In this document: positions 1-64,000 of the stretch, one piece after another
Layout of the letters: each line of letters begins with the position of its first letter
Numbering within the stretch: position 1 is the stretch's first letter
IMG/VR virus record: IMGVR_UViG_3300010163_003556
Span: 3,687-67,686 of that record
Length of the DNA: 64,000 bases
Source of the DNA: a virus
Taxonomy: Duplodnaviria > Caudoviricetes
Reading direction: 5' to 3' (one strand)
Program-made: the position numbers and the translations under genes
The notes under the pieces: model-generated
Database searches by the model: none
What the model was told of the DNA's origin: nothing
What the model saw: the letters and a program-made list of their open reading frames with translations, nothing else

Positions 1-1
1 G

Positions 2-679
2 GCGGCAGGCACCTTAAATGCAGAAAGTGCAAAAAACGCGGACGTTGACGAAGTTTCGGCACTTGGCGAAGCGGAAAAAACAAGCGCGCCCCTCGATGGA
101 ATATTCGAAGCGCGAAATAATATAGCTCCCGAAGCGGCTGCCGCGGGAGCGCAGGAAGAATTCAAGGAACAGAAAATAGGAAAGTTCAAAAACCCGCAGG
201 AATTGCTGCGCGCGTACGGCGAGCTTGAAAAAGAGTTTACCCGCCGTTCGCAGAGGCTTAAAGAACTTGAAAACGGCAAACATGCGCCTAAGACCGAAGA
301 GGATTGGAAAGAGTCGGTGGACAAGTTTTTCGAGGAAATCCCCGCCGCGAAGGCTTTCGCCAAAGATATGGCAAAGGTCATTATTTCCGACCCCGCGCTT
401 AAAGAGCAGGACGACTGCCTTAAAGTTGCGCTGCTTCGCGTGCTTACCGACAAGTTCCGAACCCCCGAACAGCTTATGAACGACGGAGAATTTTTGAAAA
501 ACTACGTTCTCGGCTCCGACGCCGTCCGCAATGCGGTCATTGCCGATTATATGGGCGAACTAAGGCGCGATATGCCCCCGAAAACGCTCCTGAACGGCGG
601 CCTGCAATGCGTGGCTCCGAAGGTCAAACCGAAAACCATAGAGGAAGCCGGTTTTCTGTTTTTGAAGAATAACAAATAG
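2..679 (+). CDS. Capsid assembly scaffolding protein (T7 gp9-like), 5'-truncated by window edge; flanking cluster
   Basis: Frame is open from base 2 to the stop at 677-679. Acidic Ala-rich N-terminus, then GKFKNPQELLRAYGELEKEFTRRSQ, matching the GKFK..EL..AY.ELEK motif of podoviral scaffolds. Lies directly upstream of the MCP. Confidence 0.7.
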   Translation, partial: AAGTLNAESAKNADVDEVSALGEAEKTSAPLDGIFEARNNIAPEAAAAGAQEEFKEQKIGKFKNPQELLRAYGELEKEFTRRSQRLKELENGKHAPKTEEDWKESVDKFFEEIPAAKAFAKDMAKVIISDPALKEQDDCLKVALLRVLTDKFRTPEQLMNDGEFLKNYVLGSDAVRNAVIADYMGELRRDMPPKTLLNGGLQCVAPKVKPKTIEEAGFLFLKNNK

Positions 680-690
680 AGGAGAATATT

Positions 691-1829
691 ATGGTAACAT
701 TATCAAACGCCGATAAGGCGTTAAAAACTTTTTATCTCGGCGTACTCGCCGATCAGCTCAACGTGGGCGTAAACCCCTTGCTCGCGAAAATCGGTCAGAC
801 CACAGCGGATGTATGGGGCAAGGAGGTCAAAAAGCTCGCTCCTTACGGAATTAACGGCGGTATCGGCTCGGGCGAGGAAACCGACAACCTGCCCAAGAGC
901 GGCTCGAATAACTACGCGCAGTTCACGCTTACGCTAAAAAACCTGTTCGGGAAAATCGAGCTTTCCGATAAGGCTATCCGCGCATCCCAGAACAGTGCGG
1001 GCGCGTTCGTCAACCTGCTCAATGCGGAAATGGAAGGATTGCTTAAAGCGAGCAAGTTCAACTTCGGACGTATGCTTTACGGCGACGGCTCCGGACTTCT
1101 TGCAACGACCGTCGACAACGCAGGCACCGCAAACAACGTGATAACGGTAGACAACGTCAAGTGCCTTATGGAAGGTATGACTATCGACGTCTATAACGGC
1201 GCGGGAGTTAAGCAGGATATTTCGGGCGCACGTATTGCCCTGATTGACAGAACGAATAAAAACGTCGTTCTCGACAGAGCGGCAGCTTCGAAGATCGGTG
1301 CTGGTTACTGCATCTACGTTCAGGGTTCGAAAAACAATGAAATTACGGGTCTTGAAGCAATTTTCGGCGGAAGCGAGAATATATACGGATTGTCGAGAAA
1401 GGACTACACCTTCCTCACGCCTTATACCAAGACGATCAACGACACCGTTACGATAAGCGCGATTCAGGACGCTATCGACGCTATCGAGGAAAACGCGGGC
1501 GGCACGATTGACTTTATCGTTGCATCCTACGGAGTCCGCAAGCAGTACGTCGACCACCTCGCGGGAACCCGCACGAACGTGGATTATCTCACGCTCGACG
1601 GCGGCTACAAGGCACTCAGCTATTCGGGCATTCCTTTCGTCGCAGACAGATTCGTCGGCGAGGGCGATATGTATCTGCTCAACAGCGGCGACTTCAAGCT
1701 TCATCAGCTCTGCGACTGGCGTTGGCTCGAGGGAGAGAGCGGAAGCGTTCTCCATCAGGTACCCGGCAAGGCTTGCTATTCGGCGACCCTCGTCAAGTAT
1801 GCGGATTTGCTCTGCGAGCGTCCGTATGG
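691..1829 (+). pseudogene. Major capsid protein (HK97 fold), N-terminal 379 codons, interrupted by the prophage (ORF runs on to 1905 in prophage DNA)
   Basis: RBS GAGGAG. Capsid-like sequence (GGIGSGEETDNLP, LKNLFGKIELSDKAIRAS, FVADRF, YSATLVKYADLLCERP). After ERPY the ORF turns into AT-rich, A-tract sequence (GREKSLTKKGQKMG). Confidence 0.8.
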
Positions 1830-1845
1830 ACGGGAAAAAAGTCTA
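1815..1845. other. Putative attL junction (core GG at 1828-1829, within CCGT-ATGG-ACGG)
   Basis: MCP-like coding sequence stops here. ATGG is shared with the right junction (TGCC-ATGG-GGCA, 60296-60307). A GG crossover restores the reading frame. Confidence 0.65.
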
Positions 1846-2212
1846 ACGAAAAAAGGGCAAAAAATGGGGGTTTTTACCCATAAAAAGGGCATTTTTCAAG
1901 CCTAAAAATTGAAGAATAGACATTTTGACCTTTCAAGGTCTGAACAGTAGACAAACATTTCCGACAATTCAAAAAAAAGTTGCATTTTTAGCATTGTACG
2001 GTTTGTCTATTTTTTGACGATAAATAGCAACGGAAAGACCCTTATAAAAGGGCAACAATTAACCACGAAAACAACGGCTGAAACGGCAAACAAAGCCGTT
2101 CCCGATAAAGATAAATCCACCCACTTTGCAAACGGTTCAAGCGAACGGAGAGTTCGTGCGGGGCAAATATTAGAACCGAATGCCGAGTGGGTGAATTTTT
2201 TTTGCATTTTAG

Positions 2213-2269
2213 AAAAGTCATACTTTTGCGACTTTTGTCCTTTACAAAGTGAACCAAATATGCTAAAAT
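2213..2269 (+). promoter_or_regulatory. SigA-type promoter of the WYL gene with upstream inverted repeats
   Basis: TTTACA (2241-2246), 17 bp spacer, TAAAAT (2264-2269) with extended TG. AAAAGTC-N10-GACTTTT (2213-2236) is a candidate autoregulatory operator. Confidence 0.55.
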
Positions 2270-2299
2270 AAAGGGACTCTAAAATGGAGGTCCATAGGG

Positions 2300-3313
2300 A
2301 TGAGTGCTGAAAGCGTTTCAAAAATCAAGTACCTAAAAATATGGGACATACTCCGACAGGAAACGGACGAAGAGCATCCGATGACAACCCCTGACCTTTT
2401 GGCAAGGTTGGAAGAGAGCGGAATCAAGTGCGACCGTAGAACGCTCTATCGCAACATAGAGGAACTAAACGAATGCGGTTACGAAGTGCTGACCAAGGTA
2501 GGAAAACCGAACGGTTACTATGTGGTAGACCGTAGCTTTGACATACCCGAAATTCATATCCTAATGGACGCTGTGCAAGCGGCTAGCTTTATCACCGAGA
2601 AGAAGACTAAATTGCTTGTAGACAAAATAGCAAGGCTAGCAGGCAACAAGGCAGCCGAGGTTCTCAAGCAGAATATAGTGGACTTTGATACGGTGAAGAG
2701 TACGAATGAGAATATCTACTATTCGGTGAACGAAATAGCCACGGCAATCAACGAGGGACTGAAAATCACCTTCCAATACTTTGACTACAATGCTCAAGGT
2801 AAAAAAGTTTATAGGATGCGGAAGAGCGTTCCAACGGAGCGGAAGACATACAAGGTGAGTCCGCTCTCAACTGTGTTCAGTAGCGACAAATACTACCTAA
2901 TTTGCTACGATGACTACTACGACAATTTGCAACATTACCGAGTGGACAGAATGGATTCGGTGACGATGGTAGAAGAGCCGATAACAAAAACCGAGAAGAC
3001 AAAGCAGCTCAAGGTGAAAGAACACAAACAGCAAGTCTTTTGGATGTTCACGGGCAAGACAGAGCAAGTATCGTTCGCCGCCGACAAATGCCTCATCGAT
3101 GTGATGCATGACACATTCGGCGGAAAGGTTAGGATAAATGAAGGGGCAAACGACACGATAACATTCACAGCCAACGTGCAAGTCAGTCCGACCTTTATCG
3201 CATGGTGCTGTGCCTTTGGAAAGCAGTTGCTAGTAACAGCGCCCCAGAACGTTATTGAGCAAGTGAGAAACTATATAAACGACTTAAGTGGAAGATATGG
3301 AGGGAACAACTAA
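2300..3313 (+). CDS. WYL-domain transcriptional regulator (wHTH-WYL-WCX; BrxR/PafC-like)
   Basis: N-terminal wHTH (CDRRTLYRNIEEL), WYL core (KYYLICYDD...HYRVDRM) and C-terminal WCX-like region (FIAWCCAFG). Confidence 0.85.
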   Translation: MSAESVSKIKYLKIWDILRQETDEEHPMTTPDLLARLEESGIKCDRRTLYRNIEELNECGYEVLTKVGKPNGYYVVDRSFDIPEIHILMDAVQAASFITEKKTKLLVDKIARLAGNKAAEVLKQNIVDFDTVKSTNENIYYSVNEIATAINEGLKITFQYFDYNAQGKKVYRMRKSVPTERKTYKVSPLSTVFSSDKYYLICYDDYYDNLQHYRVDRMDSVTMVEEPITKTEKTKQLKVKEHKQQVFWMFTGKTEQVSFAADKCLIDVMHDTFGGKVRINEGANDTITFTANVQVSPTFIAWCCAFGKQLLVTAPQNVIEQVRNYINDLSGRYGGNN

Positions 3314-3402
3314 CCCATTAATTTTACGGCTATTCGATGAGATAAGAAAGACAATATCGATAATAATTTTTAGTTTTTCGACTACGAATTCCATACCGAG
3401 TA

Positions 3403-3451
3403 AATATCACCGTGATATTCCGTTGATTTTTGGCTTATTTTGTGGTAAAAT
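3403..3451 (+). promoter_or_regulatory. Promoter of the methyltransferase operon with a perfect palindrome
   Basis: AATATCAC-C-GTGATATT (3403-3419) directly upstream of TTGATT (3423-3428), 17 bp spacer, TAAAAT (3446-3451). Confidence 0.55.
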
Positions 3452-3524
3452 ATTTTATGGCTTCTTTTGGCAAGAAGAAATGTCGATAGAGTAAGGTGTA
3501 AGTATATTTTTTTAAGAGGTAAAT

Positions 3525-4484
3525 ATGGCTCGAAAGAAACAGTCAGATTATTCAGTTATATCATTTTTTTGTGGCTGTGGAGGCTTTGACTTAGGTTTTC
3601 AGGGCGGATTTGAATATAATGGTACTGCATACGATAAGCTCCCTTTTAATGTTATAGCCGCCTATGATTTTGACCCGCTTTGTGTGCAAACTTATAATGA
3701 CAACATTCATGAAGTTGCAGAGCAGCTAGATTTAGGCACAGCGGATGTTTCGAAAATGCCATATGCCGATATATTGGCAGGGGGATTCCCTTGTCAGGAC
3801 TTTTCACTTTGTGGGCCACTTCTTGGTTTAGAGTCCGAACGTGGACGATTATATTTGGCAATGAAAAGGTATATGAATTTTCATAAGCCCAAAATGGTCA
3901 TTGGAGAGAATGTATACAATTTGCTAAATATGAAAAATGGAGAAGTCTTAAAGCGAATTTTGAGTGACTTCGAAGAAGAAGGATATAAATTTACTGTTTG
4001 GAAAATGCCATGCAAAAAATATGGTATTCCCCAGATGCGCATGAGAATAATTGTGGTTGGCATAAGAGAGGACATTTTCGAACGAAAAGGCTTTCCAATT
4101 CCGCCCGAAGAGAGTAGTGATATTAAAACCATTGAATGGGCAATCGGCGACCTTATTAATGTTACTGATGAATCTATACCAAACCAAAGTCAGTATTTTC
4201 GAGCAAACAAAACCCCCGGTAACGGAGTGCAGGGTGATGAAGTAAGCAAAAGAGATCAGCCTGCTTATACCGTAAGGGCAAACTCACGTTCACATATTCA
4301 ATTCCATTACGAGTTGCCTCGACGGTTAACAGTTCGTGAATGCGCTAGAATACAAACATTCCCAGACACATTTGTATTTAAGCATAGTCTCACACGCAAT
4401 ATGCGGCAAATTGGGAATGCAGTTCCCCCGCTTTTAGCCTACAAGGTAGGATGTTCTGTAAAGAATTACTTGGTTAAAAAATAA
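3525..4484 (+). CDS. DNA (cytosine-5)-methyltransferase
   Basis: Motifs I (FCGCGG), IV (GGFPCQDFS), VI (ENV), VIII (QMRMR), IX (RRLTVRECARIQTFPD) and X (QIGNAVPP). Confidence 0.95.
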   Translation: MARKKQSDYSVISFFCGCGGFDLGFQGGFEYNGTAYDKLPFNVIAAYDFDPLCVQTYNDNIHEVAEQLDLGTADVSKMPYADILAGGFPCQDFSLCGPLLGLESERGRLYLAMKRYMNFHKPKMVIGENVYNLLNMKNGEVLKRILSDFEEEGYKFTVWKMPCKKYGIPQMRMRIIVVGIREDIFERKGFPIPPEESSDIKTIEWAIGDLINVTDESIPNQSQYFRANKTPGNGVQGDEVSKRDQPAYTVRANSRSHIQFHYELPRRLTVRECARIQTFPDTFVFKHSLTRNMRQIGNAVPPLLAYKVGCSVKNYLVKK

Positions 4485-4501
4485 CCGAAGGAGTAGAAAT
4501 A

Positions 4502-6847
4502 ATGGCTGACTCGTTTGTTGATATCACGCCAACCCCAAGAACATTGAGAATGTTGGGCGAAATCCCGTTCTCACCTTGGCAATGCTTTGCCGAGTTAATT
4601 GACAATGCGGTCGACGCATTTCTCGCAGATGATATGGAGCATGAAGACCGCCGAATTCAAATTATTTGGTCTCCTGAAAGGGTTGGACTTAAAGAGCGGA
4701 CCATCGAGATTATTGACAATGCCTGCGGCATGACGCTTGAGCAGATGACAAACGCTGTCAAAGCAGGTTATTCGGGAAACGACCCAATTAATAATTTGGG
4801 TCTCTTTGGAATGGGATATAATATTGCTACAGCTCGCCTTGGAGATAAATCTACAATTTATACTACGAGAGCAGGTGACGATAAATGGGTTGGTGTAGAA
4901 ATCGACTTTACCCAATTAATATCACAAAAGACATTCAAAACTCCTGTTGTTTATCGGGACAAGGAAGATATATCCGAACATGGAACTAAAATCATTATAT
5001 CGAAGTTGAACAATGGTATCTATAACGATATTTCCACCAAGACAACCGCAATTCGAAAGCAACTTGAAAATGTGTATTCGGTGCTTCTTGAAAAGCATAA
5101 TATTGAAATATATGTCCAAGGGCGGAGGCTTGTACCAAAAAAATACTGTGTTTGGTCGCCTGAAAGATATGTAATGAGAGATGGGCAACGAGTATATGCG
5201 GTTCAAAAAATAGACAGGGTACTCGGCGAAACCTACTTTGATATGGAACGTAATAGATATTTATCGCCAGAGCAAGAAGACGAGATAGAAATAGCAGTAT
5301 CAAGAGGCGAAGCGATTCCCCCTACAATTGTAAAAAGACAAAAACGACTTAAGGGATGGGTAGGAATTCAACGGTTCTTTTCGACCAATGATTACGGCAT
5401 AGATTTTGTAAGGAATGGTAGAAAAATATTAATTGCTAATAAAGATGCATTTTATTTTGAAGACGGGGCAACAGGTAGTTCAACCATTCAGTACCCTGTA
5501 GAGTTAGGTTCGACAGTCGGCGGACGCATCGTTGGTGTTGTCGAGGTGGATTACCTACTGCCAACATACCAAAAAAATGACTTTGTTAGAACGGACCTTT
5601 CATGGATACAAACTATGGAAGCAATTAGAGGTCAAGGCCCAATATTACCAAATGCTAGGAAAGCATATGGATATGCAGACAAGAATGAATCCCCTGTAGG
5701 AATTCTTGCAACAGCTTATCGCCGTCCAGACAAAGGTAGCAAAAACCTTGTATTACCTAAAGATGTTGCGAAGGCATTTGCGGATAGATTTTATAAGGGA
5801 GATGCTGAATACATATCGGATGAAAAATGGTTTCAAGCCGTTCGAGAAGCTGACCGAGATGTGGGTACTTTCGGGGCAGGTGAGGCAGGCGATGTCGACG
5901 TTGGGGATGCGCCGTCTGATGATGTGAGCGCATATTTTGGAGAGGACGAAGTAACTGAGGTTGAATCTCAAACTACCCACGAAGACGAACCACAAAAAGG
6001 GACTCCGACCCAAACAGCATCATCCAGTTGTGACGAATTGTTGCGGGCATCGGAAGAAAATGCCATTCTATCTCGCCAGTATGCATATAACCCCTATCCA
6101 TTAACCGTTAGAGCGCACAAAATGAAAAGTGATATTATTCGCTATAATGGGAAAAGAGTCCCTGCGGCGTTCTTTTCGGATGGAATAGAGTGCGATTTTT
6201 TCTATGATCCGAGGCATGAATTGTTAGCGCAATTCCCTTCTTGCAACCCTGAAAGTCTATTGATGATTTATCTCGCCAATAAGTTTGCGGCAAGAGATAG
6301 TGTAGGCGACATAGTCTCTATATACAGCGCATTAACAGTCTCGGAGTTAAAAGAAATGCGCGTAGATAAGAGTTCACTCAATGAGCAAGCAACGTTGTTT
6401 TTCGATGAGTTTAGAGAAAGACTCGAACTCGCACTGTCCCACAAGTATAGGGAAGTCATAGCTTGTCTAAAAGAATCCGTTGGCGAAGAGGAAGCAACAA
6501 TTACTGCTCTTCTAACCGAGCCAGACTTATTATCGGCATATAATGAAGACTCAGCCGAGGCAATAGGAATCATACGGTATGTACCATTGAACACTTTAAT
6601 TAGACTTGTGGATCGATTCCCCGAAAGTGTTTTTGATGGAATTGTGTTTAAGGCCAAATTCAACACCTTGCCCAACACGGGCAACGCAGATTCAATGGAG
6701 CGTATTAAATCGGAAGCAAAAGAAAGAATAGTTTCCATGTTGAAAGATGCTCTTCTAGTACAGGGAGAAAAAAGCGCACGATTGTCAAAGAATGAAATGA
6801 CAAAGTGTGCGTGGAGTATTGCTACCCTTAAAGGGGAGTTGAAATAA
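4502..6847 (+). CDS. GHKL (MORC/MutL-like) ATPase with long uncharacterised C-terminal region
   Basis: ELIDNAVDA (N box), IIDNACGM (G1), GLFGMG (G2), GTKIII. S5-like region GWVGIQR/GIDFVRNGRKI, acidic linker and helical C-terminus. Confidence 0.8.
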   Translation: MADSFVDITPTPRTLRMLGEIPFSPWQCFAELIDNAVDAFLADDMEHEDRRIQIIWSPERVGLKERTIEIIDNACGMTLEQMTNAVKAGYSGNDPINNLGLFGMGYNIATARLGDKSTIYTTRAGDDKWVGVEIDFTQLISQKTFKTPVVYRDKEDISEHGTKIIISKLNNGIYNDISTKTTAIRKQLENVYSVLLEKHNIEIYVQGRRLVPKKYCVWSPERYVMRDGQRVYAVQKIDRVLGETYFDMERNRYLSPEQEDEIEIAVSRGEAIPPTIVKRQKRLKGWVGIQRFFSTNDYGIDFVRNGRKILIANKDAFYFEDGATGSSTIQYPVELGSTVGGRIVGVVEVDYLLPTYQKNDFVRTDLSWIQTMEAIRGQGPILPNARKAYGYADKNESPVGILATAYRRPDKGSKNLVLPKDVAKAFADRFYKGDAEYISDEKWFQAVREADRDVGTFGAGEAGDVDVGDAPSDDVSAYFGEDEVTEVESQTTHEDEPQKGTPTQTASSSCDELLRASEENAILSRQYAYNPYPLTVRAHKMKSDIIRYNGKRVPAAFFSDGIECDFFYDPRHELLAQFPSCNPESLLMIYLANKFAARDSVGDIVSIYSALTVSELKEMRVDKSSLNEQATLFFDEFRERLELALSHKYREVIACLKESVGEEEATITALLTEPDLLSAYNEDSAEAIGIIRYVPLNTLIRLVDRFPESVFDGIVFKAKFNTLPNTGNADSMERIKSEAKERIVSMLKDALLVQGEKSARLSKNEMTKCAWSIATLKGELK

Positions 6848-8505
6848 TGGCATCCTTTTTGACAGACAACATAATGAAGGGAACGGATTGGCGTGCGCTC
6901 GAAAGGGCGGTCGCTCGCCTTATGACGTTAGCTGGATGGGACAATGTCGAGGTTGTTGGAGAAACAGGCGATAAGGGTGCAGACATTATAGGAGTAAGAA
7001 AGCAGAACGGACATAAGCAGACATGGGTGGTGCAAGTCAAAGCAAAGACTATGGGTGAAATGGTCGGAGCAACAGCGGTACGTGAGGTTATGACAGCGAT
7101 GTCGGTTTATGGAGCTAATGTTGCAGCAGTAGCTACAAATGCAGACTTCACGGAAAGTGCAAGAAAACGGCAGAAAGAATTACAATCACAAGGGTTTGAC
7201 CTAAAATTGTGGAATGGAAGATTTTTGTTGGATTTACTAGCGCAACTCCCTGAATATAAGGCGTTAAGACCTTTGCGCCCATATCAAGAAGATATTGTCA
7301 ACAAGGCAAAAAGTATTTACGAAAACCATGGAAAACGTGCTTTATACATAGTTGCCACAGGGTTGGGAAAGACAGTCATTGCATCTAGAATCACCAACTA
7401 TTTGTGGTCAATGGGGAACAGACGGTTTTTAGTATTGTGCCATGCTCAAGATTTAGCCCTGCAATTGGAACAAAGTTTCTGGAAGGAAATTTCAAAGGAT
7501 GTTCCGACAAGGACGTTTTTTGGTGGACGTCCGCCACTTATATATGAAGGTATAAATTTTGGTCTGTATCAAACATTTACTAATTATTTAAGCGGCATAG
7601 AGGAAAAAGATTTCGATGTTGTCATAGTGGACGAAGCTCATCACGCAATGGCAAATGGTTTTACCACTTGCCTTTCGTCATTGAATCCAAATTTTCTCAT
7701 AGGCATGACTGCTACTCCATGGCGAGGTGATGGGAAATCAATGAGCAATATTTTCGGAGAGCCAATCGCTACGGTATCCTTGGTTGATGGGATGCGTGAT
7801 AAGTACCTAGCTGACATTGATTATAGGCTTTTTTGCGACAACATAGATTGGGATAGTATTCATGAGATGTCAAGCAAAAAACACAGTATTCGGGACTTGA
7901 ATAAGAGGTTATTTTTACCACAGCGCGATGAAGCTATTATTTCACAGATACAAAAAGCTTGCAAAGAGATCCCCAACCCAAGAATTATAGTTTTTACTCC
8001 GTCCATAGAACACGGAGAAAAATTTGCTCGTTTATTGACTATATCAGGAATCTCATGTGCCTCGCTATCAGGAATGGATAAAATCACTCGGAGAAGAAAC
8101 CTTTTAGATTTTTCCACAGGGAAAATTCAAGCAGTTACAGCAGTTGACATTCTGAACGAGGGTATAGATGTCCCAGATGTTAATATATTGGTATTCCTAC
8201 GAGCAACACATTCTAGGCGGATTTTCGTTCAGCAGTTGGGACGCGGATTGAGAATAAGTCCAACGAAAAAGAGTGTTGTGGTTCTTGACTTCGTTTCGGA
8301 TATTCGGCGTATAGCTGAAGTCATCCAAATGGATAGAGAAGCTAGAGAAAAATGTATGGATTCCGAAACGATGTATCTGCGAAACGGGCTTGTCACATTT
8401 AGCGACCAAAAAGTGGGTAGTTTCATGATGGAGTGGCTTGCAGATATTGCAGATGTAGCAAATTGTGATGAAAACGAAAAACTTTCATTCCCGGAGGATT
8501 ATTGA
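6847..8505 (+). CDS. Mrr-like PD-(D/E)XK nuclease fused to SF2 (ResIII-type) helicase
   Basis: N-terminal ERAVARL...GDKGADI...VQVK...TNADFT (Mrr_cat pattern). Helicase motifs ATGLGKT, DEAHH, TATPWRGD, NEGIDVP and QQLGRGLR. Translationally coupled to the ATPase gene. Confidence 0.85.
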   Translation: MASFLTDNIMKGTDWRALERAVARLMTLAGWDNVEVVGETGDKGADIIGVRKQNGHKQTWVVQVKAKTMGEMVGATAVREVMTAMSVYGANVAAVATNADFTESARKRQKELQSQGFDLKLWNGRFLLDLLAQLPEYKALRPLRPYQEDIVNKAKSIYENHGKRALYIVATGLGKTVIASRITNYLWSMGNRRFLVLCHAQDLALQLEQSFWKEISKDVPTRTFFGGRPPLIYEGINFGLYQTFTNYLSGIEEKDFDVVIVDEAHHAMANGFTTCLSSLNPNFLIGMTATPWRGDGKSMSNIFGEPIATVSLVDGMRDKYLADIDYRLFCDNIDWDSIHEMSSKKHSIRDLNKRLFLPQRDEAIISQIQKACKEIPNPRIIVFTPSIEHGEKFARLLTISGISCASLSGMDKITRRRNLLDFSTGKIQAVTAVDILNEGIDVPDVNILVFLRATHSRRIFVQQLGRGLRISPTKKSVVVLDFVSDIRRIAEVIQMDREAREKCMDSETMYLRNGLVTFSDQKVGSFMMEWLADIADVANCDENEKLSFPEDY

Positions 8506-9077
8506 TGGGACAGCGTGTTGTTATTCCACCTACTGTAAAGGCACAAGTTGTAAGTAGGGTAAGAGAGCAATTAGAAGAAGCGGGGTATTTCTCCCAAGGT
8601 TTATTTAATAGCACCGTCATGCTCGATGATATGGCGGCGGATTCCCAAATTGGTGGCGTACTTGCTCAATATATGAGAAAGGACAAAGTCCGTACCTATA
8701 TCAAAGATTGTATAATTGGAAAGTATGCCAAAAAGAAAAACGGAGAACTTCTTTCTACCGAAAGACTCAAGTTTGAATTGGAAAAAAGAGAAGGAACCGT
8801 GTCGCTTCACGCCGAAAAAAACCAAGTTGTAACTTTCATAAATGAAAACGATGGGTGTTTTATTTTTGCAGCCAAAGGGACAGTATTAAAATGGGAATCA
8901 GCATTACGAAAAGTGTTAGAGCTTCGGGTGCAGATAGATGCAGGGCAGGAAGGGATGCAAGTAAAGACCTATCTTTTCCTTTCAAATACAGGTAGGACGC
9001 TAACAGACGGTGAACGACAAAACCTAAATAGGACATTAGGTCTCGTAAACGTGAAAGTGATAATTATTAACGCATAA
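8505..9077 (+). CDS. Hypothetical protein, last gene of the methyltransferase-ATPase-helicase operon
   Basis: RBS GGAGG and TGATG stop/start coupling; followed by a terminator. No family recognised. Confidence 0.7.
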   Translation: MGQRVVIPPTVKAQVVSRVREQLEEAGYFSQGLFNSTVMLDDMAADSQIGGVLAQYMRKDKVRTYIKDCIIGKYAKKKNGELLSTERLKFELEKREGTVSLHAEKNQVVTFINENDGCFIFAAKGTVLKWESALRKVLELRVQIDAGQEGMQVKTYLFLSNTGRTLTDGERQNLNRTLGLVNVKVIIINA

Positions 9078-9092
9078 ATATAACGATACAAT

Positions 9093-9120
9093 AAAAGCGA
9101 CCATAACGGTCGCTTTTTTT
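9093..9120. terminator. Bidirectional intrinsic terminator
   Basis: AAAAGCGACC-ATAAC-GGTCGCTTTTTTT between convergent genes. Confidence 0.8.
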
Positions 9121-9680
9121 TATTGTTTGAGATTTGCTTCGGAGAGTTCTAACACGGCATCGATAATCGCTTGATTACGAGCCGTAAGTGAGTTCTTAAT
9201 ACGCCTTTTTTTAATCGGTAGCGGAGCAACCTCGCCTTTGGCAATAGCAAGGATAGAAGCATGAAGTTGTTCCTTATTCATAGCATAGGACCGAGCAACG
9301 CCGACATTGCAACAGATGATATCTAGGGCAAATTTTGTCAAGGTGGATAGCCCCTCTTCAATATCGGCAATGGAATGATAGCACATTTCTTCTTCATCAA
9401 TGACGGGTATATCTATTGGCTTGAGATTAGCTTCGGAGAAAGCCAACACAGCATCGACAAGGTCCTCGTTACGATTCGGTCTCGGTTGCCAGATATTTCG
9501 TTGGTATATCGGCAGCGGAGCAACCTCGCCTTTGGCAATAGCAAGGATAGTAGCACGAAGCAGTTCCATATTCATAGCATAGGATCTTGAAACACCCACA
9601 TAACGTGCTACTTGTTCAAGAGCGGATTTCCCCAAATAATTAAGACGGTTTTCAATATCAGCAATAGAATTATAGGTCAT
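9120..9680 (-). CDS. Protein made of two tandem Rho N-terminal-like domains
   Basis: Two ~98 aa repeats (SIADIE..L..L.K.AL..V..VGV.RSYAMN.E.L.A.ILAIAKGEVAPLPI). A DNA repeat at 9221 and 9515 has a 294 nt period. RBS GGAGA precedes the ATG at 9680. Confidence 0.55.
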   Translation of the reverse strand: MTYNSIADIENRLNYLGKSALEQVARYVGVSRSYAMNMELLRATILAIAKGEVAPLPIYQRNIWQPRPNRNEDLVDAVLAFSEANLKPIDIPVIDEEEMCYHSIADIEEGLSTLTKFALDIICCNVGVARSYAMNKEQLHASILAIAKGEVAPLPIKKRRIKNSLTARNQAIIDAVLELSEANLKQ

Positions 9681-10932
9681 TTTTATTCTCCTTTGATGCT
9701 TTCTTCCGCTTAATGAAGGACACAATCATAAAGGTAACCAAGCCAACCACAATGACGCCGAGAATCACTTCTACGGCGATAAGCCAAGGCGGAAACCGCC
9801 ATGACGAGGATGCCGAGCCGTTGACGCGGACAGGGTCTTTCACGGCGCAGAACGCAAGTGTGACCGCCTCAACGGCATCTCCGTTATAGGAATTATTTTT
9901 CAAGGCGAGAGTGGAGTCAACCACATACTGTTCGGTAGACACCGAGAACGATAGCGGAGCGGACTGTGTGGGGGAATAAATCTTGCCGACATAAACCCTA
10001 GGGTCGAACTGACTATTCAAGCCGAACACCATTGACTGCTCGACAACGATAGTGGACTCGCCAGAGGGAAGTTCAAGCAAGTAGTCAAGGAAAGCATACG
10101 AGCGACGAGAGCAGTCATCGAAAAGGCTATCCTCACGAACCTTGACATCGGAAGAAAGGAACGCATTCACCCAATGAGTAACAAGATTGGTGGCATCAAC
10201 GCTATTCGTTAACTCGGTAACAAAGCCGATAGATTCGGCAAGGTATTCATCAAGGGTCATCTCTTTATAGGTGATCGAGCAATGCTCGGATACGGACACA
10301 GTCGGCTTATTACCAAAGATGATAAAGTAGCAAGGATTATTTGCATTGGGTGAAACCTTGACCTCATAAAGCCGAGTGGCAACAGTATATGAATACCGAC
10401 CCAATTCGTAAATCATATAGTCACCCTCTTGGAGCGAGAAAGAGAACTCGGACTCTTCAGTAGCTGAAGCAATAAACTGATGAACGGAAACAGTCGAATC
10501 AATGTCCGACTGCTTTTCACGAAGAGCCAAGATATCTGCATAGGAATCAGTAGCCGAGCCGAGCAGCGAACCCCAAGAATAGCCATAAGTAGGATTGGCA
10601 GTAGAGCCGTTCAAAGAAAGAGAAACACCGCAGTTTTCAACATCATAGAGAGGGCTATACACGGGCAAAGTGCAAGACAATGTGGTCGGTGCTGATGCCA
10701 AGAATTTATAAGTTGTCGATAGCCTAGCTGAACCCTCATTGTAGGATACAACGGTGGACTTGGAAGAAAGGGTGGCGGTGGTGGACTCTCCGAAATTGAC
10801 CTCGCAGGTTGGGGGATACCACACATCGCTCATGGCTTTTGCGACCAAAGCAGAAGGGACTAGAAATAGAGAAAGAGAAACAATAGTGAAAATTAAAACA
10901 GCAAGGCAGTAGCGAAATCTACTACGCAACAT
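9670..10932 (-). CDS. Membrane-anchored extracytoplasmic hypothetical protein
   Basis: Hydrophobic N-terminal signal/TM segment, Ser/Thr-rich body, C-terminal TM helix followed by KRKK. RBS AGGAGG. Confidence 0.7.
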   Translation of the reverse strand: MLRSRFRYCLAVLIFTIVSLSLFLVPSALVAKAMSDVWYPPTCEVNFGESTTATLSSKSTVVSYNEGSARLSTTYKFLASAPTTLSCTLPVYSPLYDVENCGVSLSLNGSTANPTYGYSWGSLLGSATDSYADILALREKQSDIDSTVSVHQFIASATEESEFSFSLQEGDYMIYELGRYSYTVATRLYEVKVSPNANNPCYFIIFGNKPTVSVSEHCSITYKEMTLDEYLAESIGFVTELTNSVDATNLVTHWVNAFLSSDVKVREDSLFDDCSRRSYAFLDYLLELPSGESTIVVEQSMVFGLNSQFDPRVYVGKIYSPTQSAPLSFSVSTEQYVVDSTLALKNNSYNGDAVEAVTLAFCAVKDPVRVNGSASSSWRFPPWLIAVEVILGVIVVGLVTFMIVSFIKRKKASKENKNDL

Positions 10933-10944
10933 AAATAACCTCCT

Positions 10945-10993
10945 ATGGTTCTACCCATAGAACCATTATACAACAAGTCTAGAAAAAAGACAA
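10945..10993 (-). promoter_or_regulatory. Promoter TTGTCT-17-TATAAT with a palindromic operator at the start site
   Basis: -35 at 10993-10988, -10 at 10970-10965. ATGGTTCTA-CCCA-TAGAACCAT (10945-10966) lies between the -10 box and the RBS. Confidence 0.65.
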
Positions 10994-11041
10994 ATAAAAA
11001 AGCCGATAGGAAACTCCCCATCGGCTTTCCCATTTCCAACC

Positions 11042-11365
11042 CTATGAAAGGTGGGAAACTAGTCGGGCAAGGTCAGTAATCGTTTTTGGCGGTAGCGTTT
11101 TGACCTTGAGCGAGATTGCCATTGCATCAGCACTCCGAACGGAATCCACGTCAAAAAATTCCGTAAGGGTAATACCAAGGGCATCGCAAATTGAACAGAG
11201 TGAAGTCAGGCTCGGTAATGCGTTTCGCTTTCGCAAAGCATAAAGCGATTGAGAAGTGATATCCGCCAGTACGCCTAGATTAGATAGTTTCCAACCCCGC
11301 GCATGGAGATAATCATCGAGCCGAGCAAAGAACTGTTCGCTTGTCCAAAAGTCGACATTGCTCAT
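11042..11365 (-). CDS. XRE-family helix-turn-helix regulator
   Basis: LSNLGVLADITSQSLYALRKRNALPSLTSLCSICDALGITLTEFF. Confidence 0.8.
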   Translation of the reverse strand: MSNVDFWTSEQFFARLDDYLHARGWKLSNLGVLADITSQSLYALRKRNALPSLTSLCSICDALGITLTEFFDVDSVRSADAMAISLKVKTLPPKTITDLARLVSHLS

Positions 11366-11624
11366 ATTCGAAACCTCCTTTTTTTATTTCCCAAGGGGGT
11401 TGTATAGTAGCGTACACACGACTATTTGGCAAATGGTTTCGAGAGAAAAAACCAACAAATCTTTCAAAAATAAAATTACGATTAGTACAAATGTTGTACG
11501 GGAAAAAAGGCAACAAATGTTACAATATAATAGATGATGCTATTGAATGCGAAAAGAAATCATCAAAATCATTAAACGGCACATATTGGTGGGGCAATGC
11601 AACAAATCACAGGGAAAACAAGGC

Positions 11625-13457
11625 ATGAGCGAAGACAAGAAAACTAGGCGAGAAGAGCTACGAGAGCTTTATCGCCAAGACCAAGATACTAGTAGCAAAA
11701 CCTTTATTCCCGCCAAAGAAAAGGTGAATATTTATGATGATACAATGCAGCTCCGAGTCTGTGCTTATTGTCGCGTATCGACTGACAACGATGCACAGCT
11801 ATCGTCATACGAATTGCAGAAGAAACACTATGAGAGTTTTGTAGGGGAGCATCCGACATGGCACCTCGAAAAGATTTATGCAGATGAGGGTATATCGGGA
11901 ACATCACTCAAACACCGTGACCAATTCAACGAGATGATAGCCGAATGCCGAAAAGGGAAGTACGACCTAATCGTAACAAAGGCGGTCTCGCGTTTTGCTC
12001 GAAACCTTGTAGACTGCATTTCACTTATAAGAGAATTACGAAATCAAAATCCGCCTGTAGGCGTTTATTTTGAAACCGACAAGCTGTTCACCTTATCGGA
12101 AGAATCCGAACTAAAACTATCAATCTTCGCCACTTTCGCCCAGGAAGAGTCACAGAAAAAGAGCGAGTCAATGAACTGGTCGCTGAAAGAACGATTCAAG
12201 CACGGACAGCTATTAACTCCAGAGTTATTCGGTTATAGAAGACCGAGGGATGAGTTGGGCAACTACATAAAGTATGCGAAGCTAGAAATCGAAGAGTCGG
12301 AGGCAGCCGTTGTGCGTTTTATATATAGCGCATTTTTGGCAGGCTACTCGCCCGAAAATATAGCCGAAATGCTGACCGATATAGGTGTGCCAACAAAATC
12401 GGGAAACACATCGTGGAATACAGGCGGAATAGGATACATTCTGCGAAACGAAAGATATTGCGGTAGCGTTTTAACTTGGAAGACATTCACCGCCGATGTC
12501 TTTGAGCATAAGAAAAGAAAGAACAACCATGATAGGGACCAGTACCTTTATAACGATTTCCACCCCGCAATAATAAGCGTGGAGCAGTACGAGGCAGTTC
12601 AGCAATTATTGGTCGACCGTAGGCATGGAATGCGTGGTGGATACAATGTGATGCACGTCATCGAAAATGGGGTATTCCAAGGATATGTGCCTATTAATCA
12701 CCATTGGGTAAATGACGATCCAAACGAATATTATGCAGCATCAAATACAGTCCAAAAGCAACGCCAAGAACAGCGGATACGCCGTTCGACATTCAGCGCA
12801 TTCGACTTAACGGGATACCAAGTAGTGCGAGGCTTATTCTTGACCGCTAGGTCGGAGCAACCCTGCATGACCGTGTACCAAGACAAGTTATTTTTCAATA
12901 GTGCTTGTACGAAGAAGCTGACCGACATCGGACACATACAATTACTGCTACATCCAACCGAACGGAAGATGGCAATACGACCTTGTCAAAGGACGGACGT
13001 GTACAGCATCAGGTGGAGCAAAATGGACGGTAAACCACTAGCCATGAAGACGATAAATTGCCCACACTTTATCAAAGCATTGATGCAGATAATGGAATGG
13101 AATCCAGAGTACAGCTATAGGATTATGGGAACGTGGATAGTAAAGGGCAATGACCGAATAATGACTTTTAATCTCTCTAACGCAGTACCGATGATGCAAG
13201 TGCAAGGGGACGAACCGTCTTCGAGGAAGAAAAGTGTGATGGTATGCCCCGAAGAGTGGGAGTCGAGTTTCGGTGATGAGTTCTATGAATTCAGCCTGCA
13301 AAACAACCTTTATTATGCGGCGGATAATGCGCCGATAAACAGCGGTGCGCATAGTGTGGTGGCAAGCGGTACGGAACAGCTTTCACTACCGACAACAGAA
13401 GATGTTATGACGAGTTACGAGTTAATCAAAAAAGGGAGGGAGAACCCTAATGAATGA
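11625..13457 (+). CDS. Large serine recombinase with an extra C-terminal domain
   Basis: RVCAYCRVST catalytic motif, IYADEGISGT, SRFARN and recombinase domain (YILRNERYCG). The C-terminal ~200 aa resemble the three downstream proteins. Start placed at MSEDKK; the ORF is open from 11547. Confidence 0.88.
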   Translation: MSEDKKTRREELRELYRQDQDTSSKTFIPAKEKVNIYDDTMQLRVCAYCRVSTDNDAQLSSYELQKKHYESFVGEHPTWHLEKIYADEGISGTSLKHRDQFNEMIAECRKGKYDLIVTKAVSRFARNLVDCISLIRELRNQNPPVGVYFETDKLFTLSEESELKLSIFATFAQEESQKKSESMNWSLKERFKHGQLLTPELFGYRRPRDELGNYIKYAKLEIEESEAAVVRFIYSAFLAGYSPENIAEMLTDIGVPTKSGNTSWNTGGIGYILRNERYCGSVLTWKTFTADVFEHKKRKNNHDRDQYLYNDFHPAIISVEQYEAVQQLLVDRRHGMRGGYNVMHVIENGVFQGYVPINHHWVNDDPNEYYAASNTVQKQRQEQRIRRSTFSAFDLTGYQVVRGLFLTARSEQPCMTVYQDKLFFNSACTKKLTDIGHIQLLLHPTERKMAIRPCQRTDVYSIRWSKMDGKPLAMKTINCPHFIKALMQIMEWNPEYSYRIMGTWIVKGNDRIMTFNLSNAVPMMQVQGDEPSSRKKSVMVCPEEWESSFGDEFYEFSLQNNLYYAADNAPINSGAHSVVASGTEQLSLPTTEDVMTSYELIKKGRENPNE

Positions 13458-14052
13458 TACTTTTTCAAATGGCATGCAATTGGCACTTGACGGGGACGAG
13501 GCAGAAACAATCAGTCTTGCAGGATTTGAAGTTGCAAAGGCGGAGTTGTTCGCACATACGAGAGAGCCGGCGGTAACGATATGGGATAACAAGATAAAGT
13601 TCAACATGGCTTGTTTGCGGAGATTCCCCGGCATCAAATATATCCAACTCTTGATACACCCTCAAGAAAAGCGGCTTATTGTCCGACCGTGTCACCCAGA
13701 CGCTCCCGACTCCTTGCGATGGGCAACGGGCGGAACAGAGGCGGAGATTAAAAATAGAGATATGAAATGCGAAATCTTCGCAGCCAAGGTTTTTGAACTT
13801 ATGGGGTGGAGCAAGGACTATAAGTACAAAATGCTCGGCAAGCCCGCCGTATGCAATAATGAGGGATTATATCTTTTCAAACTTACGGACTTTGAACTAT
13901 TCGCATCCACGGGCAAACGGACGCGACGCGCATTCTTGCCCGAAGAGTGGAGAGAGTGTTTCGGAGTTCCTGTGGAGCAGCACGAAGAAAGTTACAAAAT
14001 CAATCTAGCCGAGGGCTACATAACAACTGATAAAATGGGAGGTATCAAATAA
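13450..14052 (+). CDS. Recombinase-associated hypothetical protein (paralogue 1 of the recombinase C-terminal domain)
   Basis: SLAGFEV...PAVTIWDNKIKFNMAC...YIQLLIHPQEKRLIVRPC...SLRW aligns by eye with SAFDLTGYQV...PCMTVYQDKLFFNSAC...HIQLLLHPTERKMAIRPC...SIRW in the recombinase. Confidence 0.75.
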   Translation: MNDTFSNGMQLALDGDEAETISLAGFEVAKAELFAHTREPAVTIWDNKIKFNMACLRRFPGIKYIQLLIHPQEKRLIVRPCHPDAPDSLRWATGGTEAEIKNRDMKCEIFAAKVFELMGWSKDYKYKMLGKPAVCNNEGLYLFKLTDFELFASTGKRTRRAFLPEEWRECFGVPVEQHEESYKINLAEGYITTDKMGGIK

Positions 14053-14483
14053 TGGATTTTCAACTAGACAACATTTCACTTGACGGGTTCGAACTAGTAG
14101 GTAAGCAGTTCTTTGTACAGGACAACGAACCGCTTATGACGATTTGGAACGAAGCAATAGGTTTCAGCGCATCGTCATTTGCAGCATTAGGAAACTGCGA
14201 GGCGGTAAAAATTATGATGAATAACCAAAGTAAGCAGATAATAGTAATGCCCACCCCATCGTCCGATACGGACGCATTGAAGTGGAGAAAGAGCAACAAT
14301 GTTGCTAAATTTTCAAGGATAAATTGCACCCCCTTCACGAGAGAGGTTTTTCGCTTATGGCAGCTTGACGAAAATCAAAAATATAGGTGCTATGGCAGAA
14401 AGGCAAAAATAGATAACAGAATCGTGTTGCTGTTTGATTTTACAAAAGCAATAATTATTCCGTTAAAGAAAAAAGGAAAGTGA
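14052..14483 (+). CDS. Recombinase-associated hypothetical protein (paralogue 2)
   Basis: SLDGFELV...PLMTIWNEAIGFS...VKIMMNNQSKQIIVMP...ALKW...INCTPF...YRCYG...LLFDFTKA; same pattern; coupled start. Confidence 0.7.
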   Translation: MDFQLDNISLDGFELVGKQFFVQDNEPLMTIWNEAIGFSASSFAALGNCEAVKIMMNNQSKQIIVMPTPSSDTDALKWRKSNNVAKFSRINCTPFTREVFRLWQLDENQKYRCYGRKAKIDNRIVLLFDFTKAIIIPLKKKGK

Positions 14484-14484
14484 T

Positions 14485-14865
14485 ATGGCGGAACGTACCT
14501 ACATTTCCCTTTATGGGAAGTGCGGAAAAATTCATATTTTCAAGTCAACCATCAGAGCGATAGGACAGCCGAAATTCATACGATTTCGACTGTCGAAAGA
14601 TGGGCGAGTGTTGTTAGAACCATACGACAGAATAACTCTAACATCTTTTCGAGTCCCCAAAGACTTGGATGAACTGGGTTCGACAATGGAGGTATCGACA
14701 ACCGCTTTAATACGGATTATCTTCAAAGAGTGGGGATTCGATACAACCAAATCATATCGGATACAAGGAACATTATACGAAGACAGACAAATCGCCATCT
14801 TTGACATATCCTCTGCGGAGAAAATATCCGATACGAACAAACCAAATAATTTCCCATATTATTAA
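14485..14865 (+). CDS. Recombinase-associated hypothetical protein (divergent paralogue 3)
   Basis: KIHIFKSTIRAIGQPKFIRF...LLEPY...LIRIIFKEWGFDTTKSYRIQG...AIFDISSA; weak match to the same domain. Confidence 0.6.
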   Translation: MAERTYISLYGKCGKIHIFKSTIRAIGQPKFIRFRLSKDGRVLLEPYDRITLTSFRVPKDLDELGSTMEVSTTALIRIIFKEWGFDTTKSYRIQGTLYEDRQIAIFDISSAEKISDTNKPNNFPYY

Positions 14866-14875
14866 GGGGCGATTT

Positions 14876-15109
14876 ATGAATACATTGAATGAGGAAACAG
14901 CTACCATGACATTCAGCGAACAAGTAAAATGGGTAAGAGGGGAGCTGTTGCTGACGCAAGCGGAGATGGCAAAGGAAATAGGTATAACACCATCGACGTT
15001 AAGCAGATGGGAAAATTCCAACCGAGAGCCTAGCTTCCTAGGAAAGAAACAGTTCGTACAGTTTTGCAAAAAGAAAGGAATACAGCTCGAATGCGGAGAG
15101 CAAGACTAA
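14876..15109 (+). CDS. XRE-family HTH regulator
   Basis: LTQAEMAKEIGITPSTLSRWENSNREP. Confidence 0.8.
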   Translation: MNTLNEETATMTFSEQVKWVRGELLLTQAEMAKEIGITPSTLSRWENSNREPSFLGKKQFVQFCKKKGIQLECGEQD

Positions 15110-15139
15110 CAAGGAGAATTGCACAACAAAGGAAAAAGA

Positions 15140-15919
15140 ATGAAATATTACGTTGTGGCGGATGTGCATGGGTTTTATACGGAATTAAAACAAGCACTCA
15201 AAGAGCAAGGTTTTTTCACGGATTCAGAGTCGCATAAACTGATAATCTGTGGTGACCTATTTGACCGAGGCAACGAAGCTGTGCAGCTCCAAGAATTCGT
15301 CCTTGACCTTATGAGAAAGGATGAAATTATTTTGATACGCGGTAACCACGAAGACTTGGCGGAAGAACTTATTCAACACGCGCATAGGTATTATGCTGAC
15401 ACATGGACGGTCATGCTTTCACATCACGCAAGTAACGGAACAGTATCCACCCTTGAACAACTGACGGGAATACCAATATCAAAAGCAATCAGCGACACAA
15501 AGGCTTTCATCCAAAAGGCAAAGGAAACGCCCTTTATAAAAACTATCCTGCCCAAGATGGTAGATTACTACGAAACCAAAAAGTATGTATTCGTCCACGG
15601 ATGGATACCAAGCACGGTTGACGAGAAATACGATACAGCATGGCGAAGCGCAAACGAGCATCAATGGAATGTAGCAAGGTGGGACAACGGTATTAGACTA
15701 GCGATTGAAAACGAGGTGCTAGAGCCGGGGAAGACGATAGTATGTGGGCATTGGTCAACATCATTCGGACACCACAAATATGGAAATGCTCCAGTGGAGT
15801 ACACGGACGGTGCGGACTTCTCGACATTCGAAAGGGAGGGCATCATTGCACTTGATGCTTGCACACCAATAAGCAGAAAAATCAATTGCATAATAATAAA
15901 AGACGGCCCCCACTCGTGA
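15140..15919 (+). CDS. Calcineurin-like metallophosphoesterase (PPP-type)
   Basis: ADVHG, GDLFDRG, RGNHE, FVHGW, GHWS and ALDAC metal-binding motifs. Confidence 0.9.
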   Translation: MKYYVVADVHGFYTELKQALKEQGFFTDSESHKLIICGDLFDRGNEAVQLQEFVLDLMRKDEIILIRGNHEDLAEELIQHAHRYYADTWTVMLSHHASNGTVSTLEQLTGIPISKAISDTKAFIQKAKETPFIKTILPKMVDYYETKKYVFVHGWIPSTVDEKYDTAWRSANEHQWNVARWDNGIRLAIENEVLEPGKTIVCGHWSTSFGHHKYGNAPVEYTDGADFSTFEREGIIALDACTPISRKINCIIIKDGPHS

Positions 15920-15935
15920 GAGTGGGGGTTTTATT
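15907..15935 (+). terminator. Intrinsic terminator
   Basis: CCCCCACTC-GTGA-GAGTGGGGG followed by a T-run. Confidence 0.75.
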
Positions 15936-15963
15936 TTATTTCGGAAGATTAAGAAGAACAAAA

Positions 15964-16026
15964 TAGCCGTGTACACACGGCTATACTTTTACCCCCAAAG
16001 CCTATAATTGGTAGTGTACACACTAC
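15964..16026. promoter_or_regulatory. Pair of palindromic operators upstream of the XRE gene at 16049
   Basis: TAGCCGTGT-AC-ACACGGCTA (15964-15983) and GTAGTGT-AC-ACACTAC (16011-16026), flanking a TATAAT. Confidence 0.6.
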
Positions 16027-16048
16027 ATAATTACTAGGAGATTTGGTC

Positions 16049-16282
16049 ATGAAGATGGTGGAAGCGATAGGCATTAGGCTACAGGAACTAATGAAAGAAA
16101 AAGATTATAATTACTATCGGCTCGAACGGGATGGCGGAGTGGACAGATCGACCGTTTCGGACATTGCCCAAGCCAAATACAAGTCGGTAGTGATAAACAC
16201 TCTTTATTCTATCTTGCAAACGATGGGAGTACCGCTGAAAGAATTTTTTGATAGTCCCTTATTCGATGATATTGCGGACTGA
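16049..16282 (+). CDS. Small XRE-family HTH regulator
   Basis: RLQELMKEK...RLERDGGVDRSTVSDI...TMGVPLKEFFDSPLF; paralogue of 17034-17267. Confidence 0.8.
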   Translation: MKMVEAIGIRLQELMKEKDYNYYRLERDGGVDRSTVSDIAQAKYKSVVINTLYSILQTMGVPLKEFFDSPLFDDIAD

Positions 16283-16359
16283 AACCAAGCCGAAGAACAC
16301 AGCACCGAGGGGATACCGTTCGGTGTTTTTTTTATGCCAAAAACCACCCAAGAACGGAA

Positions 16360-16887
16360 TCAAGTATATTGGTTTAAGACGAACAGTTCCAACCGCTTAT
16401 TTTTACGCTTGGCATAGTTTATTGTGTTCACAGTGCCGCCCTTTTTTTCGTTCTCATTCCAAAAGGCGAAAACGATATCGGAGTGGTCGACCATATACTC
16501 GTTGCGCTTCTGCATACAAAAGCTAGTGTAGTGATCCGAAAGAACGGTGACCTTGTCGGCTCGTTCAAGGATGCGCTTATACCGAGTTTTGTCTTCGTCC
16601 GACCAATGGGCATCCTGTCCTTTGCAGGGGACAGCAATTTCCAAGCGAATATGGTCATAGACGTGGTCACGAAAATCAAGCACGGTTTCGGCGAAGTCGG
16701 TATCAGCACCGATAGCACCCCCGACGATAAAATTTACAACCCCATCCTTGCGGATAGCTTCACCGATATAGCAAGCCATAGCCTCCAAATACTCTTGGTG
16801 GGATGCACTCTCGGTATCGGAGTAGTCCCAAGGGAAACCCTTGGGGCGATGCCCAGTAACGCAACAAGTAAGTCCTTTTTTTTCCAT
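16360..16887 (-). CDS. SLOG-superfamily protein (DUF1273/YspA-like)
   Basis: CCVTGHRP, GGAIGAD, RNEYMVDHSD and GGTVNTINYA motifs. RBS GAGGTG before MEKKG. Confidence 0.85.
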   Translation of the reverse strand: MEKKGLTCCVTGHRPKGFPWDYSDTESASHQEYLEAMACYIGEAIRKDGVVNFIVGGAIGADTDFAETVLDFRDHVYDHIRLEIAVPCKGQDAHWSDEDKTRYKRILERADKVTVLSDHYTSFCMQKRNEYMVDHSDIVFAFWNENEKKGGTVNTINYAKRKNKRLELFVLNQYT

Positions 16888-16914
16888 AAGTATCACCTCT
16901 AAAAATATAAACAA

Positions 16915-17018
16915 ATTATACCACAAACCGCAAGACAAGGCAAGCGGTGGTTCTACCCATAGAACCCAAATTTTTCAAGACTGCAAGTATACTAAACGGT
17001 AAGTTCTACTGATAGAAC
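16915..17018. promoter_or_regulatory. Divergent promoter region with two related palindromic operators
   Basis: Minus-strand TTGCCT-17-TATAAT for the SLOG gene. GGTTCTA-CCCA-TAGAACC (16949-16966) and GTTCTA-CTGA-TAGAAC (17003-17018). Confidence 0.6.
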
Positions 17019-17033
17019 CCAAGGGAGGCAAGT

Positions 17034-17267
17034 ATGACGCTATACGATGCAGTTTTACAGCGGCTAAAGCAAGTTATGGCAGAAAAGAATGCCTCGCTTT
17101 ACACACTTAACAAAGAGGGTGGAATTCCCAAGTCCACGCTATCCCAAGTGCTGAACAAGAAACAAGCCAAGATAGGACTAGACCTTTTATACGAGATATT
17201 AAGCACGATGGGAGTAACGCTGCAAGAGTTTTTCACCGATCCGATATTCGAAGAAGTAACCGATTAA
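17034..17267 (+). CDS. Small XRE-family HTH regulator
   Basis: LYTLNKEGGIPKSTLSQVLN...STMGVTLQEFFTDPIF. Confidence 0.8.
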   Translation: MTLYDAVLQRLKQVMAEKNASLYTLNKEGGIPKSTLSQVLNKKQAKIGLDLLYEILSTMGVTLQEFFTDPIFEEVTD

Positions 17268-17311
17268 ATGAGAACACCCCAGAGCCGAAAGGCAATGGGG
17301 TGCTTTTTCAT

Positions 17312-17653
17312 TTATGCAAGGCGAACGATTTTGTGCGAGTGAGAACCGAAGACTTTTTTCACTTGATAGAGAGAGTCATCAATCCAATAGGTGATTTTAT
17401 CCGCAGCGGACTCATTGGTCAAGATATTTGTGCAGATAAGGTTTTCGACCGCATTCGTGCCGCCGTGGGTACGGGGCAAGATGTGGTGGAGATTCCATCC
17501 GCAGTAAATGGCTTGACCTTGCCTCCTTACATAATAGTCGGGATCGCCATAAGCGGACCGACACATAAGGTTGCCGTGAAAGTCCTCGGCAAATTCGACA
17601 TCCCCGTAACATTCAAACCATAACTGCATAGCATTGGTGCGATTGATTTTCAC
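17312..17653 (-). CDS. Small HNH endonuclease-domain protein
   Basis: GWNLHHILPRTHGGTNAVENLICTNILTN (HNH signature). GTG start with RBS AAGGAGGTG. Confidence 0.75.
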   Translation of the reverse strand: MKINRTNAMQLWFECYGDVEFAEDFHGNLMCRSAYGDPDYYVRRQGQAIYCGWNLHHILPRTHGGTNAVENLICTNILTNESAADKITYWIDDSLYQVKKVFGSHSHKIVRLA

Positions 17654-17679
17654 TAGTTTTCACCTCCTTTCCAAACCAA

Positions 17680-18020
17680 AATAAAAACCCCACACCGCTG
17701 CGTGTGTGGGGAAGAATACCGATTTGGAAAGTATCAACGTTACACGCAACAAAAACAAGCAACGGTAGTCAGCCGATGCTTTATTTTTTTGTAGGGTGTA
17801 ACGCGTTCGGTTCGGGATGAGGTTCGTACTCAAGTCCATTTCCGTGGCATAACGAGAATTTTCAAAGACCACGTTAGAACCGCCAAGGGTTACGAATACT
17901 ATCAAAGGCACATTGCGCTTTCCTCAATCCCAATCGTCTTCAAACCTATGGGGGAGTCCTCGTCAAACCCTTGTAGGGAGATCCAGCGCAGTCTATCCAA
18001 CCAGAGTGCCAATGGTTTAC
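17680..18020 (-). ncRNA. Candidate structured non-coding RNA / long leader (~340 nt) upstream of the HNH gene
   Basis: Starts below a consensus promoter and ends in a hairpin plus U-tract (17686-17711). Nested complementary segments (GGCAC/GTGCC, TGCGCT/AGCGCA, CGGTTC/GAACCG, CGTTACAC/GTGTAACG). No convincing ORF with an RBS. Confidence 0.5.
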
Positions 18021-18026
18021 TCATAT

Positions 18027-18055
18027 ATTATATCAAAAGAGAGGGAGGGTGTCAA
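18027..18055 (-). promoter_or_regulatory. Consensus SigA promoter TTGACA-17-TATAAT with extended -10
   Basis: TGTCAA at 18050-18055 and ATTATA at 18027-18032 on the + strand. Confidence 0.8.
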
Positions 18056-18089
18056 TACTCGGACTGCCAAAAACTCAAAAAACTCCGAA

Positions 18090-18600
18090 AAAGACAGTCA
18101 AAGCATCTGCGAAATCATCCAAAACCCACTCACAAAACTCACGGAATCCGTCTAGAACCTACTCACGAAAAACTGTAAACACTCTCGAAAGGGGCAGATT
18201 ATCTCTAAATCCAACTATTTTGGGGAGTTTTGGGCAACTTTCAGCAGTTTTCGGGCGGTTTTACCACTTACGGAGCATCTGCAAAACTCCAAAATCTGTG
18301 TGGGGTGTCTGCGAATCCATCTACAAGCCACTCCAAAAACTCACGGAATCCGTCTAAAAACTATTCACGGGCATCTGCAAAAACTCATGGGAAAGGGAAA
18401 ATAACTGTAAAACCAACTATTTGGGCATTTTTCGGCAACTTTTCACCTTTTTGGGGCAGTTTTCGCAACTATCGGCAAAACTCCAAAACTTTGAATTGTG
18501 TTCGTTTTCGTCAAAAACCAACTCTTGGCGAGTGTCAAACCTACTCTAGAAAAGCGATAAAAACCGCTCTAAAATCTCACGGTTCGACAGCCGACCGTCT
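18090..18600. repeat. Degenerate ~202 bp tandem duplication, A/T-tract rich, non-coding
   Basis: AAAACTCACGGAATCCGTCTA at 18134 and 18336. CCAACTATTT...GGCAACTTT at ~18210 and ~18413. Several GCATCTGC motifs. Confidence 0.7.
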
Positions 18601-18670
18601 CCGCCAAGAAAGAAATGGAAAAAAAGCAAAAAATTTTTCCGCAAAGTCGCAAAAGTGTGACACTTACCTA

Positions 18671-18728
18671 TTGACAAACAAATGTTCGAGCGTTATAATA
18701 GCGGTACTCTATCACGAACAAGTGTTCA
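18671..18728 (+). promoter_or_regulatory. Consensus promoter with two Gram-positive SOS (Cheo) boxes
   Basis: TTGACA (18671-18676), 17 bp spacer, TATAAT (18694-18699). CAAACAAATGTTCG (18675-18688) and CGAACAAGTGTTCA (18715-18728) each have one mismatch to CGAACRNRYGTTCG. Confidence 0.8.
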
Positions 18729-18749
18729 CGATAGAAAAGCGAGGTACGA

Positions 18750-19352
18750 ATGAGAAACATTGACCAAGAATTGCTGACGAACATTCAGCAGTACATTGAA
18801 GAGCATTGCGATAGATACGGCTACGGACCGTCAGTAAGGGCAGTAGCCGCCGAGTTTAGTATTAGCACGGGATGCGCCCAAAAATACATGGCTAGACTAG
18901 AGCAGGACGGTCGGATAAAAAAGGGAGAGCGAGGGTACGAATCGAATTCCTTGTCAATGACCGACACCGAGATGCAAAAAGTGGCAATCCTAGGTGCTGT
19001 GCCTTGCGGACCGTTGACCCAAGTGGAAGAGTACATTGAAGGATACATCAAGCTCCCCGCATCGCTAATAGGACAAGGCAAGTTCTATCTCTTAAAAGCC
19101 AACGGAAACTCCATGATTGATGCGGGAATTGATGACGGCGACCTTGTCCTAATCCGACGGCAAGAAACGGCGGATGTCGGAGATATCGTTGTCGCACTAG
19201 TCGATAACGAGAATACGCTCAAGCGGTTGGAATACAACGAACGGAAAAGACGGTACTACTTACACCCCGAAAATGACACGATGGAAGACATATATGTTGA
19301 CCAATTATCGGTGCAAGGGGTGGCAATAAAGGTGTTAAAAGACCTAATCTAA
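18750..19352 (+). CDS. lexA: LexA-like repressor (wHTH plus S24 autopeptidase)
   Basis: YGPSVRAVAAEFSIS HTH, VPCG cleavage loop, catalytic GNSM Ser and TLKR Lys. Confidence 0.85.
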   Translation: MRNIDQELLTNIQQYIEEHCDRYGYGPSVRAVAAEFSISTGCAQKYMARLEQDGRIKKGERGYESNSLSMTDTEMQKVAILGAVPCGPLTQVEEYIEGYIKLPASLIGQGKFYLLKANGNSMIDAGIDDGDLVLIRRQETADVGDIVVALVDNENTLKRLEYNERKRRYYLHPENDTMEDIYVDQLSVQGVAIKVLKDLI

Positions 19353-19364
19353 AGGTGGTGGCTA

Positions 19365-20654
19365 ATGACGGATAAGCAGAGAACATACTTCTGCATAGAC
19401 ATGAAGACATTCTACGCGAGCGTAGAGTGTGCGGAGCGTGGCTTGAATCCGTTTGAAACCAACCTTGCAGTCGTGGATGAAACCCGTGGGAAGAACGCTT
19501 TGTGCCTTGCCATTACACCGAAGATGAAAGCGCAAGGGATAAAGAACCGATGCCGAATGTCCGAGATACCAAAGAGCATCAGCTTCATACGGGCGTTGCC
19601 GAGAATGCAGTTATACATCGACTACGCAGCCGACATATACGACATATACCTAAACTACTTTGACCCCCAAGATATCCATGTTTATTCGATAGATGAATCC
19701 TTTATTGACGTTACCGATTACCTAGGACTATACCACATCGATGCCATAACATTCGCAAAAAAGTTGATGAATGAAATAGCCGCCAAGTTGCATATACCAT
19801 CGACCGCCGGGATAGGGACAAACTTATACCTTGCCAAAATAGCGTTGGACATAACAGCCAAGCACAGCAAAGACCATATCGGCTACCTAGACGAAGACAC
19901 CTATATCAAGACGCTATGGAATCACCGACCGATAACGGATTTTTGGCAAATAGCGCAAGGCACGGAAAGACGGCTCGCAAAGTACGGAATCTACGATATG
20001 GAGCGGTTGGCAAAGTCTCCGCCCGAATTGCTTTATAGAGTGTTCGGGGTAAATGCCGAGCTACTGATAGACCACGCCTGGGGAAGAGAACCTTGCCTAA
20101 TAAAAGACATAAAGAACTACCACAGCAAAAGCAAGTCGGTGTCGTTTTCGCAAGTGCTGCCGAGGGACTATTCCTACGAAGAGGCGAAGCTCGTAATGTC
20201 GGAAATGGTGCTGAACGGTTGCCATGAGCTGATGCGCCGAAAGGTTATCACAAACAAGGTTGGAATCTTTGTCGGCTACACTTACGGCGGACGGGAGAGT
20301 ACGGGTGGGACAACCCGAATGACGGTAACGACAAGCCTGTACTCAAAGATAGAGCCTTATGTGATGCAGCTCTTCGAGCAAACCACGGACAAGCAAGTAC
20401 CGATACGCAGACTCGGCATAGACTTTGCGGACGTGTGCGATGAGGGGTGCGAAGGCTACGATTTATTCACGAACTTTGAAGAAGTCGAAAGAGAAAAGAG
20501 CCGAGAACGGGTGGTGTTGGAATTGTCCGATAAGTACGGAAAGAACGCCATACTACGAGGAATGAACTATATGGAGGGAGCCACGCAAAGGGAACGGAAT
20601 ACCTTTATAGGCGGGCATAGAGCAGGCTACGATGACAAGGGAACAAAGAGCTAA
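19365..20654 (+). CDS. Y-family DNA polymerase (UmuC/ImpB/DinB-like)
   Basis: CIDMKTFYASVE, YSIDESFID, TAGIGTNLYLAK. Confidence 0.92.
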   Translation: MTDKQRTYFCIDMKTFYASVECAERGLNPFETNLAVVDETRGKNALCLAITPKMKAQGIKNRCRMSEIPKSISFIRALPRMQLYIDYAADIYDIYLNYFDPQDIHVYSIDESFIDVTDYLGLYHIDAITFAKKLMNEIAAKLHIPSTAGIGTNLYLAKIALDITAKHSKDHIGYLDEDTYIKTLWNHRPITDFWQIAQGTERRLAKYGIYDMERLAKSPPELLYRVFGVNAELLIDHAWGREPCLIKDIKNYHSKSKSVSFSQVLPRDYSYEEAKLVMSEMVLNGCHELMRRKVITNKVGIFVGYTYGGRESTGGTTRMTVTTSLYSKIEPYVMQLFEQTTDKQVPIRRLGIDFADVCDEGCEGYDLFTNFEEVEREKSRERVVLELSDKYGKNAILRGMNYMEGATQRERNTFIGGHRAGYDDKGTKS

Positions 20655-20952
20655 ACAGTTTATGCCGTTCGATGCAATGAAAGGCTTGAAAGAAGCCTTG
20701 GCGATAAGAGAAGAACGGCACAATAGAGTTGAAAAGCGAGATCTGTCCGAAGATGCTATCGAGCATTTATCGGTAATGCTAGGACGGTTGGAATTAGGAA
20801 TGGAAGCGACAATCGAACACTACCGTGCATATCACGATGTGGTGTCCGTTGGGCGAGTCAGAGCGAAAGACCTCGTGTTCAAATATTTATTGTTGGACAA
20901 TGAAAAAATTTATTTCGACAACATTTATGACATAAAAATTCGGGAAATATAG
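20632..20952 (+). CDS. YolD-like protein
   Basis: RAKQFMPFDAMKGL N-terminal signature; overlaps the end of the Y-polymerase gene. Confidence 0.8.
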   Translation: MTREQRAKQFMPFDAMKGLKEALAIREERHNRVEKRDLSEDAIEHLSVMLGRLELGMEATIEHYRAYHDVVSVGRVRAKDLVFKYLLLDNEKIYFDNIYDIKIREI

Positions 20953-20966
20953 ATGGAGGTGGTATA

Positions 20967-21224
20967 ATGAAAATAACACAGTATTGCATAAGATGCGGCA
21001 CCAAGATGGAGCTGGACTTTGGGCGGAGATTTAAGCGGAGTCGATGCCTCGGCTGTAAGTTGCGGTTCAGGTATAAGGAAAGCACAAACGGTAAATTGAC
21101 CTACGACTACAAAATAGACGATGTGCAAGATTTATATGTCGCAGGCGAGAACGGAGCAAAAGACGAAAGGCTGATAGACATAGCTAGACGAAACACAGAG
21201 GTGATGAATCTTGGAAAAGTATGA
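20967..21224 (+). CDS. Small zinc-ribbon hypothetical protein
   Basis: CIRC...CLGC; RBS GGAGGTGG. Confidence 0.6.
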   Translation: MKITQYCIRCGTKMELDFGRRFKRSRCLGCKLRFRYKESTNGKLTYDYKIDDVQDLYVAGENGAKDERLIDIARRNTEVMNLGKV

Positions 21225-21396
21225 TGTGAAGTGTCCGAAATGCGGCACGTTAAACAAAGACCTATACTTATACGAAACGGAGGGTAGGTTCATCTGTGAA
21301 CATTGCAAAGCAGAAACCCAGGTCAAGCGATTTATGCGACCAGTAACCCTCCCAGTCTTTACAGGCAAGCAGTTGGCTGCACAATTTAAACGATAA
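21211..21396 (+). CDS. Small zinc-ribbon hypothetical protein
   Basis: CPKCG...CEHC; TTG start with RBS GAGGTG. Confidence 0.6.
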   Translation: MEKYDVKCPKCGTLNKDLYLYETEGRFICEHCKAETQVKRFMRPVTLPVFTGKQLAAQFKR

Positions 21397-21540
21397 CCTT
21401 AAAAGGCAAATGCCCCGTTGCCGAAGGTAATCATATAGGATGTAGCCGTGTCCCACTTTAGCGTTGGAAGTCCCAACCACGCAACGAAGTCCGACAAAAA
21501 CAACCGACTGCATTCATTGGGAAGAGGAGGCTAAAGTAAA

Positions 21541-21738
21541 ATGCAAGACTATGGCTGTAAATCAGTCGAAACGGAGTGTCCGAACTGCCATCACAAAATC
21601 GTTGTGTGGCGAGATAAGGACGGGAGAGCGAAGTGGGTTTGCCCACGGTGTCGGACAATGACAGTATCAAAGGTCATGAGCCGAAGACACGTACAAATGG
21701 ACATATATGCCCCCGAAGGGCAAGTCCTAATGAACTAA
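21541..21738 (+). CDS. Small zinc-ribbon hypothetical protein
   Basis: CPNC...CPRC; RBS GAGGAGG. Confidence 0.6.
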   Translation: MQDYGCKSVETECPNCHHKIVVWRDKDGRAKWVCPRCRTMTVSKVMSRRHVQMDIYAPEGQVLMN

Positions 21739-22014
21739 AGAAAAGACAATTGAATATACGTTGCAATAGGACGTTGGTCGGTCTGAAATAGGGACACTTA
21801 TAAATCCAACGGATGCTATGCAATAAGGCGGTAAGGTTTACCCAGAGATTATTTGAGAGGCCACCGATGAACGAAATCCCGAAGAGGGAGTCTATCGTTT
21901 GTCGGTGGTCTTTTTTTGTTTTCAAAAAAAAGTTAAAAAAGTTTTTCAAACCTTGCAAAAGTTGCAAGGTTTGGCAGATACAATGCAGCCATCAAAAGCA
22001 AAGGAGGTGAGAGA

Positions 22015-22347
22015 GTGAGTGCAAGCGAACGCAGAATGGAACTGCTCGACGTGCTAGTCGAAAGACGGCATGACAACATAAATAATCTAGCATATGAATT
22101 CGGCGTATCGACAGCAACGATAATGCGTGATATCCAAGCACTCTCGCTCTCTTACCCGATTTATACCACCCAAGGCAATGGCGGTGGAGTGCATGTGGTG
22201 GACGGATACCGAGGCGGTCGGAAGTACCTAAACGATACGGAATCCGACTTGCTTGAAAAGCTTGCATCGAAGCTGACGGGAGCAGACTTTGAAACGATGC
22301 AGTCAATCTTAAAAAAATTTAAAGAGCCTAGGAGAAAGGACAAATGA
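22015..22347 (+). CDS. DeoR/HTH_11-type winged-helix DNA-binding protein
   Basis: ERRMELLDVL...LAYEFGVSTATIMRDIQALS...QGNGGGV. Confidence 0.75.
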   Translation: MSASERRMELLDVLVERRHDNINNLAYEFGVSTATIMRDIQALSLSYPIYTTQGNGGGVHVVDGYRGGRKYLNDTESDLLEKLASKLTGADFETMQSILKKFKEPRRKDK

Positions 22348-22571
22348 AAGTATTAGCAAAAAGGTTTGTGTTGATGGTCAAGGCAAACGGAGTCAAGCTC
22401 TCGCTGATAGCCAAGGAACTTGGAATGACGGTCGAGCGGTTAAAGAAAATGCTCATCAACGGCGAGATGTTCACCTTCACAGAGAGCAAGGCACTAATGG
22501 CAATGTTCGGTGCAGACGCAATGGCAAAGGTGATCGATTGGAGGGTGGTCAATGCGTGCCGTTCGTTCTAA
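22344..22571 (+). CDS. Hypothetical protein (possible HTH)
   Basis: ATGA overlap with the previous gene; LSLIAKELGMTVERLKK. Confidence 0.55.
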   Translation: MKVLAKRFVLMVKANGVKLSLIAKELGMTVERLKKMLINGEMFTFTESKALMAMFGADAMAKVIDWRVVNACRSF

Positions 22572-24177
22572 CGAAACCATACGAATCTACGACTGCTACC
22601 TATACCGAGAGAGCATCAAGGAAATAGACGGACGGTTCTACGATGCGGATGACAAATGTTGGGTCGTGCCGCTAACCGCCCAAAATGCAAGCACTCTCGG
22701 ACTTCTCGGAGCAGACCTAGACCAAGAACTCAAAGAAATCGCCAAAGCCGACCGTAACGCAAATGTGGCGGTTTGTGAGCATCGTAAGCCGAGAGTAAAG
22801 GTGAAGCTCTTCAAGCACCAACAGGATGCATACAACTTCGCCCTGGATGTCTTCGAGAACGGCAAAGCGGTGGCACTACTCGCCGACATGGGTACGGGCA
22901 AGTCGATGATGACGATAGCCATCACGGGAACACTCGAAGCCGAGAAGAACGTAAAGCGAATGCTTGTGGTCTGTCCGAAGTCGATAGTCGGTGTGTGGGA
23001 AGAAGAGTTCCGAAAGTTCGCCGATTACAAATATGCCTTAACGGTGCTTGACGGGACGATGGAGAAAAAGAAAGCGAAACTCGCATATATGCAGGGGTCT
23101 GCGCTCCAAATCATCGTTGTGAACTACGAATCGTGTTGGCGGTTGGAAAGCGAAATCACGAAGTGGAAACCCGACCTAATCGTGTGCGATGAGTCCTCGA
23201 AAATTAAGACACCGAGTGCATCTCAGTCGAAAGCATTGCATCGCTTGGGAAGGGTGAGCAAGTACAACATGATACTGACGGGGACACCGATAACGGGCAG
23301 TCCGCTCGACATCTTCTCGCAGTACAAGTTCTTGGATGACAGCATATTCGGCGGCAGTTTTTATCTCTTCCGAAACCGATATGCGGTGATGGGAGGATAC
23401 CAAAACCGAATGGTGGTCGGCTACCGACACATGGACGAGTTGGTGTCGAAAGTTCACGATATTGCCTATCGAATAAAGATAGAGGATGCGGTGGACTTGC
23501 CGCCGTTCATAGACGAAACGAGGACGATAACACTCGAACCGAAAGCACAATCAATCTACCGAACATTGGAGCAAGATTGCTATGCCGAGCTGTCGAACGG
23601 AGAAGTAACGGCAAGGAACGTGCTGACGCAACTTCTTCGGTTATCGCAATGCACGGGCGGATTTATTCGGGGCGATGTAAATGCAGATGCAACCCAAGTC
23701 AGCGGAGCAAAGCTCGAAGCCCTGGAAGACATCGTAGACACCTGTTTGGACGAAGAGAAAAAGGTCGTTGTCTTCGCTAGGTTCGTCCCCGAAATCGAGG
23801 CAATCGAAAAGATGCTGAAGAAAAAGAAAATCGGATACAGCGTCATATATGGCGCAATTACCGATCGAGCGGAGCAAGTTGCCAAGTTCCAAAACGACCC
23901 CGAAATCAAGGTCTTCATCGGACAGTTGCAGACCACGGGAATGGGGCTGACGCTTACGGCATCGAATGTGGCGGTGTTTTATTCCTTGGACTTCTCGTAT
24001 GCGAACTACGAGCAGAGCCGAGCAAGAATACATCGAATAGGACAAAAGCAAAAATGCCTTTACATACACCTGGTGTGCAAAGGAACGGTGGACGAAAAGG
24101 TGCTGAATGCGCTCAAGCATAAAGGCGACATCGCCAAGATTATGGTGGACGATTGGAGGACGCTACTCAATGGGTAA
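22552..24177 (+). CDS. Phage SNF2-family helicase
   Basis: ADMGTGKS, CDESS, LTGTP, GMGLTLT and QSRARIHRIGQ. Confidence 0.9.
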   Translation: MRAVRSNETIRIYDCYLYRESIKEIDGRFYDADDKCWVVPLTAQNASTLGLLGADLDQELKEIAKADRNANVAVCEHRKPRVKVKLFKHQQDAYNFALDVFENGKAVALLADMGTGKSMMTIAITGTLEAEKNVKRMLVVCPKSIVGVWEEEFRKFADYKYALTVLDGTMEKKKAKLAYMQGSALQIIVVNYESCWRLESEITKWKPDLIVCDESSKIKTPSASQSKALHRLGRVSKYNMILTGTPITGSPLDIFSQYKFLDDSIFGGSFYLFRNRYAVMGGYQNRMVVGYRHMDELVSKVHDIAYRIKIEDAVDLPPFIDETRTITLEPKAQSIYRTLEQDCYAELSNGEVTARNVLTQLLRLSQCTGGFIRGDVNADATQVSGAKLEALEDIVDTCLDEEKKVVVFARFVPEIEAIEKMLKKKKIGYSVIYGAITDRAEQVAKFQNDPEIKVFIGQLQTTGMGLTLTASNVAVFYSLDFSYANYEQSRARIHRIGQKQKCLYIHLVCKGTVDEKVLNALKHKGDIAKIMVDDWRTLLNG

Positions 24178-25195
24178 ATTCAATGATTTAACGGGCAAGC
24201 AATTCGGCAGGTTGACAGCGATCGAGCCGACACCGCCGCACGGGAAGAACTCGGCAATGATGTGGGTGTGCAAGTGTGAGTGTGGTGGTACGGCGATAGT
24301 ACGGGGAACGGACCTCGTCAACGGACACACGATGAGCTGTGGATGTTATCGAAAGATGCAGAAAGCGATGCCGAACGGGGAGATGCGACTGCACCGCATT
24401 TGGGCGAATATGAAACAGCGGTGCTTTAACCCGAAGACGAAAGACTTCAAGTATTACGGCGGACGCAGCATCACCGTCTGCGATGAATGGAAAGACAGTT
24501 TCGAGCAGTTCTTTTATTGGGCTATGACCAACGGCTACAAAGACGGCTTGACGATAGAGCGGAAAGACAATGATGGGAACTACACCCCCGAAAACTGCGA
24601 GTGGATAGCGGCGCACCGACAGCACCGCAACACACGTAGGAATAGGCGGTATATGGTTCAAGGTAAAGAGTTCACTCTTACGGAACTTTGCCGACTCTAC
24701 GGACAGCCACGGAGTACCGTGGAAAGTAGGCTGAAAAAGGGAATCGACTTGAAGACTGCACTAAAAAATGGGAGGAACAAAGTGGACAACAGGTTATTGG
24801 ATTTGTCCGACAAGCTCAAAGAATTGCGATTGCAAAAGAGCGACTTGGACGCACAAATCAAGGGCGTCAACGAAGAGATTGACGGTGTCACGGCGGAGAT
24901 GATCGGAATCATGACAACCGAAGAATTGACATCGTTCAACCGCAACGGTACAACGTTCTCGCTCGTAACAACGGAGTATCCTGCACCCGAACCCGAAAGA
25001 AAAGGCGAACTGTGGGAGGCGATGAAAGCCAACGGCTTCGAAGACCTCTTCACGATAAATAGCCAAACCTTGTCGGCAACGGTAAAGGAACTCATTTCGG
25101 AAAACGATGGTGTTCTGCCGACGTGGTTGGAAGGACTCATCAAGGTAGCGGAGAAGAACACAATCCGCGTAGCAAAAAGCAAGAAAAATAATTAA
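24170..25195 (+). CDS. HNH homing-endonuclease-like protein fused in frame to a ~137 aa phage protein (internal GTG start at 24782)
   Basis: DLTGKQFGRL, WVCKCECG, SCGC, RCFNP...YGGRSITVC and LTIERKDNDGNYTPENCEW. No stop before GGGAGG-N6-GTG (VDNRLLDLSDKLKELR...). Confidence 0.75.
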   Translation: MGKFNDLTGKQFGRLTAIEPTPPHGKNSAMMWVCKCECGGTAIVRGTDLVNGHTMSCGCYRKMQKAMPNGEMRLHRIWANMKQRCFNPKTKDFKYYGGRSITVCDEWKDSFEQFFYWAMTNGYKDGLTIERKDNDGNYTPENCEWIAAHRQHRNTRRNRRYMVQGKEFTLTELCRLYGQPRSTVESRLKKGIDLKTALKNGRNKVDNRLLDLSDKLKELRLQKSDLDAQIKGVNEEIDGVTAEMIGIMTTEELTSFNRNGTTFSLVTTEYPAPEPERKGELWEAMKANGFEDLFTINSQTLSATVKELISENDGVLPTWLEGLIKVAEKNTIRVAKSKKNN

Positions 25196-25215
25196 TTTTG
25201 GAGGAATAAAACATT

Positions 25216-25914
25216 ATGGCAAACGAAGTGGTAAAGAGAGAAGAGAGTGCGGTAGCAGAGTACGGTTCGGGCGTGAATTTCGGCGAACTGTTGGCGGAAG
25301 AGTTGGACGGACTTACGCCCACCTTTGAGAGAATCAAAATCCCGGCGGGCGGCGGACTTGCATACGAAGTCCCCGGCGATGACCCCGACAGTCCCGATTC
25401 GGTCAAAGAGTTCAAGGCGGTAATTCTCTACCATCACCCGATTAACTGCTACTACAAGGAAGAGTACACGGGCGGCAACAATCCCCCCGACTGCGGAAGT
25501 ATGGACGGCAAGGTCGGCATCGATGCGGAAACGGGCGAATGCAAAAACTGCGCCGAGTGCGAGTTCAATAAGTTCGGCAGCGGAAAAAACGGGGCAAAAG
25601 CTTGCAAGCAGAAACGCAGAATCTATCTGCTCCGTGAGGGCGAAGCACTTCCGACCATTCTGTCGTTGCCTACAGGCAGTCTCGGCGAATTCTCGAAGTA
25701 TGTAATGCGCTTGCTGTCCAAGGGCAGAAAGACCAACGGCGTGGTAACGAAGTTCACGCTGAAGAAAGCGCAGAACAGCGGTGGCATCAACTACTCGCAG
25801 GCGGTGTTCGCCGTGGACAGAGTCCTGACGGATGCAGAGCTTGCAAACATTGTTCCGATGAGCGAACAGGTCAAAGCAATGGCGAACAAGGTAACGCAGT
25901 TGGACGAAGAGTAA
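25216..25914 (+). CDS. Conserved phage replication-module protein (possible ssDNA-binding)
   Basis: Between helicase and primase; CxxCxxN Zn-like motif (CKNCAECEFN) and acidic C-terminus. Function inferred from position only. Confidence 0.6.
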   Translation: MANEVVKREESAVAEYGSGVNFGELLAEELDGLTPTFERIKIPAGGGLAYEVPGDDPDSPDSVKEFKAVILYHHPINCYYKEEYTGGNNPPDCGSMDGKVGIDAETGECKNCAECEFNKFGSGKNGAKACKQKRRIYLLREGEALPTILSLPTGSLGEFSKYVMRLLSKGRKTNGVVTKFTLKKAQNSGGINYSQAVFAVDRVLTDAELANIVPMSEQVKAMANKVTQLDEE

Positions 25915-25977
25915 AACGAAGTACGGTGCAAGGGCGGTGGGATGACCGCCGCCCAAGTTACCGAAAAGAGGTGGACT

Positions 25978-26304
25978 ATGCTAAAAAGGAAAATCGTTTA
26001 TATCTGCTCACCCTTACGGTTTAACTATGAACGCAACAAAATCAAGGCGAACCTATACCAGAGATACGCATACGAGAAAGGCTGTCTGCCCCTGGCACCG
26101 CACATCATCTTCCCTCAATTTTTGGACGATGAGAAAAAGAGTGAGAGAAGGGCGGGCATGGATATGGGCTTGCAACTATTGGAACTCTGCGATGAGCTGT
26201 GGGTATTCGGACCACGCATCAGCGAGGGGATGAAAGCCGAGATCGAGTTGGCACGAAAACTTGGGAAACCGACCAAGTACATCAGCGGAGATTTGGACGA
26301 ATGA
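25978..26304 (+). CDS. DUF4406-like (nucleoside deoxyribosyltransferase-like fold) protein
   Basis: VYICSP...PLAPH..FPQFLDD...CDELWVFG..ISEGM..EI. Confidence 0.7.
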   Translation: MLKRKIVYICSPLRFNYERNKIKANLYQRYAYEKGCLPLAPHIIFPQFLDDEKKSERRAGMDMGLQLLELCDELWVFGPRISEGMKAEIELARKLGKPTKYISGDLDE

Positions 26305-28274
26305 CAAACGACATTTTCGAAACAGTAAAAAGAAACGTCAAGATAGCCGAGGTGGTCGAAGACTACGGTGTGCAGCTTAACTACCAAGGGCAAGGGTTAT
26401 GTCCTTTTCACAAAGAGAAGACACCTTCGTTCTCGGTCAAGCGTGAAGACAATATTTTCAAGTGCTTCGGATGCGGAGAGTCGGGCGACGCCATAACTTT
26501 CGTGGCAAAGCTCAAAGGCATTGAACCCATCGAGGCGGCGAGAGAACTTGCAGAAAAATACCACATCGAAGTCGAAGAGAAAAAGGGCAAGGCGGCGACA
26601 ATAACTGAATACTTAAAGCGTTGCCAGGCGGACATCGGTAAGACGGACTATTTCGAAAAGCGTGGTTTGAGCAAGGCAACGATCCGAAAGTTTTGCTTGG
26701 GATACGATGCCTACCATAATTCAGCGGTCATTCCGTATTCGAGCAAGCTGACATACTACCAAACACGGAGTATCGGAGAGAAAGCATTTTTCAAGCCGAA
26801 GACCGAGGATGCAGGGGCAGAACCTGTGTTCAACATTAACGGTTTGAAACTTCGCACCAAAGAACCGATATTCGTAGTTGAAAGTCCGATATGCGCCATG
26901 TCGGTGTACCAGAGCGGTGGGAACGCAATCGCAACGTGCGGTACAGGCGGATGGAAGAAAGTAGTAGAAGAAGTAAAGAAGAAAAAGCCACTCGGCGGAT
27001 TTATTCTCTGCTTTGACAACGATGAGCCTGGAAAGAAAGCAAGCTCGGCGATGTATGCCGAACTCGTCAATCTCGGAGTGCAGGTCATTGAGTACAACAT
27101 AGCGGACGAGTGCAAAGACCCGAACGAACTCTTGATGTCGAACCATAAGAAGCTCGAAGAGTTGGTCAAGGCGGCAAAGCTCAAATTGCGAAAGCAATAT
27201 GCCACGGCGAAAGACAGTTTCGATGCCTTGGAATTGCAAGGCGAGAACATCGAACCGCCGACATGGATAGTACGGGATGTGCTGCCGACGGGACTCGCAA
27301 TGCTGTGTGCGCCGTCGAAGATTGGAAAGTCTTGGATGATGATGCAGCTCGGCTTGGCAGTAGCCGAGGGCAAGGAATTCTTGGACTTTAAAACCAACCA
27401 ATGCGGTGTGCTGTATTACGCACTCGAAGACAGCAAGGCAAGGTTGAAAGACCGACTCAACAAAATACTCAAAGGCAAGAAAGCACCGCCAAATCTTCGG
27501 TTCGTAACGCAAGCGGACACCGTGGACGGCGGACTGCTCGAAAAGATAGAAGAGGAACTGCGAACCTTCCCCGGCATAAAACTCATTATCATCGACACCT
27601 TGCAAAAGGTGCGTGGGAAAGCGATCCGCAACGAATCGATGTACAGCGGCGACTACCGAGAGATGGCAAAGCTCAAAGAGTATGCGGACAAGCACAAAGT
27701 CTGTATGCTCTTCGTGCATCACCTCCGAAAGATGCTCGATGAAACCGATGTCTTCAATATGATATCGGGCAGCACGGCACTCATGGGGGCGGCGGACACG
27801 ATATTCATCATCTCGAAGAAAAAGAGAAAAGACGATAATGCCGAGCTGTCGATGACGGGACGAGATATCGCCCAGAGCGACTTGGTAATAGCGTTCAGCA
27901 AGGTGGACTATTCGTGGATAGTAGAAGGCACAGCCGAAGAAGTCGCATACCGCAAAGAGCGTGAAGAGTACGAGAGCAGTCCATTGGTTCAAACCATCAA
28001 GGAAATCGTAAAGCGGAATCCGCTCGGAGGTTGGTGCGGAACGGTCGATGACTTGAAGAAACAAATCTACGATGTAACGGGCAAGCAGATTGCGGACACC
28101 AATACCGCATTGGGCAAGGCGATAGAGAAATTCGAGTACCGCCTTTATTGCGATGATATTGAGCATAAGGTAACGCGGACTTCAAAGGAACGCAGACACA
28201 CATTCTCACGCCGTTTGCCGAAAGAGCCGTATGGCTATCAGCGGACGATTTATGATTCGCAGGACGATGACTGA
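26301..28274 (+). CDS. DNA primase-helicase (CHC2 zinc finger, Toprim, AAA_25/RepA-like helicase)
   Basis: CPFHKEKTPSF...CFGC, Toprim VVES/CFDND, Walker A APSKIGKS, IIIDTL, FVHHLRK. Confidence 0.9.
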   Translation: MTNDIFETVKRNVKIAEVVEDYGVQLNYQGQGLCPFHKEKTPSFSVKREDNIFKCFGCGESGDAITFVAKLKGIEPIEAARELAEKYHIEVEEKKGKAATITEYLKRCQADIGKTDYFEKRGLSKATIRKFCLGYDAYHNSAVIPYSSKLTYYQTRSIGEKAFFKPKTEDAGAEPVFNINGLKLRTKEPIFVVESPICAMSVYQSGGNAIATCGTGGWKKVVEEVKKKKPLGGFILCFDNDEPGKKASSAMYAELVNLGVQVIEYNIADECKDPNELLMSNHKKLEELVKAAKLKLRKQYATAKDSFDALELQGENIEPPTWIVRDVLPTGLAMLCAPSKIGKSWMMMQLGLAVAEGKEFLDFKTNQCGVLYYALEDSKARLKDRLNKILKGKKAPPNLRFVTQADTVDGGLLEKIEEELRTFPGIKLIIIDTLQKVRGKAIRNESMYSGDYREMAKLKEYADKHKVCMLFVHHLRKMLDETDVFNMISGSTALMGAADTIFIISKKKRKDDNAELSMTGRDIAQSDLVIAFSKVDYSWIVEGTAEEVAYRKEREEYESSPLVQTIKEIVKRNPLGGWCGTVDDLKKQIYDVTGKQIADTNTALGKAIEKFEYRLYCDDIEHKVTRTSKERRHTFSRRLPKEPYGYQRTIYDSQDDD

Positions 28275-28430
28275 TGACCGAAAAACTTATAAAAGAGAAC
28301 TGTCACATCCGTCATAGCGTCATAACCACACGCAGAAAAATAGGCTGATATCCACAAGAAGGGTTTTTCGTCATTTTTTTAATTCGTCATTTATGACGGA
28401 ATGACAGGTATGACGGATAGGTAGTAAAAG
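28275..28430. other. Putative phage replication origin (iteron-like CGTCAT/ATGACG repeats)
   Basis: CGTCAT at 28310, 28318, 28369 and 28385; ATGAC(G/A) at 28393, 28401 and 28410; ATCCGTCAT/ATGACGGAT inverted pair; directly after the primase gene. Confidence 0.45.
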
Positions 28431-28437
28431 GGGCGAT

Positions 28438-28725
28438 ATGAAAGAAAGCGAACTAGTAAAACGGATAAGCGACTACTTAAAAACCGTGCAAGGCTTGTTC
28501 TTTTGGAAGGAACACGGCGGTATGTACGGGACAGCGGGAATACCCGATTTGATAGTCTGTTATAAGGGCAGATTTATCGGCTTGGAGTGTAAAGTCGGAA
28601 AAAATAAACCGACCGTTCTCCAAGCGGTAACGATTAAGCAAATAATTGCCGCAGGCGGATATGCCGTGGTGGTGCGAACGGTAGAAGAGGTCAGACAAGT
28701 TATTCAAGCATTCGAGAAGGAGTAA
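28438..28725 (+). CDS. VRR-NUC domain nuclease
   Basis: GIPDLIVCYKGRFIGLECK...LQ (PD-ExK). Confidence 0.85.
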   Translation: MKESELVKRISDYLKTVQGLFFWKEHGGMYGTAGIPDLIVCYKGRFIGLECKVGKNKPTVLQAVTIKQIIAAGGYAVVVRTVEEVRQVIQAFEKE

Positions 28726-28726
28726 G

Positions 28727-29446
28727 ATGAAGACGGAAACGGTAATCAACAAAGTCGTGATAACGGCGGAGGCGGAGTTCGACTACGAAAGCGAGTTCAA
28801 CCGCCTACTGCCGAAGAAAGACATAAAACGCGAAACTGAATATTATATCAGCGGTCGGTTGTCACGCTTTAGCGGTTACTATTTCCGCACGAAGTACCTG
28901 GACGAAACGACCGACCGAATGCTGATGCTGTTCGTCTATAAGGGAAAAGCCTTTGGGTGTATGCAGTTGTGGGAAATCCGAGGGATATGCCCGGCGGAAG
29001 ATTGGACAGCCGACCTGGAAGAAGACGGACAAATCCGTGAGTGGTTAAACTCGAAACTAGATCCGCCCGAAACAACCGATTGGGTGTGGGATTTGCGATT
29101 GAAAGAGTGGCAAAGGGAAAAGGAACTTGCCGAAGAATTTGGAGAAGAGGTAAAAAGCGATATGCCCGAAATAAAGGAAATGCTTGAAAATTATAAAATC
29201 AACAAAGCGAGAATAGCAGTCGGCGACAGCGAGGAAGTCCTTGCGATAAAAGCCGATATGGAATTCCTCGATAGGTGCATCGACCAACTCGATGATGAAG
29301 CGAAAGCGATAATCACACTCCTTTATAAGCAAGGGCAGTCGATGAGTACGGTAGGAAGACAGTTCGGCTATTGCAAGTCGGCTGTTCATAAGAAGAGAAA
29401 CCGTGCCTTGGAAATACTCGAAATACTCTTTGCAAGTCGAGCCTGA
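28727..29446 (+). CDS. Sigma70 region-4-like late transcriptional activator (ArpU/RinA-like) with extra N-terminal domain
   Basis: C-terminal LDDEAKAIITLLYKQGQSMSTVGRQFGYCKSAVHKKRNRAL HTH; position just before the packaging module. Confidence 0.6.
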   Translation: MKTETVINKVVITAEAEFDYESEFNRLLPKKDIKRETEYYISGRLSRFSGYYFRTKYLDETTDRMLMLFVYKGKAFGCMQLWEIRGICPAEDWTADLEEDGQIREWLNSKLDPPETTDWVWDLRLKEWQREKELAEEFGEEVKSDMPEIKEMLENYKINKARIAVGDSEEVLAIKADMEFLDRCIDQLDDEAKAIITLLYKQGQSMSTVGRQFGYCKSAVHKKRNRALEILEILFASRA

Positions 29447-29463
29447 AAAAGAGTTGACGATTA

Positions 29464-29517
29464 GTGAACGACCCGTGAACGAAAGTGAACGAAAAGGTCG
29501 GTGAACGGGTGTATAAT
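29464..29517 (+). promoter_or_regulatory. Late promoter with four GTGAACG direct repeats
   Basis: GTGAACG at 29464, 29475, 29485 and 29501, then TATAAT at 29512-29517; no consensus -35 at 17 bp spacing. Confidence 0.6.
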
Positions 29518-29546
29518 AAGAACGTAAGCAGGAGGACGAATAAAAA

Positions 29547-29933
29547 ATGCCGAGAAAACCTAAACGCCCGTGCAGTTACCCCGGCTGTCCCAAGCTAGTG
29601 GACGGGCAATACTGTGAAGAGCATAAGAAGCTGACGGATAAGCAGTACAACCTATACGGCAGGGATAAATTCACAAAGAGTTTTTATAAGACCCCCGAAT
29701 GGTTGTATGTGAAAAGACAGCACCTAAAAGAGCATCCGTTCTGTGCGGAGTGTTTAAAAGAGGGGAAAAGAACGAAAGCCACAATGGTGGATCATATCGT
29801 TCCTATCAAAGACGGCGGAGAGAGGTTCGCCCCTAGTAATCTTCAAAGCCTGTGTTGGAGTTGCCACAGTCGCAAGTCCGCAGCCGAGGGAAGCCGATGG
29901 GGAACTCGACCGCATGAGTACCGCAACCCGTGA
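29547..29933 (+). CDS. Terminase-associated HNH endonuclease (HK97 gp74-like)
   Basis: PCSYPGCP...CEEH, CAEC, VDHIVP...GG...NLQSLCWSCHSRK; upstream of terS. Confidence 0.9.
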   Translation: MPRKPKRPCSYPGCPKLVDGQYCEEHKKLTDKQYNLYGRDKFTKSFYKTPEWLYVKRQHLKEHPFCAECLKEGKRTKATMVDHIVPIKDGGERFAPSNLQSLCWSCHSRKSAAEGSRWGTRPHEYRNP

Positions 29934-29934
29934 G

Positions 29935-30010
29935 GGCAGGGGGAGTCAAATCTCCAGAGGTTCTCTCCCTAACAGCGGGGCCGCAGTCAAACGCACGTTT
30001 TCGCAAAATC
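29935..30010. other. Probable cos packaging site region
   Basis: Intergenic between the HNH gene and terS, with G-rich GGGGGAGTCAAATCT and GC-rich CAGCGGGGCCGCAG segments, the usual cos position in HK97-like HNH/terS phages. Exact cut site not determinable. Confidence 0.45.
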
Positions 30011-30140
30011 AAAAATCAAAGGCGGAAATCAATTAAATCAAAAGTTTAACGAAGTTAAAAGGACGGGGCGACCCGCCCTTTTGATTTTGCGCTGAAATCA
30101 AAATAAATCAATTTTACAAGGAAATCAAAACGGAGGGAAT

Positions 30141-30638
30141 ATGGCAAGCGGAGGAAGACGTCCGGGGGCAGGCAGACCGAAGAAAGCCGCCACCCAAAAG
30201 ATGCTAGAAGGCAACCCCGGCAGACGCCCAATCGAAATCGTTGACTTCGGAGCAACGGGCGTTGAACTGCCGAGCGAGCCGCCGACCTATTTATCAGCCA
30301 AGGCAAAGGAAATCTATAAAACTGTGTATGCGTGGCTGAAAGGAATAGGCTGTACCACGGGCATACTCCCATACAACCTGGAAGAGTACGCATTCTGCAA
30401 AGCTCGGTGGTTGGAGTGCGAGGATATGAATACCAAGCACGGTCTGCTAGTCAAAGACCCTACGAACGGAAAGGCGATGCCCTCGCCGTTCGTGGCTATG
30501 GCACAGCAGTACCTAAAACAAACCAACGAAGTATGGGCGAAAATTTATCTCGTTGTACGGGAAAGCAAGCTGTCAAAGTGGGACGATAAAAATCCTAACG
30601 ATGACATAATGGAAAAATTATTGGGAGGGGGAAGCTAA
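30141..30638 (+). CDS. terS: Terminase small subunit (P27 family)
   Basis: GGRRPGAGRPKK...LEGNPG...PTYLS...EEYAFCKARW...PSPFV. Confidence 0.85.
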   Translation: MASGGRRPGAGRPKKAATQKMLEGNPGRRPIEIVDFGATGVELPSEPPTYLSAKAKEIYKTVYAWLKGIGCTTGILPYNLEEYAFCKARWLECEDMNTKHGLLVKDPTNGKAMPSPFVAMAQQYLKQTNEVWAKIYLVVRESKLSKWDDKNPNDDIMEKLLGGGS

Positions 30639-32521
30639 TGGAATACACGGAGCAAAATCCGTTGCGACTAATCGAATTGTTCGCAGGCATCGGCAGCCAA
30701 ACGCAAGCCTTGACGAACATAGGTGTGCCGCACACGATAGTCGGCATCTCCGAAATCGACAAGTACGCAATTCAAAGCTACGAGGCGATGCACGGCAAGG
30801 TCAATAACTTTGGGGACATCCGAGCAATCAAGTCGTTGCCGAGCGCAGACCTTTGGACATACTCGTTTCCGTGCCAAGACATATCGGTCGCAGGAAAAGG
30901 TGCGGGCATAAAGGAAGGAACACGCAGCGGTTTGCTGTTCGAAGTCGAAAGACTGTTGAACGTGGCAAACGAAGAGGGTACACTCCCGAAATACCTACTG
31001 CTTGAAAACGTGAAGAACCTGGTAAGTAAAAGGTTCATCGCAGACTTCGAGCGGTGGCTCGGATTTTTGGAGTCACTCGGATACAAGAATTATTGGCAGA
31101 TACTCAATGCAAAGGACTATGGTATTCCCCAAAACCGAGAAAGGGTTTTCTGCGTATCAATACGCGGAGAACATAAGCCTTTCAAGTTCCCCGAAAAGCA
31201 AGAATTGAAACTGCGGCTCCGTGATATGATTGACGAAGTCGTAGACGAAAAATACTATCTCAAAGAAAGCACGATACGGAGCATCATCAACTCATCGTTC
31301 AACTCTCGACGCGACAGCATAAAGAGCGGCGATGAGATAGCCAACACGCTAATGCAAAGGGACTACAAGGGACCGCAATGCGTACAAGTCGGAGAAGTGG
31401 TCGGCGAAAAATGGGACAAGATGCATGACATCAGTCGCAGAGTTTATGAGCCGAGCGGAATCGCTCCGACCGTGCATTGTCAGCAGGGCGGAAACACCGA
31501 ACTGAAAATTGCGGAGAACTTTGTCCTCGGCGGACTGCAAGCGCATCAAACACCGAGGACGGACGGCATCTCCCCGGCACTCACAGAAGCGATGGGCAAG
31601 GGTGGCGGACAAACACCCGTAATCATTGACACAAAGAAAACGGACAATGAGCGGTTCTTCACCCAAGCCGTTGAAACGGTAATGGAAAACGAATGTGGTG
31701 TCGGAGATACCGTGGACGCATTCAATAAGAAGGTCAACCGCAGCGGAGTGTGTCCGACAATAACCACACGCCCCGAAGGGTTCAAAACGGCGATACTTCC
31801 GATCGTGGAAGACAAGTCCGACAACCCCGTAATCGCGGCGATGCGTGGACGCAACCCTGACAATCCGTCCGACCGCACGGTTGGCGCACCGACCGAACAG
31901 CGCCTAGAGGTCAACGAAAAAGGCTTATGCAATACGCTGACCTCGGTACAAAAAGACAACCTCGTAATGGAACATAAAAAGGGTTCGAAACAATATGTCG
32001 CTCGGAGATATGGTGAATTCATATCAGAGAATGGGTACATACCCAAGAACTTCGTACCCTACAACAAACAAGAGGTTGACGACATCGCTCCGACTCTCAC
32101 GGGACAATGCTCTTGCCCTAGTGGGAGTTCAGCGGTGTTAATGCTCGAAGAACCTGTAAAGGTTAAGTCGGCGACCAAGCAAGGCTATGAAGAGGCGGAG
32201 AGCGGAGATTTTGTGAACATCACGTTCCCCGGCAGTAAGACCAAGCGAGGACGGGTCGGCAAGGGTGTCGCACACACGCTGACTTGCGGTGATGGAAATG
32301 CGTTCATTACGGAAAATATCCGAATCCGAAAGCTGACACCGAGAGAGTGTCTGCGCCTTATGGGGTGGAGTGATGAGCAAATCGATAAAATACAAGCGGC
32401 GAAAATTAGCGGTACGCAGCAGTACCGCCAGGCGGGAAACGGAATAGTGGTTCAAGTCTTGGAGGCAATCTTCAAGGCTTTATTTTTTGGAGATGACCAA
32501 TGCAATACATTGCAAGTATAA
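30638..32521 (+). CDS. DNA (cytosine-5)-methyltransferase with expanded multi-TRD variable region
   Basis: ELFAGIG, SFPCQD, ENV and QNRER; C-terminal IRKLTPRECLRLMG and QAGNGIV; ~370 aa variable region with repeated xx(P/N/H)T(L/I/V) motifs. Confidence 0.9.
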   Translation: MEYTEQNPLRLIELFAGIGSQTQALTNIGVPHTIVGISEIDKYAIQSYEAMHGKVNNFGDIRAIKSLPSADLWTYSFPCQDISVAGKGAGIKEGTRSGLLFEVERLLNVANEEGTLPKYLLLENVKNLVSKRFIADFERWLGFLESLGYKNYWQILNAKDYGIPQNRERVFCVSIRGEHKPFKFPEKQELKLRLRDMIDEVVDEKYYLKESTIRSIINSSFNSRRDSIKSGDEIANTLMQRDYKGPQCVQVGEVVGEKWDKMHDISRRVYEPSGIAPTVHCQQGGNTELKIAENFVLGGLQAHQTPRTDGISPALTEAMGKGGGQTPVIIDTKKTDNERFFTQAVETVMENECGVGDTVDAFNKKVNRSGVCPTITTRPEGFKTAILPIVEDKSDNPVIAAMRGRNPDNPSDRTVGAPTEQRLEVNEKGLCNTLTSVQKDNLVMEHKKGSKQYVARRYGEFISENGYIPKNFVPYNKQEVDDIAPTLTGQCSCPSGSSAVLMLEEPVKVKSATKQGYEEAESGDFVNITFPGSKTKRGRVGKGVAHTLTCGDGNAFITENIRIRKLTPRECLRLMGWSDEQIDKIQAAKISGTQQYRQAGNGIVVQVLEAIFKALFFGDDQCNTLQV

Positions 32522-34374
32522 GCTACGGCAAAGACAGCCTTGCGATGCTTGAAGTCATCCATCAAAACAACCTACCGCTAGACCGAATAGTAACGGTGGA
32601 AATTATGGCAACGGCAACGATACCTGCCGACCTCCCGCCGATGATGGAGTTCAAGGCGAAAGCAGACAAAATCATCTTTAAAAAGTACGGTATCAAGGTG
32701 GAGCATATAACCGCACCGAAGTCGTATGAAGACTACTTCTACTACCAGTGCAAAGGAACGAAAAGCAAGAATGCGGGCAAGATTTACGGCTTCCCTTTGC
32801 AAAAAGGGAATTGGTGTAACTCTCGGTTGAAAGTCGATGTGCTTGATAAAATCCAAAAGGATGCAATCACGTACATTGGCATTGCAGCCGATGAACCCTC
32901 AAGGTTTCATACGCTCTCTGAAACGAAACGCAGCCCACTTGTGGAATACGATTGGACAGAGAGTATGTGCCGAGAATGGTGCAAGGCAAACGATTTGCTA
33001 TCGCCGATTTATACGACAGCATTGCGAGGCGGTTGTTGGTTCTGCCATAACCAAGGAATCAATCAACTCCGCAAACTGCGAAAGAACTACCCAGACTTAT
33101 GGGCATTGCTTTTGAAATGGGATGCGGACAGTCCCGTAACGTTTAAGGGCGATGGACATACGGTCCGAGATTTTGACAAACGATTCCAAATGGAATCGCA
33201 AGCGAAAGTGCCGATAGGCAGAACATTCAAATGGAATATGACGGAGGACAAAAATATGACGAACAGAATCTACACGGCGGAGTCGGTAACAAGCGGACAC
33301 CCCGATAAGTTAGCTGACCTCATTGCGGATAGCATCCTGGACGAATGCTTGGAACAGGACGAAAACAGCCGTGTGGCTTGCGAGGTTATGCTCGCACACA
33401 ATAAGTGCTTTATAAGCGGAGAGATAACGACCAAGGCGGAAGTCGACTACGAGTATATCGCACGGTCGGTAATCGCACAGGTAGGGTACGACACAACGAA
33501 CATCGAAGTCGAAGTGCGTATCCACGAACAGAGTGCTGACATCAGCCAAGCGGTAAGCAGAGCGGAGCAAGGTGCAGGCGACCAAGGGATAGTGTACGGC
33601 TATGCATCGGACGAAACACTCAACTATATGCCGTTACCAATCGAACTTGCACATCGACTGACTGACCGCCTGGAAGAATGCCGAAAGGACGGAATCATCA
33701 GCGGACTTCGTCCCGATGGGAAAAGCCAAGTGTCGGTGCAGTACAGGGGTGATCGATTTGATAAAATCACATCGGTCATCGTTTCGGCGCAGCACACCGA
33801 AGAGAAAGACCTCGTGGAATTGACCGAGGAAATAAGGACAAAGGTGATAGGCAAAGTGCTTGCCGAATACGACCTTTCGGAAACCGAGATACTGATAAAC
33901 CCGTCGGGCAGATTTGTGCTAGGTGGGTTCGAGGCGGATACGGGACTGACCGGGCGTAAACTTATGGTGGACACCTACGGCGGAATTGCTCATCACGGTG
34001 GGGGAGCGATGAGTGGTAAGGATGCATCCAAGGTTGACCGAAGCGGTGCATACCTTGCGAGATACATTGCAAAGAATATCGTGGCGGCGAAACTCGCCGA
34101 GCAATGCGAGGTGGCATTGTCTTATGCGATAGGCGTACCCAAGCCGACAGCGGTGGACATCAATACCTTTTATACGGGTAGCGTGAACGAGAAGCTCATA
34201 GCGGATGCGGTGAAAAAGGTGTTCGATTTATCGGTTGGCGGAACAATTGAGAAACTCGATCTTCGCCGTCCCGTATTTGCACAAACGGCGGTTGGCGGAC
34301 ATTTCGGAAAGGACTTCTTCGCTTGGGAGATAACCGATAAAGCGGAAGCTCTGCAAGCAGCAATCAATAAGTAA
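32500..34374 (+). CDS. metK: In-frame fusion of a PAPS-reductase-like (PP-loop) domain and S-adenosylmethionine synthetase (internal RBS/ATG at 33256)
   Basis: N-terminal SISYGKDS and RGGCWFC. From 33256: ESVTSGHPDK, GAGDQG, RPDGKSQV, TGLTGRK, GGGAMSGKD. No stop between the domains. Confidence 0.85.
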   Translation: MQYIASISYGKDSLAMLEVIHQNNLPLDRIVTVEIMATATIPADLPPMMEFKAKADKIIFKKYGIKVEHITAPKSYEDYFYYQCKGTKSKNAGKIYGFPLQKGNWCNSRLKVDVLDKIQKDAITYIGIAADEPSRFHTLSETKRSPLVEYDWTESMCREWCKANDLLSPIYTTALRGGCWFCHNQGINQLRKLRKNYPDLWALLLKWDADSPVTFKGDGHTVRDFDKRFQMESQAKVPIGRTFKWNMTEDKNMTNRIYTAESVTSGHPDKLADLIADSILDECLEQDENSRVACEVMLAHNKCFISGEITTKAEVDYEYIARSVIAQVGYDTTNIEVEVRIHEQSADISQAVSRAEQGAGDQGIVYGYASDETLNYMPLPIELAHRLTDRLEECRKDGIISGLRPDGKSQVSVQYRGDRFDKITSVIVSAQHTEEKDLVELTEEIRTKVIGKVLAEYDLSETEILINPSGRFVLGGFEADTGLTGRKLMVDTYGGIAHHGGGAMSGKDASKVDRSGAYLARYIAKNIVAAKLAEQCEVALSYAIGVPKPTAVDINTFYTGSVNEKLIADAVKKVFDLSVGGTIEKLDLRRPVFAQTAVGGHFGKDFFAWEITDKAEALQAAINK

Positions 34375-34590
34375 AGACGAAAAACCCGACAGCCAATGTG
34401 CTGTCGGGAAATTCGTAATGATTAGAGCTTGGATATGCCGAGAACGAAGTCTACGGTTTTATCGAGTTTTTTCGCAATGATAACTATGCTTTCAATAATC
34501 GGTAAATTAAGACCGACAAAATGCAACGCAAAAGATAAAAAGAACCGACAAAATTCTGTCGGTTCTTTCATTTTTCTAGGGCAAAATCAC

Positions 34591-34619
34591 TGGGCTCTTT
34601 CGCTGATTTACGGTATAGT
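34591..34619 (+). promoter_or_regulatory. Repeated phage promoter, copy 1 (TGGGCT-17-TATAGT)
   Basis: CTGGGCTC...TTTACGG-TATAGT; same motif at 35616, 40038, 40660 and 41414. Confidence 0.65.
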
Positions 34620-34642
34620 TGGTAGAAAAATGGAGGTAGGAT

Positions 34643-35341
34643 ATGGCAGCCCAAACCAACCTGGAAGAAGTGAAAATAACGGCTCAATGCCTATTATTGA
34701 CGGAAGTCCACAAAACGGATTTGTCGCCAATCATAGTGCAACATCCGTTCGCTTCATCGGGAATAGCCTTTCTCCCTAGCACAAACGAAATGGTAGACAT
34801 AACTGCCAATGCAGAGAACTTGAAGAAGTGGCAAGATTATGTAAGCAGTCTTATAAGCAAAGCAAAGACCGCATACGAAATATTTATTCTACTGAACAAG
34901 GGCTATGCGCTGACATTCCTTAAATTCGTTAAGTATGCATTGTCCGCTGAAGACCTAGCGCAAATGCTAGCGGACGCATGGGTGCGAGCCGAGAACCCGA
35001 ATATGGATATCAACGTAACCAAGGCAGAGCTAGTGGATATGTTCAGGCAATCGGATAAGGCATACCTTATGACCGAAGGTGAACGAAAACGACTATCCGA
35101 ACTCGGAGAAACGGTAACGGTTTACAGAGGGGTAACTCCATATAATGCACGAAACGTGAAAGCCTTGTCCTGGACATTAGACAAGAATAAAGCAGAGTGG
35201 TTTGCCCATAGGTTTGGCGAACAAGGGACTGTGTACCAAGCACATATCCATAAGGGAAATATATTGGCACTATTTATGGGACGCAACGAATCGGAGGTCG
35301 TCCTTAATCCTAAAAAATTGGAACAACTCAAGGTGGTATAG
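34643..35341 (+). CDS. Hypothetical protein with an ADP-ribosyltransferase-like (R-S-E) C-terminal domain
   Basis: VYRG ... LSWT ... ESEV in the order and spacing of R-S-E ART catalytic motifs. Confidence 0.5.
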   Translation: MAAQTNLEEVKITAQCLLLTEVHKTDLSPIIVQHPFASSGIAFLPSTNEMVDITANAENLKKWQDYVSSLISKAKTAYEIFILLNKGYALTFLKFVKYALSAEDLAQMLADAWVRAENPNMDINVTKAELVDMFRQSDKAYLMTEGERKRLSELGETVTVYRGVTPYNARNVKALSWTLDKNKAEWFAHRFGEQGTVYQAHIHKGNILALFMGRNESEVVLNPKKLEQLKVV

Positions 35342-35350
35342 GAGAAAGCG

Positions 35351-35575
35351 ATGGATAAGTTTTTCAGTCAAAAGAATTGCGACCGATGCGGAAAGCCGCT
35401 GACGGACGGACGCACAATGTCTATGTTCAACACCGATTGCATTTGCATGGAATGCAAGCGGAAGGAAACCGAGAGAGCTGACTACAAAGCCGCCGCCGAT
35501 GCGGATAAAAAAGCCATAAATAACGGCGATTTTAACTTCCCCGGCATAGGTTTGGACGCCCCGAAAAATTCCTAA
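35351..35575 (+). CDS. Small Cys-rich hypothetical protein
   Basis: CDRCG...CICMEC; RBS GGAG. Confidence 0.7.
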   Translation: MDKFFSQKNCDRCGKPLTDGRTMSMFNTDCICMECKRKETERADYKAAADADKKAINNGDFNFPGIGLDAPKNS

Positions 35576-35615
35576 AAATTCTTTCAAATTCTTTCGGATT
35601 TCGACCGCATTTCGC

Positions 35616-35644
35616 TGGGCTCTTGTGTTCTTTTACGGTATTGT
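35616..35644 (+). promoter_or_regulatory. Repeated phage promoter, copy 2 (TGGGCT-17-TATTGT)
   Basis: CTGGGCTC...TTTACGG-TATTGT upstream of the amidoligase gene. Confidence 0.65.
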
Positions 35645-35696
35645 GTCCTTGCAAAACGGGGGTGGGAAACACCCCCAGAGCAAAGGAGAACACGCT

Positions 35697-36578
35697 ATGA
35701 AAACACAAACATTCGGAGTCGAAATCGAACTCACAGGCATCACGAGAAGAGATGCAGCAAAGGTCATCGCCGACTACTTCGGAACGACATCGTATTATGC
35801 AGGGAGCGGATACGACACCTACGAAGCAACCGACCGCCAGGGTCGCAAATGGAAAGCGATGAGCGATGGGAGCATCGACACGGAAGGCAACGGCAGAGAG
35901 TACAGCTGCGAGATAGTAACACCCATATGCAAATGGGAAGACATCCCTGACATACAGGAAGTCGTAAGACAACTGCGACATAAAGGTGCGAAAGCAAACT
36001 CAAGCTGCGGAATCCATGTGCATGTCGGAGCGGAGCAACACACAGCAAAGACCCTCCGCAACCTAGTCAATATTATGGCAAGCAAAGAAGACCTACTCTT
36101 CAAAGCGGTAGGGGTTAGCGCAAGCCGAGCGGTAAGATGGTGCAAGAAAACCGAGCAGAGCTTCGTAGAGGAAATGAACCGCTTCAAACCCACGACAACC
36201 TCTCGCATCGAGAGAATGTGGTACGGCGGAAACAGCCATAGAAACACCCACTACGATAGTAGCAGATACCATGCACTCAACCTGCATAGCTTATGGCAAG
36301 GTAAGGGCATCGAGTTTAGATGCTTTAATGGAACGACGCATGCAGGACGGATTAAAACCTACATCCAACTGTGCCTGGCAATCAGCCATCAAGCCTTAAC
36401 ACAAAAGGGTGCAAGCGCAAAGAAAACCGCAAGCGCAAACGAAAAATACACCTTCCGCACATGGCTGCTCCGAATGGGAATGATCGGAGAAGAGTTCGAC
36501 ACGGCGAGAAAGTTCCTACTCGAAAACTTAAGCGGCGATATAGCGTTCAAAAACGGAAGACCGAGGGCGGCGGCTTAA
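35697..36578 (+). CDS. Putative amidoligase (COOH-NH2 ligase) family protein
   Basis: FGVEIE, DGSI, CEIVTP, SCGIHVHVG, RYHALN and IEFR. Confidence 0.88.
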   Translation: MKTQTFGVEIELTGITRRDAAKVIADYFGTTSYYAGSGYDTYEATDRQGRKWKAMSDGSIDTEGNGREYSCEIVTPICKWEDIPDIQEVVRQLRHKGAKANSSCGIHVHVGAEQHTAKTLRNLVNIMASKEDLLFKAVGVSASRAVRWCKKTEQSFVEEMNRFKPTTTSRIERMWYGGNSHRNTHYDSSRYHALNLHSLWQGKGIEFRCFNGTTHAGRIKTYIQLCLAISHQALTQKGASAKKTASANEKYTFRTWLLRMGMIGEEFDTARKFLLENLSGDIAFKNGRPRAAA

Positions 36579-36602
36579 CCGCCCCCTCAAATGGAGGATA
36601 AA

Positions 36603-37040
36603 ATGGAAAAAACAAAATTATATGTAGCATACGGCAGCAACCTCAACCTTGCTCAAATGGCAAAACGCTGTCCTAGTGCAAAGGTGGTGGGATGCGGAGT
36701 GCTGAAAGACTACCAACTGACATTCCGAAGAGTGGCAACCATAGAGCCGCAAATCGGAGCAGAAATTCCCGTTGGAGTATGGGAGATAACTCCCTCGGAC
36801 GAGCGAAAGCTCGACATATATGAGGGGTATCCGAGTTATTATCGGAAAGAAATGGTGACGGTGAACTTGCCGAACCGAACAGTAGATGCGATGGTCTACA
36901 TTATGAACGGCGGGGAGCCGCAACTACCGCCTGACGGATACTATCGCACAATCGAAGAAGGATACAACGATGTCGGACTCGACATAAAGTTCTTGCAAGC
37001 GGCTCTCGATGATACGGAGAAACGAATGAGGGCAAGATAA
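36603..37040 (+). CDS. Gamma-glutamylcyclotransferase (AIG2-like) family protein
   Basis: LYVAYGSNLN and LDIYEGYP. Confidence 0.88.
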   Translation: MEKTKLYVAYGSNLNLAQMAKRCPSAKVVGCGVLKDYQLTFRRVATIEPQIGAEIPVGVWEITPSDERKLDIYEGYPSYYRKEMVTVNLPNRTVDAMVYIMNGGEPQLPPDGYYRTIEEGYNDVGLDIKFLQAALDDTEKRMRAR

Positions 37041-37061
37041 AACAAACAAAATAGCGTGTTC

Positions 37062-37088
37062 AAAAGGGAGAGCTTCGGCTCTCCTTTT
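37062..37088 (+). terminator. Intrinsic terminator (UUCG loop)
   Basis: AAAAGGGAGAGC-TTCG-GCTCTCCTTTT. Confidence 0.75.
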
Positions 37089-37110
37089 ATCGTTCACAAA
37101 GGGGAGTAGA

Positions 37111-38661
37111 ATGGCATTTGACAAGCAGAAAGCTGACCGTGCCGTTGCCTTTATAAACTCCTTAAAGCATACGAAAGGCACTTGGCACGGAGTACCGTTC
37201 GAACTATTGCCGTGGCAAGATAAAATCATACGCGACATTTTTGGAACGGTAAAAGACAACGGATATAGGCAATACAATACAGCCTATGTCGAAATACCGA
37301 AAAAGCAAGGAAAGAGCGAAATCGCCGCAGCGGTCGCTCTTTATCTTTTAGCGGGTGACGGCGAATGGGGAGCAGAAGTGTACGGATGCGCCGCCGACCG
37401 CCAACAGGCAAGCATTGTGTTCGATGTGGCTTGCAATATGGTGGAGCAATGCCCCGCCTTGAAGAAGAGAATCAAGCCTATTATGAGCCAAAAGAGGCTC
37501 GTATATCTGCCGCTGAACTCATTCTATCAGGTGCTGTCGGCGGAGTCGTACACCAAGCACGGACTGAATGTCCACGGGGTTGTGTTCGATGAATTACACG
37601 CACAGCCGAACCGAGCATTATACGATGTAATGACCCACGGTTCGGGCGATGCACGAAAGCAACCGCTGTTCTTCCTTATAACGACAGCAGGAACGGACCG
37701 TAACTCAATTTGTTGGGAAGTCCACCAAAAAGCAAAGGACATTCTCGAAGGGCGAAAGCACGACCGCACGTTCTACCCCGTAATTTACGGAGCTGAAGAC
37801 GATGACGATTGGTCGGACGAAAGAGTGTGGGCAAAGGCAAATCCCTCGCTAGGTATTACGGTGGACATTGATAAGATACGGACAGCTTACGAATCGGCGA
37901 AAGAGAACCCGGCGGAGGAAAACTTGTTCCGACAGCTCCGCTTGAACCAATGGGTAAAGCAGAGTGTTCGTTGGATGCCAATGGACGCATGGGACAAGTG
38001 CGACTTCGAAGTGGATGCGGAGAAGCTCAAAGGACGAGAGTGCTACGGTGGACTTGACCTCTCATCAAGCACCGACATCACGGCATTCGTGCTTGCGTTT
38101 CCACCGCTGAACGAAGAGGACAAATACATTGTTCTGCCGTTCTTTTGGATACCAGAAGATACGGTCGAACTGCGAGTACGACGCGACCACGTTCCATACG
38201 ATGTGTGGAAAGCCAAAGGACAAGTGATAACCACCGAGGGCAATGTAATTCATTACGGGTACATTGAAAACTTTATCGAAGACCTAGGAACGAAATACCA
38301 TATCAAGGAAATAGCGTTCGACCGTTGGGGTGCGGTGCAGATGACCCAAAATCTAGAGGGAATGGGTTTCACGGTCGTGCCTTTCGGTCAAGGATTTAAG
38401 GATATGAGTCCGCCTACAAAGGAACTGATGAAACTCGTGTTGGAGCAGAAAATAGCTCACGGCGGAAATGTGCCGCTTCGATGGATGATGGACAATGTCT
38501 TCGTAAGAACCGACCCGGCGGGAAACGTTAAGATGGACAAGGAAAAATCCACCGAACGAATAGACGGTGCGGTGGCACTCGTAATGGCACTAGACCGAGC
38601 GATCCGAAATCAAGGAACGACCGACAGCGTGTACAACGATAGAGGGATAATCGTCCTATAA
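37111..38661 (+). CDS. terL: Terminase large subunit
   Basis: Walker A PKKQGKS, VVFDELH, ITTAG, GGLDLSS, AFDRW and IDGAVA. Confidence 0.95.
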   Translation: MAFDKQKADRAVAFINSLKHTKGTWHGVPFELLPWQDKIIRDIFGTVKDNGYRQYNTAYVEIPKKQGKSEIAAAVALYLLAGDGEWGAEVYGCAADRQQASIVFDVACNMVEQCPALKKRIKPIMSQKRLVYLPLNSFYQVLSAESYTKHGLNVHGVVFDELHAQPNRALYDVMTHGSGDARKQPLFFLITTAGTDRNSICWEVHQKAKDILEGRKHDRTFYPVIYGAEDDDDWSDERVWAKANPSLGITVDIDKIRTAYESAKENPAEENLFRQLRLNQWVKQSVRWMPMDAWDKCDFEVDAEKLKGRECYGGLDLSSSTDITAFVLAFPPLNEEDKYIVLPFFWIPEDTVELRVRRDHVPYDVWKAKGQVITTEGNVIHYGYIENFIEDLGTKYHIKEIAFDRWGAVQMTQNLEGMGFTVVPFGQGFKDMSPPTKELMKLVLEQKIAHGGNVPLRWMMDNVFVRTDPAGNVKMDKEKSTERIDGAVALVMALDRAIRNQGTTDSVYNDRGIIVL

Positions 38662-38685
38662 ACATAGACCAAGAAGGAGAAAAAT

Positions 38686-40023
38686 ATGCAGATTGAAAAA
38701 AGAGCTGTGGCAGACCTTAAGGCTGCCGATTATAACCCCCGTAAGGACTTGCAACCTGGGGATGCGGAATACGAGAAACTGAAACGCAGCATAGTCGAGT
38801 TCGGCTATGTCGAACCCGTGATTTGGAACAAGCGCACGGGTGTGGTTGTCGGCGGACACCAACGCTTAAAAGTGATGAAAGACCTAGGATACACCGAGGT
38901 TGACTGCGTGGTGGTCGACCTGGACGAAGCCAAGGAAAAAGCATTGAACATCGCTCTGAATAAAATCAGCGGCGAGTGGGACAACGACCTCTTGGCAAGC
39001 TTGTTGAAAGACTTGGACGGAAGCGGATACGACATCACGCTCACAGGTTTTGACCTTGCGGAAGCGCAGGAACTATTTGGGAGCGGTAGTATGGAGAATG
39101 TCCACGAAGACGATTTCGATGCCGAATCAGCACTTGATGAAGTAACCGAGCCGAAGACGAAAACGGGCGATTTGTGGCTACTTGGACAGCACCGCCTATT
39201 GTGCGGCGACTGCACCCATAACGAGGACGTGAGCCGAGTTTTGGACGGCAAAGAGGCTGATGTGATGGTTACCGATCCTCCGTACAACGTAGACTACGGT
39301 TCGGCGGTAAGAGGCAAGCATCAGTCGCAGTCGAGAACAAGTAGTACCATAGCCAATGATAACCTGTCGGACGATGAGTTCTATCAGTTCTTGTTGGCTT
39401 TTTATAAGGCAGCCGAGAAAGGACTGAAAAAGGGTGCGCCCGTCTATGTCTTCCACAGCACAAAGGAAACGGTAAACTTCACCAAGGCAATGACCGATGC
39501 GGGCATCAAGTATTCGCAGACGCTGATATGGCTGAAGAACCACTTCACACTCGGACGCCAAGATTATCAATGGAAACACGAACCGATACTCTACGGTTGG
39601 AAAGAAGGGGCAGGACATTATTTCATCGATGACCGCACACTCTCAACCATAATGGAAGGCATAACCGAGAACCTCCGCAAGATGAGCAAAGTCGAGCTTG
39701 TGGAACTCGTTGAGAAAATCCTCGGACTGCCTAACACGGTTATAGAGGACAATAAGCCGAACAAGTCCCCTGACCATCCGACAATGAAACCCATCACGCT
39801 GTGTGCAAAACTCATATATAACAGCAGTCATGAGGGGGACACGGTCTATGAACCCTTTGGCGGAAGCGGTTCAACGCTTATTGCAGCCGAGCAACTCAAC
39901 CGTAAATGCTGTGCCATAGAACTCGAACCGAAATACTGCGATGTTATCGTCCGAAGATACCGTGAACTCTGCCCGGAGGTCGAAATTAAACACATCCGAA
40001 ACGGTGTGGAAATCTTCGATTAA
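38686..40023 (+). CDS. ParB-like domain fused to an N6/N4 DNA methyltransferase
   Basis: YNPR...GYVEPVIWN...VGGHQRL (ParB); TDPPY, HPTMKP and EPFGGSGST. Confidence 0.9.
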   Translation: MQIEKRAVADLKAADYNPRKDLQPGDAEYEKLKRSIVEFGYVEPVIWNKRTGVVVGGHQRLKVMKDLGYTEVDCVVVDLDEAKEKALNIALNKISGEWDNDLLASLLKDLDGSGYDITLTGFDLAEAQELFGSGSMENVHEDDFDAESALDEVTEPKTKTGDLWLLGQHRLLCGDCTHNEDVSRVLDGKEADVMVTDPPYNVDYGSAVRGKHQSQSRTSSTIANDNLSDDEFYQFLLAFYKAAEKGLKKGAPVYVFHSTKETVNFTKAMTDAGIKYSQTLIWLKNHFTLGRQDYQWKHEPILYGWKEGAGHYFIDDRTLSTIMEGITENLRKMSKVELVELVEKILGLPNTVIEDNKPNKSPDHPTMKPITLCAKLIYNSSHEGDTVYEPFGGSGSTLIAAEQLNRKCCAIELEPKYCDVIVRRYRELCPEVEIKHIRNGVEIFD

Positions 40024-40037
40024 ACGCAGAAAAACAC

Positions 40038-40066
40038 TGGGCTCGTTCAAGCATTTACGGTATTGT
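40038..40066 (+). promoter_or_regulatory. Repeated phage promoter, copy 3
   Basis: TGGGCT-17-TATTGT with TTTACGG. Confidence 0.65.
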
Positions 40067-40114
40067 GTAGATACAAAATAAAGCAAGGGCGAGCCGCCCA
40101 AAGGAGCAAAAGCA

Positions 40115-40603
40115 ATGGCAAGTATATTTGGGTTAAAACTCAAAGGCAGACGCAGTTTCCAAGGTAGGGACTGGGAGGGAAACCAAGGCAATCTATACAT
40201 AGGGAACACAAAGATTGCGTGGTATAATGACAGCGGTGATGGCGCACCTGCCGACATCGAATTCTACGAGGGCAGAGTGGGGAGAGAAAAGTACGAACCG
40301 CAGCTCGAAGAGATAGTAAAAAAATATTATGCAAAATACCCCTTGGAAGAGCAGTACAAGAATCTTGAGCCTGACGCCGAAATGCTTATCGGTGGACTGC
40401 TTGAACTGATGGACGATGAAAAGCAATACAAGAAATTCGAAAAGCAAGGGTATCCCATAATGATAGCCTACCGCAAAACAGTAAACGGAGTGTCTTATTA
40501 TGGAGCATACCGAACCAAAGAAAGTGCGGATGCGGACATAGAAAAGCACAAACTAATCGTACTAAAACGGTACGAAAAGCTCGAAGATTTTGTGATAGAA
40601 TAA
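40115..40603 (+). CDS. Hypothetical protein (moron)
   Basis: 162 aa ORF with RBS AAGGAG behind promoter copy 3. Confidence 0.65.
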   Translation: MASIFGLKLKGRRSFQGRDWEGNQGNLYIGNTKIAWYNDSGDGAPADIEFYEGRVGREKYEPQLEEIVKKYYAKYPLEEQYKNLEPDAEMLIGGLLELMDDEKQYKKFEKQGYPIMIAYRKTVNGVSYYGAYRTKESADADIEKHKLIVLKRYEKLEDFVIE

Positions 40604-40607
40604 CCCC

Positions 40608-40696
40608 AAAAAAAGTTCGATTTTCTTGAAAAAAGTTGTGTGTTTCTACGCAATTTCGCTGGGCTCTTTCGGTAGTTTACGGTATTGTATAGGTAC
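40608..40696 (+). repeat. ~88 bp direct repeat, copy A (contains promoter copy 4 at 40660-40688)
   Basis: AAAAAAGTTCGATTTT...AAAAAAGTTGTGTGTTTCT.CGC.ATTTCGCTGGGCTCTTTCGGT.GTTTACGGTATTGTATAGGTAC; near-identical to 41361-41450. Confidence 0.85.
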
Positions 40697-40719
40697 AAAA
40701 ACGAAAGGAAGTAACCACT

Positions 40720-40929
40720 ATGAAAAAGGTAAACAACGAAACCAAAACCTACTGCGAAAGCAAGCTCGCAATACTCGTAAGGGACCACAATCACTACAAG
40801 AAAGTGAAGTACACCGCAGCGGTAAAAGACTACCGCACGGCAATCGACAACCTCATCTACTACGCAGAACGCCAAGGCATCAAGCTCGGCTACACGGTAG
40901 ACAAGAAAGGATACCTGACGGTAGCATAA
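40720..40929 (+). CDS. Hypothetical protein (moron)
   Basis: 69 aa ORF with RBS AAGGAAG behind promoter copy 4. Confidence 0.6.
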   Translation: MKKVNNETKTYCESKLAILVRDHNHYKKVKYTAAVKDYRTAIDNLIYYAERQGIKLGYTVDKKGYLTVA

Positions 40930-40942
40930 GGGAGGGCGAAAT

Positions 40943-41317
40943 ATGAAAACGATAAAAGTCTTCGAGGATGCAATCGCAAACCAAATACCTAACCTTAAAG
41001 ATGCGGGCATAAACGGAACGATGTTCTGGGCATACCGTAACAGCCTGAAAGCGGGATCGGAAGAGTTAAACTTCGATGAAGTAGTATGGGACAACGACAT
41101 CGACTACATAGTGGATACTTGCCGAGCCGAGGGCATAGAGCGGATAACAATCAGCTCGACATTCAGCAGCTTGGCGGTGGTAGTATGGGAACTGACGAAA
41201 AGGGGCTGTGCGGTCGAGGGAATGAAACTTGTCCCTACAGCATACACCCACTACGATTGGGAAACCCAAAAGGAAGTTCGTGACCAAGTGCCTGCCTTTA
41301 TTATAAAAATCAACTAA
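40943..41317 (+). CDS. Conserved phage hypothetical protein
   Basis: FWAY...LNFDEVVWD.D...IV...R..GIE.ITISSTFS pattern, recalled from Firmicutes prophage morons; RBS GGAGG. Confidence 0.7.
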   Translation: MKTIKVFEDAIANQIPNLKDAGINGTMFWAYRNSLKAGSEELNFDEVVWDNDIDYIVDTCRAEGIERITISSTFSSLAVVVWELTKRGCAVEGMKLVPTAYTHYDWETQKEVRDQVPAFIIKIN

Positions 41318-41332
41318 AAAGCAGTCGAAAAG

Positions 41333-41355
41333 ACCGTCCGAAAGGGCGGTTTTTT
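41333..41355 (+). terminator. Intrinsic terminator, duplicated at 42014
   Basis: ACCGTCC-GAAA-GGGCGGT-TTTTT. Confidence 0.75.
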
Positions 41356-41360
41356 AGTTC

Positions 41361-41450
41361 AAAAAAAAGTTCGATTTTTCCGAAAAAAGTTGTGTGTTTC
41401 TGCGCTATTTCGCTGGGCTCTTTCGGTTGTTTACGGTATTGTATAGGTAC
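41361..41450 (+). repeat. ~88 bp direct repeat, copy B (contains promoter copy 5 at 41414-41442)
   Basis: Near-identical to 40608-40696. Confidence 0.85.
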
Positions 41451-41488
41451 GATAAACGAAAGGGGAACACCCCCGAAAGGAGCAGAAA

Positions 41489-41683
41489 ATGGAAAAGAAA
41501 ATCAGCAAGAAAATCGCAGATGAACTCTTAAAGATAGCGATGGAAAACAGCGTGGAAATCGAAGAACGCGGCGACCTCAAAAGACACTACATCGACAGCG
41601 AGGACTTTATCGAAGTACCCGTATGGGGAATCGAAGAGATGCTCAAGCAAGCATACGAACTCGGCAGAAAGGCAGGTAAGTAA
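41489..41683 (+). CDS. DUF6900-like small protein
   Basis: LLKIA...DSEDFIEVPVWGIEEMLKQAYELG resembles the D..DF..V.VW.I...L..AY..G pattern. Confidence 0.55.
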   Translation: MEKKISKKIADELLKIAMENSVEIEERGDLKRHYIDSEDFIEVPVWGIEEMLKQAYELGRKAGK

Positions 41684-41684
41684 G

Positions 41685-41990
41685 ATGGAAAAGCAGAAAG
41701 ACATATTCAGACGCTTAAAAGCCTACAGCCACGGATTCCACAGCAATGCAACCGAGGAAGAGAACAAGGTCTACGATGCCAAGATCGAGCAACTCAAAGC
41801 AAGGATACTCGCCGATACCGAACACGCACCTGAAATCATAGCCGAAGAGTTCGCAGCTTACTATGCGGCGATGTACAGGGAGCAGATGAAAGGCAAGTAT
41901 GCCGAGATAAAATGCACCGCCGAGTGGAAAGCAATCGACAATATGCTCGGTGCGCTGATAAGCGTAAAACTGCTGAAAGGCACAAAATAA
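41685..41990 (+). CDS. Hypothetical protein
   Basis: 101 aa ORF coupled to the previous gene, ending at a terminator. Confidence 0.6.
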   Translation: MEKQKDIFRRLKAYSHGFHSNATEEENKVYDAKIEQLKARILADTEHAPEIIAEEFAAYYAAMYREQMKGKYAEIKCTAEWKAIDNMLGALISVKLLKGTK

Positions 41991-42013
41991 GGTAGAAAGA
42001 AGACAACCAACGA

Positions 42014-42035
42014 ACCGTCCGAAAGGGCGGTTTTA
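42014..42035 (+). terminator. Intrinsic terminator
   Basis: ACCGTCC-GAAA-GGGCGGT-TTT. Confidence 0.75.
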
Positions 42036-42059
42036 TTATTTCAAAAAATGGAGGTAAGA

Positions 42060-43376
42060 ATGGGAATATTCGGTCGGAGTAGGGACGCTCCTAAAAAAGA
42101 AAAACGCACCAAGCAAAGCAAGGAAATGCAGGAATTTATGAAAGGTGTGGATGTCGATTTTATAGGCAACAGCAACAGCGGAGTACAGGTTGATGAACTC
42201 CGAGCGATGCAGACCTCGGCGGTATATGCTTGTGTCAAGATTTTGGCGGAAACAATTGCAAGTCTGCCATTGCACTTGTACAAAAAGGGAAAGGACGGAA
42301 AGAACGAATCGGCGGAGCAGCATCCGCTTTATTCTTGCCTTTATGAGATGCCGAACGAGGAAATGACGAGCTTTGAGTTCAGAGAAACGATGATGACCTC
42401 GCTCCTTTTATGGGGGAATGCTTATGCACGGAAAATCCGCCGAAACGGGCATGTAACCGAGCTGTGGTACTTAAAACCGAACCTCATGACCGTAGAGCGG
42501 GACACGCAGACGGGCAACATAAAATACACCTATTCGGACGATATAACCAACCAAACCTACGAGTACAAACCCGACCAGGTCTTCCACATCAAAGGCTTGT
42601 CGTTGGACGGAGTCAAGGGATTATCGCCGATAGCGCAAGCGAGAGAAGCGGTTGGGCTATCGCTTGCAACGGAAGAGTACGGCGCAAAATTCTTCGGCAA
42701 TGGAGCGCGTCCCGGCGGTGTGTTGGAACACCCCGGCATACTCAAAGACCCAGAGAAACTGCGAGAGTCGTGGAATAAGGTATATCAAGGAACGAGAAAC
42801 AGCCATAAGGTTGCGGTTCTCGAAGAGGGGATGAAATACCACACGATCGGCATAGCACCCGAAGACGCACAGTTTCTCGAAACCCGTAAATACCAAGTCA
42901 ACGAAATCTGCCGAATCTTCCGTGTTCCGCCGCACCTTGTTGGGGACTTGGAAAGAGCAACATTCAGCAACATAGAACACCAGTCAATCGAATTTGTACA
43001 GCACACCATCCGACCGTGGTTGGTGCGGTGGGAACAAGCGATAAGCCGTTCACTCCTAGACGAGAAAGAACGGCTTATTTATTTCGCCAAGTTCAATGTC
43101 GATGGACTGATGCGTGGCGATTACAAGTCGAGAATGGAAGGCTATGCAATAGGCAGACAAAACGGGTGGTTGTCAATAAACGACATCCGCCGTTTGGAAG
43201 ACATGTCGCTCGTGCCGAAAGAGCAAGGCGGCGATGATTACCTTGTGAACGGTAACATGACATCGGCGGCGGTCAGCAAAGAAAACGAAGAAGGAGGTAA
43301 CGATGGAGAAGGGCAAGAAGGAACTCCGAATGCTCCCGATGAGGGAACTACGGGTAAACGAAAGCGAAAGCGGTAA
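42060..43376 (+). CDS. Portal protein (HK97 family)
   Basis: SAVYACVKILAETIASLP, LLLWGNAY, GLSPI, PEDAQFLETR and IFRVPPHLVG. Confidence 0.95.
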   Translation: MGIFGRSRDAPKKEKRTKQSKEMQEFMKGVDVDFIGNSNSGVQVDELRAMQTSAVYACVKILAETIASLPLHLYKKGKDGKNESAEQHPLYSCLYEMPNEEMTSFEFRETMMTSLLLWGNAYARKIRRNGHVTELWYLKPNLMTVERDTQTGNIKYTYSDDITNQTYEYKPDQVFHIKGLSLDGVKGLSPIAQAREAVGLSLATEEYGAKFFGNGARPGGVLEHPGILKDPEKLRESWNKVYQGTRNSHKVAVLEEGMKYHTIGIAPEDAQFLETRKYQVNEICRIFRVPPHLVGDLERATFSNIEHQSIEFVQHTIRPWLVRWEQAISRSLLDEKERLIYFAKFNVDGLMRGDYKSRMEGYAIGRQNGWLSINDIRRLEDMSLVPKEQGGDDYLVNGNMTSAAVSKENEEGGNDGEGQEGTPNAPDEGTTGKRKRKR

Positions 43377-43932
43377 TGTCATCGAAGGACACGCAGCCGT
43401 GTTCGATTCGTGGAGTGAAACGCTCGGCGGAATCTTTCCGTTTCAGGAAATAGTCCGAAAGGGTGCATTCAACGAAAGCATCGGCAAAGACGATATTCGT
43501 GCGCTGTTCAACCACGATCCGAATTATGTACTCGGACGCAACCGAGCGGGGACGCTTGAACTCGTGGAAGACGATATCGGCTTGCGTGTGCGAATAACTC
43601 CGCCCGATACGACTTGGGCAAGGGATTTGCAAGCAAGCATTCGCCGAGGCGACATCACGCAAATGTCCATAGGGTTCATAGTCGAAGACGATAAGTGGTC
43701 GACAAGGGACGGAATGGACGTAAGGGAAATTCGAAAGGTGCAGTTGTTCGATGTGAGCCCCGTAACTTTCCCCGCCTACACCGCCACGGATGTGGGAGTG
43801 AGAGCGATGGAAGAGTACAACGGCTACAAAGCCGAACAGCGCAGTAAGGCGGAGGAAGCAGAAAAGACCGCCGAGAAAGCAAAACAGCAAGCAAAACTCA
43901 AAAGCTTGCAATCCAAATTCAAAAACATTTAA
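43303..43932 (+). CDS. HK97-family prohead protease
   Basis: IEGHAAVF, LFNHD, MSIGF and DVSPVTFPAY. Confidence 0.92.
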   Translation: MEKGKKELRMLPMRELRVNESESGNVIEGHAAVFDSWSETLGGIFPFQEIVRKGAFNESIGKDDIRALFNHDPNYVLGRNRAGTLELVEDDIGLRVRITPPDTTWARDLQASIRRGDITQMSIGFIVEDDKWSTRDGMDVREIRKVQLFDVSPVTFPAYTATDVGVRAMEEYNGYKAEQRSKAEEAEKTAEKAKQQAKLKSLQSKFKNI

Positions 43933-43949
43933 TCGGAGGAAAACGAATT

Positions 43950-45239
43950 ATGACTATGAAGAAAGTCTTGGAAATGAAGGCAAAAAGAGAAGACGCCAGA
44001 TTGAAAGCAATGGCGGTTCTCAACAAAGCAGAGGCGGAAGACCGATTCCTCACCGAAGACGAGCAAAAGGAAATCGACGGGTACGAATCGGAAATCCGTT
44101 CGTGGGATGAAAGTATCACTAGGGCAGAAAAGATGCTCGCAATCGACCCCGAAGACCGTTCGGCGGAGAAACCCGAAGTAAAACCCACTCCCAATAAGGA
44201 AGAAGAAGAAAAGAGGTTCTCCTCGTTCGGTGAGCAGTTACTTGCTGCGTATCGTGCGGCGGCACCCGGCGGAAAGGTTGACGAAAGACTCACTACGAGA
44301 GCGGCAAGCGGACTGAACGAAACGAACCCCTCGGACGGCGGTTTCCTTGTTCAGCAGGACTTCGTAACCGAACTCTTAAAGAGAACCTACGAAACGGGTA
44401 TCCTTGCAAGCCGTGCAAAGAAAATTCCCATCAGCACGAATGCCAACGGTATGAAGATAAATGCCGTGGACGAGGACAGCAGAGCCAACGGTTCGAGATG
44501 GGGCGGAGTGCAGACCTATTGGGAAGGTGAAGCGGAGGAACTCATGGGCAGCAAACCCAAGTTCCGTCAGTTGGAACTTTCGCTGAAAAAGCTCACGGGT
44601 CTGTGCTATGCCACGGATGAACTCTTGCAGGATGCGGCGGCACTTGAATCGGTTATTCGTCAGGCATTTGCGGAAGAGTTCGGCTTTAAGATTGACGATG
44701 CAATTTTGGACGGCAGCGGTGAGGGCGAACCTCTCGGCATCCTTAAGAGCGGCGCAATCGTAAAGGTCGACAAGGAAAAAGACCAGACCGATATCATCAC
44801 GGTCGAGAACCTCATCAAGATGTGGAATCGCCTTTGGGCGAGATCGAGAGGGAATGCGGTATGGTACATCAACCAGGAACTTGAACCGTACCTGTACACG
44901 CTTAAACTCGGCGACAAACCCGTGTATATCCCGGCGGGTGGGCTGTCGGAGAAACCCTACGGTACGCTGTTCGGTCGTCCCGTAATTCCCCTTGAGCAGT
45001 GCAATGCCGCAGGAGAAGTCGGCGACATTATCCTTGCGGATATCGGACAGTATCTGCTCATCGATAAGGGCGGCGTAAAGGCGGCATCGTCCATTCATGT
45101 GAGATTCCTCTACGATGAAAACGTGTTCCGCTTTATCTACCGTGTGGACGGCAAACCCATTTGGAACAAGCCGCTCACTCCTTACAAGGGCAGTGCAAGC
45201 GTTTCGCCCTTCGTAGCACTCGCAAAAAGAAACGCCTAA
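43950..45239 (+). CDS. Major capsid protein (HK97 family)
   Basis: Coiled-coil delta domain, DGGFLVQQDF, ELLQDAA, GTLFGRPV and FRFIYRVDG. Confidence 0.95.
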   Translation: MTMKKVLEMKAKREDARLKAMAVLNKAEAEDRFLTEDEQKEIDGYESEIRSWDESITRAEKMLAIDPEDRSAEKPEVKPTPNKEEEEKRFSSFGEQLLAAYRAAAPGGKVDERLTTRAASGLNETNPSDGGFLVQQDFVTELLKRTYETGILASRAKKIPISTNANGMKINAVDEDSRANGSRWGGVQTYWEGEAEELMGSKPKFRQLELSLKKLTGLCYATDELLQDAAALESVIRQAFAEEFGFKIDDAILDGSGEGEPLGILKSGAIVKVDKEKDQTDIITVENLIKMWNRLWARSRGNAVWYINQELEPYLYTLKLGDKPVYIPAGGLSEKPYGTLFGRPVIPLEQCNAAGEVGDIILADIGQYLLIDKGGVKAASSIHVRFLYDENVFRFIYRVDGKPIWNKPLTPYKGSASVSPFVALAKRNA

Positions 45240-45258
45240 AGAAAGGGGGTGATCGAGC

Positions 45259-45549
45259 GTGTTGACGTTACAAGAAACAAAGGACTTTCTCCGCTTGGAC
45301 GGGGATGACGAAGATGCGCTCATATCCTCGCTAATCATCACGGCAAAGGAATTGACCGAAGAAGTGTTGCGGCGCAAGCTCACGGAGTTTGAGGAAGTCC
45401 CCGAACCCGTGCATCAGGCAATGCTCATCGTAACGGCAACCTTATACGAAGAACGGCAAGTGGCAAAGGACAAGTCGGGCGTGGACATCAAGGAAACGCT
45501 CGACCTTGTCCGCCGAATGCTGTTCGCTTACAGACGGGAGGCGTTTTGA
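45259..45549 (+). CDS. Head-tail connector (gp6-like)
   Basis: TLQETKDFLRLDGDDEDALISSLI...AMLIVTATLYEER. Confidence 0.85.
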   Translation: MLTLQETKDFLRLDGDDEDALISSLIITAKELTEEVLRRKLTEFEEVPEPVHQAMLIVTATLYEERQVAKDKSGVDIKETLDLVRRMLFAYRREAF

Positions 45550-45998
45550 TGGACATTGGAAGATTGAACCGAAGAGTGGAAATCTTGGAGTTCCGAAAGC
45601 ATCGTGATGAGTACGGCGGCGAAATAGGCGAATGGGTAACCGTGGCAAAAGCGTGGGCAACCATTGTCCCCGTAAGCGGAACGGAGCAGATGTTCGCACA
45701 GCAAGTCACAGCCGAAAAGGTTGTGAGAATAACCGTACGGTTCTGTGATTGGCTGACGGTCTTGCACCGCATCAAGTACGGGAACAAGCTCTACGAGATA
45801 GTCGGAGAGCTTGACAATGAAACTGCCCACAAAGCCACGATACTAAATGCGAAGGAGTTGGTGAGCGATGGGTTACAGCGCAAAGCAGAGGAAAGTCAAA
45901 ACGAGCATAGAGGGCGCAAGTGCGCTTGTCAAAGACCTCAAAGCAATGGAGGATGCGGCGGCAAGCGTGATGATGGAGGGAGCGAAAGCGGGTGGTAA
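45549..45998 (+). CDS. Head-closure / head-tail adaptor protein
   Basis: IGRLNRRVEI...WVTVAKAWA...RIKYGNKLYEI; 3' end overlaps the next gene. Confidence 0.8.
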   Translation: MDIGRLNRRVEILEFRKHRDEYGGEIGEWVTVAKAWATIVPVSGTEQMFAQQVTAEKVVRITVRFCDWLTVLHRIKYGNKLYEIVGELDNETAHKATILNAKELVSDGLQRKAEESQNEHRGRKCACQRPQSNGGCGGKRDDGGSESGW

Positions 45999-46269
45999 GA
46001 TTGCACTCGAAGACGCAAAAAGGAATTGCCCTGTCGATACGGGGGCATTAAAGCAGAGTCTGCATCTCACCGAGGGCAAGGCAACTGCAACGAAAGCGAC
46101 CGTGCAAGTGGACTATGATAAGTCGCTGAAATATGGGACGCACGTTGAACTTGGAGCAAGGGGCAGACCTGCAAATCCTTTTCTCCGAAATGCCGTTGAC
46201 AACAATCAAAATCAAATCAACGAGGCAATCGTGTCGGAGATATCAAGGGCAGTAGGGAGGAAGATATGA
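45868..46269 (+). CDS. HK97 gp10-like tail completion protein
   Basis: AKRNCPVDTGALKQS...HVELGARGRPANPFLRNA. Confidence 0.85.
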   Translation: MGYSAKQRKVKTSIEGASALVKDLKAMEDAAASVMMEGAKAGGKIALEDAKRNCPVDTGALKQSLHLTEGKATATKATVQVDYDKSLKYGTHVELGARGRPANPFLRNAVDNNQNQINEAIVSEISRAVGRKI

Positions 46270-46676
46270 AAGATATATGCCAAGCAGTATACGAGAAAAT
46301 GTGTTCGGATTACGGCATTTCATGTAGCGTTGGTTGTCGCATATATCCTATCGTATTGCCCGAAGATGCGCCGTTGCCCGCCATCGTTTATGCGCCCGTC
46401 CTAGCGAATTATGACTCCGCATTACAAGGCGACACAGGGTTCGTAAGGCAAACGATACAGTTCGTCTGCCACGATAAAACCTACAAAAAATCAAGGGAAC
46501 TCTCCCGAAAGGTAAAGCGATTATTTCAAGATTACCACGGGGATATGTGCGGACTAACGATACAAGCCGTGTTCATAAAGTCCGACTACGAATATAACGG
46601 GAACACGGCATTGAAATTCGATACGGACGAGTACATGTCAAGCATTGAATTTGAGTTTTTATTCAACGAAAAATAG
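46266..46676 (+). CDS. Tail terminator (DUF3168-like)
   Basis: RIYPIVLPEDAPLPAIVY; position between gp10 and the tail tube gene. Confidence 0.7.
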   Translation: MKDICQAVYEKMCSDYGISCSVGCRIYPIVLPEDAPLPAIVYAPVLANYDSALQGDTGFVRQTIQFVCHDKTYKKSRELSRKVKRLFQDYHGDMCGLTIQAVFIKSDYEYNGNTALKFDTDEYMSSIEFEFLFNEK

Positions 46677-46686
46677 GAGGCAAAAT

Positions 46687-47085
46687 ATGGCGGTAGCAGG
46701 AAAGAACGGAAAAGTCGTCATTGGTGAATCGGCAACCAAAAAGGTGGTCGGCATAAAGAATTGGTCGCTCGAACTGTCCTTGGATACGCTCGAAACCACC
46801 GCACTCGGTGACGATTGGAAGAACTATATAACGGGACTGAAAGAGTGGTCGGCATCGAGCGAGGGCGACTACGAAGTACCCGTGGACGCAGAAGGACAGC
46901 AAGCATTGCAAGATGCATTCCTCAATGGTACGACCGTAACGGTCAAGCTCTATGTGGATGGAACGAACTACTACAAGGGCGAGGCATACATAAACAGCCT
47001 GTCCATTGAAGACCCCGTGGATGACGTTGTGTCTATCAGCATCGAATTCACGGGAACGGGTGCGCTGACCTTTGAAACGGCTTAA
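46687..47085 (+). CDS. Major tail tube protein
   Basis: WSLELSLDTLETTALGDDWKNYITGLKEWSAS...VVSISIEFTGTGAL. Confidence 0.85.
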   Translation: MAVAGKNGKVVIGESATKKVVGIKNWSLELSLDTLETTALGDDWKNYITGLKEWSASSEGDYEVPVDAEGQQALQDAFLNGTTVTVKLYVDGTNYYKGEAYINSLSIEDPVDDVVSISIEFTGTGALTFETA

Positions 47086-47102
47086 AACGGAGGAAGTAAA
47101 AA

Positions 47103-47420
47103 ATGAAAAACGGCGTAACAATCAATCTCGACAAACCGAGAACACTTCGCTATGGGATGAATGCCTTGGCGAAAATCGAAGACATAACGGGCAAGTCAAT
47201 TCTCTCCCTTGACCTTAACAAGGTAGGAATCAAAGACCTGCTTGCAATCGTGTACGGCGGTCTTTATCACGAAGACAAGTCGTTGACTCCCGAAAAGGTT
47301 GGCGACTTAATTGACGAATACTCCAACCTTAACGAGATAGCGGAGAAAATCGGCGAGGCATTAACCGCAGCATTCGGAGAACCGAAAACGGAGAAGACCT
47401 CAACGCCGGGGGAAAAGTAA
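47103..47420 (+). CDS. Tail assembly chaperone (lambda G-like)
   Basis: Position between tail tube and tape measure; ends at slippery GGGGGAA. Confidence 0.75.
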   Translation: MKNGVTINLDKPRTLRYGMNALAKIEDITGKSILSLDLNKVGIKDLLAIVYGGLYHEDKSLTPEKVGDLIDEYSNLNEIAEKIGEALTAAFGEPKTEKTSTPGEK

Positions 47421-47734
47421 CCGCCGCTTTTGATTTATCGGCATTATGCGATCAAGCCGTGGTAGCGTGGGGTGTTGACCCACTCGTGGTAGGCGAATAC
47501 ACACCGTATGAGTTAACGCTGATAGCAAAGCAGAAAAGGAACGAGGAACAAACCGAGTTTGAAAATCTGCTGTGCCTAGCATGGCATACGGAGGCACTTG
47601 CACGACAGCGCAAGATGCCACGGCTTGAGAAACTGCTCAAAGAGGCAAGGAAGAAACCGAACCAAAAGGCAAGCAGTAAAAGCGATGCAATACTAAAAGC
47701 AATGGCGGCGGCAAAGGGCGTCATAATCAAATAA
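47408..47734 (+). CDS. Tail assembly chaperone -1 frameshift extension (GT-like)
   Basis: GGGGGAA at 47408-47414; the -1 frame is open from there (GKVTAAFDLSALCDQAVVAWG...) to 47734. Confidence 0.65.
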   Translation, partial: GGKVTAAFDLSALCDQAVVAWGVDPLVVGEYTPYELTLIAKQKRNEEQTEFENLLCLAWHTEALARQRKMPRLEKLLKEARKKPNQKASSKSDAILKAMAAAKGVIIK

Positions 47735-47747
47735 GGGAGGTGAGGAT

Positions 47748-50438
47748 ATGGCGGTTATTAGAAACCTAGTCGTGAAAATAGCGGCGGATATATCCTCGCT
47801 TTCGAAAGGACTACAGGACGCACAAAAGAAAATACAAAAGGTATCGGCTACTTTTACGAGAGCAGGCACAAAGCTCACAGCAAGCATAACAGCACCGCTG
47901 ATGGCACTAGGCACGGCGGCGGTTAATGTGTCGCAGCAGTTCGAGCAGTCGATGGCGAATGCGGCATCTGTCGCAGGCGCAACGGGAGATGATTTCGCAC
48001 GAATGACCGCTCTCGCCAGAGAGATGGGTTCAAAGACCGTGTTCTCGGCAAGCCAAGCGGCGGACGCACTCTACTATATGGCATCAGCAGGTTATAAGGT
48101 TGACCAAATGGCTGACTCCATACAGGCAACCCTTAACCTTGCATCAGCAACCCAGAGCGACCTTGCATTTACAACCGACACAGTAATCTCCACGCTGAAC
48201 CAGTTCGGCTTGGAGGCGAACCAAGCGGAAAGGGTAACCAACGTATTCGCAGCGGCAATCGGTAATTCAATGGCGAACATGGAGAAGCTCTCGAACTCGA
48301 TGAGCTATGTCGGACCAGTAGCGAACAGCTTGGGCTACTCGATAGAAGAAACCACGGGTGCGCTGTCTGTCCTTTATAACGCGGGCTATGACGGCTCGAC
48401 CGCAGGCACATCGCTCCGACAATCGCTCGTAGCACTTATGAATCCGACATCTGCCGCACTTGACGTGTTCAAGGAATTGGGTTTGACCTATGAAGAGGTG
48501 AACCCTGCGACAAACGACCTGGCAACAATTATTGACAGACTCGGTGCCGCAGGAATGGACACATCCCAAGCAATGAAGGTGTTCGGAGCGAGAGCAGGTC
48601 CCGGCATGCTTGCGCTGTTATCGGCGGGCGGCGATGCGGTCAGAGATATGACCGAATCCATCACGGGAACAAATAAAGCCACGGAAATGGCGGAAGTCCA
48701 ACTTGATACCTTACAGGGTCAAGTCAAGATTTTGAAGTCGGAGTTGGAAGAAATCGCCATATCGTTTGGCGACGTGTTAATTCCCATAATCAGACAGTTC
48801 ATCCAAAAGTACATCTCGCCCTTGACGGCGAAGCTGATGGGGCTGTCGATGGGAACGAAAAAGAACATCGTAACCATAGCATTATTGGCGGCGGCTATAG
48901 GACCGCTTTTATTAGTTGTCGGAAAACTCATAGGCAGTATCGGTACGATAATCAAGGTCGGCTCGTTGCTGTTTTCAAAGGTCGGCTTGATAATAGCGGC
49001 GATAGCCGCTGTTGCAGGCGTCGTTGTCTATCTGTGGAAGACGAACGAAGAGTTCCGAGATGCGGTAACAAAAATATGGGACAGGGTTAAATCCGTTGTC
49101 CTCAAAGCAGCCGACGCAATCAAGGCGTGGTGGGCGAAAAACGGCGAGAAAATAATCAGCGCAGTCGTTAAAGCATTAAAGGTACTTTGGAATGCGGTAA
49201 AAGCAAGGTTCAATCTCATTCTCAAAATAGCCAAAAAGGTATGGCCGTATGTCAAGATGATAGTCGTGGATACGGTAAAAGCCATAAAGCAGTTTTGGGA
49301 GAAGAACGGCAAAAAGATATGGAATACGGTGAAAACCATATTCACAAACATTTGGATGTGCGTAAAGAGCGCATTCAGCATTATAAAAGACTCGCTCAAC
49401 AAATTCTTTTCGTATGTCAAGCCGATTTGGGAAAAGCTGAAAACCTTGTTTGCCTCGCTGTGGGACACATTGGTACAGCTTTACGAAACGCTGAAACCCG
49501 TGTTCGACCTAATAGGCGGACTTGTTATGACCTTATGGGGAGTGGTGTCGAGCGTACTCGGAGCGATTATAGATGCACTCGGACCGTTCCTCGAAGCGGT
49601 AATCGACGTAGCGAACGCAATACTTGACATCATCAAAATCATTTGCGCTGTTCTCCGTGGGGATTGGTCGTCCGCTTGGGAGTATATGAAAGACTTCGCA
49701 GGCAACATATGGTCTGCAATCAAAAACATCTTCCTGGGCATTTGGGAGTTTATCAAAGGCTTTGGAGAAAACATCGTCTCGTTCTTCGGGAATTGCGGCG
49801 AAACAATCGGCAACCTTTTCAAAAGCGTTTGGGAAGGTGTAAGCGGTTTCTTTTCAAACATTTGGGAAGGAATCAAGTCCATGTGCGGATGGATATGGGA
49901 TACCCTAACGGGACTATTCAATAAGATAGGCGACTTTTTCAAAGACCTATTCAAAGATGCGTTTAATTGGGGCAAAAACCTTATTTCCAACATCGGCGAT
50001 GGTATCAAGAAAGGTTGGGATTGGGTAGTAGACGGAGTCAAGTCAGTAGGTCAATCCATAAAGGATTTTCTCGGATTCGGTTCACCGACCAAGAAAGGTC
50101 CGGGGCATACGGCAGACGAATGGATACCGAACCTAATGGACATGATGGCGAACGATATGTATGCCAACATCCCGATGATCCAAAGAGCCGCAATCGAAGT
50201 GGCAAGTACGCTTGGAATATCTACCTCGCCGAACCGAGCTATGGTCGGTATGGGCAGCAGTCCGAACGGCGACCTTATAAATGGGTTGCTACAAGGAATG
50301 GCGGCAATGAACGGAATGGACGGTACGGATGACAAGGAATTGATTTTGCAAATAGACGGACAAACTTTTGCACGGTTAATGCTCCCCAAGTTGTCGAGAG
50401 AATACAAGCGAAATGGTGTAAATTTACAGGAGGTGTGA
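47748..50438 (+). CDS. Tail tape measure protein (TP901 family)
   Basis: 896 aa; FEQSMANAASV, AREMGSKTVFSASQAA, AGTSLRQ; Trp/Phe-periodic amphipathic repeats. Confidence 0.92.
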   Translation: MAVIRNLVVKIAADISSLSKGLQDAQKKIQKVSATFTRAGTKLTASITAPLMALGTAAVNVSQQFEQSMANAASVAGATGDDFARMTALAREMGSKTVFSASQAADALYYMASAGYKVDQMADSIQATLNLASATQSDLAFTTDTVISTLNQFGLEANQAERVTNVFAAAIGNSMANMEKLSNSMSYVGPVANSLGYSIEETTGALSVLYNAGYDGSTAGTSLRQSLVALMNPTSAALDVFKELGLTYEEVNPATNDLATIIDRLGAAGMDTSQAMKVFGARAGPGMLALLSAGGDAVRDMTESITGTNKATEMAEVQLDTLQGQVKILKSELEEIAISFGDVLIPIIRQFIQKYISPLTAKLMGLSMGTKKNIVTIALLAAAIGPLLLVVGKLIGSIGTIIKVGSLLFSKVGLIIAAIAAVAGVVVYLWKTNEEFRDAVTKIWDRVKSVVLKAADAIKAWWAKNGEKIISAVVKALKVLWNAVKARFNLILKIAKKVWPYVKMIVVDTVKAIKQFWEKNGKKIWNTVKTIFTNIWMCVKSAFSIIKDSLNKFFSYVKPIWEKLKTLFASLWDTLVQLYETLKPVFDLIGGLVMTLWGVVSSVLGAIIDALGPFLEAVIDVANAILDIIKIICAVLRGDWSSAWEYMKDFAGNIWSAIKNIFLGIWEFIKGFGENIVSFFGNCGETIGNLFKSVWEGVSGFFSNIWEGIKSMCGWIWDTLTGLFNKIGDFFKDLFKDAFNWGKNLISNIGDGIKKGWDWVVDGVKSVGQSIKDFLGFGSPTKKGPGHTADEWIPNLMDMMANDMYANIPMIQRAAIEVASTLGISTSPNRAMVGMGSSPNGDLINGLLQGMAAMNGMDGTDDKELILQIDGQTFARLMLPKLSREYKRNGVNLQEV

Positions 50439-50439
50439 G

Positions 50440-50796
50440 ATGGACTTTTTCAAGATTAACGGAAAGAAAATCAAATCACCCACGGACATCACCATATCGC
50501 CAGAGATACTCGATAAAGCGGAGCGGACCGTGGATGGAACGATGGTCGTGGATGTCGTTGCAACCAAACGAAAAGTGGACGTGAGTTGGGAGTATCTATC
50601 GAAAGAGAATATGACCACACTCACGAAAACAATCGGCGGAGATAAGTTCGTAACCATATCCTTTCACGATAACGGAACGGGCAATCTAATAACGATGACT
50701 GCACGATCGGAGGGACTAACCTACCAACCGCACTATGATTGGGCAAAAGCGAAAATAATGTGGAAACAGGTGTCGGTTAGTTTTGTGGAGAAGTAG
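50440..50796 (+). CDS. Distal-tail-like protein
   Basis: Follows the tape measure gene; AERTVDGTMVVDVVATKRKVDVSWEYL. Confidence 0.65.
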   Translation: MDFFKINGKKIKSPTDITISPEILDKAERTVDGTMVVDVVATKRKVDVSWEYLSKENMTTLTKTIGGDKFVTISFHDNGTGNLITMTARSEGLTYQPHYDWAKAKIMWKQVSVSFVEK

Positions 50797-50799
50797 CCT

Positions 50800-52581
50800 A
50801 TGGAATACTCGGATAATCCCCGTAAGGTTTACGGGAAAGTGGAGATCGTCTATGCGGACGAGGAATTGAGCCGTGACATTAAGGTAGCGGTCAGCGGAAA
50901 CTCTAAAATAAGCCATCCCACCGAAGTATTCCATCTGCCAAGCGAACCGACAGTCAAAGCCTGCACAATGGACGGAAACTCTACGATGGACGGCACATTC
51001 CAAATGATGGGAGATGACTTAATCGTGGGGTGGTGGAGCGATAAGGGAGCAGACGGAAACGGTGTGTATGCGAATAAACCATACATAGAACTGACATTCG
51101 GTATGCGACCGATAATTTATTGGCGAATAATCGGCGATCAGAAGCTCAACCAATACCCCGTAGACTTTACACTATCGTACAAGAAAAATGGGACAATAGT
51201 GCAAACCGACACTATCAAGGGCAACACCAACGTCGAAATAGTAGTAGCACCTAAAGTTGAAGACATAACCTCGGTACGATTAACCATTGAAAAGTGGAGT
51301 CATCCGAATGCGGTCGCAAAAATATTGAGGTGCTTTGAAAGGGTGTATGAAACCTACGAGGGGGACGCATTGTTATCCTTTGAAGTCGGAGAAGAGCTGT
51401 GTTCATCGGAGGGGAATTACAACATAAACTCGGACTCAATGACTGTAAGCATTTACAACGAAAACCGTAAATTCGATAAAGGCTACTTGCGGACGCTAAT
51501 GCTGCTCGACCGAAAATTATTCCCATATATTGGGATAGAAAAAGAGGGCGAGATAGAGTACAAACCGCTCGGAGTGTTTTATTCGGACGAGTGGGATATA
51601 CCGCAGGACAGTCAATGGGTAAAATGCACCGCAACCGATAGGCTTATGCGTTTGCAGATAAAAACCTATGTCGGTTTCCCGTTAGTGGAAAACGTGTCGC
51701 TATACGAAATAGCCGAGGATATGATGACGAAGATGGGGTTGAGTTCGGTGGAGTATGTGATAACTGACAGACTGAAAGACTTCGTGGTGGGGATGGCGTT
51801 ATTGCCGAAGACCACGGGTTGGGATGCATTGCAGGAAATCGCCAACGCAGGGTTGTGCAAGGTTTACGTGGACAGGGAAAACCGAATCATTATCAAATGT
51901 GAAGATGACGTCCCAGAGCGCAGCTCGACCAAAATAAACCCCGGCAACATGTTCTCGTATAAGTCCAATATAACGCTGACAGACTTTTCAAATAGCGTGT
52001 CGGTTGACTACTGCGAGATAAGCATAAAGGAAGACATAATCGAAGTAGCTGAGCCAGAGATACGGCTAGGGGCAAAAGAAACGAAGACGATAACCATCGA
52101 TTATACATCGGAGGTAGCATATCCATTCGCCGAGAGCAATAACCCCTCGGTGCAGATTATATCCTTTGACAGCGGAGTCAACTCGTGCATTTGCACGATA
52201 CGGAATAATGCATCTGCGGAGCAAACGGCGATAATTACCGTGTCGGGAAATGCAATCGACATCAATACGCGGACGGTAACCGTAAGGGATGAAGAGAGCA
52301 TTCAGCAATACGGTATAGTCGAATATAAACATCCGACAAGCGAACTTGTTCAAAGCTATGAACATGCGGAATACATGGCAAATCTTCTGCTAGACCGAAT
52401 GCGCGCAGGACAAGGCACAATCACGGCTGTGTGGCGAGGTAACCCCGAACTCGAAGTAGGACGCACATACGAGAACATTGACCGTTTTGGGGACAAAGAA
52501 AGCCTTTTGTGCGAATACAATAAATTCACTTATGACGGGGGACTTAAAGAAGAAACTCGTGGCAGAAAGAAAGGGAGGTAA
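50800..52581 (+). CDS. Minor tail / baseplate hub protein
   Basis: 593 aa; position; C-terminal RDEESIQQYG...WRGNPELEVG hub-like pattern. Confidence 0.7.
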   Translation: MEYSDNPRKVYGKVEIVYADEELSRDIKVAVSGNSKISHPTEVFHLPSEPTVKACTMDGNSTMDGTFQMMGDDLIVGWWSDKGADGNGVYANKPYIELTFGMRPIIYWRIIGDQKLNQYPVDFTLSYKKNGTIVQTDTIKGNTNVEIVVAPKVEDITSVRLTIEKWSHPNAVAKILRCFERVYETYEGDALLSFEVGEELCSSEGNYNINSDSMTVSIYNENRKFDKGYLRTLMLLDRKLFPYIGIEKEGEIEYKPLGVFYSDEWDIPQDSQWVKCTATDRLMRLQIKTYVGFPLVENVSLYEIAEDMMTKMGLSSVEYVITDRLKDFVVGMALLPKTTGWDALQEIANAGLCKVYVDRENRIIIKCEDDVPERSSTKINPGNMFSYKSNITLTDFSNSVSVDYCEISIKEDIIEVAEPEIRLGAKETKTITIDYTSEVAYPFAESNNPSVQIISFDSGVNSCICTIRNNASAEQTAIITVSGNAIDINTRTVTVRDEESIQQYGIVEYKHPTSELVQSYEHAEYMANLLLDRMRAGQGTITAVWRGNPELEVGRTYENIDRFGDKESLLCEYNKFTYDGGLKEETRGRKKGR

Positions 52582-52583
52582 GT

Positions 52584-53843
52584 ATGGCAACGTGGAAAGA
52601 ACCGAAGAATGACTACAAAAAAGAAGACCAAGTCGTTCCCGAAATATTCAATACCCTTGCCGAAAACGAGCGGTATCTGCAAGAAAAAAAGATAACCACG
52701 GAGCAAGTGCAGGATGCGGAGATAAATAGTACGCAGACCGCAACCCGTGAGAGTTTGGGGGATAAGGAAACGGTGAAAGGTTTTTTTGGAAAGGTTAGGA
52801 AATGGCTTGCCGACCTAAAAGCATTGGCATTCAAGAAAACAGTTGGTACTGCTGACATAGATAATTCTGCAGTAACATCGACAAAAATTGCGGCTAAAGC
52901 TGTGACAGATGCGAAAATAGACTCTGTTTCTGCAAGCAAAGTTAAGGGGTTACATAAGGTCGCTACAAGTGGAAGTTACAACGATTTAATCGATAAACCG
53001 AGCGGTAATGGTTTGCAATTAACCAAGTATGAATACAGCCTTTCAACGAAATACCCCATTAATGAAGGCTTGTTTTTGTGCTATGTCAGGTGGCACAATC
53101 GAGGGAGCGTTTATGGGGTATCGGGCTGTGGCTTGCTATCGATTTCCAAGTGGGCGGAAGCAGGGTGCTATAGCGGTGTATCTGCCGTATATGAAAGCGA
53201 CAACATCAAGATACAAATTGAGTGTTCAATAAGGGACGATTCGATGAGGTTTTCGATGTACGAATCTAGAGATGGCGATGGCAACTATGCACCGAACGAT
53301 TCGGGGTTCTTTGACGGAGGCGCAGATGTCGTTCTTTACAAGCTAGGCGACACTTCGTGCGTAAGTAGAGAGCAAAATTTTGAAAGCGCACTAAAGACCT
53401 GGAAATACTTGGATGTTGATGCAGCATACGCTTACGGCAGTGAAAGTTCCAATAGTATAGAAGTGCCAGTTGCAGGGTTAAGAGCAGGCGAACCTGTTCG
53501 AGCCACGGCTATGTCTGTGAAAATAATGATAGATTATACCAAAGAAGCGTATTTTTATAACTCGCCAGACGGAAACGGGTTCTATGGGTTTACATACACA
53601 GGTAATGGAAATTGGTATAAACATCAAAGCGCAAGTGATGTGGGTTTAGCGGCGGCTGAATTGGAACTGTCAAGCGAACAGCCATATACAGCAGAGGTTG
53701 GATTGGTGGACTACACTACACCGAACCACTTAACTATCAAAATATCATGTAAACGAAATGGTTATTTGACCATAGAGTGGTCGGATCAAGCGGGATGTTA
53801 TATTGATATGATGCCACTCTATAAGTTTTATGTTTACAAGTAA
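52584..53843 (+). CDS. Tail fibre / receptor-binding protein
   Basis: N-terminal WKEPKNDY anchor, LAFK..VG.ADI...AVT..KI repeats and KVATSGSYNDLIDKP motif; variable AT-richer C-terminus. Confidence 0.75.
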   Translation: MATWKEPKNDYKKEDQVVPEIFNTLAENERYLQEKKITTEQVQDAEINSTQTATRESLGDKETVKGFFGKVRKWLADLKALAFKKTVGTADIDNSAVTSTKIAAKAVTDAKIDSVSASKVKGLHKVATSGSYNDLIDKPSGNGLQLTKYEYSLSTKYPINEGLFLCYVRWHNRGSVYGVSGCGLLSISKWAEAGCYSGVSAVYESDNIKIQIECSIRDDSMRFSMYESRDGDGNYAPNDSGFFDGGADVVLYKLGDTSCVSREQNFESALKTWKYLDVDAAYAYGSESSNSIEVPVAGLRAGEPVRATAMSVKIMIDYTKEAYFYNSPDGNGFYGFTYTGNGNWYKHQSASDVGLAAAELELSSEQPYTAEVGLVDYTTPNHLTIKISCKRNGYLTIEWSDQAGCYIDMMPLYKFYVYK

Positions 53844-54190
53844 TGGAGGCGGCGATGGAAAGGCTAATTTTGGTGAAGGGCGAGGCTCGTGGCTTCGCCT
53901 TTTTCAATGTTGTTATACCGTTAAATGACAATGAGTGCTACAAGATATCCGAGCGAGATAAGGTCATTTTTACGATTGGACGAAAGAACCGAAAACCCGT
54001 AATCGTCAAGGAATATCCGAAAGACTTCGTTATGGAAAGGGGTAATACTTTCATAATTCAACTGACAGCAGAAGAAACGGCAAGGCTGCCCTGCCTTCTT
54101 TATCAGGTACAACTAACGATTGATATCGAAGGGTTGGGCGAAGAAATATATACGCTTGTAAATCAAGAATTGGAGGTGGTGGCAAAGTGA
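53843..54190 (+). CDS. Hypothetical tail-module protein (BppU-like)
   Basis: Position; LTAEETARL...LYQVQL pattern. Confidence 0.55.
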   Translation: MEAAMERLILVKGEARGFAFFNVVIPLNDNECYKISERDKVIFTIGRKNRKPVIVKEYPKDFVMERGNTFIIQLTAEETARLPCLLYQVQLTIDIEGLGEEIYTLVNQELEVVAK

Positions 54191-54549
54191 GTGATTGCAA
54201 GGGATGCGAACATGAACACGAACATGAACACGGACATGGGTGCTGCGATGGTTGTGTTTCAGTAGAGGCATTGAGAACTATTTCCCAAAAATACCAAGGG
54301 ATAGAAAACGATGCGACAGAAACCGTGGTAAGGAATAAATCCCGAACCATTGAAGTAAAACTCAAACCGCAGCAGTATCCGAGCAAGTACGCTTTCCCGA
54401 ATCAAGGCAACCCGGCGGTGATTTATATCGACATTCACGATAACGAATCTTATCGTTGGGACGAAGAAACAGGGAGTTATATCTGCGTCGGAGCAGATTG
54501 GCATCAAATAAAAATTATAAATGGAGGAACAGCAAACTATGGCAAATGA
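54187..54549 (+). CDS. Hypothetical tail-module protein with His/Cys-rich N-terminus
   Basis: CKGCEHEHEHEHGHGCCDGC; FPNQGNPAVIYID...YRWD C-terminal motif. Confidence 0.65.
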   Translation: MSDCKGCEHEHEHEHGHGCCDGCVSVEALRTISQKYQGIENDATETVVRNKSRTIEVKLKPQQYPSKYAFPNQGNPAVIYIDIHDNESYRWDEETGSYICVGADWHQIKIINGGTANYGK

Positions 54550-55594
54550 AAGAATATTGGACAGCAAGATCCAATTACGGAACGACACGGCGGCGAATTG
54601 GAGAGCCGCAAACCCCGTCTTACTGAAAGGCGAAATCGGCATCGAGATTGATACGCGCAAGCTCAAAATCGGTGACGGCATCAGCGTGTGGACGGCACTC
54701 AAGTATGTGAGCGATGATATCATCATTGCAAACAGCAATCCTACAACGGCGGATACCGACCACGATGTCGGCGAATTGTGGGTGAATCAGTCCGACAAGG
54801 CTGTGTTCATCTTGATTGCTACGAGCGAATCGTCCGCTGTATGGAAGAGGCTTGTAAGTGCGGATGAAGTCGAAATCGTTGCGGAGGCGCAGGTGGCACA
54901 GAAACTTAAAACCGCAAGGGTAATCTCGCTGACGGGCGATGCAACGGGCGCAACCACCTTTGACGGCAGCGAGGATGCAGCCATCACCGTGGTGCTGAAA
55001 AACACGGGCGCAACCGAGGGTACTTTCACCAAGGTAACCGTTAACGAAAAGGGTCTCATTACGAAAACCGAATTGCTTACCCCCGAAGATATCCCCGCAT
55101 TAACGCTTGCCAAGATTACTGATGCAGGTACGGCGGCGGCAAGGAATGTCGGTACGGCGGAGGGTAATCTCGTGGAAGTAGGTGCAGACGGAAAAATCAA
55201 CGAAACGCTCTTGCCCAAGATTGCAATCACGGACACTCATGTGGTAGCAAACGAGGCGGAAATGCTTGCGCTTACCGCAGAAAAGGGTGACGTGGCAATT
55301 CGTACCGACATCAACCGTTCGTTTATTTTGAAGCAAGCACCTGCGGATAACTTGGCAAATTGGTTGGAAATCAAGTCGCCCGAATGCACGGTGTTCTCTG
55401 TTAACGGCAAGCAAGGCGACATCGTCCTTTCTACCACCGACATCGGTGAGGGGAGCAATCTCTACTACACCGATGAAAGGGACACGGCAAACTTCGAAAA
55501 GAACTTCGAGAAAAAGACTGCAGCCGATTTGTCGGGCGGTGAGGAAGTTCTCCTCGTATCGGACACCTTTGTAATCAACGGCGGTAATGCTTAA
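54539..55594 (+). CDS. Tail fibre protein with Mtd_N/hyaluronidase-N-like domain
   Basis: IQLRNDTAANWRAANPVLLKGEIGIEIDT.K.KIGDG, KLKTARVISLTGDATG and VFSVNGKQGDIVL repeats. Confidence 0.75.
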   Translation: MANERILDSKIQLRNDTAANWRAANPVLLKGEIGIEIDTRKLKIGDGISVWTALKYVSDDIIIANSNPTTADTDHDVGELWVNQSDKAVFILIATSESSAVWKRLVSADEVEIVAEAQVAQKLKTARVISLTGDATGATTFDGSEDAAITVVLKNTGATEGTFTKVTVNEKGLITKTELLTPEDIPALTLAKITDAGTAAARNVGTAEGNLVEVGADGKINETLLPKIAITDTHVVANEAEMLALTAEKGDVAIRTDINRSFILKQAPADNLANWLEIKSPECTVFSVNGKQGDIVLSTTDIGEGSNLYYTDERDTANFEKNFEKKTAADLSGGEEVLLVSDTFVINGGNA

Positions 55595-55608
55595 CGGAGG
55601 GGAACGAT

Positions 55609-56184
55609 ATGGCGGAGAAACACATCAATTCCAAAGTTCAGCAAAGGAATGATACCGCCGCAAATTGGCTCCTCGCTAATCCGATACTGCTCCGTGGAGA
55701 GCTTGGAATAGAGTACGATACGGGCAAAATGAAAATAGGTGATGGCAGCTCCTCGTGGGCTGCCTTACCTTATATCGGGGTTGGCATTACCCAAGCGGAT
55801 GTGCTGAACTTTACATACCCGATAGGTTCAATCAAGATAACCGTAACAGAGGAAAACCCCGGCGAGAAAATCGGCGGAGTTTGGGAGCGTTGGGGTAATG
55901 GACGAGTACCTATTGCGGTGGACGAAACCGACACGGATTTGGCATCGGCAGAGAAGACAGGCGGCGAGAAAGAACACACGCTGACCGAAGAGGAAATTCC
56001 GAGCCACACCCATAGCACGGAATTGCCAATATCGGGTGAAACTGCACTCGGCGGAAAGAATGGCACAAACGAAATGGCAATCGGTGGAACGGTAACGGTA
56101 AGCACCGATGCGGTCGGTGGTGGGAAGGCACACAATAACTTGCCGCCGTTCATCACCTGCTATTTTTGGAAGAGAACAGCATAG
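55609..56184 (+). CDS. Mtd_N-like domain plus baseplate/collar (gp53-like) C-terminal domain
   Basis: Same N-terminal motif as 54539; YPIGSI...NPG...GGVWER...TGGEKEHTLT..EIPSHTH...AHNNLPPFITCYFWKRTA. Confidence 0.75.
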   Translation: MAEKHINSKVQQRNDTAANWLLANPILLRGELGIEYDTGKMKIGDGSSSWAALPYIGVGITQADVLNFTYPIGSIKITVTEENPGEKIGGVWERWGNGRVPIAVDETDTDLASAEKTGGEKEHTLTEEEIPSHTHSTELPISGETALGGKNGTNEMAIGGTVTVSTDAVGGGKAHNNLPPFITCYFWKRTA

Positions 56185-56193
56185 GAGGACAAA

Positions 56194-56490
56194 ATGGTAG
56201 CAATCATAATAAGCATTGTTTCAAGCATCATCAGCGGAATGGTGCTTTTCTTTTTACAAAGGTTTTTCAAAAAGAAAGCCAAAAGGGACGAGGAAAGGGA
56301 CGAGGCAAAGAGAAAGGAAAATCTGCTGATACTTCGTTCCATCGATGCGGTTGGCAAACTGACCTATGCGGACGCAATAGCAATACGCGATGGAAAGACC
56401 AATGGTGAAATGAAAGCGGCAATCGAAGCCTATAAAAAGGCGGACGAAGAGATGTACGAGTTTTTACTCGAACAAACGACATTGAACTAG
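56194..56490 (+). CDS. Membrane-anchored lysis-module protein (holin-associated)
   Basis: N-terminal TM helix followed by a charged coiled segment; precedes the holin. Confidence 0.55.
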   Translation: MVAIIISIVSSIISGMVLFFLQRFFKKKAKRDEERDEAKRKENLLILRSIDAVGKLTYADAIAIRDGKTNGEMKAAIEAYKKADEEMYEFLLEQTTLN

Positions 56491-56502
56491 GAGGGATAAT
56501 CA

Positions 56503-56814
56503 ATGGAATATTTGGAGCTGATAAGCGTACCCGCTATCGCAACAATCGTTTATTGGGTGATTAACATCATCAAGTATGCGGTCAAAGAAAACGAAACATT
56601 CAAGCGGTTTATTCCGCTCATCTCGGCGGCTCTCGGAGCCGTGCTTGGGGTTGTGGCATTCTATGCCGTGCCGAGTATCATCCCGGCGGCAAATGTTTGT
56701 GTGGCAATCCTAATCGGCGGAGCAAGCGGTCTGACGGCGACAGGAACGAATCAAATTATAAAGCAGCTCGGCAAAAAGGGCGATGACGGAGAGAGCAAAG
56801 ATGGAAAAAACTAA
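56503..56814 (+). CDS. Phage holin
   Basis: Three hydrophobic segments, IPLISAALGAVLG, GGASGLTATG and charged C-terminus. Confidence 0.75.
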   Translation: MEYLELISVPAIATIVYWVINIIKYAVKENETFKRFIPLISAALGAVLGVVAFYAVPSIIPAANVCVAILIGGASGLTATGTNQIIKQLGKKGDDGESKDGKN

Positions 56815-56932
56815 CGAAACGGTTCAGTATCAACTGTCCAAGGCAATCTTGGATATGCTCCTCAAAAATCGCCTTATAACGGTCAAGGAATACGCTGAAA
56901 TCGACAAGAAGAATCGGGCAACTTTTGCCTGA
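56801..56932 (+). CDS. Small SHOCT-like protein preceding the recombinases (43 aa, not in ORF track)
   Basis: MEKTNETVQYQLSKAILDMLLKNRLITVKEYAEIDKKNRATFA; ML..LI...EY..ID pattern typical upstream of tandem serine recombinases. Confidence 0.55.
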   Translation: MEKTNETVQYQLSKAILDMLLKNRLITVKEYAEIDKKNRATFA

Positions 56933-56962
56933 TTTTTCTTGCCTTTTTTTAACCCTTTTCAG

Positions 56963-56991
56963 TAGACTTTCTGTCCTAAACACGCTATTGT
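56963..56991 (+). promoter_or_regulatory. Putative promoter of the recombinase pair
   Basis: TAGACT-17-TATTGT upstream of RBS AGGAGG. Confidence 0.45.
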
Positions 56992-57021
56992 TGTGGTACA
57001 AAATCAAAAGGAGGTAAACCG

Positions 57022-58581
57022 ATGGAAAGCAAGATGCGAGTATGTTCGTATTGCCGAGTAAGCACACGGCAAGAAAAACAGGAAATGAGCCTAACCTCAC
57101 AAATACAGCACTTCAACGAAATAATCGATGCGAATCCGAATTATATCAATATCGGCTCGTTTATTGACCAAGGCGTAAGTGCAAAGACACAAAGCAAGCG
57201 GTTAGAGTTTATGCGCATGATTACCGAGTGCCGAAACCGTAATATCGACATAATCTACACAAAGACGGTCAGTAGGTTTGGGCGTAACTCAAGGGAAATG
57301 CTACGCACGATTGAAGAGCTGACAAGAATCGGAGTTCGGGTCATTTTCGAGATTGAGCAAATCGATACCCTACGGGACAAATCGGTACTTGATCGAGTGC
57401 TTAAATCTTACATGGCAGAGGAAGAACTCACCAAGGACAGCGAGGCTACAAGGTTCGGTATCCTACGGCAAGTAGAGCAAGGCAACATCTGCATAGCAAA
57501 CAGAACCCCGTTGATAGGTTACAAGTACAACAAATCAATGGGGTTGGAAATCAATCCGCCGATGGCAAAAATCGTCAGAGAGATATTCGAGCGCTATACG
57601 AGCGGAGAGAGGTCTTGTGATATTATCCGTTGGCTAAACGGACTAGGGGTGAAAACCTCGGCGGGAAAGGAATGGAATTATTGCAGCCTTTCCTATGTGC
57701 TAAAACAAGAAAAGTACACAGGCGATGCCTATTTTCAAAAGAGTTTTTCGGAATACGGTAGGGTTTATCGAAACCGAGGCGAAAAAGCCATGTATGTCGT
57801 GGAAAGAGTATGTCCGCCGATAATCACGCATGAGATGTTCAACAAAGCGAGAGAACGAATGGCAGCTCACACACTCTACGAACGCGGACACGATTATGTT
57901 CCGCAATACGATTGCTTTCGTGGAAAAATGGTTTGCGGTCTGTGCGGTTCGAAATACAACAAACAAGGTCTTGGGCATAAGACACTCAAAAACGGTGGTA
58001 AGGAAAAGGAAACCTACCAATGTCAACTGAATAAAACGAAAGGCGTCCACGCGTGTAGGAATCGGATACAAGATAAACTTACACTTCAGGACGCCTTTAT
58101 TTATGCCTACAACAAAATGAAGACCGCACTAATGGGCAAAGAGAAAGCGGTATTCGAGGACACCGAAACGGCGGAAATCAACATGAGGTTGCAAACCTTG
58201 CTAGCCAAGGAAAAGATATACCTAGCGATGGAAGCCCAAGGAACGATGACCTCCGAACTCGCCCATCAGCACAACCTTATAATTAACGAAGTACTTGCCC
58301 TGGAAAAGCGCAAACGGACAATCGCTAAACACAATATCGAAATGGTAACCCGAAACAGTCAAATCAACATCTGCGATGAGTTGCTCCGAAAGTACGATAG
58401 AATGGAAACCTTCGATGAAGAGGTCTTCAATCAAATGGTAGAGCAAATAATCGTGATGGGCAAAAACCGACTGCTCTATAAGTTCAAAAACGGCTACACA
58501 GCCGATATCGAGGTAATCGATTATTATTTAGAAAGAGATGAAATAGGAGAGGTACAAATCTATGCTAGCACCAAATGTTAG
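57022..58581 (+). CDS. Large serine recombinase (integrase) A
   Basis: RVCSYCRVST, SRFGRN, recombinase domain and zinc ribbon CGLCG...CQ...C. Confidence 0.92.
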   Translation: MESKMRVCSYCRVSTRQEKQEMSLTSQIQHFNEIIDANPNYINIGSFIDQGVSAKTQSKRLEFMRMITECRNRNIDIIYTKTVSRFGRNSREMLRTIEELTRIGVRVIFEIEQIDTLRDKSVLDRVLKSYMAEEELTKDSEATRFGILRQVEQGNICIANRTPLIGYKYNKSMGLEINPPMAKIVREIFERYTSGERSCDIIRWLNGLGVKTSAGKEWNYCSLSYVLKQEKYTGDAYFQKSFSEYGRVYRNRGEKAMYVVERVCPPIITHEMFNKARERMAAHTLYERGHDYVPQYDCFRGKMVCGLCGSKYNKQGLGHKTLKNGGKEKETYQCQLNKTKGVHACRNRIQDKLTLQDAFIYAYNKMKTALMGKEKAVFEDTETAEINMRLQTLLAKEKIYLAMEAQGTMTSELAHQHNLIINEVLALEKRKRTIAKHNIEMVTRNSQINICDELLRKYDRMETFDEEVFNQMVEQIIVMGKNRLLYKFKNGYTADIEVIDYYLERDEIGEVQIYASTKC

Positions 58582-60169
58582 GGTTATAGAACCCACCAAG
58601 AAGCTCGTCAACGGAATCGACATTCTCAAGCAGAATATGCCTAAAAGGGTATGCGCATACTGCCGAGTATCGACCGACAGCGAGGAACAGCAATCGAGTT
58701 TTAAGTCACAGCAAATCTTCTACAAAGACTACATCCAAAAGCACGAAGGGTGGATTTTTGCAGGGATTTATGCGGACGAGGGACTGTCAGGAACAAGCAT
58801 GCGAAAGCGAAAGGAATTCAACCGAATGATAGCTGACGCAATGGACGGAAAGATTGAAATTATTATCGTGAAGTCGGTATCAAGATTCGCACGAAACGTG
58901 GTGGACATCTTAAACATAGTCGAAAAGCTCACATTAAAAGGAATTCCGATTATATTTGAAAACGACCATCTAAACAGTATGGATGACCAAGCAGGGACAA
59001 GGATGCGGCTCCTTATGAGTGCTGCCGTAGCCGAGGACTTCTCGCAGAACTTGAGCGAATCGGTAAAGTGGGGCAAAATAAGGCGTATAGAGCAAGAAAA
59101 ATATCCTTGCGTAAAAACCTACGGCTACCGAATAAAAGACCATAACTACGAAATATACGAGCCAGAGGCGCAAATCGTAAGGCTTATTTATAAGACCTAC
59201 TTGGCGGGGCAAAGTTACGGACAAATCTGCAAGATGCTGATGGACAGAGGGGTGATAAGCCCTGGCGGTGTTACCTTATGGAAGACAAGCACGGTGTCCT
59301 ACATACTTGAAAACGAAAAGTACAAAGGCGACCTGCACTTGCAAAAGCAGACTTACAGCGACCTAAAATATAGGAAGAGAATCAAGAATACCACAGGCAA
59401 GCAATACTATATCGAAGACCATCACATGCCGATAGTCAGCAAAAGCGATTGGAATAGAGTCCAAAAGGAAAGGGAAATTCGAACGAACCAACGCGGATAC
59501 AGTCCAACGGGTAAAGCAGGGTATTCGTCCAAGTACGCCTTTTCAAACAAACTCTACTGTGTAGCCTGCGGTAGTAAATTCCGCCGACACAAATACGAAA
59601 CGGTTCACAAAACGGTCTATACTTGGGTGTGCATCAATCACAAACGATATAAAAACTGCAAGCAAGACGCGATAAAAGAAGAAGACCTCGAAAGAACTTT
59701 CCTTGGCATCATAAAGGACATCGTAGCGGATAAGGACGGCTTTATAAACAAGGTCATAGCGAACATCGAAGAGGTGGTAAAGAACCGCCAGAGCGAAACC
59801 TCGACCGAAGACATCGATGCTAAAATCCTATCAATCCAAAACGAAATGATAGGGTTGGTAAGGAACATGACGACATCGAACACGGCAGAGATTTCCGAAA
59901 GGACGCAGGAAATGCTAGCCGAAATCGAAAGGCTTAAACAAATCAAAGATACGACCATAGCCGAGGGATTATCGCTCGAAAGGGACTTGTGCCGAATGGA
60001 CAACTTGCGAGAGTTACTCAATACCACGGAGTTGTTCGAGAAGTTCAATGCAGACATATTCCGCCGAGTAGTGGACAAGGTTCTCATAGACGGGAAGACG
60101 GCAACCTTCGTATTATGCGATGCGGTAAGGATTACCAGACCGATACTGCAAGGGACGGACAGCGAATGA
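58562..60169 (+). CDS. Large serine recombinase (integrase) B
   Basis: RVCAYCRVST, YADEGLSGT, SRFARN, CVACG...WVC zinc ribbon and coiled coil; adjacent to attR. Confidence 0.92.
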   Translation: MLAPNVRVIEPTKKLVNGIDILKQNMPKRVCAYCRVSTDSEEQQSSFKSQQIFYKDYIQKHEGWIFAGIYADEGLSGTSMRKRKEFNRMIADAMDGKIEIIIVKSVSRFARNVVDILNIVEKLTLKGIPIIFENDHLNSMDDQAGTRMRLLMSAAVAEDFSQNLSESVKWGKIRRIEQEKYPCVKTYGYRIKDHNYEIYEPEAQIVRLIYKTYLAGQSYGQICKMLMDRGVISPGGVTLWKTSTVSYILENEKYKGDLHLQKQTYSDLKYRKRIKNTTGKQYYIEDHHMPIVSKSDWNRVQKEREIRTNQRGYSPTGKAGYSSKYAFSNKLYCVACGSKFRRHKYETVHKTVYTWVCINHKRYKNCKQDAIKEEDLERTFLGIIKDIVADKDGFINKVIANIEEVVKNRQSETSTEDIDAKILSIQNEMIGLVRNMTTSNTAEISERTQEMLAEIERLKQIKDTTIAEGLSLERDLCRMDNLRELLNTTELFEKFNADIFRRVVDKVLIDGKTATFVLCDAVRITRPILQGTDSE

Positions 60170-60192
60170 ATAATATAATTAATAAGGAAAAA

Positions 60193-60224
60193 GGACGGTT
60201 CGAGCAACATCGAACCGCCTATTT
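60193..60224 (+). terminator. Intrinsic terminator after the recombinases
   Basis: GGTTCGA-GCAACA-TCGAACC stem followed by TATTTT. Confidence 0.55.
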
Positions 60225-60289
60225 TATTCCCACAATATTAGACAAACACCAGGGCGGAATTGGGAGAATATCGAATAGACAAACCGCCT

Positions 60290-60315
60290 CGGCAATGCCA
60301 TGGGGCAGGCGAAGC
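60290..60315. other. Putative attR junction (core GG at 60303-60304)
   Basis: Switch to flank-type coding sequence in frame GQAKLT; shares ATGG with attL. Confidence 0.65.
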
Positions 60316-60545
60316 TCACGTTCTCGCGCGAAAGAGCGAGAAGCTTCTTTGCGGTCGGCTTCGACTCCGCAGGCGGAAGCGCGGTCGAGCCTCAGATAGT
60401 CGTTCCCGGCGGACACGTCGTTCAGCCCGCGAATCCGACTAAGGCTTCGTTTACGTTCGACGGCTGGTACCTCGACGGCAAGAAATTCGATTTCGCAGCC
60501 GATACCGTCGACCGCGACGTTACGCTGACTGCTTCCTGGCTCTGA
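60303..60545 (+). pseudogene. C-terminal remainder of the interrupted MCP, including an InlB B-repeat (Flg_new/PF09479-like) domain
   Basis: GQAKLT continues ...CERPY; then VGFDSAGGSAVEPQIV.PGG.V.QP.NPTKASFTFDGWYLDGKKFDF...V..DVTLTASW, a textbook B-repeat. No good RBS before the ATG at 60300. Confidence 0.75.
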
Positions 60546-60547
60546 TT

Positions 60548-60859
60548 ATGAACGGGCTGGAACTCATTGAAAACGACCTTTTCGACATTGCTCTAAGACT
60601 GAAAGAAATAGATCCGGAATATAAGCTTTTCAGGAACAGAGCGGTCGGAAGGTTCGAAATTTACGCAAAAGGGGCGCTGCAAATTGCAGTGCCCTATAAG
60701 CGGCTCGACGCCCGAACGCTTAAACTCGCGCGGGAAACCCGGCTCGAATACGCCGAACGGCTCGTCGCCGAGATGGATAAGAAAAATGCCGAACTCGATA
60801 GGGCAAGGGCGGCGGAATCAAGAGACAAAATAATGGAGGAGGTCGAAAGGGTTTTATGA
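60548..60859 (+). CDS. Hypothetical protein of the flanking virion cluster
   Basis: 103 aa ORF 2 nt after the MCP stop; flank-type codon usage. Confidence 0.7.
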   Translation: MNGLELIENDLFDIALRLKEIDPEYKLFRNRAVGRFEIYAKGALQIAVPYKRLDARTLKLARETRLEYAERLVAEMDKKNAELDRARAAESRDKIMEEVERVL

Positions 60860-61404
60860 TTATAAAGGACGTACTCGGCGAATGTCTCGTCAAAATGGGA
60901 ATGGAAAATTTTATTTCCAAAACCGAATATTCCGAAAAGGAAAACGGAATTATTACCGACCTGATTGCTGCGCTCAATATCGTATACAGGGAAATAGTCT
61001 GCGAATATCTTCCGCTTGTTTTCTCGGAAGAGGTTGAGCTTAAAAACGGCGAGGTTTTCGCATCGGAGCTAGCGAAGCGGATTCTCTATCCCATAAGGCT
61101 TTACAGCGGCGACAACGTTTTGAATTTCAAGGTTTATCCAGACAAAATCGCTGCGGGAAAAAGCGGAGTTTTTACCCTCGAATACGCTTACGTTCCGGAC
61201 GGAGAACTCACGATAGACGACAGCATAGACGATATGCGGCTTACCTCTGCCGCGCTTTCCGACGGCACGCTTGCGGAGTACTATTTCAAAAACAAGGTGT
61301 TCGAACTTGCGCGCGATTTCGACGCTTCGTTCAGAAACCGAATGGGTATTCTGCGCTATAAGGGCAGAAGGATGAGAATGAAGCAAAGGGGGTGGCAGGA
61401 TTGA
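60856..61404 (+). CDS. Putative head-to-tail adaptor (podoviral gp4-like)
   Basis: Position after the MCP; LIAALNIVYREI, TLEYAYVP and LAEYYF patterns; ATGA coupling. Confidence 0.5.
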   Translation: MIIKDVLGECLVKMGMENFISKTEYSEKENGIITDLIAALNIVYREIVCEYLPLVFSEEVELKNGEVFASELAKRILYPIRLYSGDNVLNFKVYPDKIAAGKSGVFTLEYAYVPDGELTIDDSIDDMRLTSAALSDGTLAEYYFKNKVFELARDFDASFRNRMGILRYKGRRMRMKQRGWQD

Positions 61405-62840
61405 ACTACTCTGAAAGCAGGACAAGACGCGGCGCGGCGGTCAGGCGTTCGCAGATTAAGGTCGGCTTCAAGGGAATGGTGAGTAGCCTTGACGAAAACC
61501 TATGCGATATGGCATACGCAAAGGACGCCCGCGGTTTTGCATTCGAAAAGGGCGTTCTTACCGCAAATTTCGGGGTTGAAGACGCGTCGGGCTTTTATTT
61601 TTCGCCTATCTATCTCCGCCACGCATACCCCGCACTCCCCGAGGGAAAGAAACTTAAAGACGTTTTCCTTTACAGGCACACGAACAGCAAGGGCAGGTGT
61701 GACGACAGAATCGTCGCGCAGCTTACCAGCGGGGAGTTTATGTACACCGCCGTGTTTGACAACGATACCTGGCACGCGCTTACCGGAATCAGAACGACCG
61801 CCGAAGTCAGTGCGGTCAATTATAATTATCAGGGAAACGAGGTGCTTCTGCTCGCAACTCCTTTGAACAATCTGTGGCTTATCAACGACGCTACGATGTA
61901 CAATTGCTCGGCGTCCCCTCAGTTTTCTTCGATGACGGTCCACAACGAGCGAGTTTACGGGAGCATAAACGGCATAGAAAAACAGGTATGGTTTTCCGAT
62001 AACTTCAATCCCCTGAATTGGACGGTAAGTTCGACTGAAGCCGGCTTTATTAATTTTTCCGACGATTGCGGAGAGATTCTTAAAGTCGTGTCCTTTCTGA
62101 ACTATTTGTACGTGTTCAGAGAGTACGGGATATTCAGAATTACCGCCTTCGGAGATCAGAGCGAGTTTCTCGTCAAAAAGATTTTCACGGATACCGGGCG
62201 CATTATAAAAAAGACCATAGAGGTTTGCGGGGACAGGATTATTTTTTATGCGGAGAACGGTCTGTTCAGCTTTGACGGCTACGATGTAACCCCCATATTC
62301 AAGGAACTGGGCGACGTATATAATAACGGCATTATGTGCGGAGCGTATCTGAACGGATGTTACTACCTTGCTTGCTGCGAGTCGGATACAACTACCAAAA
62401 CCGACACGCTCTATAAGTGCGATTTTCTCGACAAAACGCTGTCGAAGATAAGCGGACTGAACGTTATATCGCTTAGAGCAATAAACGTAAGCAACGGATC
62501 GCAGATGCTGTGCGTGTTAAAGAACGCGACCAAGATAGGGGAAATCGGCGGCAGCGGGGCGGTGTTCGATAAATGTACGGAAAAGAAGTATGTCAGCCCG
62601 TCGTCGGATCTTTCTATCCCGTCCCTGAAAATAATTAGGGATTTCTCGCTGATTACGCACTATCCGCTTACCGTCAGGGTTATACTTGACGGAACCGCAT
62701 ATGAATATTCCCTTAAAGGCAGCACGGAACTTCAAAAGATTCCCGTAGAAAAAAGCGGATATATCGTCGGGTTCGAACTTGAAACAACGGAGCCGAAGGC
62801 ATATGTAACGCCGCTTAAAGTGAGCGTCGAAAGAATGTAA
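61392..62840 (+). CDS. Putative tail nozzle / stabilisation protein (P22 gp10 / T7 gp12-like beta-propeller)
   Basis: Beta-rich 482 aa with VHNERVYG, VWFSDNFNPLNW, LYVFREYGIFRI and IFYAENGLFSFDG blade-like repeats. Confidence 0.55.
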   Translation: MAGLNYSESRTRRGAAVRRSQIKVGFKGMVSSLDENLCDMAYAKDARGFAFEKGVLTANFGVEDASGFYFSPIYLRHAYPALPEGKKLKDVFLYRHTNSKGRCDDRIVAQLTSGEFMYTAVFDNDTWHALTGIRTTAEVSAVNYNYQGNEVLLLATPLNNLWLINDATMYNCSASPQFSSMTVHNERVYGSINGIEKQVWFSDNFNPLNWTVSSTEAGFINFSDDCGEILKVVSFLNYLYVFREYGIFRITAFGDQSEFLVKKIFTDTGRIIKKTIEVCGDRIIFYAENGLFSFDGYDVTPIFKELGDVYNNGIMCGAYLNGCYYLACCESDTTTKTDTLYKCDFLDKTLSKISGLNVISLRAINVSNGSQMLCVLKNATKIGEIGGSGAVFDKCTEKKYVSPSSDLSIPSLKIIRDFSLITHYPLTVRVILDGTAYEYSLKGSTELQKIPVEKSGYIVGFELETTEPKAYVTPLKVSVERM

Positions 62841-62854
62841 AAATCGGAGGAATT

Positions 62855-62962
62855 ATGAAATTAAACGAAATAGCAGCAATAGTCGAGGAGCTTGTCGTCA
62901 AGGTAAAGACCTTGGAGATCAAGCTCGCCGCATTGACGGCGAACGCCGCGCCGCAGAATTAA
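62855..62962 (+). CDS. 35 aa coiled-coil microprotein (not in ORF track)
   Basis: RBS GGAGG; MKLNEIAAIVEELVVKVKTLEIKLAALTANAAPQN; stop overlaps the next RBS. Confidence 0.55.
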   Translation: MKLNEIAAIVEELVVKVKTLEIKLAALTANAAPQN

Positions 62963-62971
62963 GGAGAGAAT

Positions 62972-64000
62972 ATGGCAAAAAGTTTTTGGGACGAGTTCAA
63001 GGATATGTTCAAGTCCGACTCGGAAAAAGCCGCGGAGAGGCAGGAGTCTATAAACGACGCGCTCGAAAAGGAGAAGTCGATTACGGAACAGCTTGCCGCG
63101 CTGGAAAAGGAATACAACGACAGCCTTCCTAAGGAGGAGGAAATAGACGTTGAAAAGCTGTTCCCTTCCGACTCGGGACTCAAAGAGATCGAGTACAGTG
63201 CCGCCACGGACGATGATATCGAGAGACTTGCAAGAGCGGAGAGCGAATACGGCAAAAAGACGGATACGGACGCGCTTAACAGCAGTTACGCCAACAGAAA
63301 AGACGCGCTCGAAAATGCCAAAGCAAGTGCGGATAAGTCGCTTGACGCAAGCTATAAGAAGCTCGAACAGCTTTACAACGAGCTGCGAGAAAAGACGGAA
63401 AACGACACTATCAAAAGAGGAATTGCAAGGAGCAGTATAGCGTCTACCCGAATAGACGACCTGAACCGCGCGCAGATGAAAGGGGCAAGCGAGCTTGAAA
63501 AATCCTATAACAGCAATATTTCGGATCTCGATACGCAAATAGAACGGCTCGAAGCCGACAGGGAAAATGCGCTTAACGATCTTGACCTCAAATACGCAGT
63601 TCAGCTTGACGAGAGAATAGGCGAGCTTAAAAAAGAAAGGGACGAGACGGTGAAAAAGTACGAGACGTATAACGCAAACATCCGCGAAAAAGAAAAGAAG
63701 TTTCAGAAGCAGAGAGAAGAGGATATTGCGGACTATCTCGCAAAAAAGGAAAAGGAAAAGCAGGACGCCCTTCAAAAGCAGGAGGAATACGAAAAGAAGT
63801 ACGGCTACTCGGGAGCAAAGCAGGATAACTATGCAAAGCGTTACGATATAGCTTTTGATTTTTATTCGTCGCTTTCTCCTGAAATAGCCGCGGACGCACT
63901 GCAAGCTTCTCCGAGCATGAAATATTATCTCGGGCAGTATTACGACAAACTGCTCTCGGCATTAAAAAACAGCACTAAAGAAACTACGCTTATATTCTGA
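62972..64000 (+). CDS. Charged coiled-coil protein (possible internal virion / ejection protein)
   Basis: 342 aa, E/K-rich helical, RGIARSSIA motif; complete, with stop at 63998-64000. Confidence 0.65.
   Translation: MAKSFWDEFKDMFKSDSEKAAERQESINDALEKEKSITEQLAALEKEYNDSLPKEEEIDVEKLFPSDSGLKEIEYSAATDDDIERLARAESEYGKKTDTDALNSSYANRKDALENAKASADKSLDASYKKLEQLYNELREKTENDTIKRGIARSSIASTRIDDLNRAQMKGASELEKSYNSNISDLDTQIERLEADRENALNDLDLKYAVQLDERIGELKKERDETVKKYETYNANIREKEKKFQKQREEDIADYLAKKEKEKQDALQKQEEYEKKYGYSGAKQDNYAKRYDIAFDFYSSLSPEIAADALQASPSMKYYLGQYYDKLLSALKNSTKETTLIF

Follow-up and report, generated by a model that had tools for sequence, protein, structure and literature searches.

The stretch analysed here (the window) comprises 64,000 nucleotides, positions 3,687-67,686 of IMG/VR record IMGVR_UViG_3300010163_003556, whose outer flanks form a single podovirus-type cassette of ca. 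9.2 kb with ten genes in the order TerL-p91-portal-scaffold-MCP-p103-p182-p482-p35-DUF7934. The limits of the record coincide with gene boundaries, the first base lying at the ATG of TerL and the last at the stop codon of DUF7934, and because it ends at these two genes its chromosomal context is taken from relatives of 84% identity. A complete siphovirus prophage of ca. 58.5 kb is inserted not in an intergenic region but within the gene of the major capsid protein (MCP), between Pro378 and Met379. An earlier note on this DNA had described the scaffold, MCP, 103-aa, adaptor, nozzle, 35-aa and coiled-coil genes as a tightly coupled cluster flanking the prophage; all of these genes are indeed present and the cluster does occupy both ends of the window, but the prophage actually sits inside the capsid gene. 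The difference in codon style that it saw between cluster and prophage is real according to codon statistics, with GC3 of 0.62 and GCG, CGC and CTT at 36, 14.5 and 30 per 1000 codons in the outer genes compared with GC3 of 0.53 and 21, 7 and 14 per 1000 codons in the insert.

The earlier note had also advised looking upstream of the window for a terminase and a portal, and both are found in the preceding 3.7 kb of the same record. Contig positions 1-3632 (locus L001) hold a TerL of 479 aa, a P22/SU10-type portal of 631 aa (PF16510, PF23899) and, between them, a 91-aa protein that may be TerS-like, as a single weak PHROG match (1e-5) suggests. The scaffolding protein (250 aa in full; 2-679, plus strand) begins 73 nt before the window and keeps its place between portal and MCP in 75 loci; its role is assigned from this position because it has no Pfam or PHROG match. 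The 5' part of the MCP gene (691-1824, plus strand; native codons 1-378) encodes the SU10_MCP-like, HK97-fold body of the capsid protein, matches phrog_14242 at 4e-53 and shows 84% identity to intact MCPs of 459 aa, with SU10_MCP as the lead obtained from the ESM Atlas. Beyond this part the reading frame stays open for 26 codons of phage origin (YGREKSLTKK...), ending at 1905. With the MCP gene split by the prophage, the ORF of 81 aa at 60300-60545 (plus strand) is the detached MCP C-terminus: in intact loci it is contiguous with the MCP and in the same frame, and it comprises the conserved GQAKLTF strand and a Flg_new decoration domain (PF09479), the latter matched by Pfam on the intact MCP of locus L019.

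The neck and tail genes follow on the plus strand, beginning with a conserved 103-aa protein (60548-60859) that keeps its position in related loci and has no PDB, Pfam or PHROG match. The product of the next gene (60856-61404, 182 aa) is a head-to-tail adaptor, its AF2 model (pLDDT 89) matching the adaptors of SU10, GP4, Pa223, N4 and T7 (gp11) in Foldseek with TM scores of 0.6-0.68. It is followed by a tail nozzle or hub protein with a beta-propeller (61392-62840, 482 aa; phrog_3287), whose AF2 model (pLDDT 88) matches Pa223, VP1, GP4, SU10, P22 gp10 and Sf6, the best Foldseek figures being an E-value of 4.5e-19 and a TM score of 0.77; a profile search of PDB sequences gave only a weak match to the SU10 nozzle, and the same search was uninformative for p91, p103 and DUF7934. 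A coiled-coil peptide of 35 aa (62855-62962) is a conserved ORF, with 28 to 50 aa at this position in 58 of 64 related loci and the motif MNINEIV.TLEELVV.V..LE.KL. The final cassette gene (62972-64000) encodes a coiled-coil protein of 342 aa with a DUF7934 domain (PF25588 at 1.8e-98) and a dN/dS of 0.10, for which a search for structural relatives found none and the ESM Atlas yielded no function. Its place after the nozzle suggests that it may be a needle, plug or ejection protein.

The insert (1825-60297, plus strand) is a temperate siphovirus prophage as judged from PHROGs, Pfam and PADLOC scans together with codon statistics. It opens with a WYL regulator (2300-3313) and a defence-like island of low GC3 (3525-9077) that carries a C5-MTase, a MORC-like ATPase and an Mrr-helicase; comparison with loci L075 and L076 revealed no clean boundaries for an island nested between the WYL gene and the phosphatase gene. 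Further genes include an HTH repressor on the minus strand (11042-11365), a serine recombinase (11547-13457), replication genes (18750-28274), the phage's own TerL (at 37111), portal (at 42048, then a protease) and MCP (at 43950), tail genes that extend from the major tail protein at 46645 to 56184 and include the tape measure gene (47748-50438), and a holin at 56503. Ca. 130 bp from the right junction ends a pair of large serine recombinases of 519 and 535 aa (57022-60169, plus strand; phrog_95 at 1e-91 and 3.5e-116), presumed to be the integrase or integrases of the prophage, and in L048, L085, L087 and L093 orthologous pairs adjoin a TerL or MCP gene that is likewise split. A search of sequencing runs returned no RNA run and two DNA runs (0.04-0.05 of sampled words).

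The left junction, attL, was mapped to 1815-1836 (unstranded; GAGCGTC[CG]TATGGACGGG) by comparison with ca. 70 intact sequences, of which the attB form reads GAGCGTC CN ATGGGNCAGG, and with the attL of L005, L075, L076, L095 and L164. The right junction, attR, lies at 60288-60310 (unstranded; GGCAATG[CC]ATGGGGCAGG), and a related attR in L093 agrees with this assignment. Joining the left side of attL to the right side of attR restores ...CERP-MGQAKLTF... in frame. A search of IMG/VR and metagenome contigs for a free-phage attP with a 27-nt left-arm pattern returned integrated copies only, so we infer the crossover core rather than observe it. The crossover dinucleotide is probably formed by the second and third bases of the Pro378 codon (1823-1824); this core is preferred because cores inside ATGG or GG, which were considered and rejected, cause a frameshift or need a Tyr codon that is absent from every intact locus. 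The attB is predicted to read …GAGCGTCCNATGGGGCAGG… and the attP …GGCAATGCCTATGGACGGG…. The dinucleotide is CG in attL and CC in attR, reflecting either mismatched cores at integration or a later base change.

What is new here is this insertion inside an MCP gene between Pro378 and Met379 and its recurrence in diverged hosts. The same codon boundary is hit in the window, L005, L075, L076, L095 and L164, and where measured the host MCPs at these sites are 53-82% identical to that of the window, compared with 77-90% for the phage WYL gene (in L075, L076 and L095). Related phages also integrate into TerL and elsewhere in the MCP gene, adding up to at least four precise sites in the two genes. Six independent insertions at one codon boundary and the further sites bear out the suggestion of the earlier note that the cluster serves as a dedicated integration target. 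A recombinase beside the att site, an identical in-ORF site in independent hosts and junctions that rebuild the ORF, all of which are seen here, are features of serine-recombinase prophages. Elements of this type that restore a host gene upon excision are known from SPbeta in spsM, skin in sigK, and A118 and phi10403S in comK, and the insert resembles them in carrying a large serine recombinase at its end and in its precise in-ORF insertion with junctions that give an in-frame ORF. It differs in that its target is a structural gene of a phage-derived machine and not a cellular regulator, that it carries a recombinase pair plus a third recombinase inside the element, that its relatives use several cassette sites, and that its excision is predicted from sequence. 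In this record a temperate siphophage has entered the Pro378 codon at a fixed dinucleotide, presumably by means of its serine recombinase(s). The insertion detaches the last strand and the Flg_new decoration domain from the body of the capsid protein and moves the neck and tail genes 58 kb away from the head genes; precise excision would rebuild the capsid gene.

Relatives of the MCP occur in 329 species genomes. Among IMG/VR contigs just 11 match, and those that were checked adjoin an inserted prophage. Within one order, 194 of 401 genomes in a sample drawn with the L031 genome as its centre have a match (47-100% identity), nearly always as a single copy, so that the distribution is broad and not the patchy, horizontal one by which an ordinary prophage would have been recognised. 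Some submitter labels of metagenome-assembled genomes (Bacteroidaceae, Phascolarctobacterium) conflict with a single order, probably through binning or labelling noise. The order of the cassette genes is strict across 80 genome loci, ca. 75 of which have no adjacent prophage. The chromosomal neighbours, which the earlier note had proposed to check, are host genes: YitT, DUF1538, P-II, an M20 peptidase, an rRNA methylase, DHFR, ThyA and an ABC transporter occur in flanks of 5-10 kb at ca. 50 related loci. The same flanks contain no integrase or replication genes, and across these ca. 50 loci we found no att sites, AlpA-type regulator or primase/replicase. The expected absence of lysis genes holds in part: no lysis gene, receptor-binding fibre or regulator was found beside the cassette in this clade, but a BhlA holin follows it in a minority clade (one of five genomes). 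None of 64 TerL upstream regions contains a LexA box (GAAC-N4-GTT), and a conserved GTGACATAA motif is present in this set.

This context bears on whether the outer genes belong to a PICI-type, capsid-forming satellite that would build its own heads and depend on a helper, possibly the inserted siphophage. The cassette is small, consists mostly of head and packaging genes and is physically associated with a prophage here and at several other loci. We nevertheless consider such a satellite very improbable given that ca. 50 loci showed no integrase, AlpA-type regulator, primase/replicase or att sites, and given the cassette's own adaptor and nozzle, its vertical inheritance across an order, the rarity of loci with an adjacent prophage, and the fact that the phage splits the capsid gene rather than merely adjoining it.

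All cassette genes evolve under purifying selection, with dN/dS of 0.09-0.30 comparable to the 0.13-0.19 of flanking host genes. Cassette protein distances follow those of linked host genes (r 0.83-0.91, Mantel p<=0.0005) as well as those of the unlinked RpoB (r 0.79, p<=0.0002). In a comparison that leaves out G001 (split portal), G003 and G268, the portal and RpoB trees have 17 of 24 splits in common, label shuffles giving three at most, and 14 of 15 well-supported portal splits are also present in the RpoB tree. Both tests had been proposed in the earlier note, and both point to vertical inheritance under constraint. It is therefore extremely improbable that the outer genes are the remnant of a podoviral prophage, whether ordinary or in decay, that the siphophage entered by chance, prophage in prophage, even though the database lists the record as viral, the cassette falls within provirus calls, and a few loci have frameshifted or truncated genes (TerL in L014; portal and p482 in L031). 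Against such a remnant also speak the lack of integrase, replication and immunity genes or flanking att sites, the identical gene set in hundreds of species with one copy per genome, and the recurrence of the same insertion point in diverged hosts; an intact temperate podovirus was likewise rejected. The record also illustrates how, in viral databases, provirus callers can fuse a cassette of this kind with a genuine prophage.

Flanks, distribution, dN/dS and congruence with RpoB thus support the proposal of the earlier note that the cluster is a host-maintained capsid machine and not an ordinary prophage; that it resembles a gene transfer agent (GTA) is what we infer. Fixed gene order, host neighbours, the absence of integrase and replication genes, low dN/dS and an RpoB-like tree lead us to regard the outer genes as probably an ancient, domesticated GTA-like cassette that is vertically inherited and has had its capsid gene split by a site-targeting siphophage. 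GTAs typically consist of chromosomal genes for head, packaging and tail that have no accompanying modules for replication, integration or immunity, and this is the picture at ca. 50 loci. The cassette encodes a DNA-packaging motor (TerL with the TerS-like p91), a portal, a scaffold, an HK97-fold capsid, an adaptor, a nozzle and two coiled-coil proteins presumably of the tail tip, a set that should suffice for a small short-tailed particle, self-replication, integration and self-regulation being beyond it. Christensenellales-type gut Clostridia pass it on vertically under purifying selection, and its most probable product is therefore a host-controlled particle loaded with fragments of cellular DNA, presumably taken at random, by analogy to known GTAs and in particular FpGTA.

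To our knowledge, the number of described gene transfer agents is small, with FpGTA as the sole example from the gut. FpGTA of Faecalibacterium prausnitzii is a podovirus-like GTA of 10 ORFs that forms 40-nm particles with ca. 8.5-9 kb of DNA, and the same study reported GTA-like packaging of 4-6 kb fragments in Christensenellaceae MAGs for which the locus was not identified (PMC12946183; Nat Commun 2026;17:2046). It is the closest published case, likened here by gene content and layout. Both are podovirus-like, with ca. 10 ORFs in ca. 10 kb (9.2 kb for the cassette), occur in gut Clostridia, and combine terminase, portal, scaffold, MCP and short-tail proteins without replication or integration genes, and FpGTA is near-ubiquitous within its host group like the cassette. 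The cassette differs in its host order, in beginning with TerL followed by the TerS-like gene whereas FpGTA has TerS upstream, in that a separate locus for fibre, holin and endolysin was not found for it, and in an MCP that bears a Flg_new C-terminal domain and doubles as a phage integration site. RcGTA of Alphaproteobacteria is siphovirus-like, comprises ca. 15 kb plus extra loci and is regulated by CtrA and GafA. The cassette is unrelated to it in sequence, but both are vertically inherited head, packaging and tail clusters under purifying selection that lack replication and integration functions, and in both TerS (p91 being the candidate in the cassette) has no obvious DNA-binding domain. 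SU10/P22-type virions (PDB 7z47, 9jg6, 8eap and others) resemble the cassette in portal, MCP (the SU10_MCP lead), adaptor and nozzle folds and in gene order, although the cassette is far smaller and lacks recognised ejection proteins, tailspikes, lysis genes and genome replication genes.

A domesticated particle need not transfer genes. It could instead serve in PBSX-like killing or lysis, as a DNA-release device, or as a decoy or defensive capsid against phages, and the same conservation evidence would apply. The neighbouring sequence yielded neither lysis genes nor a receptor-binding fibre, several phages break the cassette at precise sites, which would be sensible if it harms phages, and the FpGTA authors leave a PBSX-like function open (PMC12946183). 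We consider these functions rather unlikely, since the intact TerL, portal, adaptor and nozzle indicate that DNA is packaged and leaves by way of a tail channel, the particle is podoviral without a contractile killing apparatus, and GTA-like packaging of host DNA has been reported in this bacterial group (PMC12946183).

On the preferred reading of the cassette as GTA-like, the recurrent insertions may reflect a conflict, or a regulatory switch, in which one phage acts on another that has been domesticated. We tentatively suggest, as a possibility less likely than not, that a siphophage lineage aims its serine integrases at GTA-like structural genes, such that lysogeny silences or remodels a host-lethal particle system and excision restores it. 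The 26-aa phage-encoded tail (YGREKSL...) may resemble the native MCP end (MGQAKLTF), keeping the short-form capsid protein functional. The cassette provides a concrete candidate for the GTA-like packaging in Christensenellaceae, for which no genes had been named (PMC12946183). About half of the species sampled in the order carry it, among them heritable, health-associated gut bacteria. Phages of these hosts may use a domesticated phage machine as their attachment site, or disarm it.

The two ends of the window carry a single gene set of podovirus type, the first part of which lies upstream in the same virus record (one sequence of 67,686 bp, with the window as its bases 3687-67686). Upstream, where the earlier note had proposed to look for terminase and portal, are a large terminase (TerL, 479 aa; Terminase_6N, phrog_2 at 1e-27), a 91-aa protein (p91) with a weak small-terminase match (phrog_309, 1e-5) and a 631-aa portal (P22_portal at 2e-21; SU10_portal). 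The window itself opens with the scaffold gene (2-679) and the gene of the major capsid protein (MCP; from 691; phrog_14242, 4e-53), and at its far end carries an 81-aa ORF (60300-60545), p103 (103 aa; 60548-60859), p182 (182 aa; 60856-61404), p482 (482 aa; 61392-62840), a 35-aa ORF (62855-62962) and a 342-aa DUF7934 coiled-coil protein (62972-64000). AlphaFold models from alignments of relatives (pLDDT 88 for p482 and 89 for p182) were compared by Foldseek, which matched p482 to the podovirus nozzle and tail-hub proteins of Pa223, VP1, GP4, SU10, P22 (gp10) and Sf6 (best E 4.5e-19, TM 0.77) and p182 to the head-to-tail adaptors of SU10, GP4, Pa223, N4 and T7 gp11 (TM 0.6-0.68). The 35-aa ORF is a genuine gene, since ORFs with a common MNINEIV..LEEL motif occur in 58 of 64 related loci. 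The codon style of the outer genes differs from that of the insert, as the earlier note had seen, with a GC3 of 0.62 versus 0.53 and GCG, CGC and CTT about twice as common. The record begins at an ATG and finishes on a stop codon and thus looks like a provirus call trimmed at gene boundaries; its bases 1-67686 merge two unrelated entities, a cassette that we read as host-fixed and a genuine prophage. No tRNA genes were found in the record.

Relatives of the MCP occur in 329 species genomes of a GTDB-representative collection, and in all of the best 80 of these (60-84% identity) the order TerL-p91-portal-scaffold-MCP-p103-p182-p482-small ORF-DUF7934 is identical, which bears out the tight coupling proposed for the genes from scaffold to coiled-coil protein. 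In related loci that include 5-10 kb of flank, the cassette sits among host genes: in one group it is preceded by YitT, DUF1538 and a P-II-like protein and followed by an M20 peptidase or rRNA methylase, and in another it is preceded by DHFR, thymidylate synthase, GH2 and a phosphoesterase and followed by an ABC transporter. No integrase, repressor or replication genes were found beside the cassette in these loci, and a BhlA holin lies beyond it in a minority clade only. A membrane protein of ca. 330 aa with a signal peptide, one TM helix and an Arg/Asp/Tyr-rich tail is encoded next to and divergently from TerL in nearly all loci despite their differing host context (e.g., 4387-5376, minus strand, in related locus L019), and may be a component of the system that acts, for instance, in release or immunity or serves as a receptor. 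In most intact loci among L002-L081, the related cassettes of other genomes, the motif GTGACATAA(T/A)TTTTTG lies ca. 40-70 bp upstream of TerL and may serve the cassette as a promoter or regulator site; a search for LexA boxes upstream of TerL in these loci gave none. Five genomes of 1.5-1.7 Mb each carry one copy, and in an even draw of 401 species genomes from the order around one complete genome, many of them incomplete MAGs, 194 have a match (47-100% identity) that is nearly always single. Only 11 IMG/VR contigs carry the MCP, and those inspected join the cassette to a prophage, as this record does. Organism labels on several cassette-bearing MAG records (Bacteroidaceae, Phascolarctobacterium, Anaeroplasmataceae) are implausible. 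The flanks, the constant partner adjoining TerL, the single copy and spread of the cassette and its scarcity in the viral database argue against an ordinary prophage.

Selection and descent point the same way as the earlier note, which had named vertical inheritance, dN/dS, fixed chromosomal neighbours and synteny as checks on its idea of a host-maintained capsid machine. Pairwise dN/dS (NG86; pairs with dS of 0.05-1.5) is 0.09-0.30 across all cassette genes versus 0.13-0.19 for flanking host genes. Distances of TerL, portal and MCP track those of linked host genes (r 0.83-0.91, Mantel p<=0.0005), and portal distances track those of the unlinked RpoB across 27 genomes spanning the order (r 0.79, p<=0.0002). 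The FastTree topologies of portal and RpoB have 17 of 24 splits in common (label shuffles: mean 0.2, maximum 3), and the RpoB tree holds 14 of the 15 well-supported portal splits. Such congruence of distances and trees indicates long vertical descent, a pattern not expected of a circulating prophage. The outer cluster is thus very probably a host-maintained, domesticated particle cassette and not a prophage, which supports the reading of the earlier note to the extent that sequence can.

Among published systems, FpGTA of Faecalibacterium comes closest; this ten-ORF, podovirus-like operon of ca. 10 kb yields 40-nm particles carrying ca. 8.5-9 kb of host DNA, and its fibre and lysis genes sit at a second locus (PMC12946183). 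The cassette, known here from its genes, is like FpGTA in architecture and lifestyle but differs in that no second fibre/lysis locus was found for it. GTA-like packaging of ca. 4-6 kb fragments has been described for Christensenellaceae MAGs, with no locus identified there (PMC12946183). From gene content and descent, we consider it likely that the cassette would encode a GTA-like, DNA-packaging particle system.

Between the two outer parts lies a complete temperate siphovirus of 58.5 kb (1825-60297). It starts with a WYL regulator gene (2300-3313) and a low-GC3, defence-like island, followed by a Cro/CI-type HTH protein, a 636-aa serine recombinase, a LexA/UmuD-like protein, a Y-family polymerase, helicases and primase, has its own TerL, portal, protease, MCP, connectors, major tail protein, tape measure, fibres and holin, and ends with a pair of large serine recombinases ca. 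130 bp from attR. The island in the left arm (3525-9077, GC3 0.39), with the WYL regulator at its head, encodes a C5 cytosine methyltransferase, a 781-aa MORC-like GHKL ATPase, a 552-aa Mrr_cat nuclease fused to a ResIII/SNF2 helicase and a 191-aa unknown protein; phage relatives in loci L075 and L076 have other cargo between their WYL and phosphatase genes. The 636-aa enzyme, a third large serine recombinase, matches its family over the first ca. 360 aa only and is overlapped by a 200-aa ORF that itself resembles part of a recombinase (27% over 157 aa). The region of these two ORFs (11547-14052) may represent a nested element, or else a recombinase that was split or duplicated. Just before the terminase, a PAPS-reductase-like/phrog_1569 fusion, an amidoligase and a gamma-glutamyl cyclotransferase (32500-37040) look like a DNA- or nucleotide-modification module.

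The earlier note had rightly placed the cluster beside this prophage, but "flanking" is not exact, as the prophage lies within the MCP gene and divides it. The 81-aa ORF matches, in the same frame, the C-terminus of the intact MCP, which in close relatives has ca. 459 aa and a C-terminal Flg_new domain (PF09479). The MCP is interrupted between Pro378 and Met379 (...YADLLCERP|MGQAKLTF...), with attL reading GAGCGTC[CG]TATGGACGGG, attR GGCAATG[CC]ATGGGGCAGG and intact sites GAGCGTC[CN]ATGGGNCAGG. Since no attP form of the phage was found, we infer the crossover from these junctions as a putative two-base core at bases 2 and 3 of the Pro codon, which alone agrees with all of the junctions and brings back the reading frame. 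Placing the core inside ATGG was ruled out, as this is off by one base. The unlike cores of attL (CG) and attR (CC) reflect either mismatched cores at integration or a later silent change.

The proposal that the cluster is a dedicated integration target holds well beyond this record, as the identical Pro|Met boundary is also hit on five other contigs (species-genome loci L005, L075 and L076, the IMG/VR contig behind L095 and metagenome contig L164), where the insertions begin TATGG... and encode the common tail YG[RL].KSL.KKGQK.... Where measured, the host MCPs at these sites are only 53-82% identical to that of the window versus 77-90% for the phage WYL gene (compared for L075, L076 and L095), so the insertions are independent. 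The insertion in L075 (11200-14636) is a decayed copy of this phage, reduced to WYL, a phosphatase, a fibre gene and part of a recombinase; it is stuck in the MCP gene of another species, where the capsid gene looks permanently broken. TerL is interrupted near residue 288 in L048 (4755) and L085 (6628) by related phages with a recombinase pair, and the MCP is split near residue 343 in L095 (9422) and near residue 21 in L087 (10001). A single MCP gene in L095 holds two different elements 45 codons apart. Insertions are carried by ca. 5% of species loci examined (4/80; L005, L048, L075, L076). Short natural MCPs of other clades terminate directly after GQAK(L/I)TF, and we therefore speculate that the MCP made in the lysogen, with its 378 aa followed by a look-alike tail of 26 aa, may still assemble. 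Serine-integrase elements are known to interrupt and restore host genes, as SPbeta does in spsM, skin in sigK and the comK phages; the insertion described here resembles these but differs in that it hits a gene belonging to another phage-derived machine.

Follow-up and report, generated by a model that had tools for sequence, protein, structure and literature searches.

The window analysed here (the whole stretch of 64,000 nucleotides) contains a capsid (MCP) gene which is interrupted by a complete siphovirus-type prophage, inserted in the same orientation as the surrounding gene cluster. Our overall account, which we consider probable, is that a siphovirus has inserted by means of a large serine recombinase at the C-N dinucleotide of a proline codon, in the capsid gene of an operon similar to FpGTA I, and that this operon is most likely off. 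In the proposed mechanism, a temperate siphovirus would integrate in the capsid gene, near its 3' end, by site-specific recombination of the large serine recombinase type. The target would be a nearly invariant motif, C-E/D-R/K-P followed by M/I-G-Q-A-K, divided after the proline. The operon which contains it includes TerL, a small ORF, a P22-type portal, a scaffold, MCP and four to five neck/tail-hub genes. The crossover would take place at the two base pairs C-N of the proline codon, leaving the P' arm (TATGG) from 1825 and the host Met codon from 60300. In the integrated state, the MCP is deprived of both its Flg_new display domain and its invariant last strand, with 26 phage-encoded residues as its tail; 58.5 kb ending in a terminator stand between the start of the operon and five downstream genes.

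The ORF at 691..1905 codes for 404 amino acids. Its residues 3-376 match the major head protein phrog_14242 (profile positions 4-377 of 396, E 4e-53), and it diverges from the consensus of its homologues after ...CERP, at position 1824. The gene is interrupted between 1824 and 1825 and continues at 60300, where the ORF 60300..60545 starts with MGQAKLTF..., 130 nt past the end of the large serine recombinase genes, and matches Flg_new (PF09479, E 2.5e-13 in Pfam). A preliminary description had reported a split MCP ORF, with its continuation (GQAKLT...) near two serine recombinases. We confirm this, with the limits refined to 1824 (not 1827/1829) and 60300 (not 60303/60305). The same description considered that homologues might end near ERP, or that the assembly might be chimeric at the junctions. 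Approximately 118 uninterrupted homologues run on into GQAKL: CERP-M-GQAKLTF is continuous in them, followed by a C-terminal Flg_new domain. The two-junction architecture is also found on single long contigs of other genomes (G003, the mini-remnant L016 and G001, where ~59 kb separate the junctions), which excludes an assembly artefact.

When 691-1824 and 60300-60545 are joined, the two halves form one intact ORF of 459 amino acids, collinear with the uninterrupted homologues, and the alignment with P0002, P0012 and P0016 has no gaps across the join. The 39 homologues compared all share Q382, A383, K384 and F387. An AlphaFold2 model of the intact homologue P0002 has been used only for a predicted strand at residues 383-387, given its low confidence (mean pLDDT 61.6, below 50 for residues 336-379).

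The prophage carries its own genes for replication, TerL, portal, MCP, tape measure, fibre, holin and integrase, as judged by PHROGs and Pfam, and all the phage and cluster genes examined are open. The results support the earlier proposal of a 58.5-kb serine-recombinase prophage with a frame-restorable insertion in the capsid gene of a podovirus-like cluster. Both recombinases have the domain set of large serine recombinases (PF00239, PF07508 and PF13408, plus the phrog_95 integrase), with the PF13408 match of recombinase 1 under the Pfam cut-off (23.2 vs 25.3 bits). Recombinase 1 is 91-93% identical to the copies in relatives and recombinase 2 is 85-90% identical, the two being paired in every case. 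An exact look-up of recombinase 2 of the window found no identical sequence on record. The two proteins are only ~29% identical to one another. CcrA and CcrB of SCCmec are also two different large serine recombinases whose genes lie side by side and are kept together. A look-up of a Tag cargo protein, as a route to attP, led to unrelated mobile elements.

Table 1. Features of the window, with their position, strand and the evidence for each of them
Feature	Position	Strand	Evidence
TerL, 91-aa gene and P22-type portal of the outer cluster	3.7 kb of the record ahead of the window		Pfam Terminase_6N, P22_portal on L006
Scaffold protein gene of the outer cluster; 5' end just before the window	2..679	+	Synteny with L001/L002
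Host MCP part, codons 1-378, ends ...CERP	691..1824	+	phrog_14242; 83-87% identity to uninterrupted homologues of 456-479 aa
attL copy of the proposed crossover dinucleotide, CG (Pro codon positions 2-3)	1823..1824	+	Comparison of 12 attL and 8 attR junctions
Integrated temperate siphovirus-type prophage, 58,475 bp	1825..60299	+	PHROGs/Pfam gene content
Start of phage P' arm (TATGG first); in-frame 26-residue phage-encoded tail on the truncated MCP	1825..1905	+	Same arm start in all relatives
WYL-domain regulator, first gene at the prophage left end	2300..3313	+	Pfam WYL/HTH_11/WCX
Prophage packaging/head/tail module	37111..50438	+	PHROGs
Prophage TerL	37111-38661	+	phrog_9
Prophage portal	42048-43376	+	phrog_12
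Prophage MCP	43950-45239	+	phrog_10
Prophage tape measure	47748-50438	+	phrog_1533
Large serine recombinase 1, 519 aa	57022..58581	+	Resolvase + Recombinase + Zn_ribbon_recom; phrog_95
Large serine recombinase 2, 535 aa; 20 nt overlap with recombinase 1	58562..60169	+	Same domains; phrog_95
Intrinsic-terminator-like hairpin and T run, past recombinase 2 and ahead of attR	60196..60217	+	
Phage P arm with TAGACAAA-type repeats	60218..60297	+	Alignment with L007 and L012-L016 arms
attR copy of the proposed crossover dinucleotide, CC	60298..60299	+	Junction comparison
Host C-terminal MCP piece: conserved MGQAKLTF strand, linker, Flg_new display domain	60300..60545	+	PF09479; gap-free join alignment
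Downstream cluster genes, all open: 103 aa, 182 aa, 482 aa, 35-aa ORF (62855-62962), DUF7934 (62972 to window end)	60548..64000	+	

At least 11 different host alleles of the MCP have been struck at the same codon. A second capsid site and the TerL gene of the cluster are also occupied, by phages whose WYL protein is identical but whose left-end arm is another, and the identical WYL proteins of relatives appear behind several types of junction. Double insertions and recombinase-type deletions accumulate in the operon, and decayed remnants of the same phage (L015 and L016) are found elsewhere. The second arm type was searched for in IMG/VR by its ends, with no match. Since one codon is hit in so many alleles and sister phages occupy a second MCP site and TerL, the choice of target has most likely been selected. 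Taken together, a likely gene-transfer machine seems to be disrupted in a targeted and probably reversible way. Two reasons are plausible, singly or jointly: the site may be a conserved and dispensable landing pad, and the prophage may gain by disabling a particle system linked to lysis.

The landing pad might explain everything by itself. In that case the motif would simply be conserved and the operon dispensable, the insertion would have no selected role, and excision would serve the lytic cycle of the phage only. The site does lie in one of the best conserved parts of a gene which is widespread: the N-terminal part of the MCP is 84% identical between the window and L002, and neighbouring genes 45-51%. 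Conserved genes are common seats of phages with serine integrases. Nevertheless, the phages with a different left-end arm strike two further sites of the same 10-kb operon, and double insertions and recombinase-type deletions accumulate there, a concentration which seems to go beyond what one conserved motif would produce. We give this neutral explanation an appreciable chance, short of even.

We have found no published description of a phage insertion into the capsid gene of such a particle operon. Many gut Clostridia keep a phage-derived particle cluster of this type in their chromosome, and GTA-like packaging has lately emerged as one of the major routes by which DNA is mobilised in gut Firmicutes (PMC12946183). 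If temperate phages break the structural genes of such operons systematically and reversibly, lysogeny would control the DNA donation of a gut bacterium and the lysis linked to its GTA; virus and domesticated virus would then be in a conflict of a new kind. A broader proposal can be made only tentatively, and we find it rather doubtful: Serine-recombinase modules might be interchangeable, each aimed at a different essential gene of the GTA-like operon (capsid twice, TerL), with lysogeny switching particles and the lysis tied to them off and excision switching them on, as a phage-controlled gene-transfer switch in Christensenellales and related gut Clostridia.

Gene-splitting elements which are restored by excision are known in Bacillus subtilis, SPbeta in spsM (with SprA/SprB) and skin in sigK (PMC4191935, PMC5499854). 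As in SPbeta, we have a large-serine-recombinase prophage within a co-oriented protein-coding gene, whose precise excision would rebuild the frame. There are also differences: The target is the capsid gene of a phage-derived particle operon and not a sporulation or envelope gene, two overlapping recombinase genes are found instead of one, and the core copies of the window are unequal. In addition, we have identified no recombination directionality factor here, and no developmental excision is known for this phage. Another related case is that of the helper-embedded PICIs, whose integrases have the late or virion genes of another phage-type element as a recurrent target and leave them split until excision (Tommasini, Mageeney & Williams 2023, PMC10111431). 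In both cases a mobile element splits the virion genes of another phage-type element, but the PICIs are small satellites with tyrosine integrases, located inside a helper prophage, while here a full-size serine-recombinase phage lies inside a small host-resident cluster, with no visible dependence on it. We have ruled out that the insert is a dependent satellite of this kind: It carries genes of its own for replication, packaging, head, tail and holin, and the interrupted cluster is probably no prophage.

The particle operon is most likely off while the prophage is integrated, with a polar effect on the downstream genes, since the invariant C-terminal residues of the MCP are removed and a terminator lies ahead of attR. 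No match to a plus-strand promoter was found ahead of 60548. The function of the MCP would be lost; against this, two residues of the motif, Gly and Lys, are retained in the fused 26-residue tail, and some natural MCPs have no Flg_new domain. Precise excision would give an intact 459-aa MCP reading ERP-M-GQAKLTF, and not ERP-Y-GQ. Five pattern scans for attP, three in IMG/VR and two in metagenome contigs of JGI, gave no match, and an empty attB for this phage was not found in the same scans. The pattern of the P arm gave, besides L007, only two chance matches. Among sequencing runs, only one gut-metagenome run (X1) contained 5% of the sampled words. When compared with positions 600-3400 of the window, this weak run yields one 2-kb contig, the left end of a related phage, which aligns from exactly 1825; the contig contains no joint across the insertion site and no evidence of excision.

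The two core copies of the window differ in their second base, CG in attL and CC in attR. Integration with mismatched cores, as a rare event, or a synonymous change at a later time would fit this difference, which probably makes excision less efficient in this lysogen. An extreme version is that the prophage is locked in: The difference would block excision and leave this lineage with a permanently broken capsid gene. Recombination by serine integrases takes place between matching cores; att sites which differ at one core base recombine at a low level only (PMC3936721). The decayed remnants L015 and L016 also agree with a locked prophage. On the other hand, such recombination at a low level is documented, the phage and cluster genes examined are all open, and a difference at one base could come from an assembly or consensus error or from polymorphism. 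We consider a complete block unlikely.

The outer cluster is a TerL-portal-scaffold-MCP operon of ~10 kb. It is found in 33 of the 81 genomes of the order which we have sampled (41%, species-level), mostly as a single copy, with 39-78% identity. Gene order is conserved in all 12 loci fetched, and the order of the genes at 60548..64000 is shared with L002 and 12 other genomes. The flanks vary: uvrA adjoins the cluster in two of the 14 loci examined (L002 and L058), so we do not claim a fixed chromosomal position. The cluster had been described as a second podovirus-like virion cluster. It is indeed podovirus-like, with a P22-type portal, but instead of a second phage we find a widespread, single-copy cluster without integrase.

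In size class and gene content, the features compared, this cluster is similar to FpGTA I of Faecalibacterium prausnitzii (Borodovich et al. 2026, PMC12946183), which is ~10 kb long, with some ten ORFs, and lacks genes for integration and replication: Both encode TerL, portal, scaffold and MCP, together with a small ORF and hypothetical proteins of podovirus type. FpGTA packages 8-9 kb of host DNA at random and has a second locus for tail and lysis, and GTA-like packaging has been reported in Christensenellaceae (PMC12946183). A term search of the text of this paper gave no mention of a prophage insertion in the FpGTA operon; the only prophage integration site that it names belongs to another prophage. 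The outer cluster, chromosomal and lacking integrase, replication and regulation genes, is likely a phage-derived particle operon of the FpGTA I type and a putative GTA. It is quite improbable that we have here one mobile element nested in another, the outer one being a capsid-forming satellite or a second, defective prophage. IMG/VR does classify the whole 67.7-kb record as one provirus, and the flanks are not identical in all genomes. However, no integrase, replication, repressor or lysis family is matched by the neighbour genes in L001/L002, and a single copy with kept gene order and divergent sequence, in such a proportion of species-level genomes, is expected of an old resident and not of a mobile prophage. 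The make-up of FpGTA I is the same.

The exact place of the crossover has been deduced from other junctions. In the 12 attL junctions compared, the phage arm always begins with TATGG, preceded by CCN. In the eight attR junctions, the codon after Pro is always host-type (Met, Ile, Cys or Asn: ATG, ATA, ATT, ATC, TGC, AAC). For example, TGC follows Pro in the uninterrupted relative L019, and also at attR of L014 and L015. Tyr after Pro is found in none of the ~118 uninterrupted homologues and in both interrupted copies of the same list. The core copies agree in three attL/attR pairs (G001 T/T, G003 C/C, G005 C/C), and the last base of the P arm is the exact end of two Logan contigs. A constant TAT on the left and a host-type codon on the right point to the C-N of the Pro codon, with ERP-M-GQ in the restored protein. 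By junction comparison only, the crossover is probably at 1823-1824 / 60298-60299; on the same basis, the Tyr codon (1825-1827) is assigned to the phage and the Met codon (60300-60302) to the host. A crossover at CC, positions 1-2 of the Pro codon, was considered and rejected, as were those at AT and TG of the shared ATGG, which give a frameshift.

The preliminary description placed the core at GG (1828-1829 / 60303-60304), with TAT in attB. Its arithmetic holds: A join at GG leaves an open frame of 459 amino acids and a join at ATGG a frameshift, and GG is the only in-register dinucleotide common to both junctions of the window that keeps Gln; the logic of conservative recombination, taken by itself, would be compatible with it. 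Nevertheless, such a crossover, with a host allele TAT (Tyr) and a P arm ending in ATG, is very improbable: Besides the lack of Tyr in homologues, TAT is constant in attL although the host alleles are 42-83% identical, the codon at attR varies with the host subfamily (including the Cys of L019), different codons follow near-identical P arms, and contigs stop at the end of GAATAC, ahead of that codon. With the C-N core, the expected empty site would be GAGCGTCC[G/C]ATGGGGCAGGCGAAG and the circular junction GGCAATGC[C/G]TATGGACGGGAAAA; the GG core would predict CCGTATGGGCAGG and GCCATGGGACGGG instead. These junctions form a natural set of att sites in which a core base varies with the host codon, useful for studying the tolerance of serine integrases to core mismatches.

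The gene for the major capsid protein (MCP) is split in the window: its end is found on the other side of a complete prophage, as detailed in the Table. A protein search finds thousands of MCP relatives in the collection. About 110 of the best 120 have 456–479 aa and a Flg_new domain at the C-terminus, and a few natural forms of 386–390 aa are found without this domain. These 120 relatives read ...CERP-M-GQAKLTF across the break, rarely with Ile for Met or Ala for Gly; a Tyr after the Pro is only present in the window's own product and in P0018, the other interrupted copy. The separated end starts 130 nt downstream of two large serine recombinase genes. The joined gene (691-1824 + 60300-60545) codes for 459 aa, reads ERP-M-GQAKLTF and can be aligned across the join to the homologues P0002, P0012 and P0016. 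The main point of the preliminary description, that the MCP can be restored in frame, holds. The N-terminal part (691-1824) is 84% identical to that of L002, an uninterrupted relative, while adjacent cluster genes (60548-62840) are only 45–51% identical, which suggests that the MCP is far more constrained than its neighbours, or has been exchanged.

Features of the window and junction types sharing one WYL protein
Feature	Position	Description
Major head protein ORF	691..1905	phrog_14242, E 4e-53; residues 3-376 = profile positions 4-377 of 396
Insert	1825-60299	58,475 bp; all genes co-oriented with the cluster
Third large serine recombinase	11547-13457	636 aa; Resolvase + Recombinase, no zinc-ribbon match; distant from both att sites
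Terminator-like hairpin	60196-60217	
Missing MCP end	60300-60545	MGQAKLTF, linker, Flg_new (PF09479, E 2.5e-13)
Junction type 1 with P0188	Same capsid site as window	L035
Junction type 2 with P0188	Second capsid site, near codon 343, after CDW	L034, L038
Junction type 3 with P0188	TerL near codon 281, after ...IEP	L036, L037, L039-L042

In order to place the crossover we have gathered junctions from related phages, whose recombinases are 85–93% identical to those of the window. All twelve left junctions, from distinct host alleles or contigs (window, L001, L016, L017, L018, L035, L065-L070), have a Pro codon CCN followed by TATGG; the host MCPs are just 42–83% identical to that of the window. 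All eight right junctions (window, L007, L012-L016, L024) have a conserved phage arm ending in AAT-R-C, a variable base N, one of the codons ATG/ATA/ATT/ATC/TGC/AAC, then GGN CAR. The codon after N tracks the host subfamily: TGC is found at L014 and L015, likewise in the uninterrupted relative L019. Moreover, phage arms identical over 90 nt precede different codons. TAT is thus of phage origin, and the Met/Ile/Cys/Asn codon belongs to the host. A join at GG (1828-1829 / 60303-60304), as previously proposed, also gives an open frame of 459 aa, but it would require Tyr to come from the host and Met from the phage, which the set of junctions argues against; this core, and the empty site predicted from it, are probably wrong. 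The crossover probably lies at a 2-bp C-N core, the last two bases of the Pro codon, so that host sequence would end at 1824 and resume at 60300. Such a core predicts the same N at both junctions, as found in the three other genomes where both are available (T/T in G001, C/C in G003 and in G005). Two Logan contigs stop precisely at the final base of this arm of the phage, and the alignment to the window of a related-phage contig from X1, a gut-metagenome run, begins at 1825.

In the window the two copies of the core differ, CG at 1823-1824 versus CC at 60298-60299, both encoding Pro. This is just what would be seen if mismatched cores had recombined at integration and the DNA had then replicated: attL would keep the host core and attR that of the phage, or vice versa. 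The difference could equally well stem from a synonymous mutation after integration or from an error in the consensus. The att sites of phiC31 integrase pair when they have the same central dinucleotide, and a one-base difference in the core allows only low-level recombination (PMC3936721). Whichever the origin of the mismatch, excision may be inefficient in this lysogen.

The break removes residues Q382, A383, K384 and F387, which do not vary across 39 homologues, the forms without Flg_new among them, as well as the display domain and a strand predicted, by a weak model, at 383-387. The next gene begins at 60548, 3 nt past the MCP stop, the same spacing as in L002, and no plus-strand promoter match is found between the hairpin and this gene. 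Given the hairpin and this arrangement, polarity on the five downstream genes is likely.

By gene content, the insert is a complete temperate siphovirus. Its left end contains a WYL regulator and defence-like cargo, followed by genes for DNA polymerase, helicase, primase, HNH nuclease and a sigma-like regulator, methyltransferases, TerL, portal, MCP, tape measure and tail proteins, a holin, and Mtd_N-type fibre genes annotated via the syntenic genes of the relative L024. The genes of recombinases 1 and 2 overlap. Neither an endolysin nor a directionality factor has been identified among its genes. Both phage arms (1825-2210 and 60218-60297) contain repeated TAGAC(A)/GTCTAA motifs, which may serve as accessory sites where the recombinases or a directionality factor bind. 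The cargo after WYL (2213-9120) varies among phages with a common WYL protein: a C5 methyltransferase and a MORC-like ATPase in the window, two methyltransferases and AAA_5 in L034, type I R-M in L066/L067. From this comparison, the slot is one of swappable defence cargo. Another variable slot follows the motif CAGTAATTTA, between recombinase 2 and attR, in L012-L016 and L024-L033. It is occupied by a gene for Tag (3-methyladenine glycosylase I), for a membrane protein or for some other product, and has no gene in the window phage and L007. The 196-aa Tag protein recurs with identical sequence in 1588 blocks of the collection, in the context of many unrelated mobile elements.

Three junction types, listed in the Table, are followed by one and the same WYL protein, P0188. 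The second capsid site and the TerL site have a common left-end arm of ~260 nt, starting with TTACTTG, unlike that of the window, where this type of arm is not present. Three loci (L016, L065, L067) have two insertions in a single capsid gene. In L016, L065 and L067:900-1030 the second element stops at codon ~343 of the capsid gene, leaving only ~110 nt of this gene between the insertions. In L066:900-1030, TerL (ending in ...VHVIKP) is joined directly to capsid codon ~344, with loss of the portal and scaffold genes and of most of the MCP gene. The fusion has the form expected if the second capsid site had recombined with the one in TerL, a loss from which the cluster would not recover. A 794-aa open frame in L015:7323-9704 (L020 covers the same region) runs from capsid residues 1-268 straight into recombinase 2 at its residue ~9. 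Recombinase 1 and the body of the phage are absent; the locus is probably a deletion remnant. L016:1-5040 is a 5-kb remnant which keeps both junctions, in the order attL, the first 37 WYL codons fused to recombinase 1, recombinase 2, one cargo gene, attR. Judging from the three junction types and these rearranged forms, the operon is hit repeatedly, in some cases with irreversible loss.

By mechanism, the insert belongs to the gene-splitting serine-integrase prophages, like SPbeta in spsM (PMC4191935, PMC5499854). The integrases of helper-embedded PICIs repeatedly target virion genes (PMC10111431), but PICIs of this kind are satellites, use tyrosine integrases and reside in helper prophages, whereas the insert is a full phage in a GTA-like host operon. 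Our literature search has found no description of a full phage targeting the capsid and terminase genes of such an operon.

IMG/VR lists the record as a provirus of 67.7 kb. It begins at the TerL start codon, and its first 3.7 kb contain TerL (Terminase_6N), a 91-aa gene and a P22-type portal. Downstream of the MCP there are genes of 103, 182, 482 and 35 aa, then DUF7934, all of them open. L002 has the same eleven genes in ~10 kb, flanked by uvrA on one side and ordinary host genes on the other, and in L001 the cluster genes are downstream of GAPDH. No match to integrase, replication or lysis families is found among the neighbouring genes in either locus. Gene order is kept at the twelve cluster loci we have fetched, while the flanks vary. 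By its make-up, the outer cluster fits the published description of FpGTA I of Faecalibacterium prausnitzii, a 10.5-kb operon of ten ORFs, whose ~40 nm particles contain 8.4–8.9 kb of host DNA; GTA-like packaging in Christensenellaceae is reported in the same paper (PMC12946183). In the order of G001, a Christensenella MAG, 33 of the 81 genomes sampled have the MCP gene, nearly always as a single copy, with 39–78% identity. Two more genomes of this order have an MCP in two pieces: G061 (C40:15507-16094, C10:4-597), with a contig break near residue 190, and G025 (C5:156565-157685), with adjacent, overlapping pieces which resemble a frameshift. Either case may reflect decay or one more insertion.
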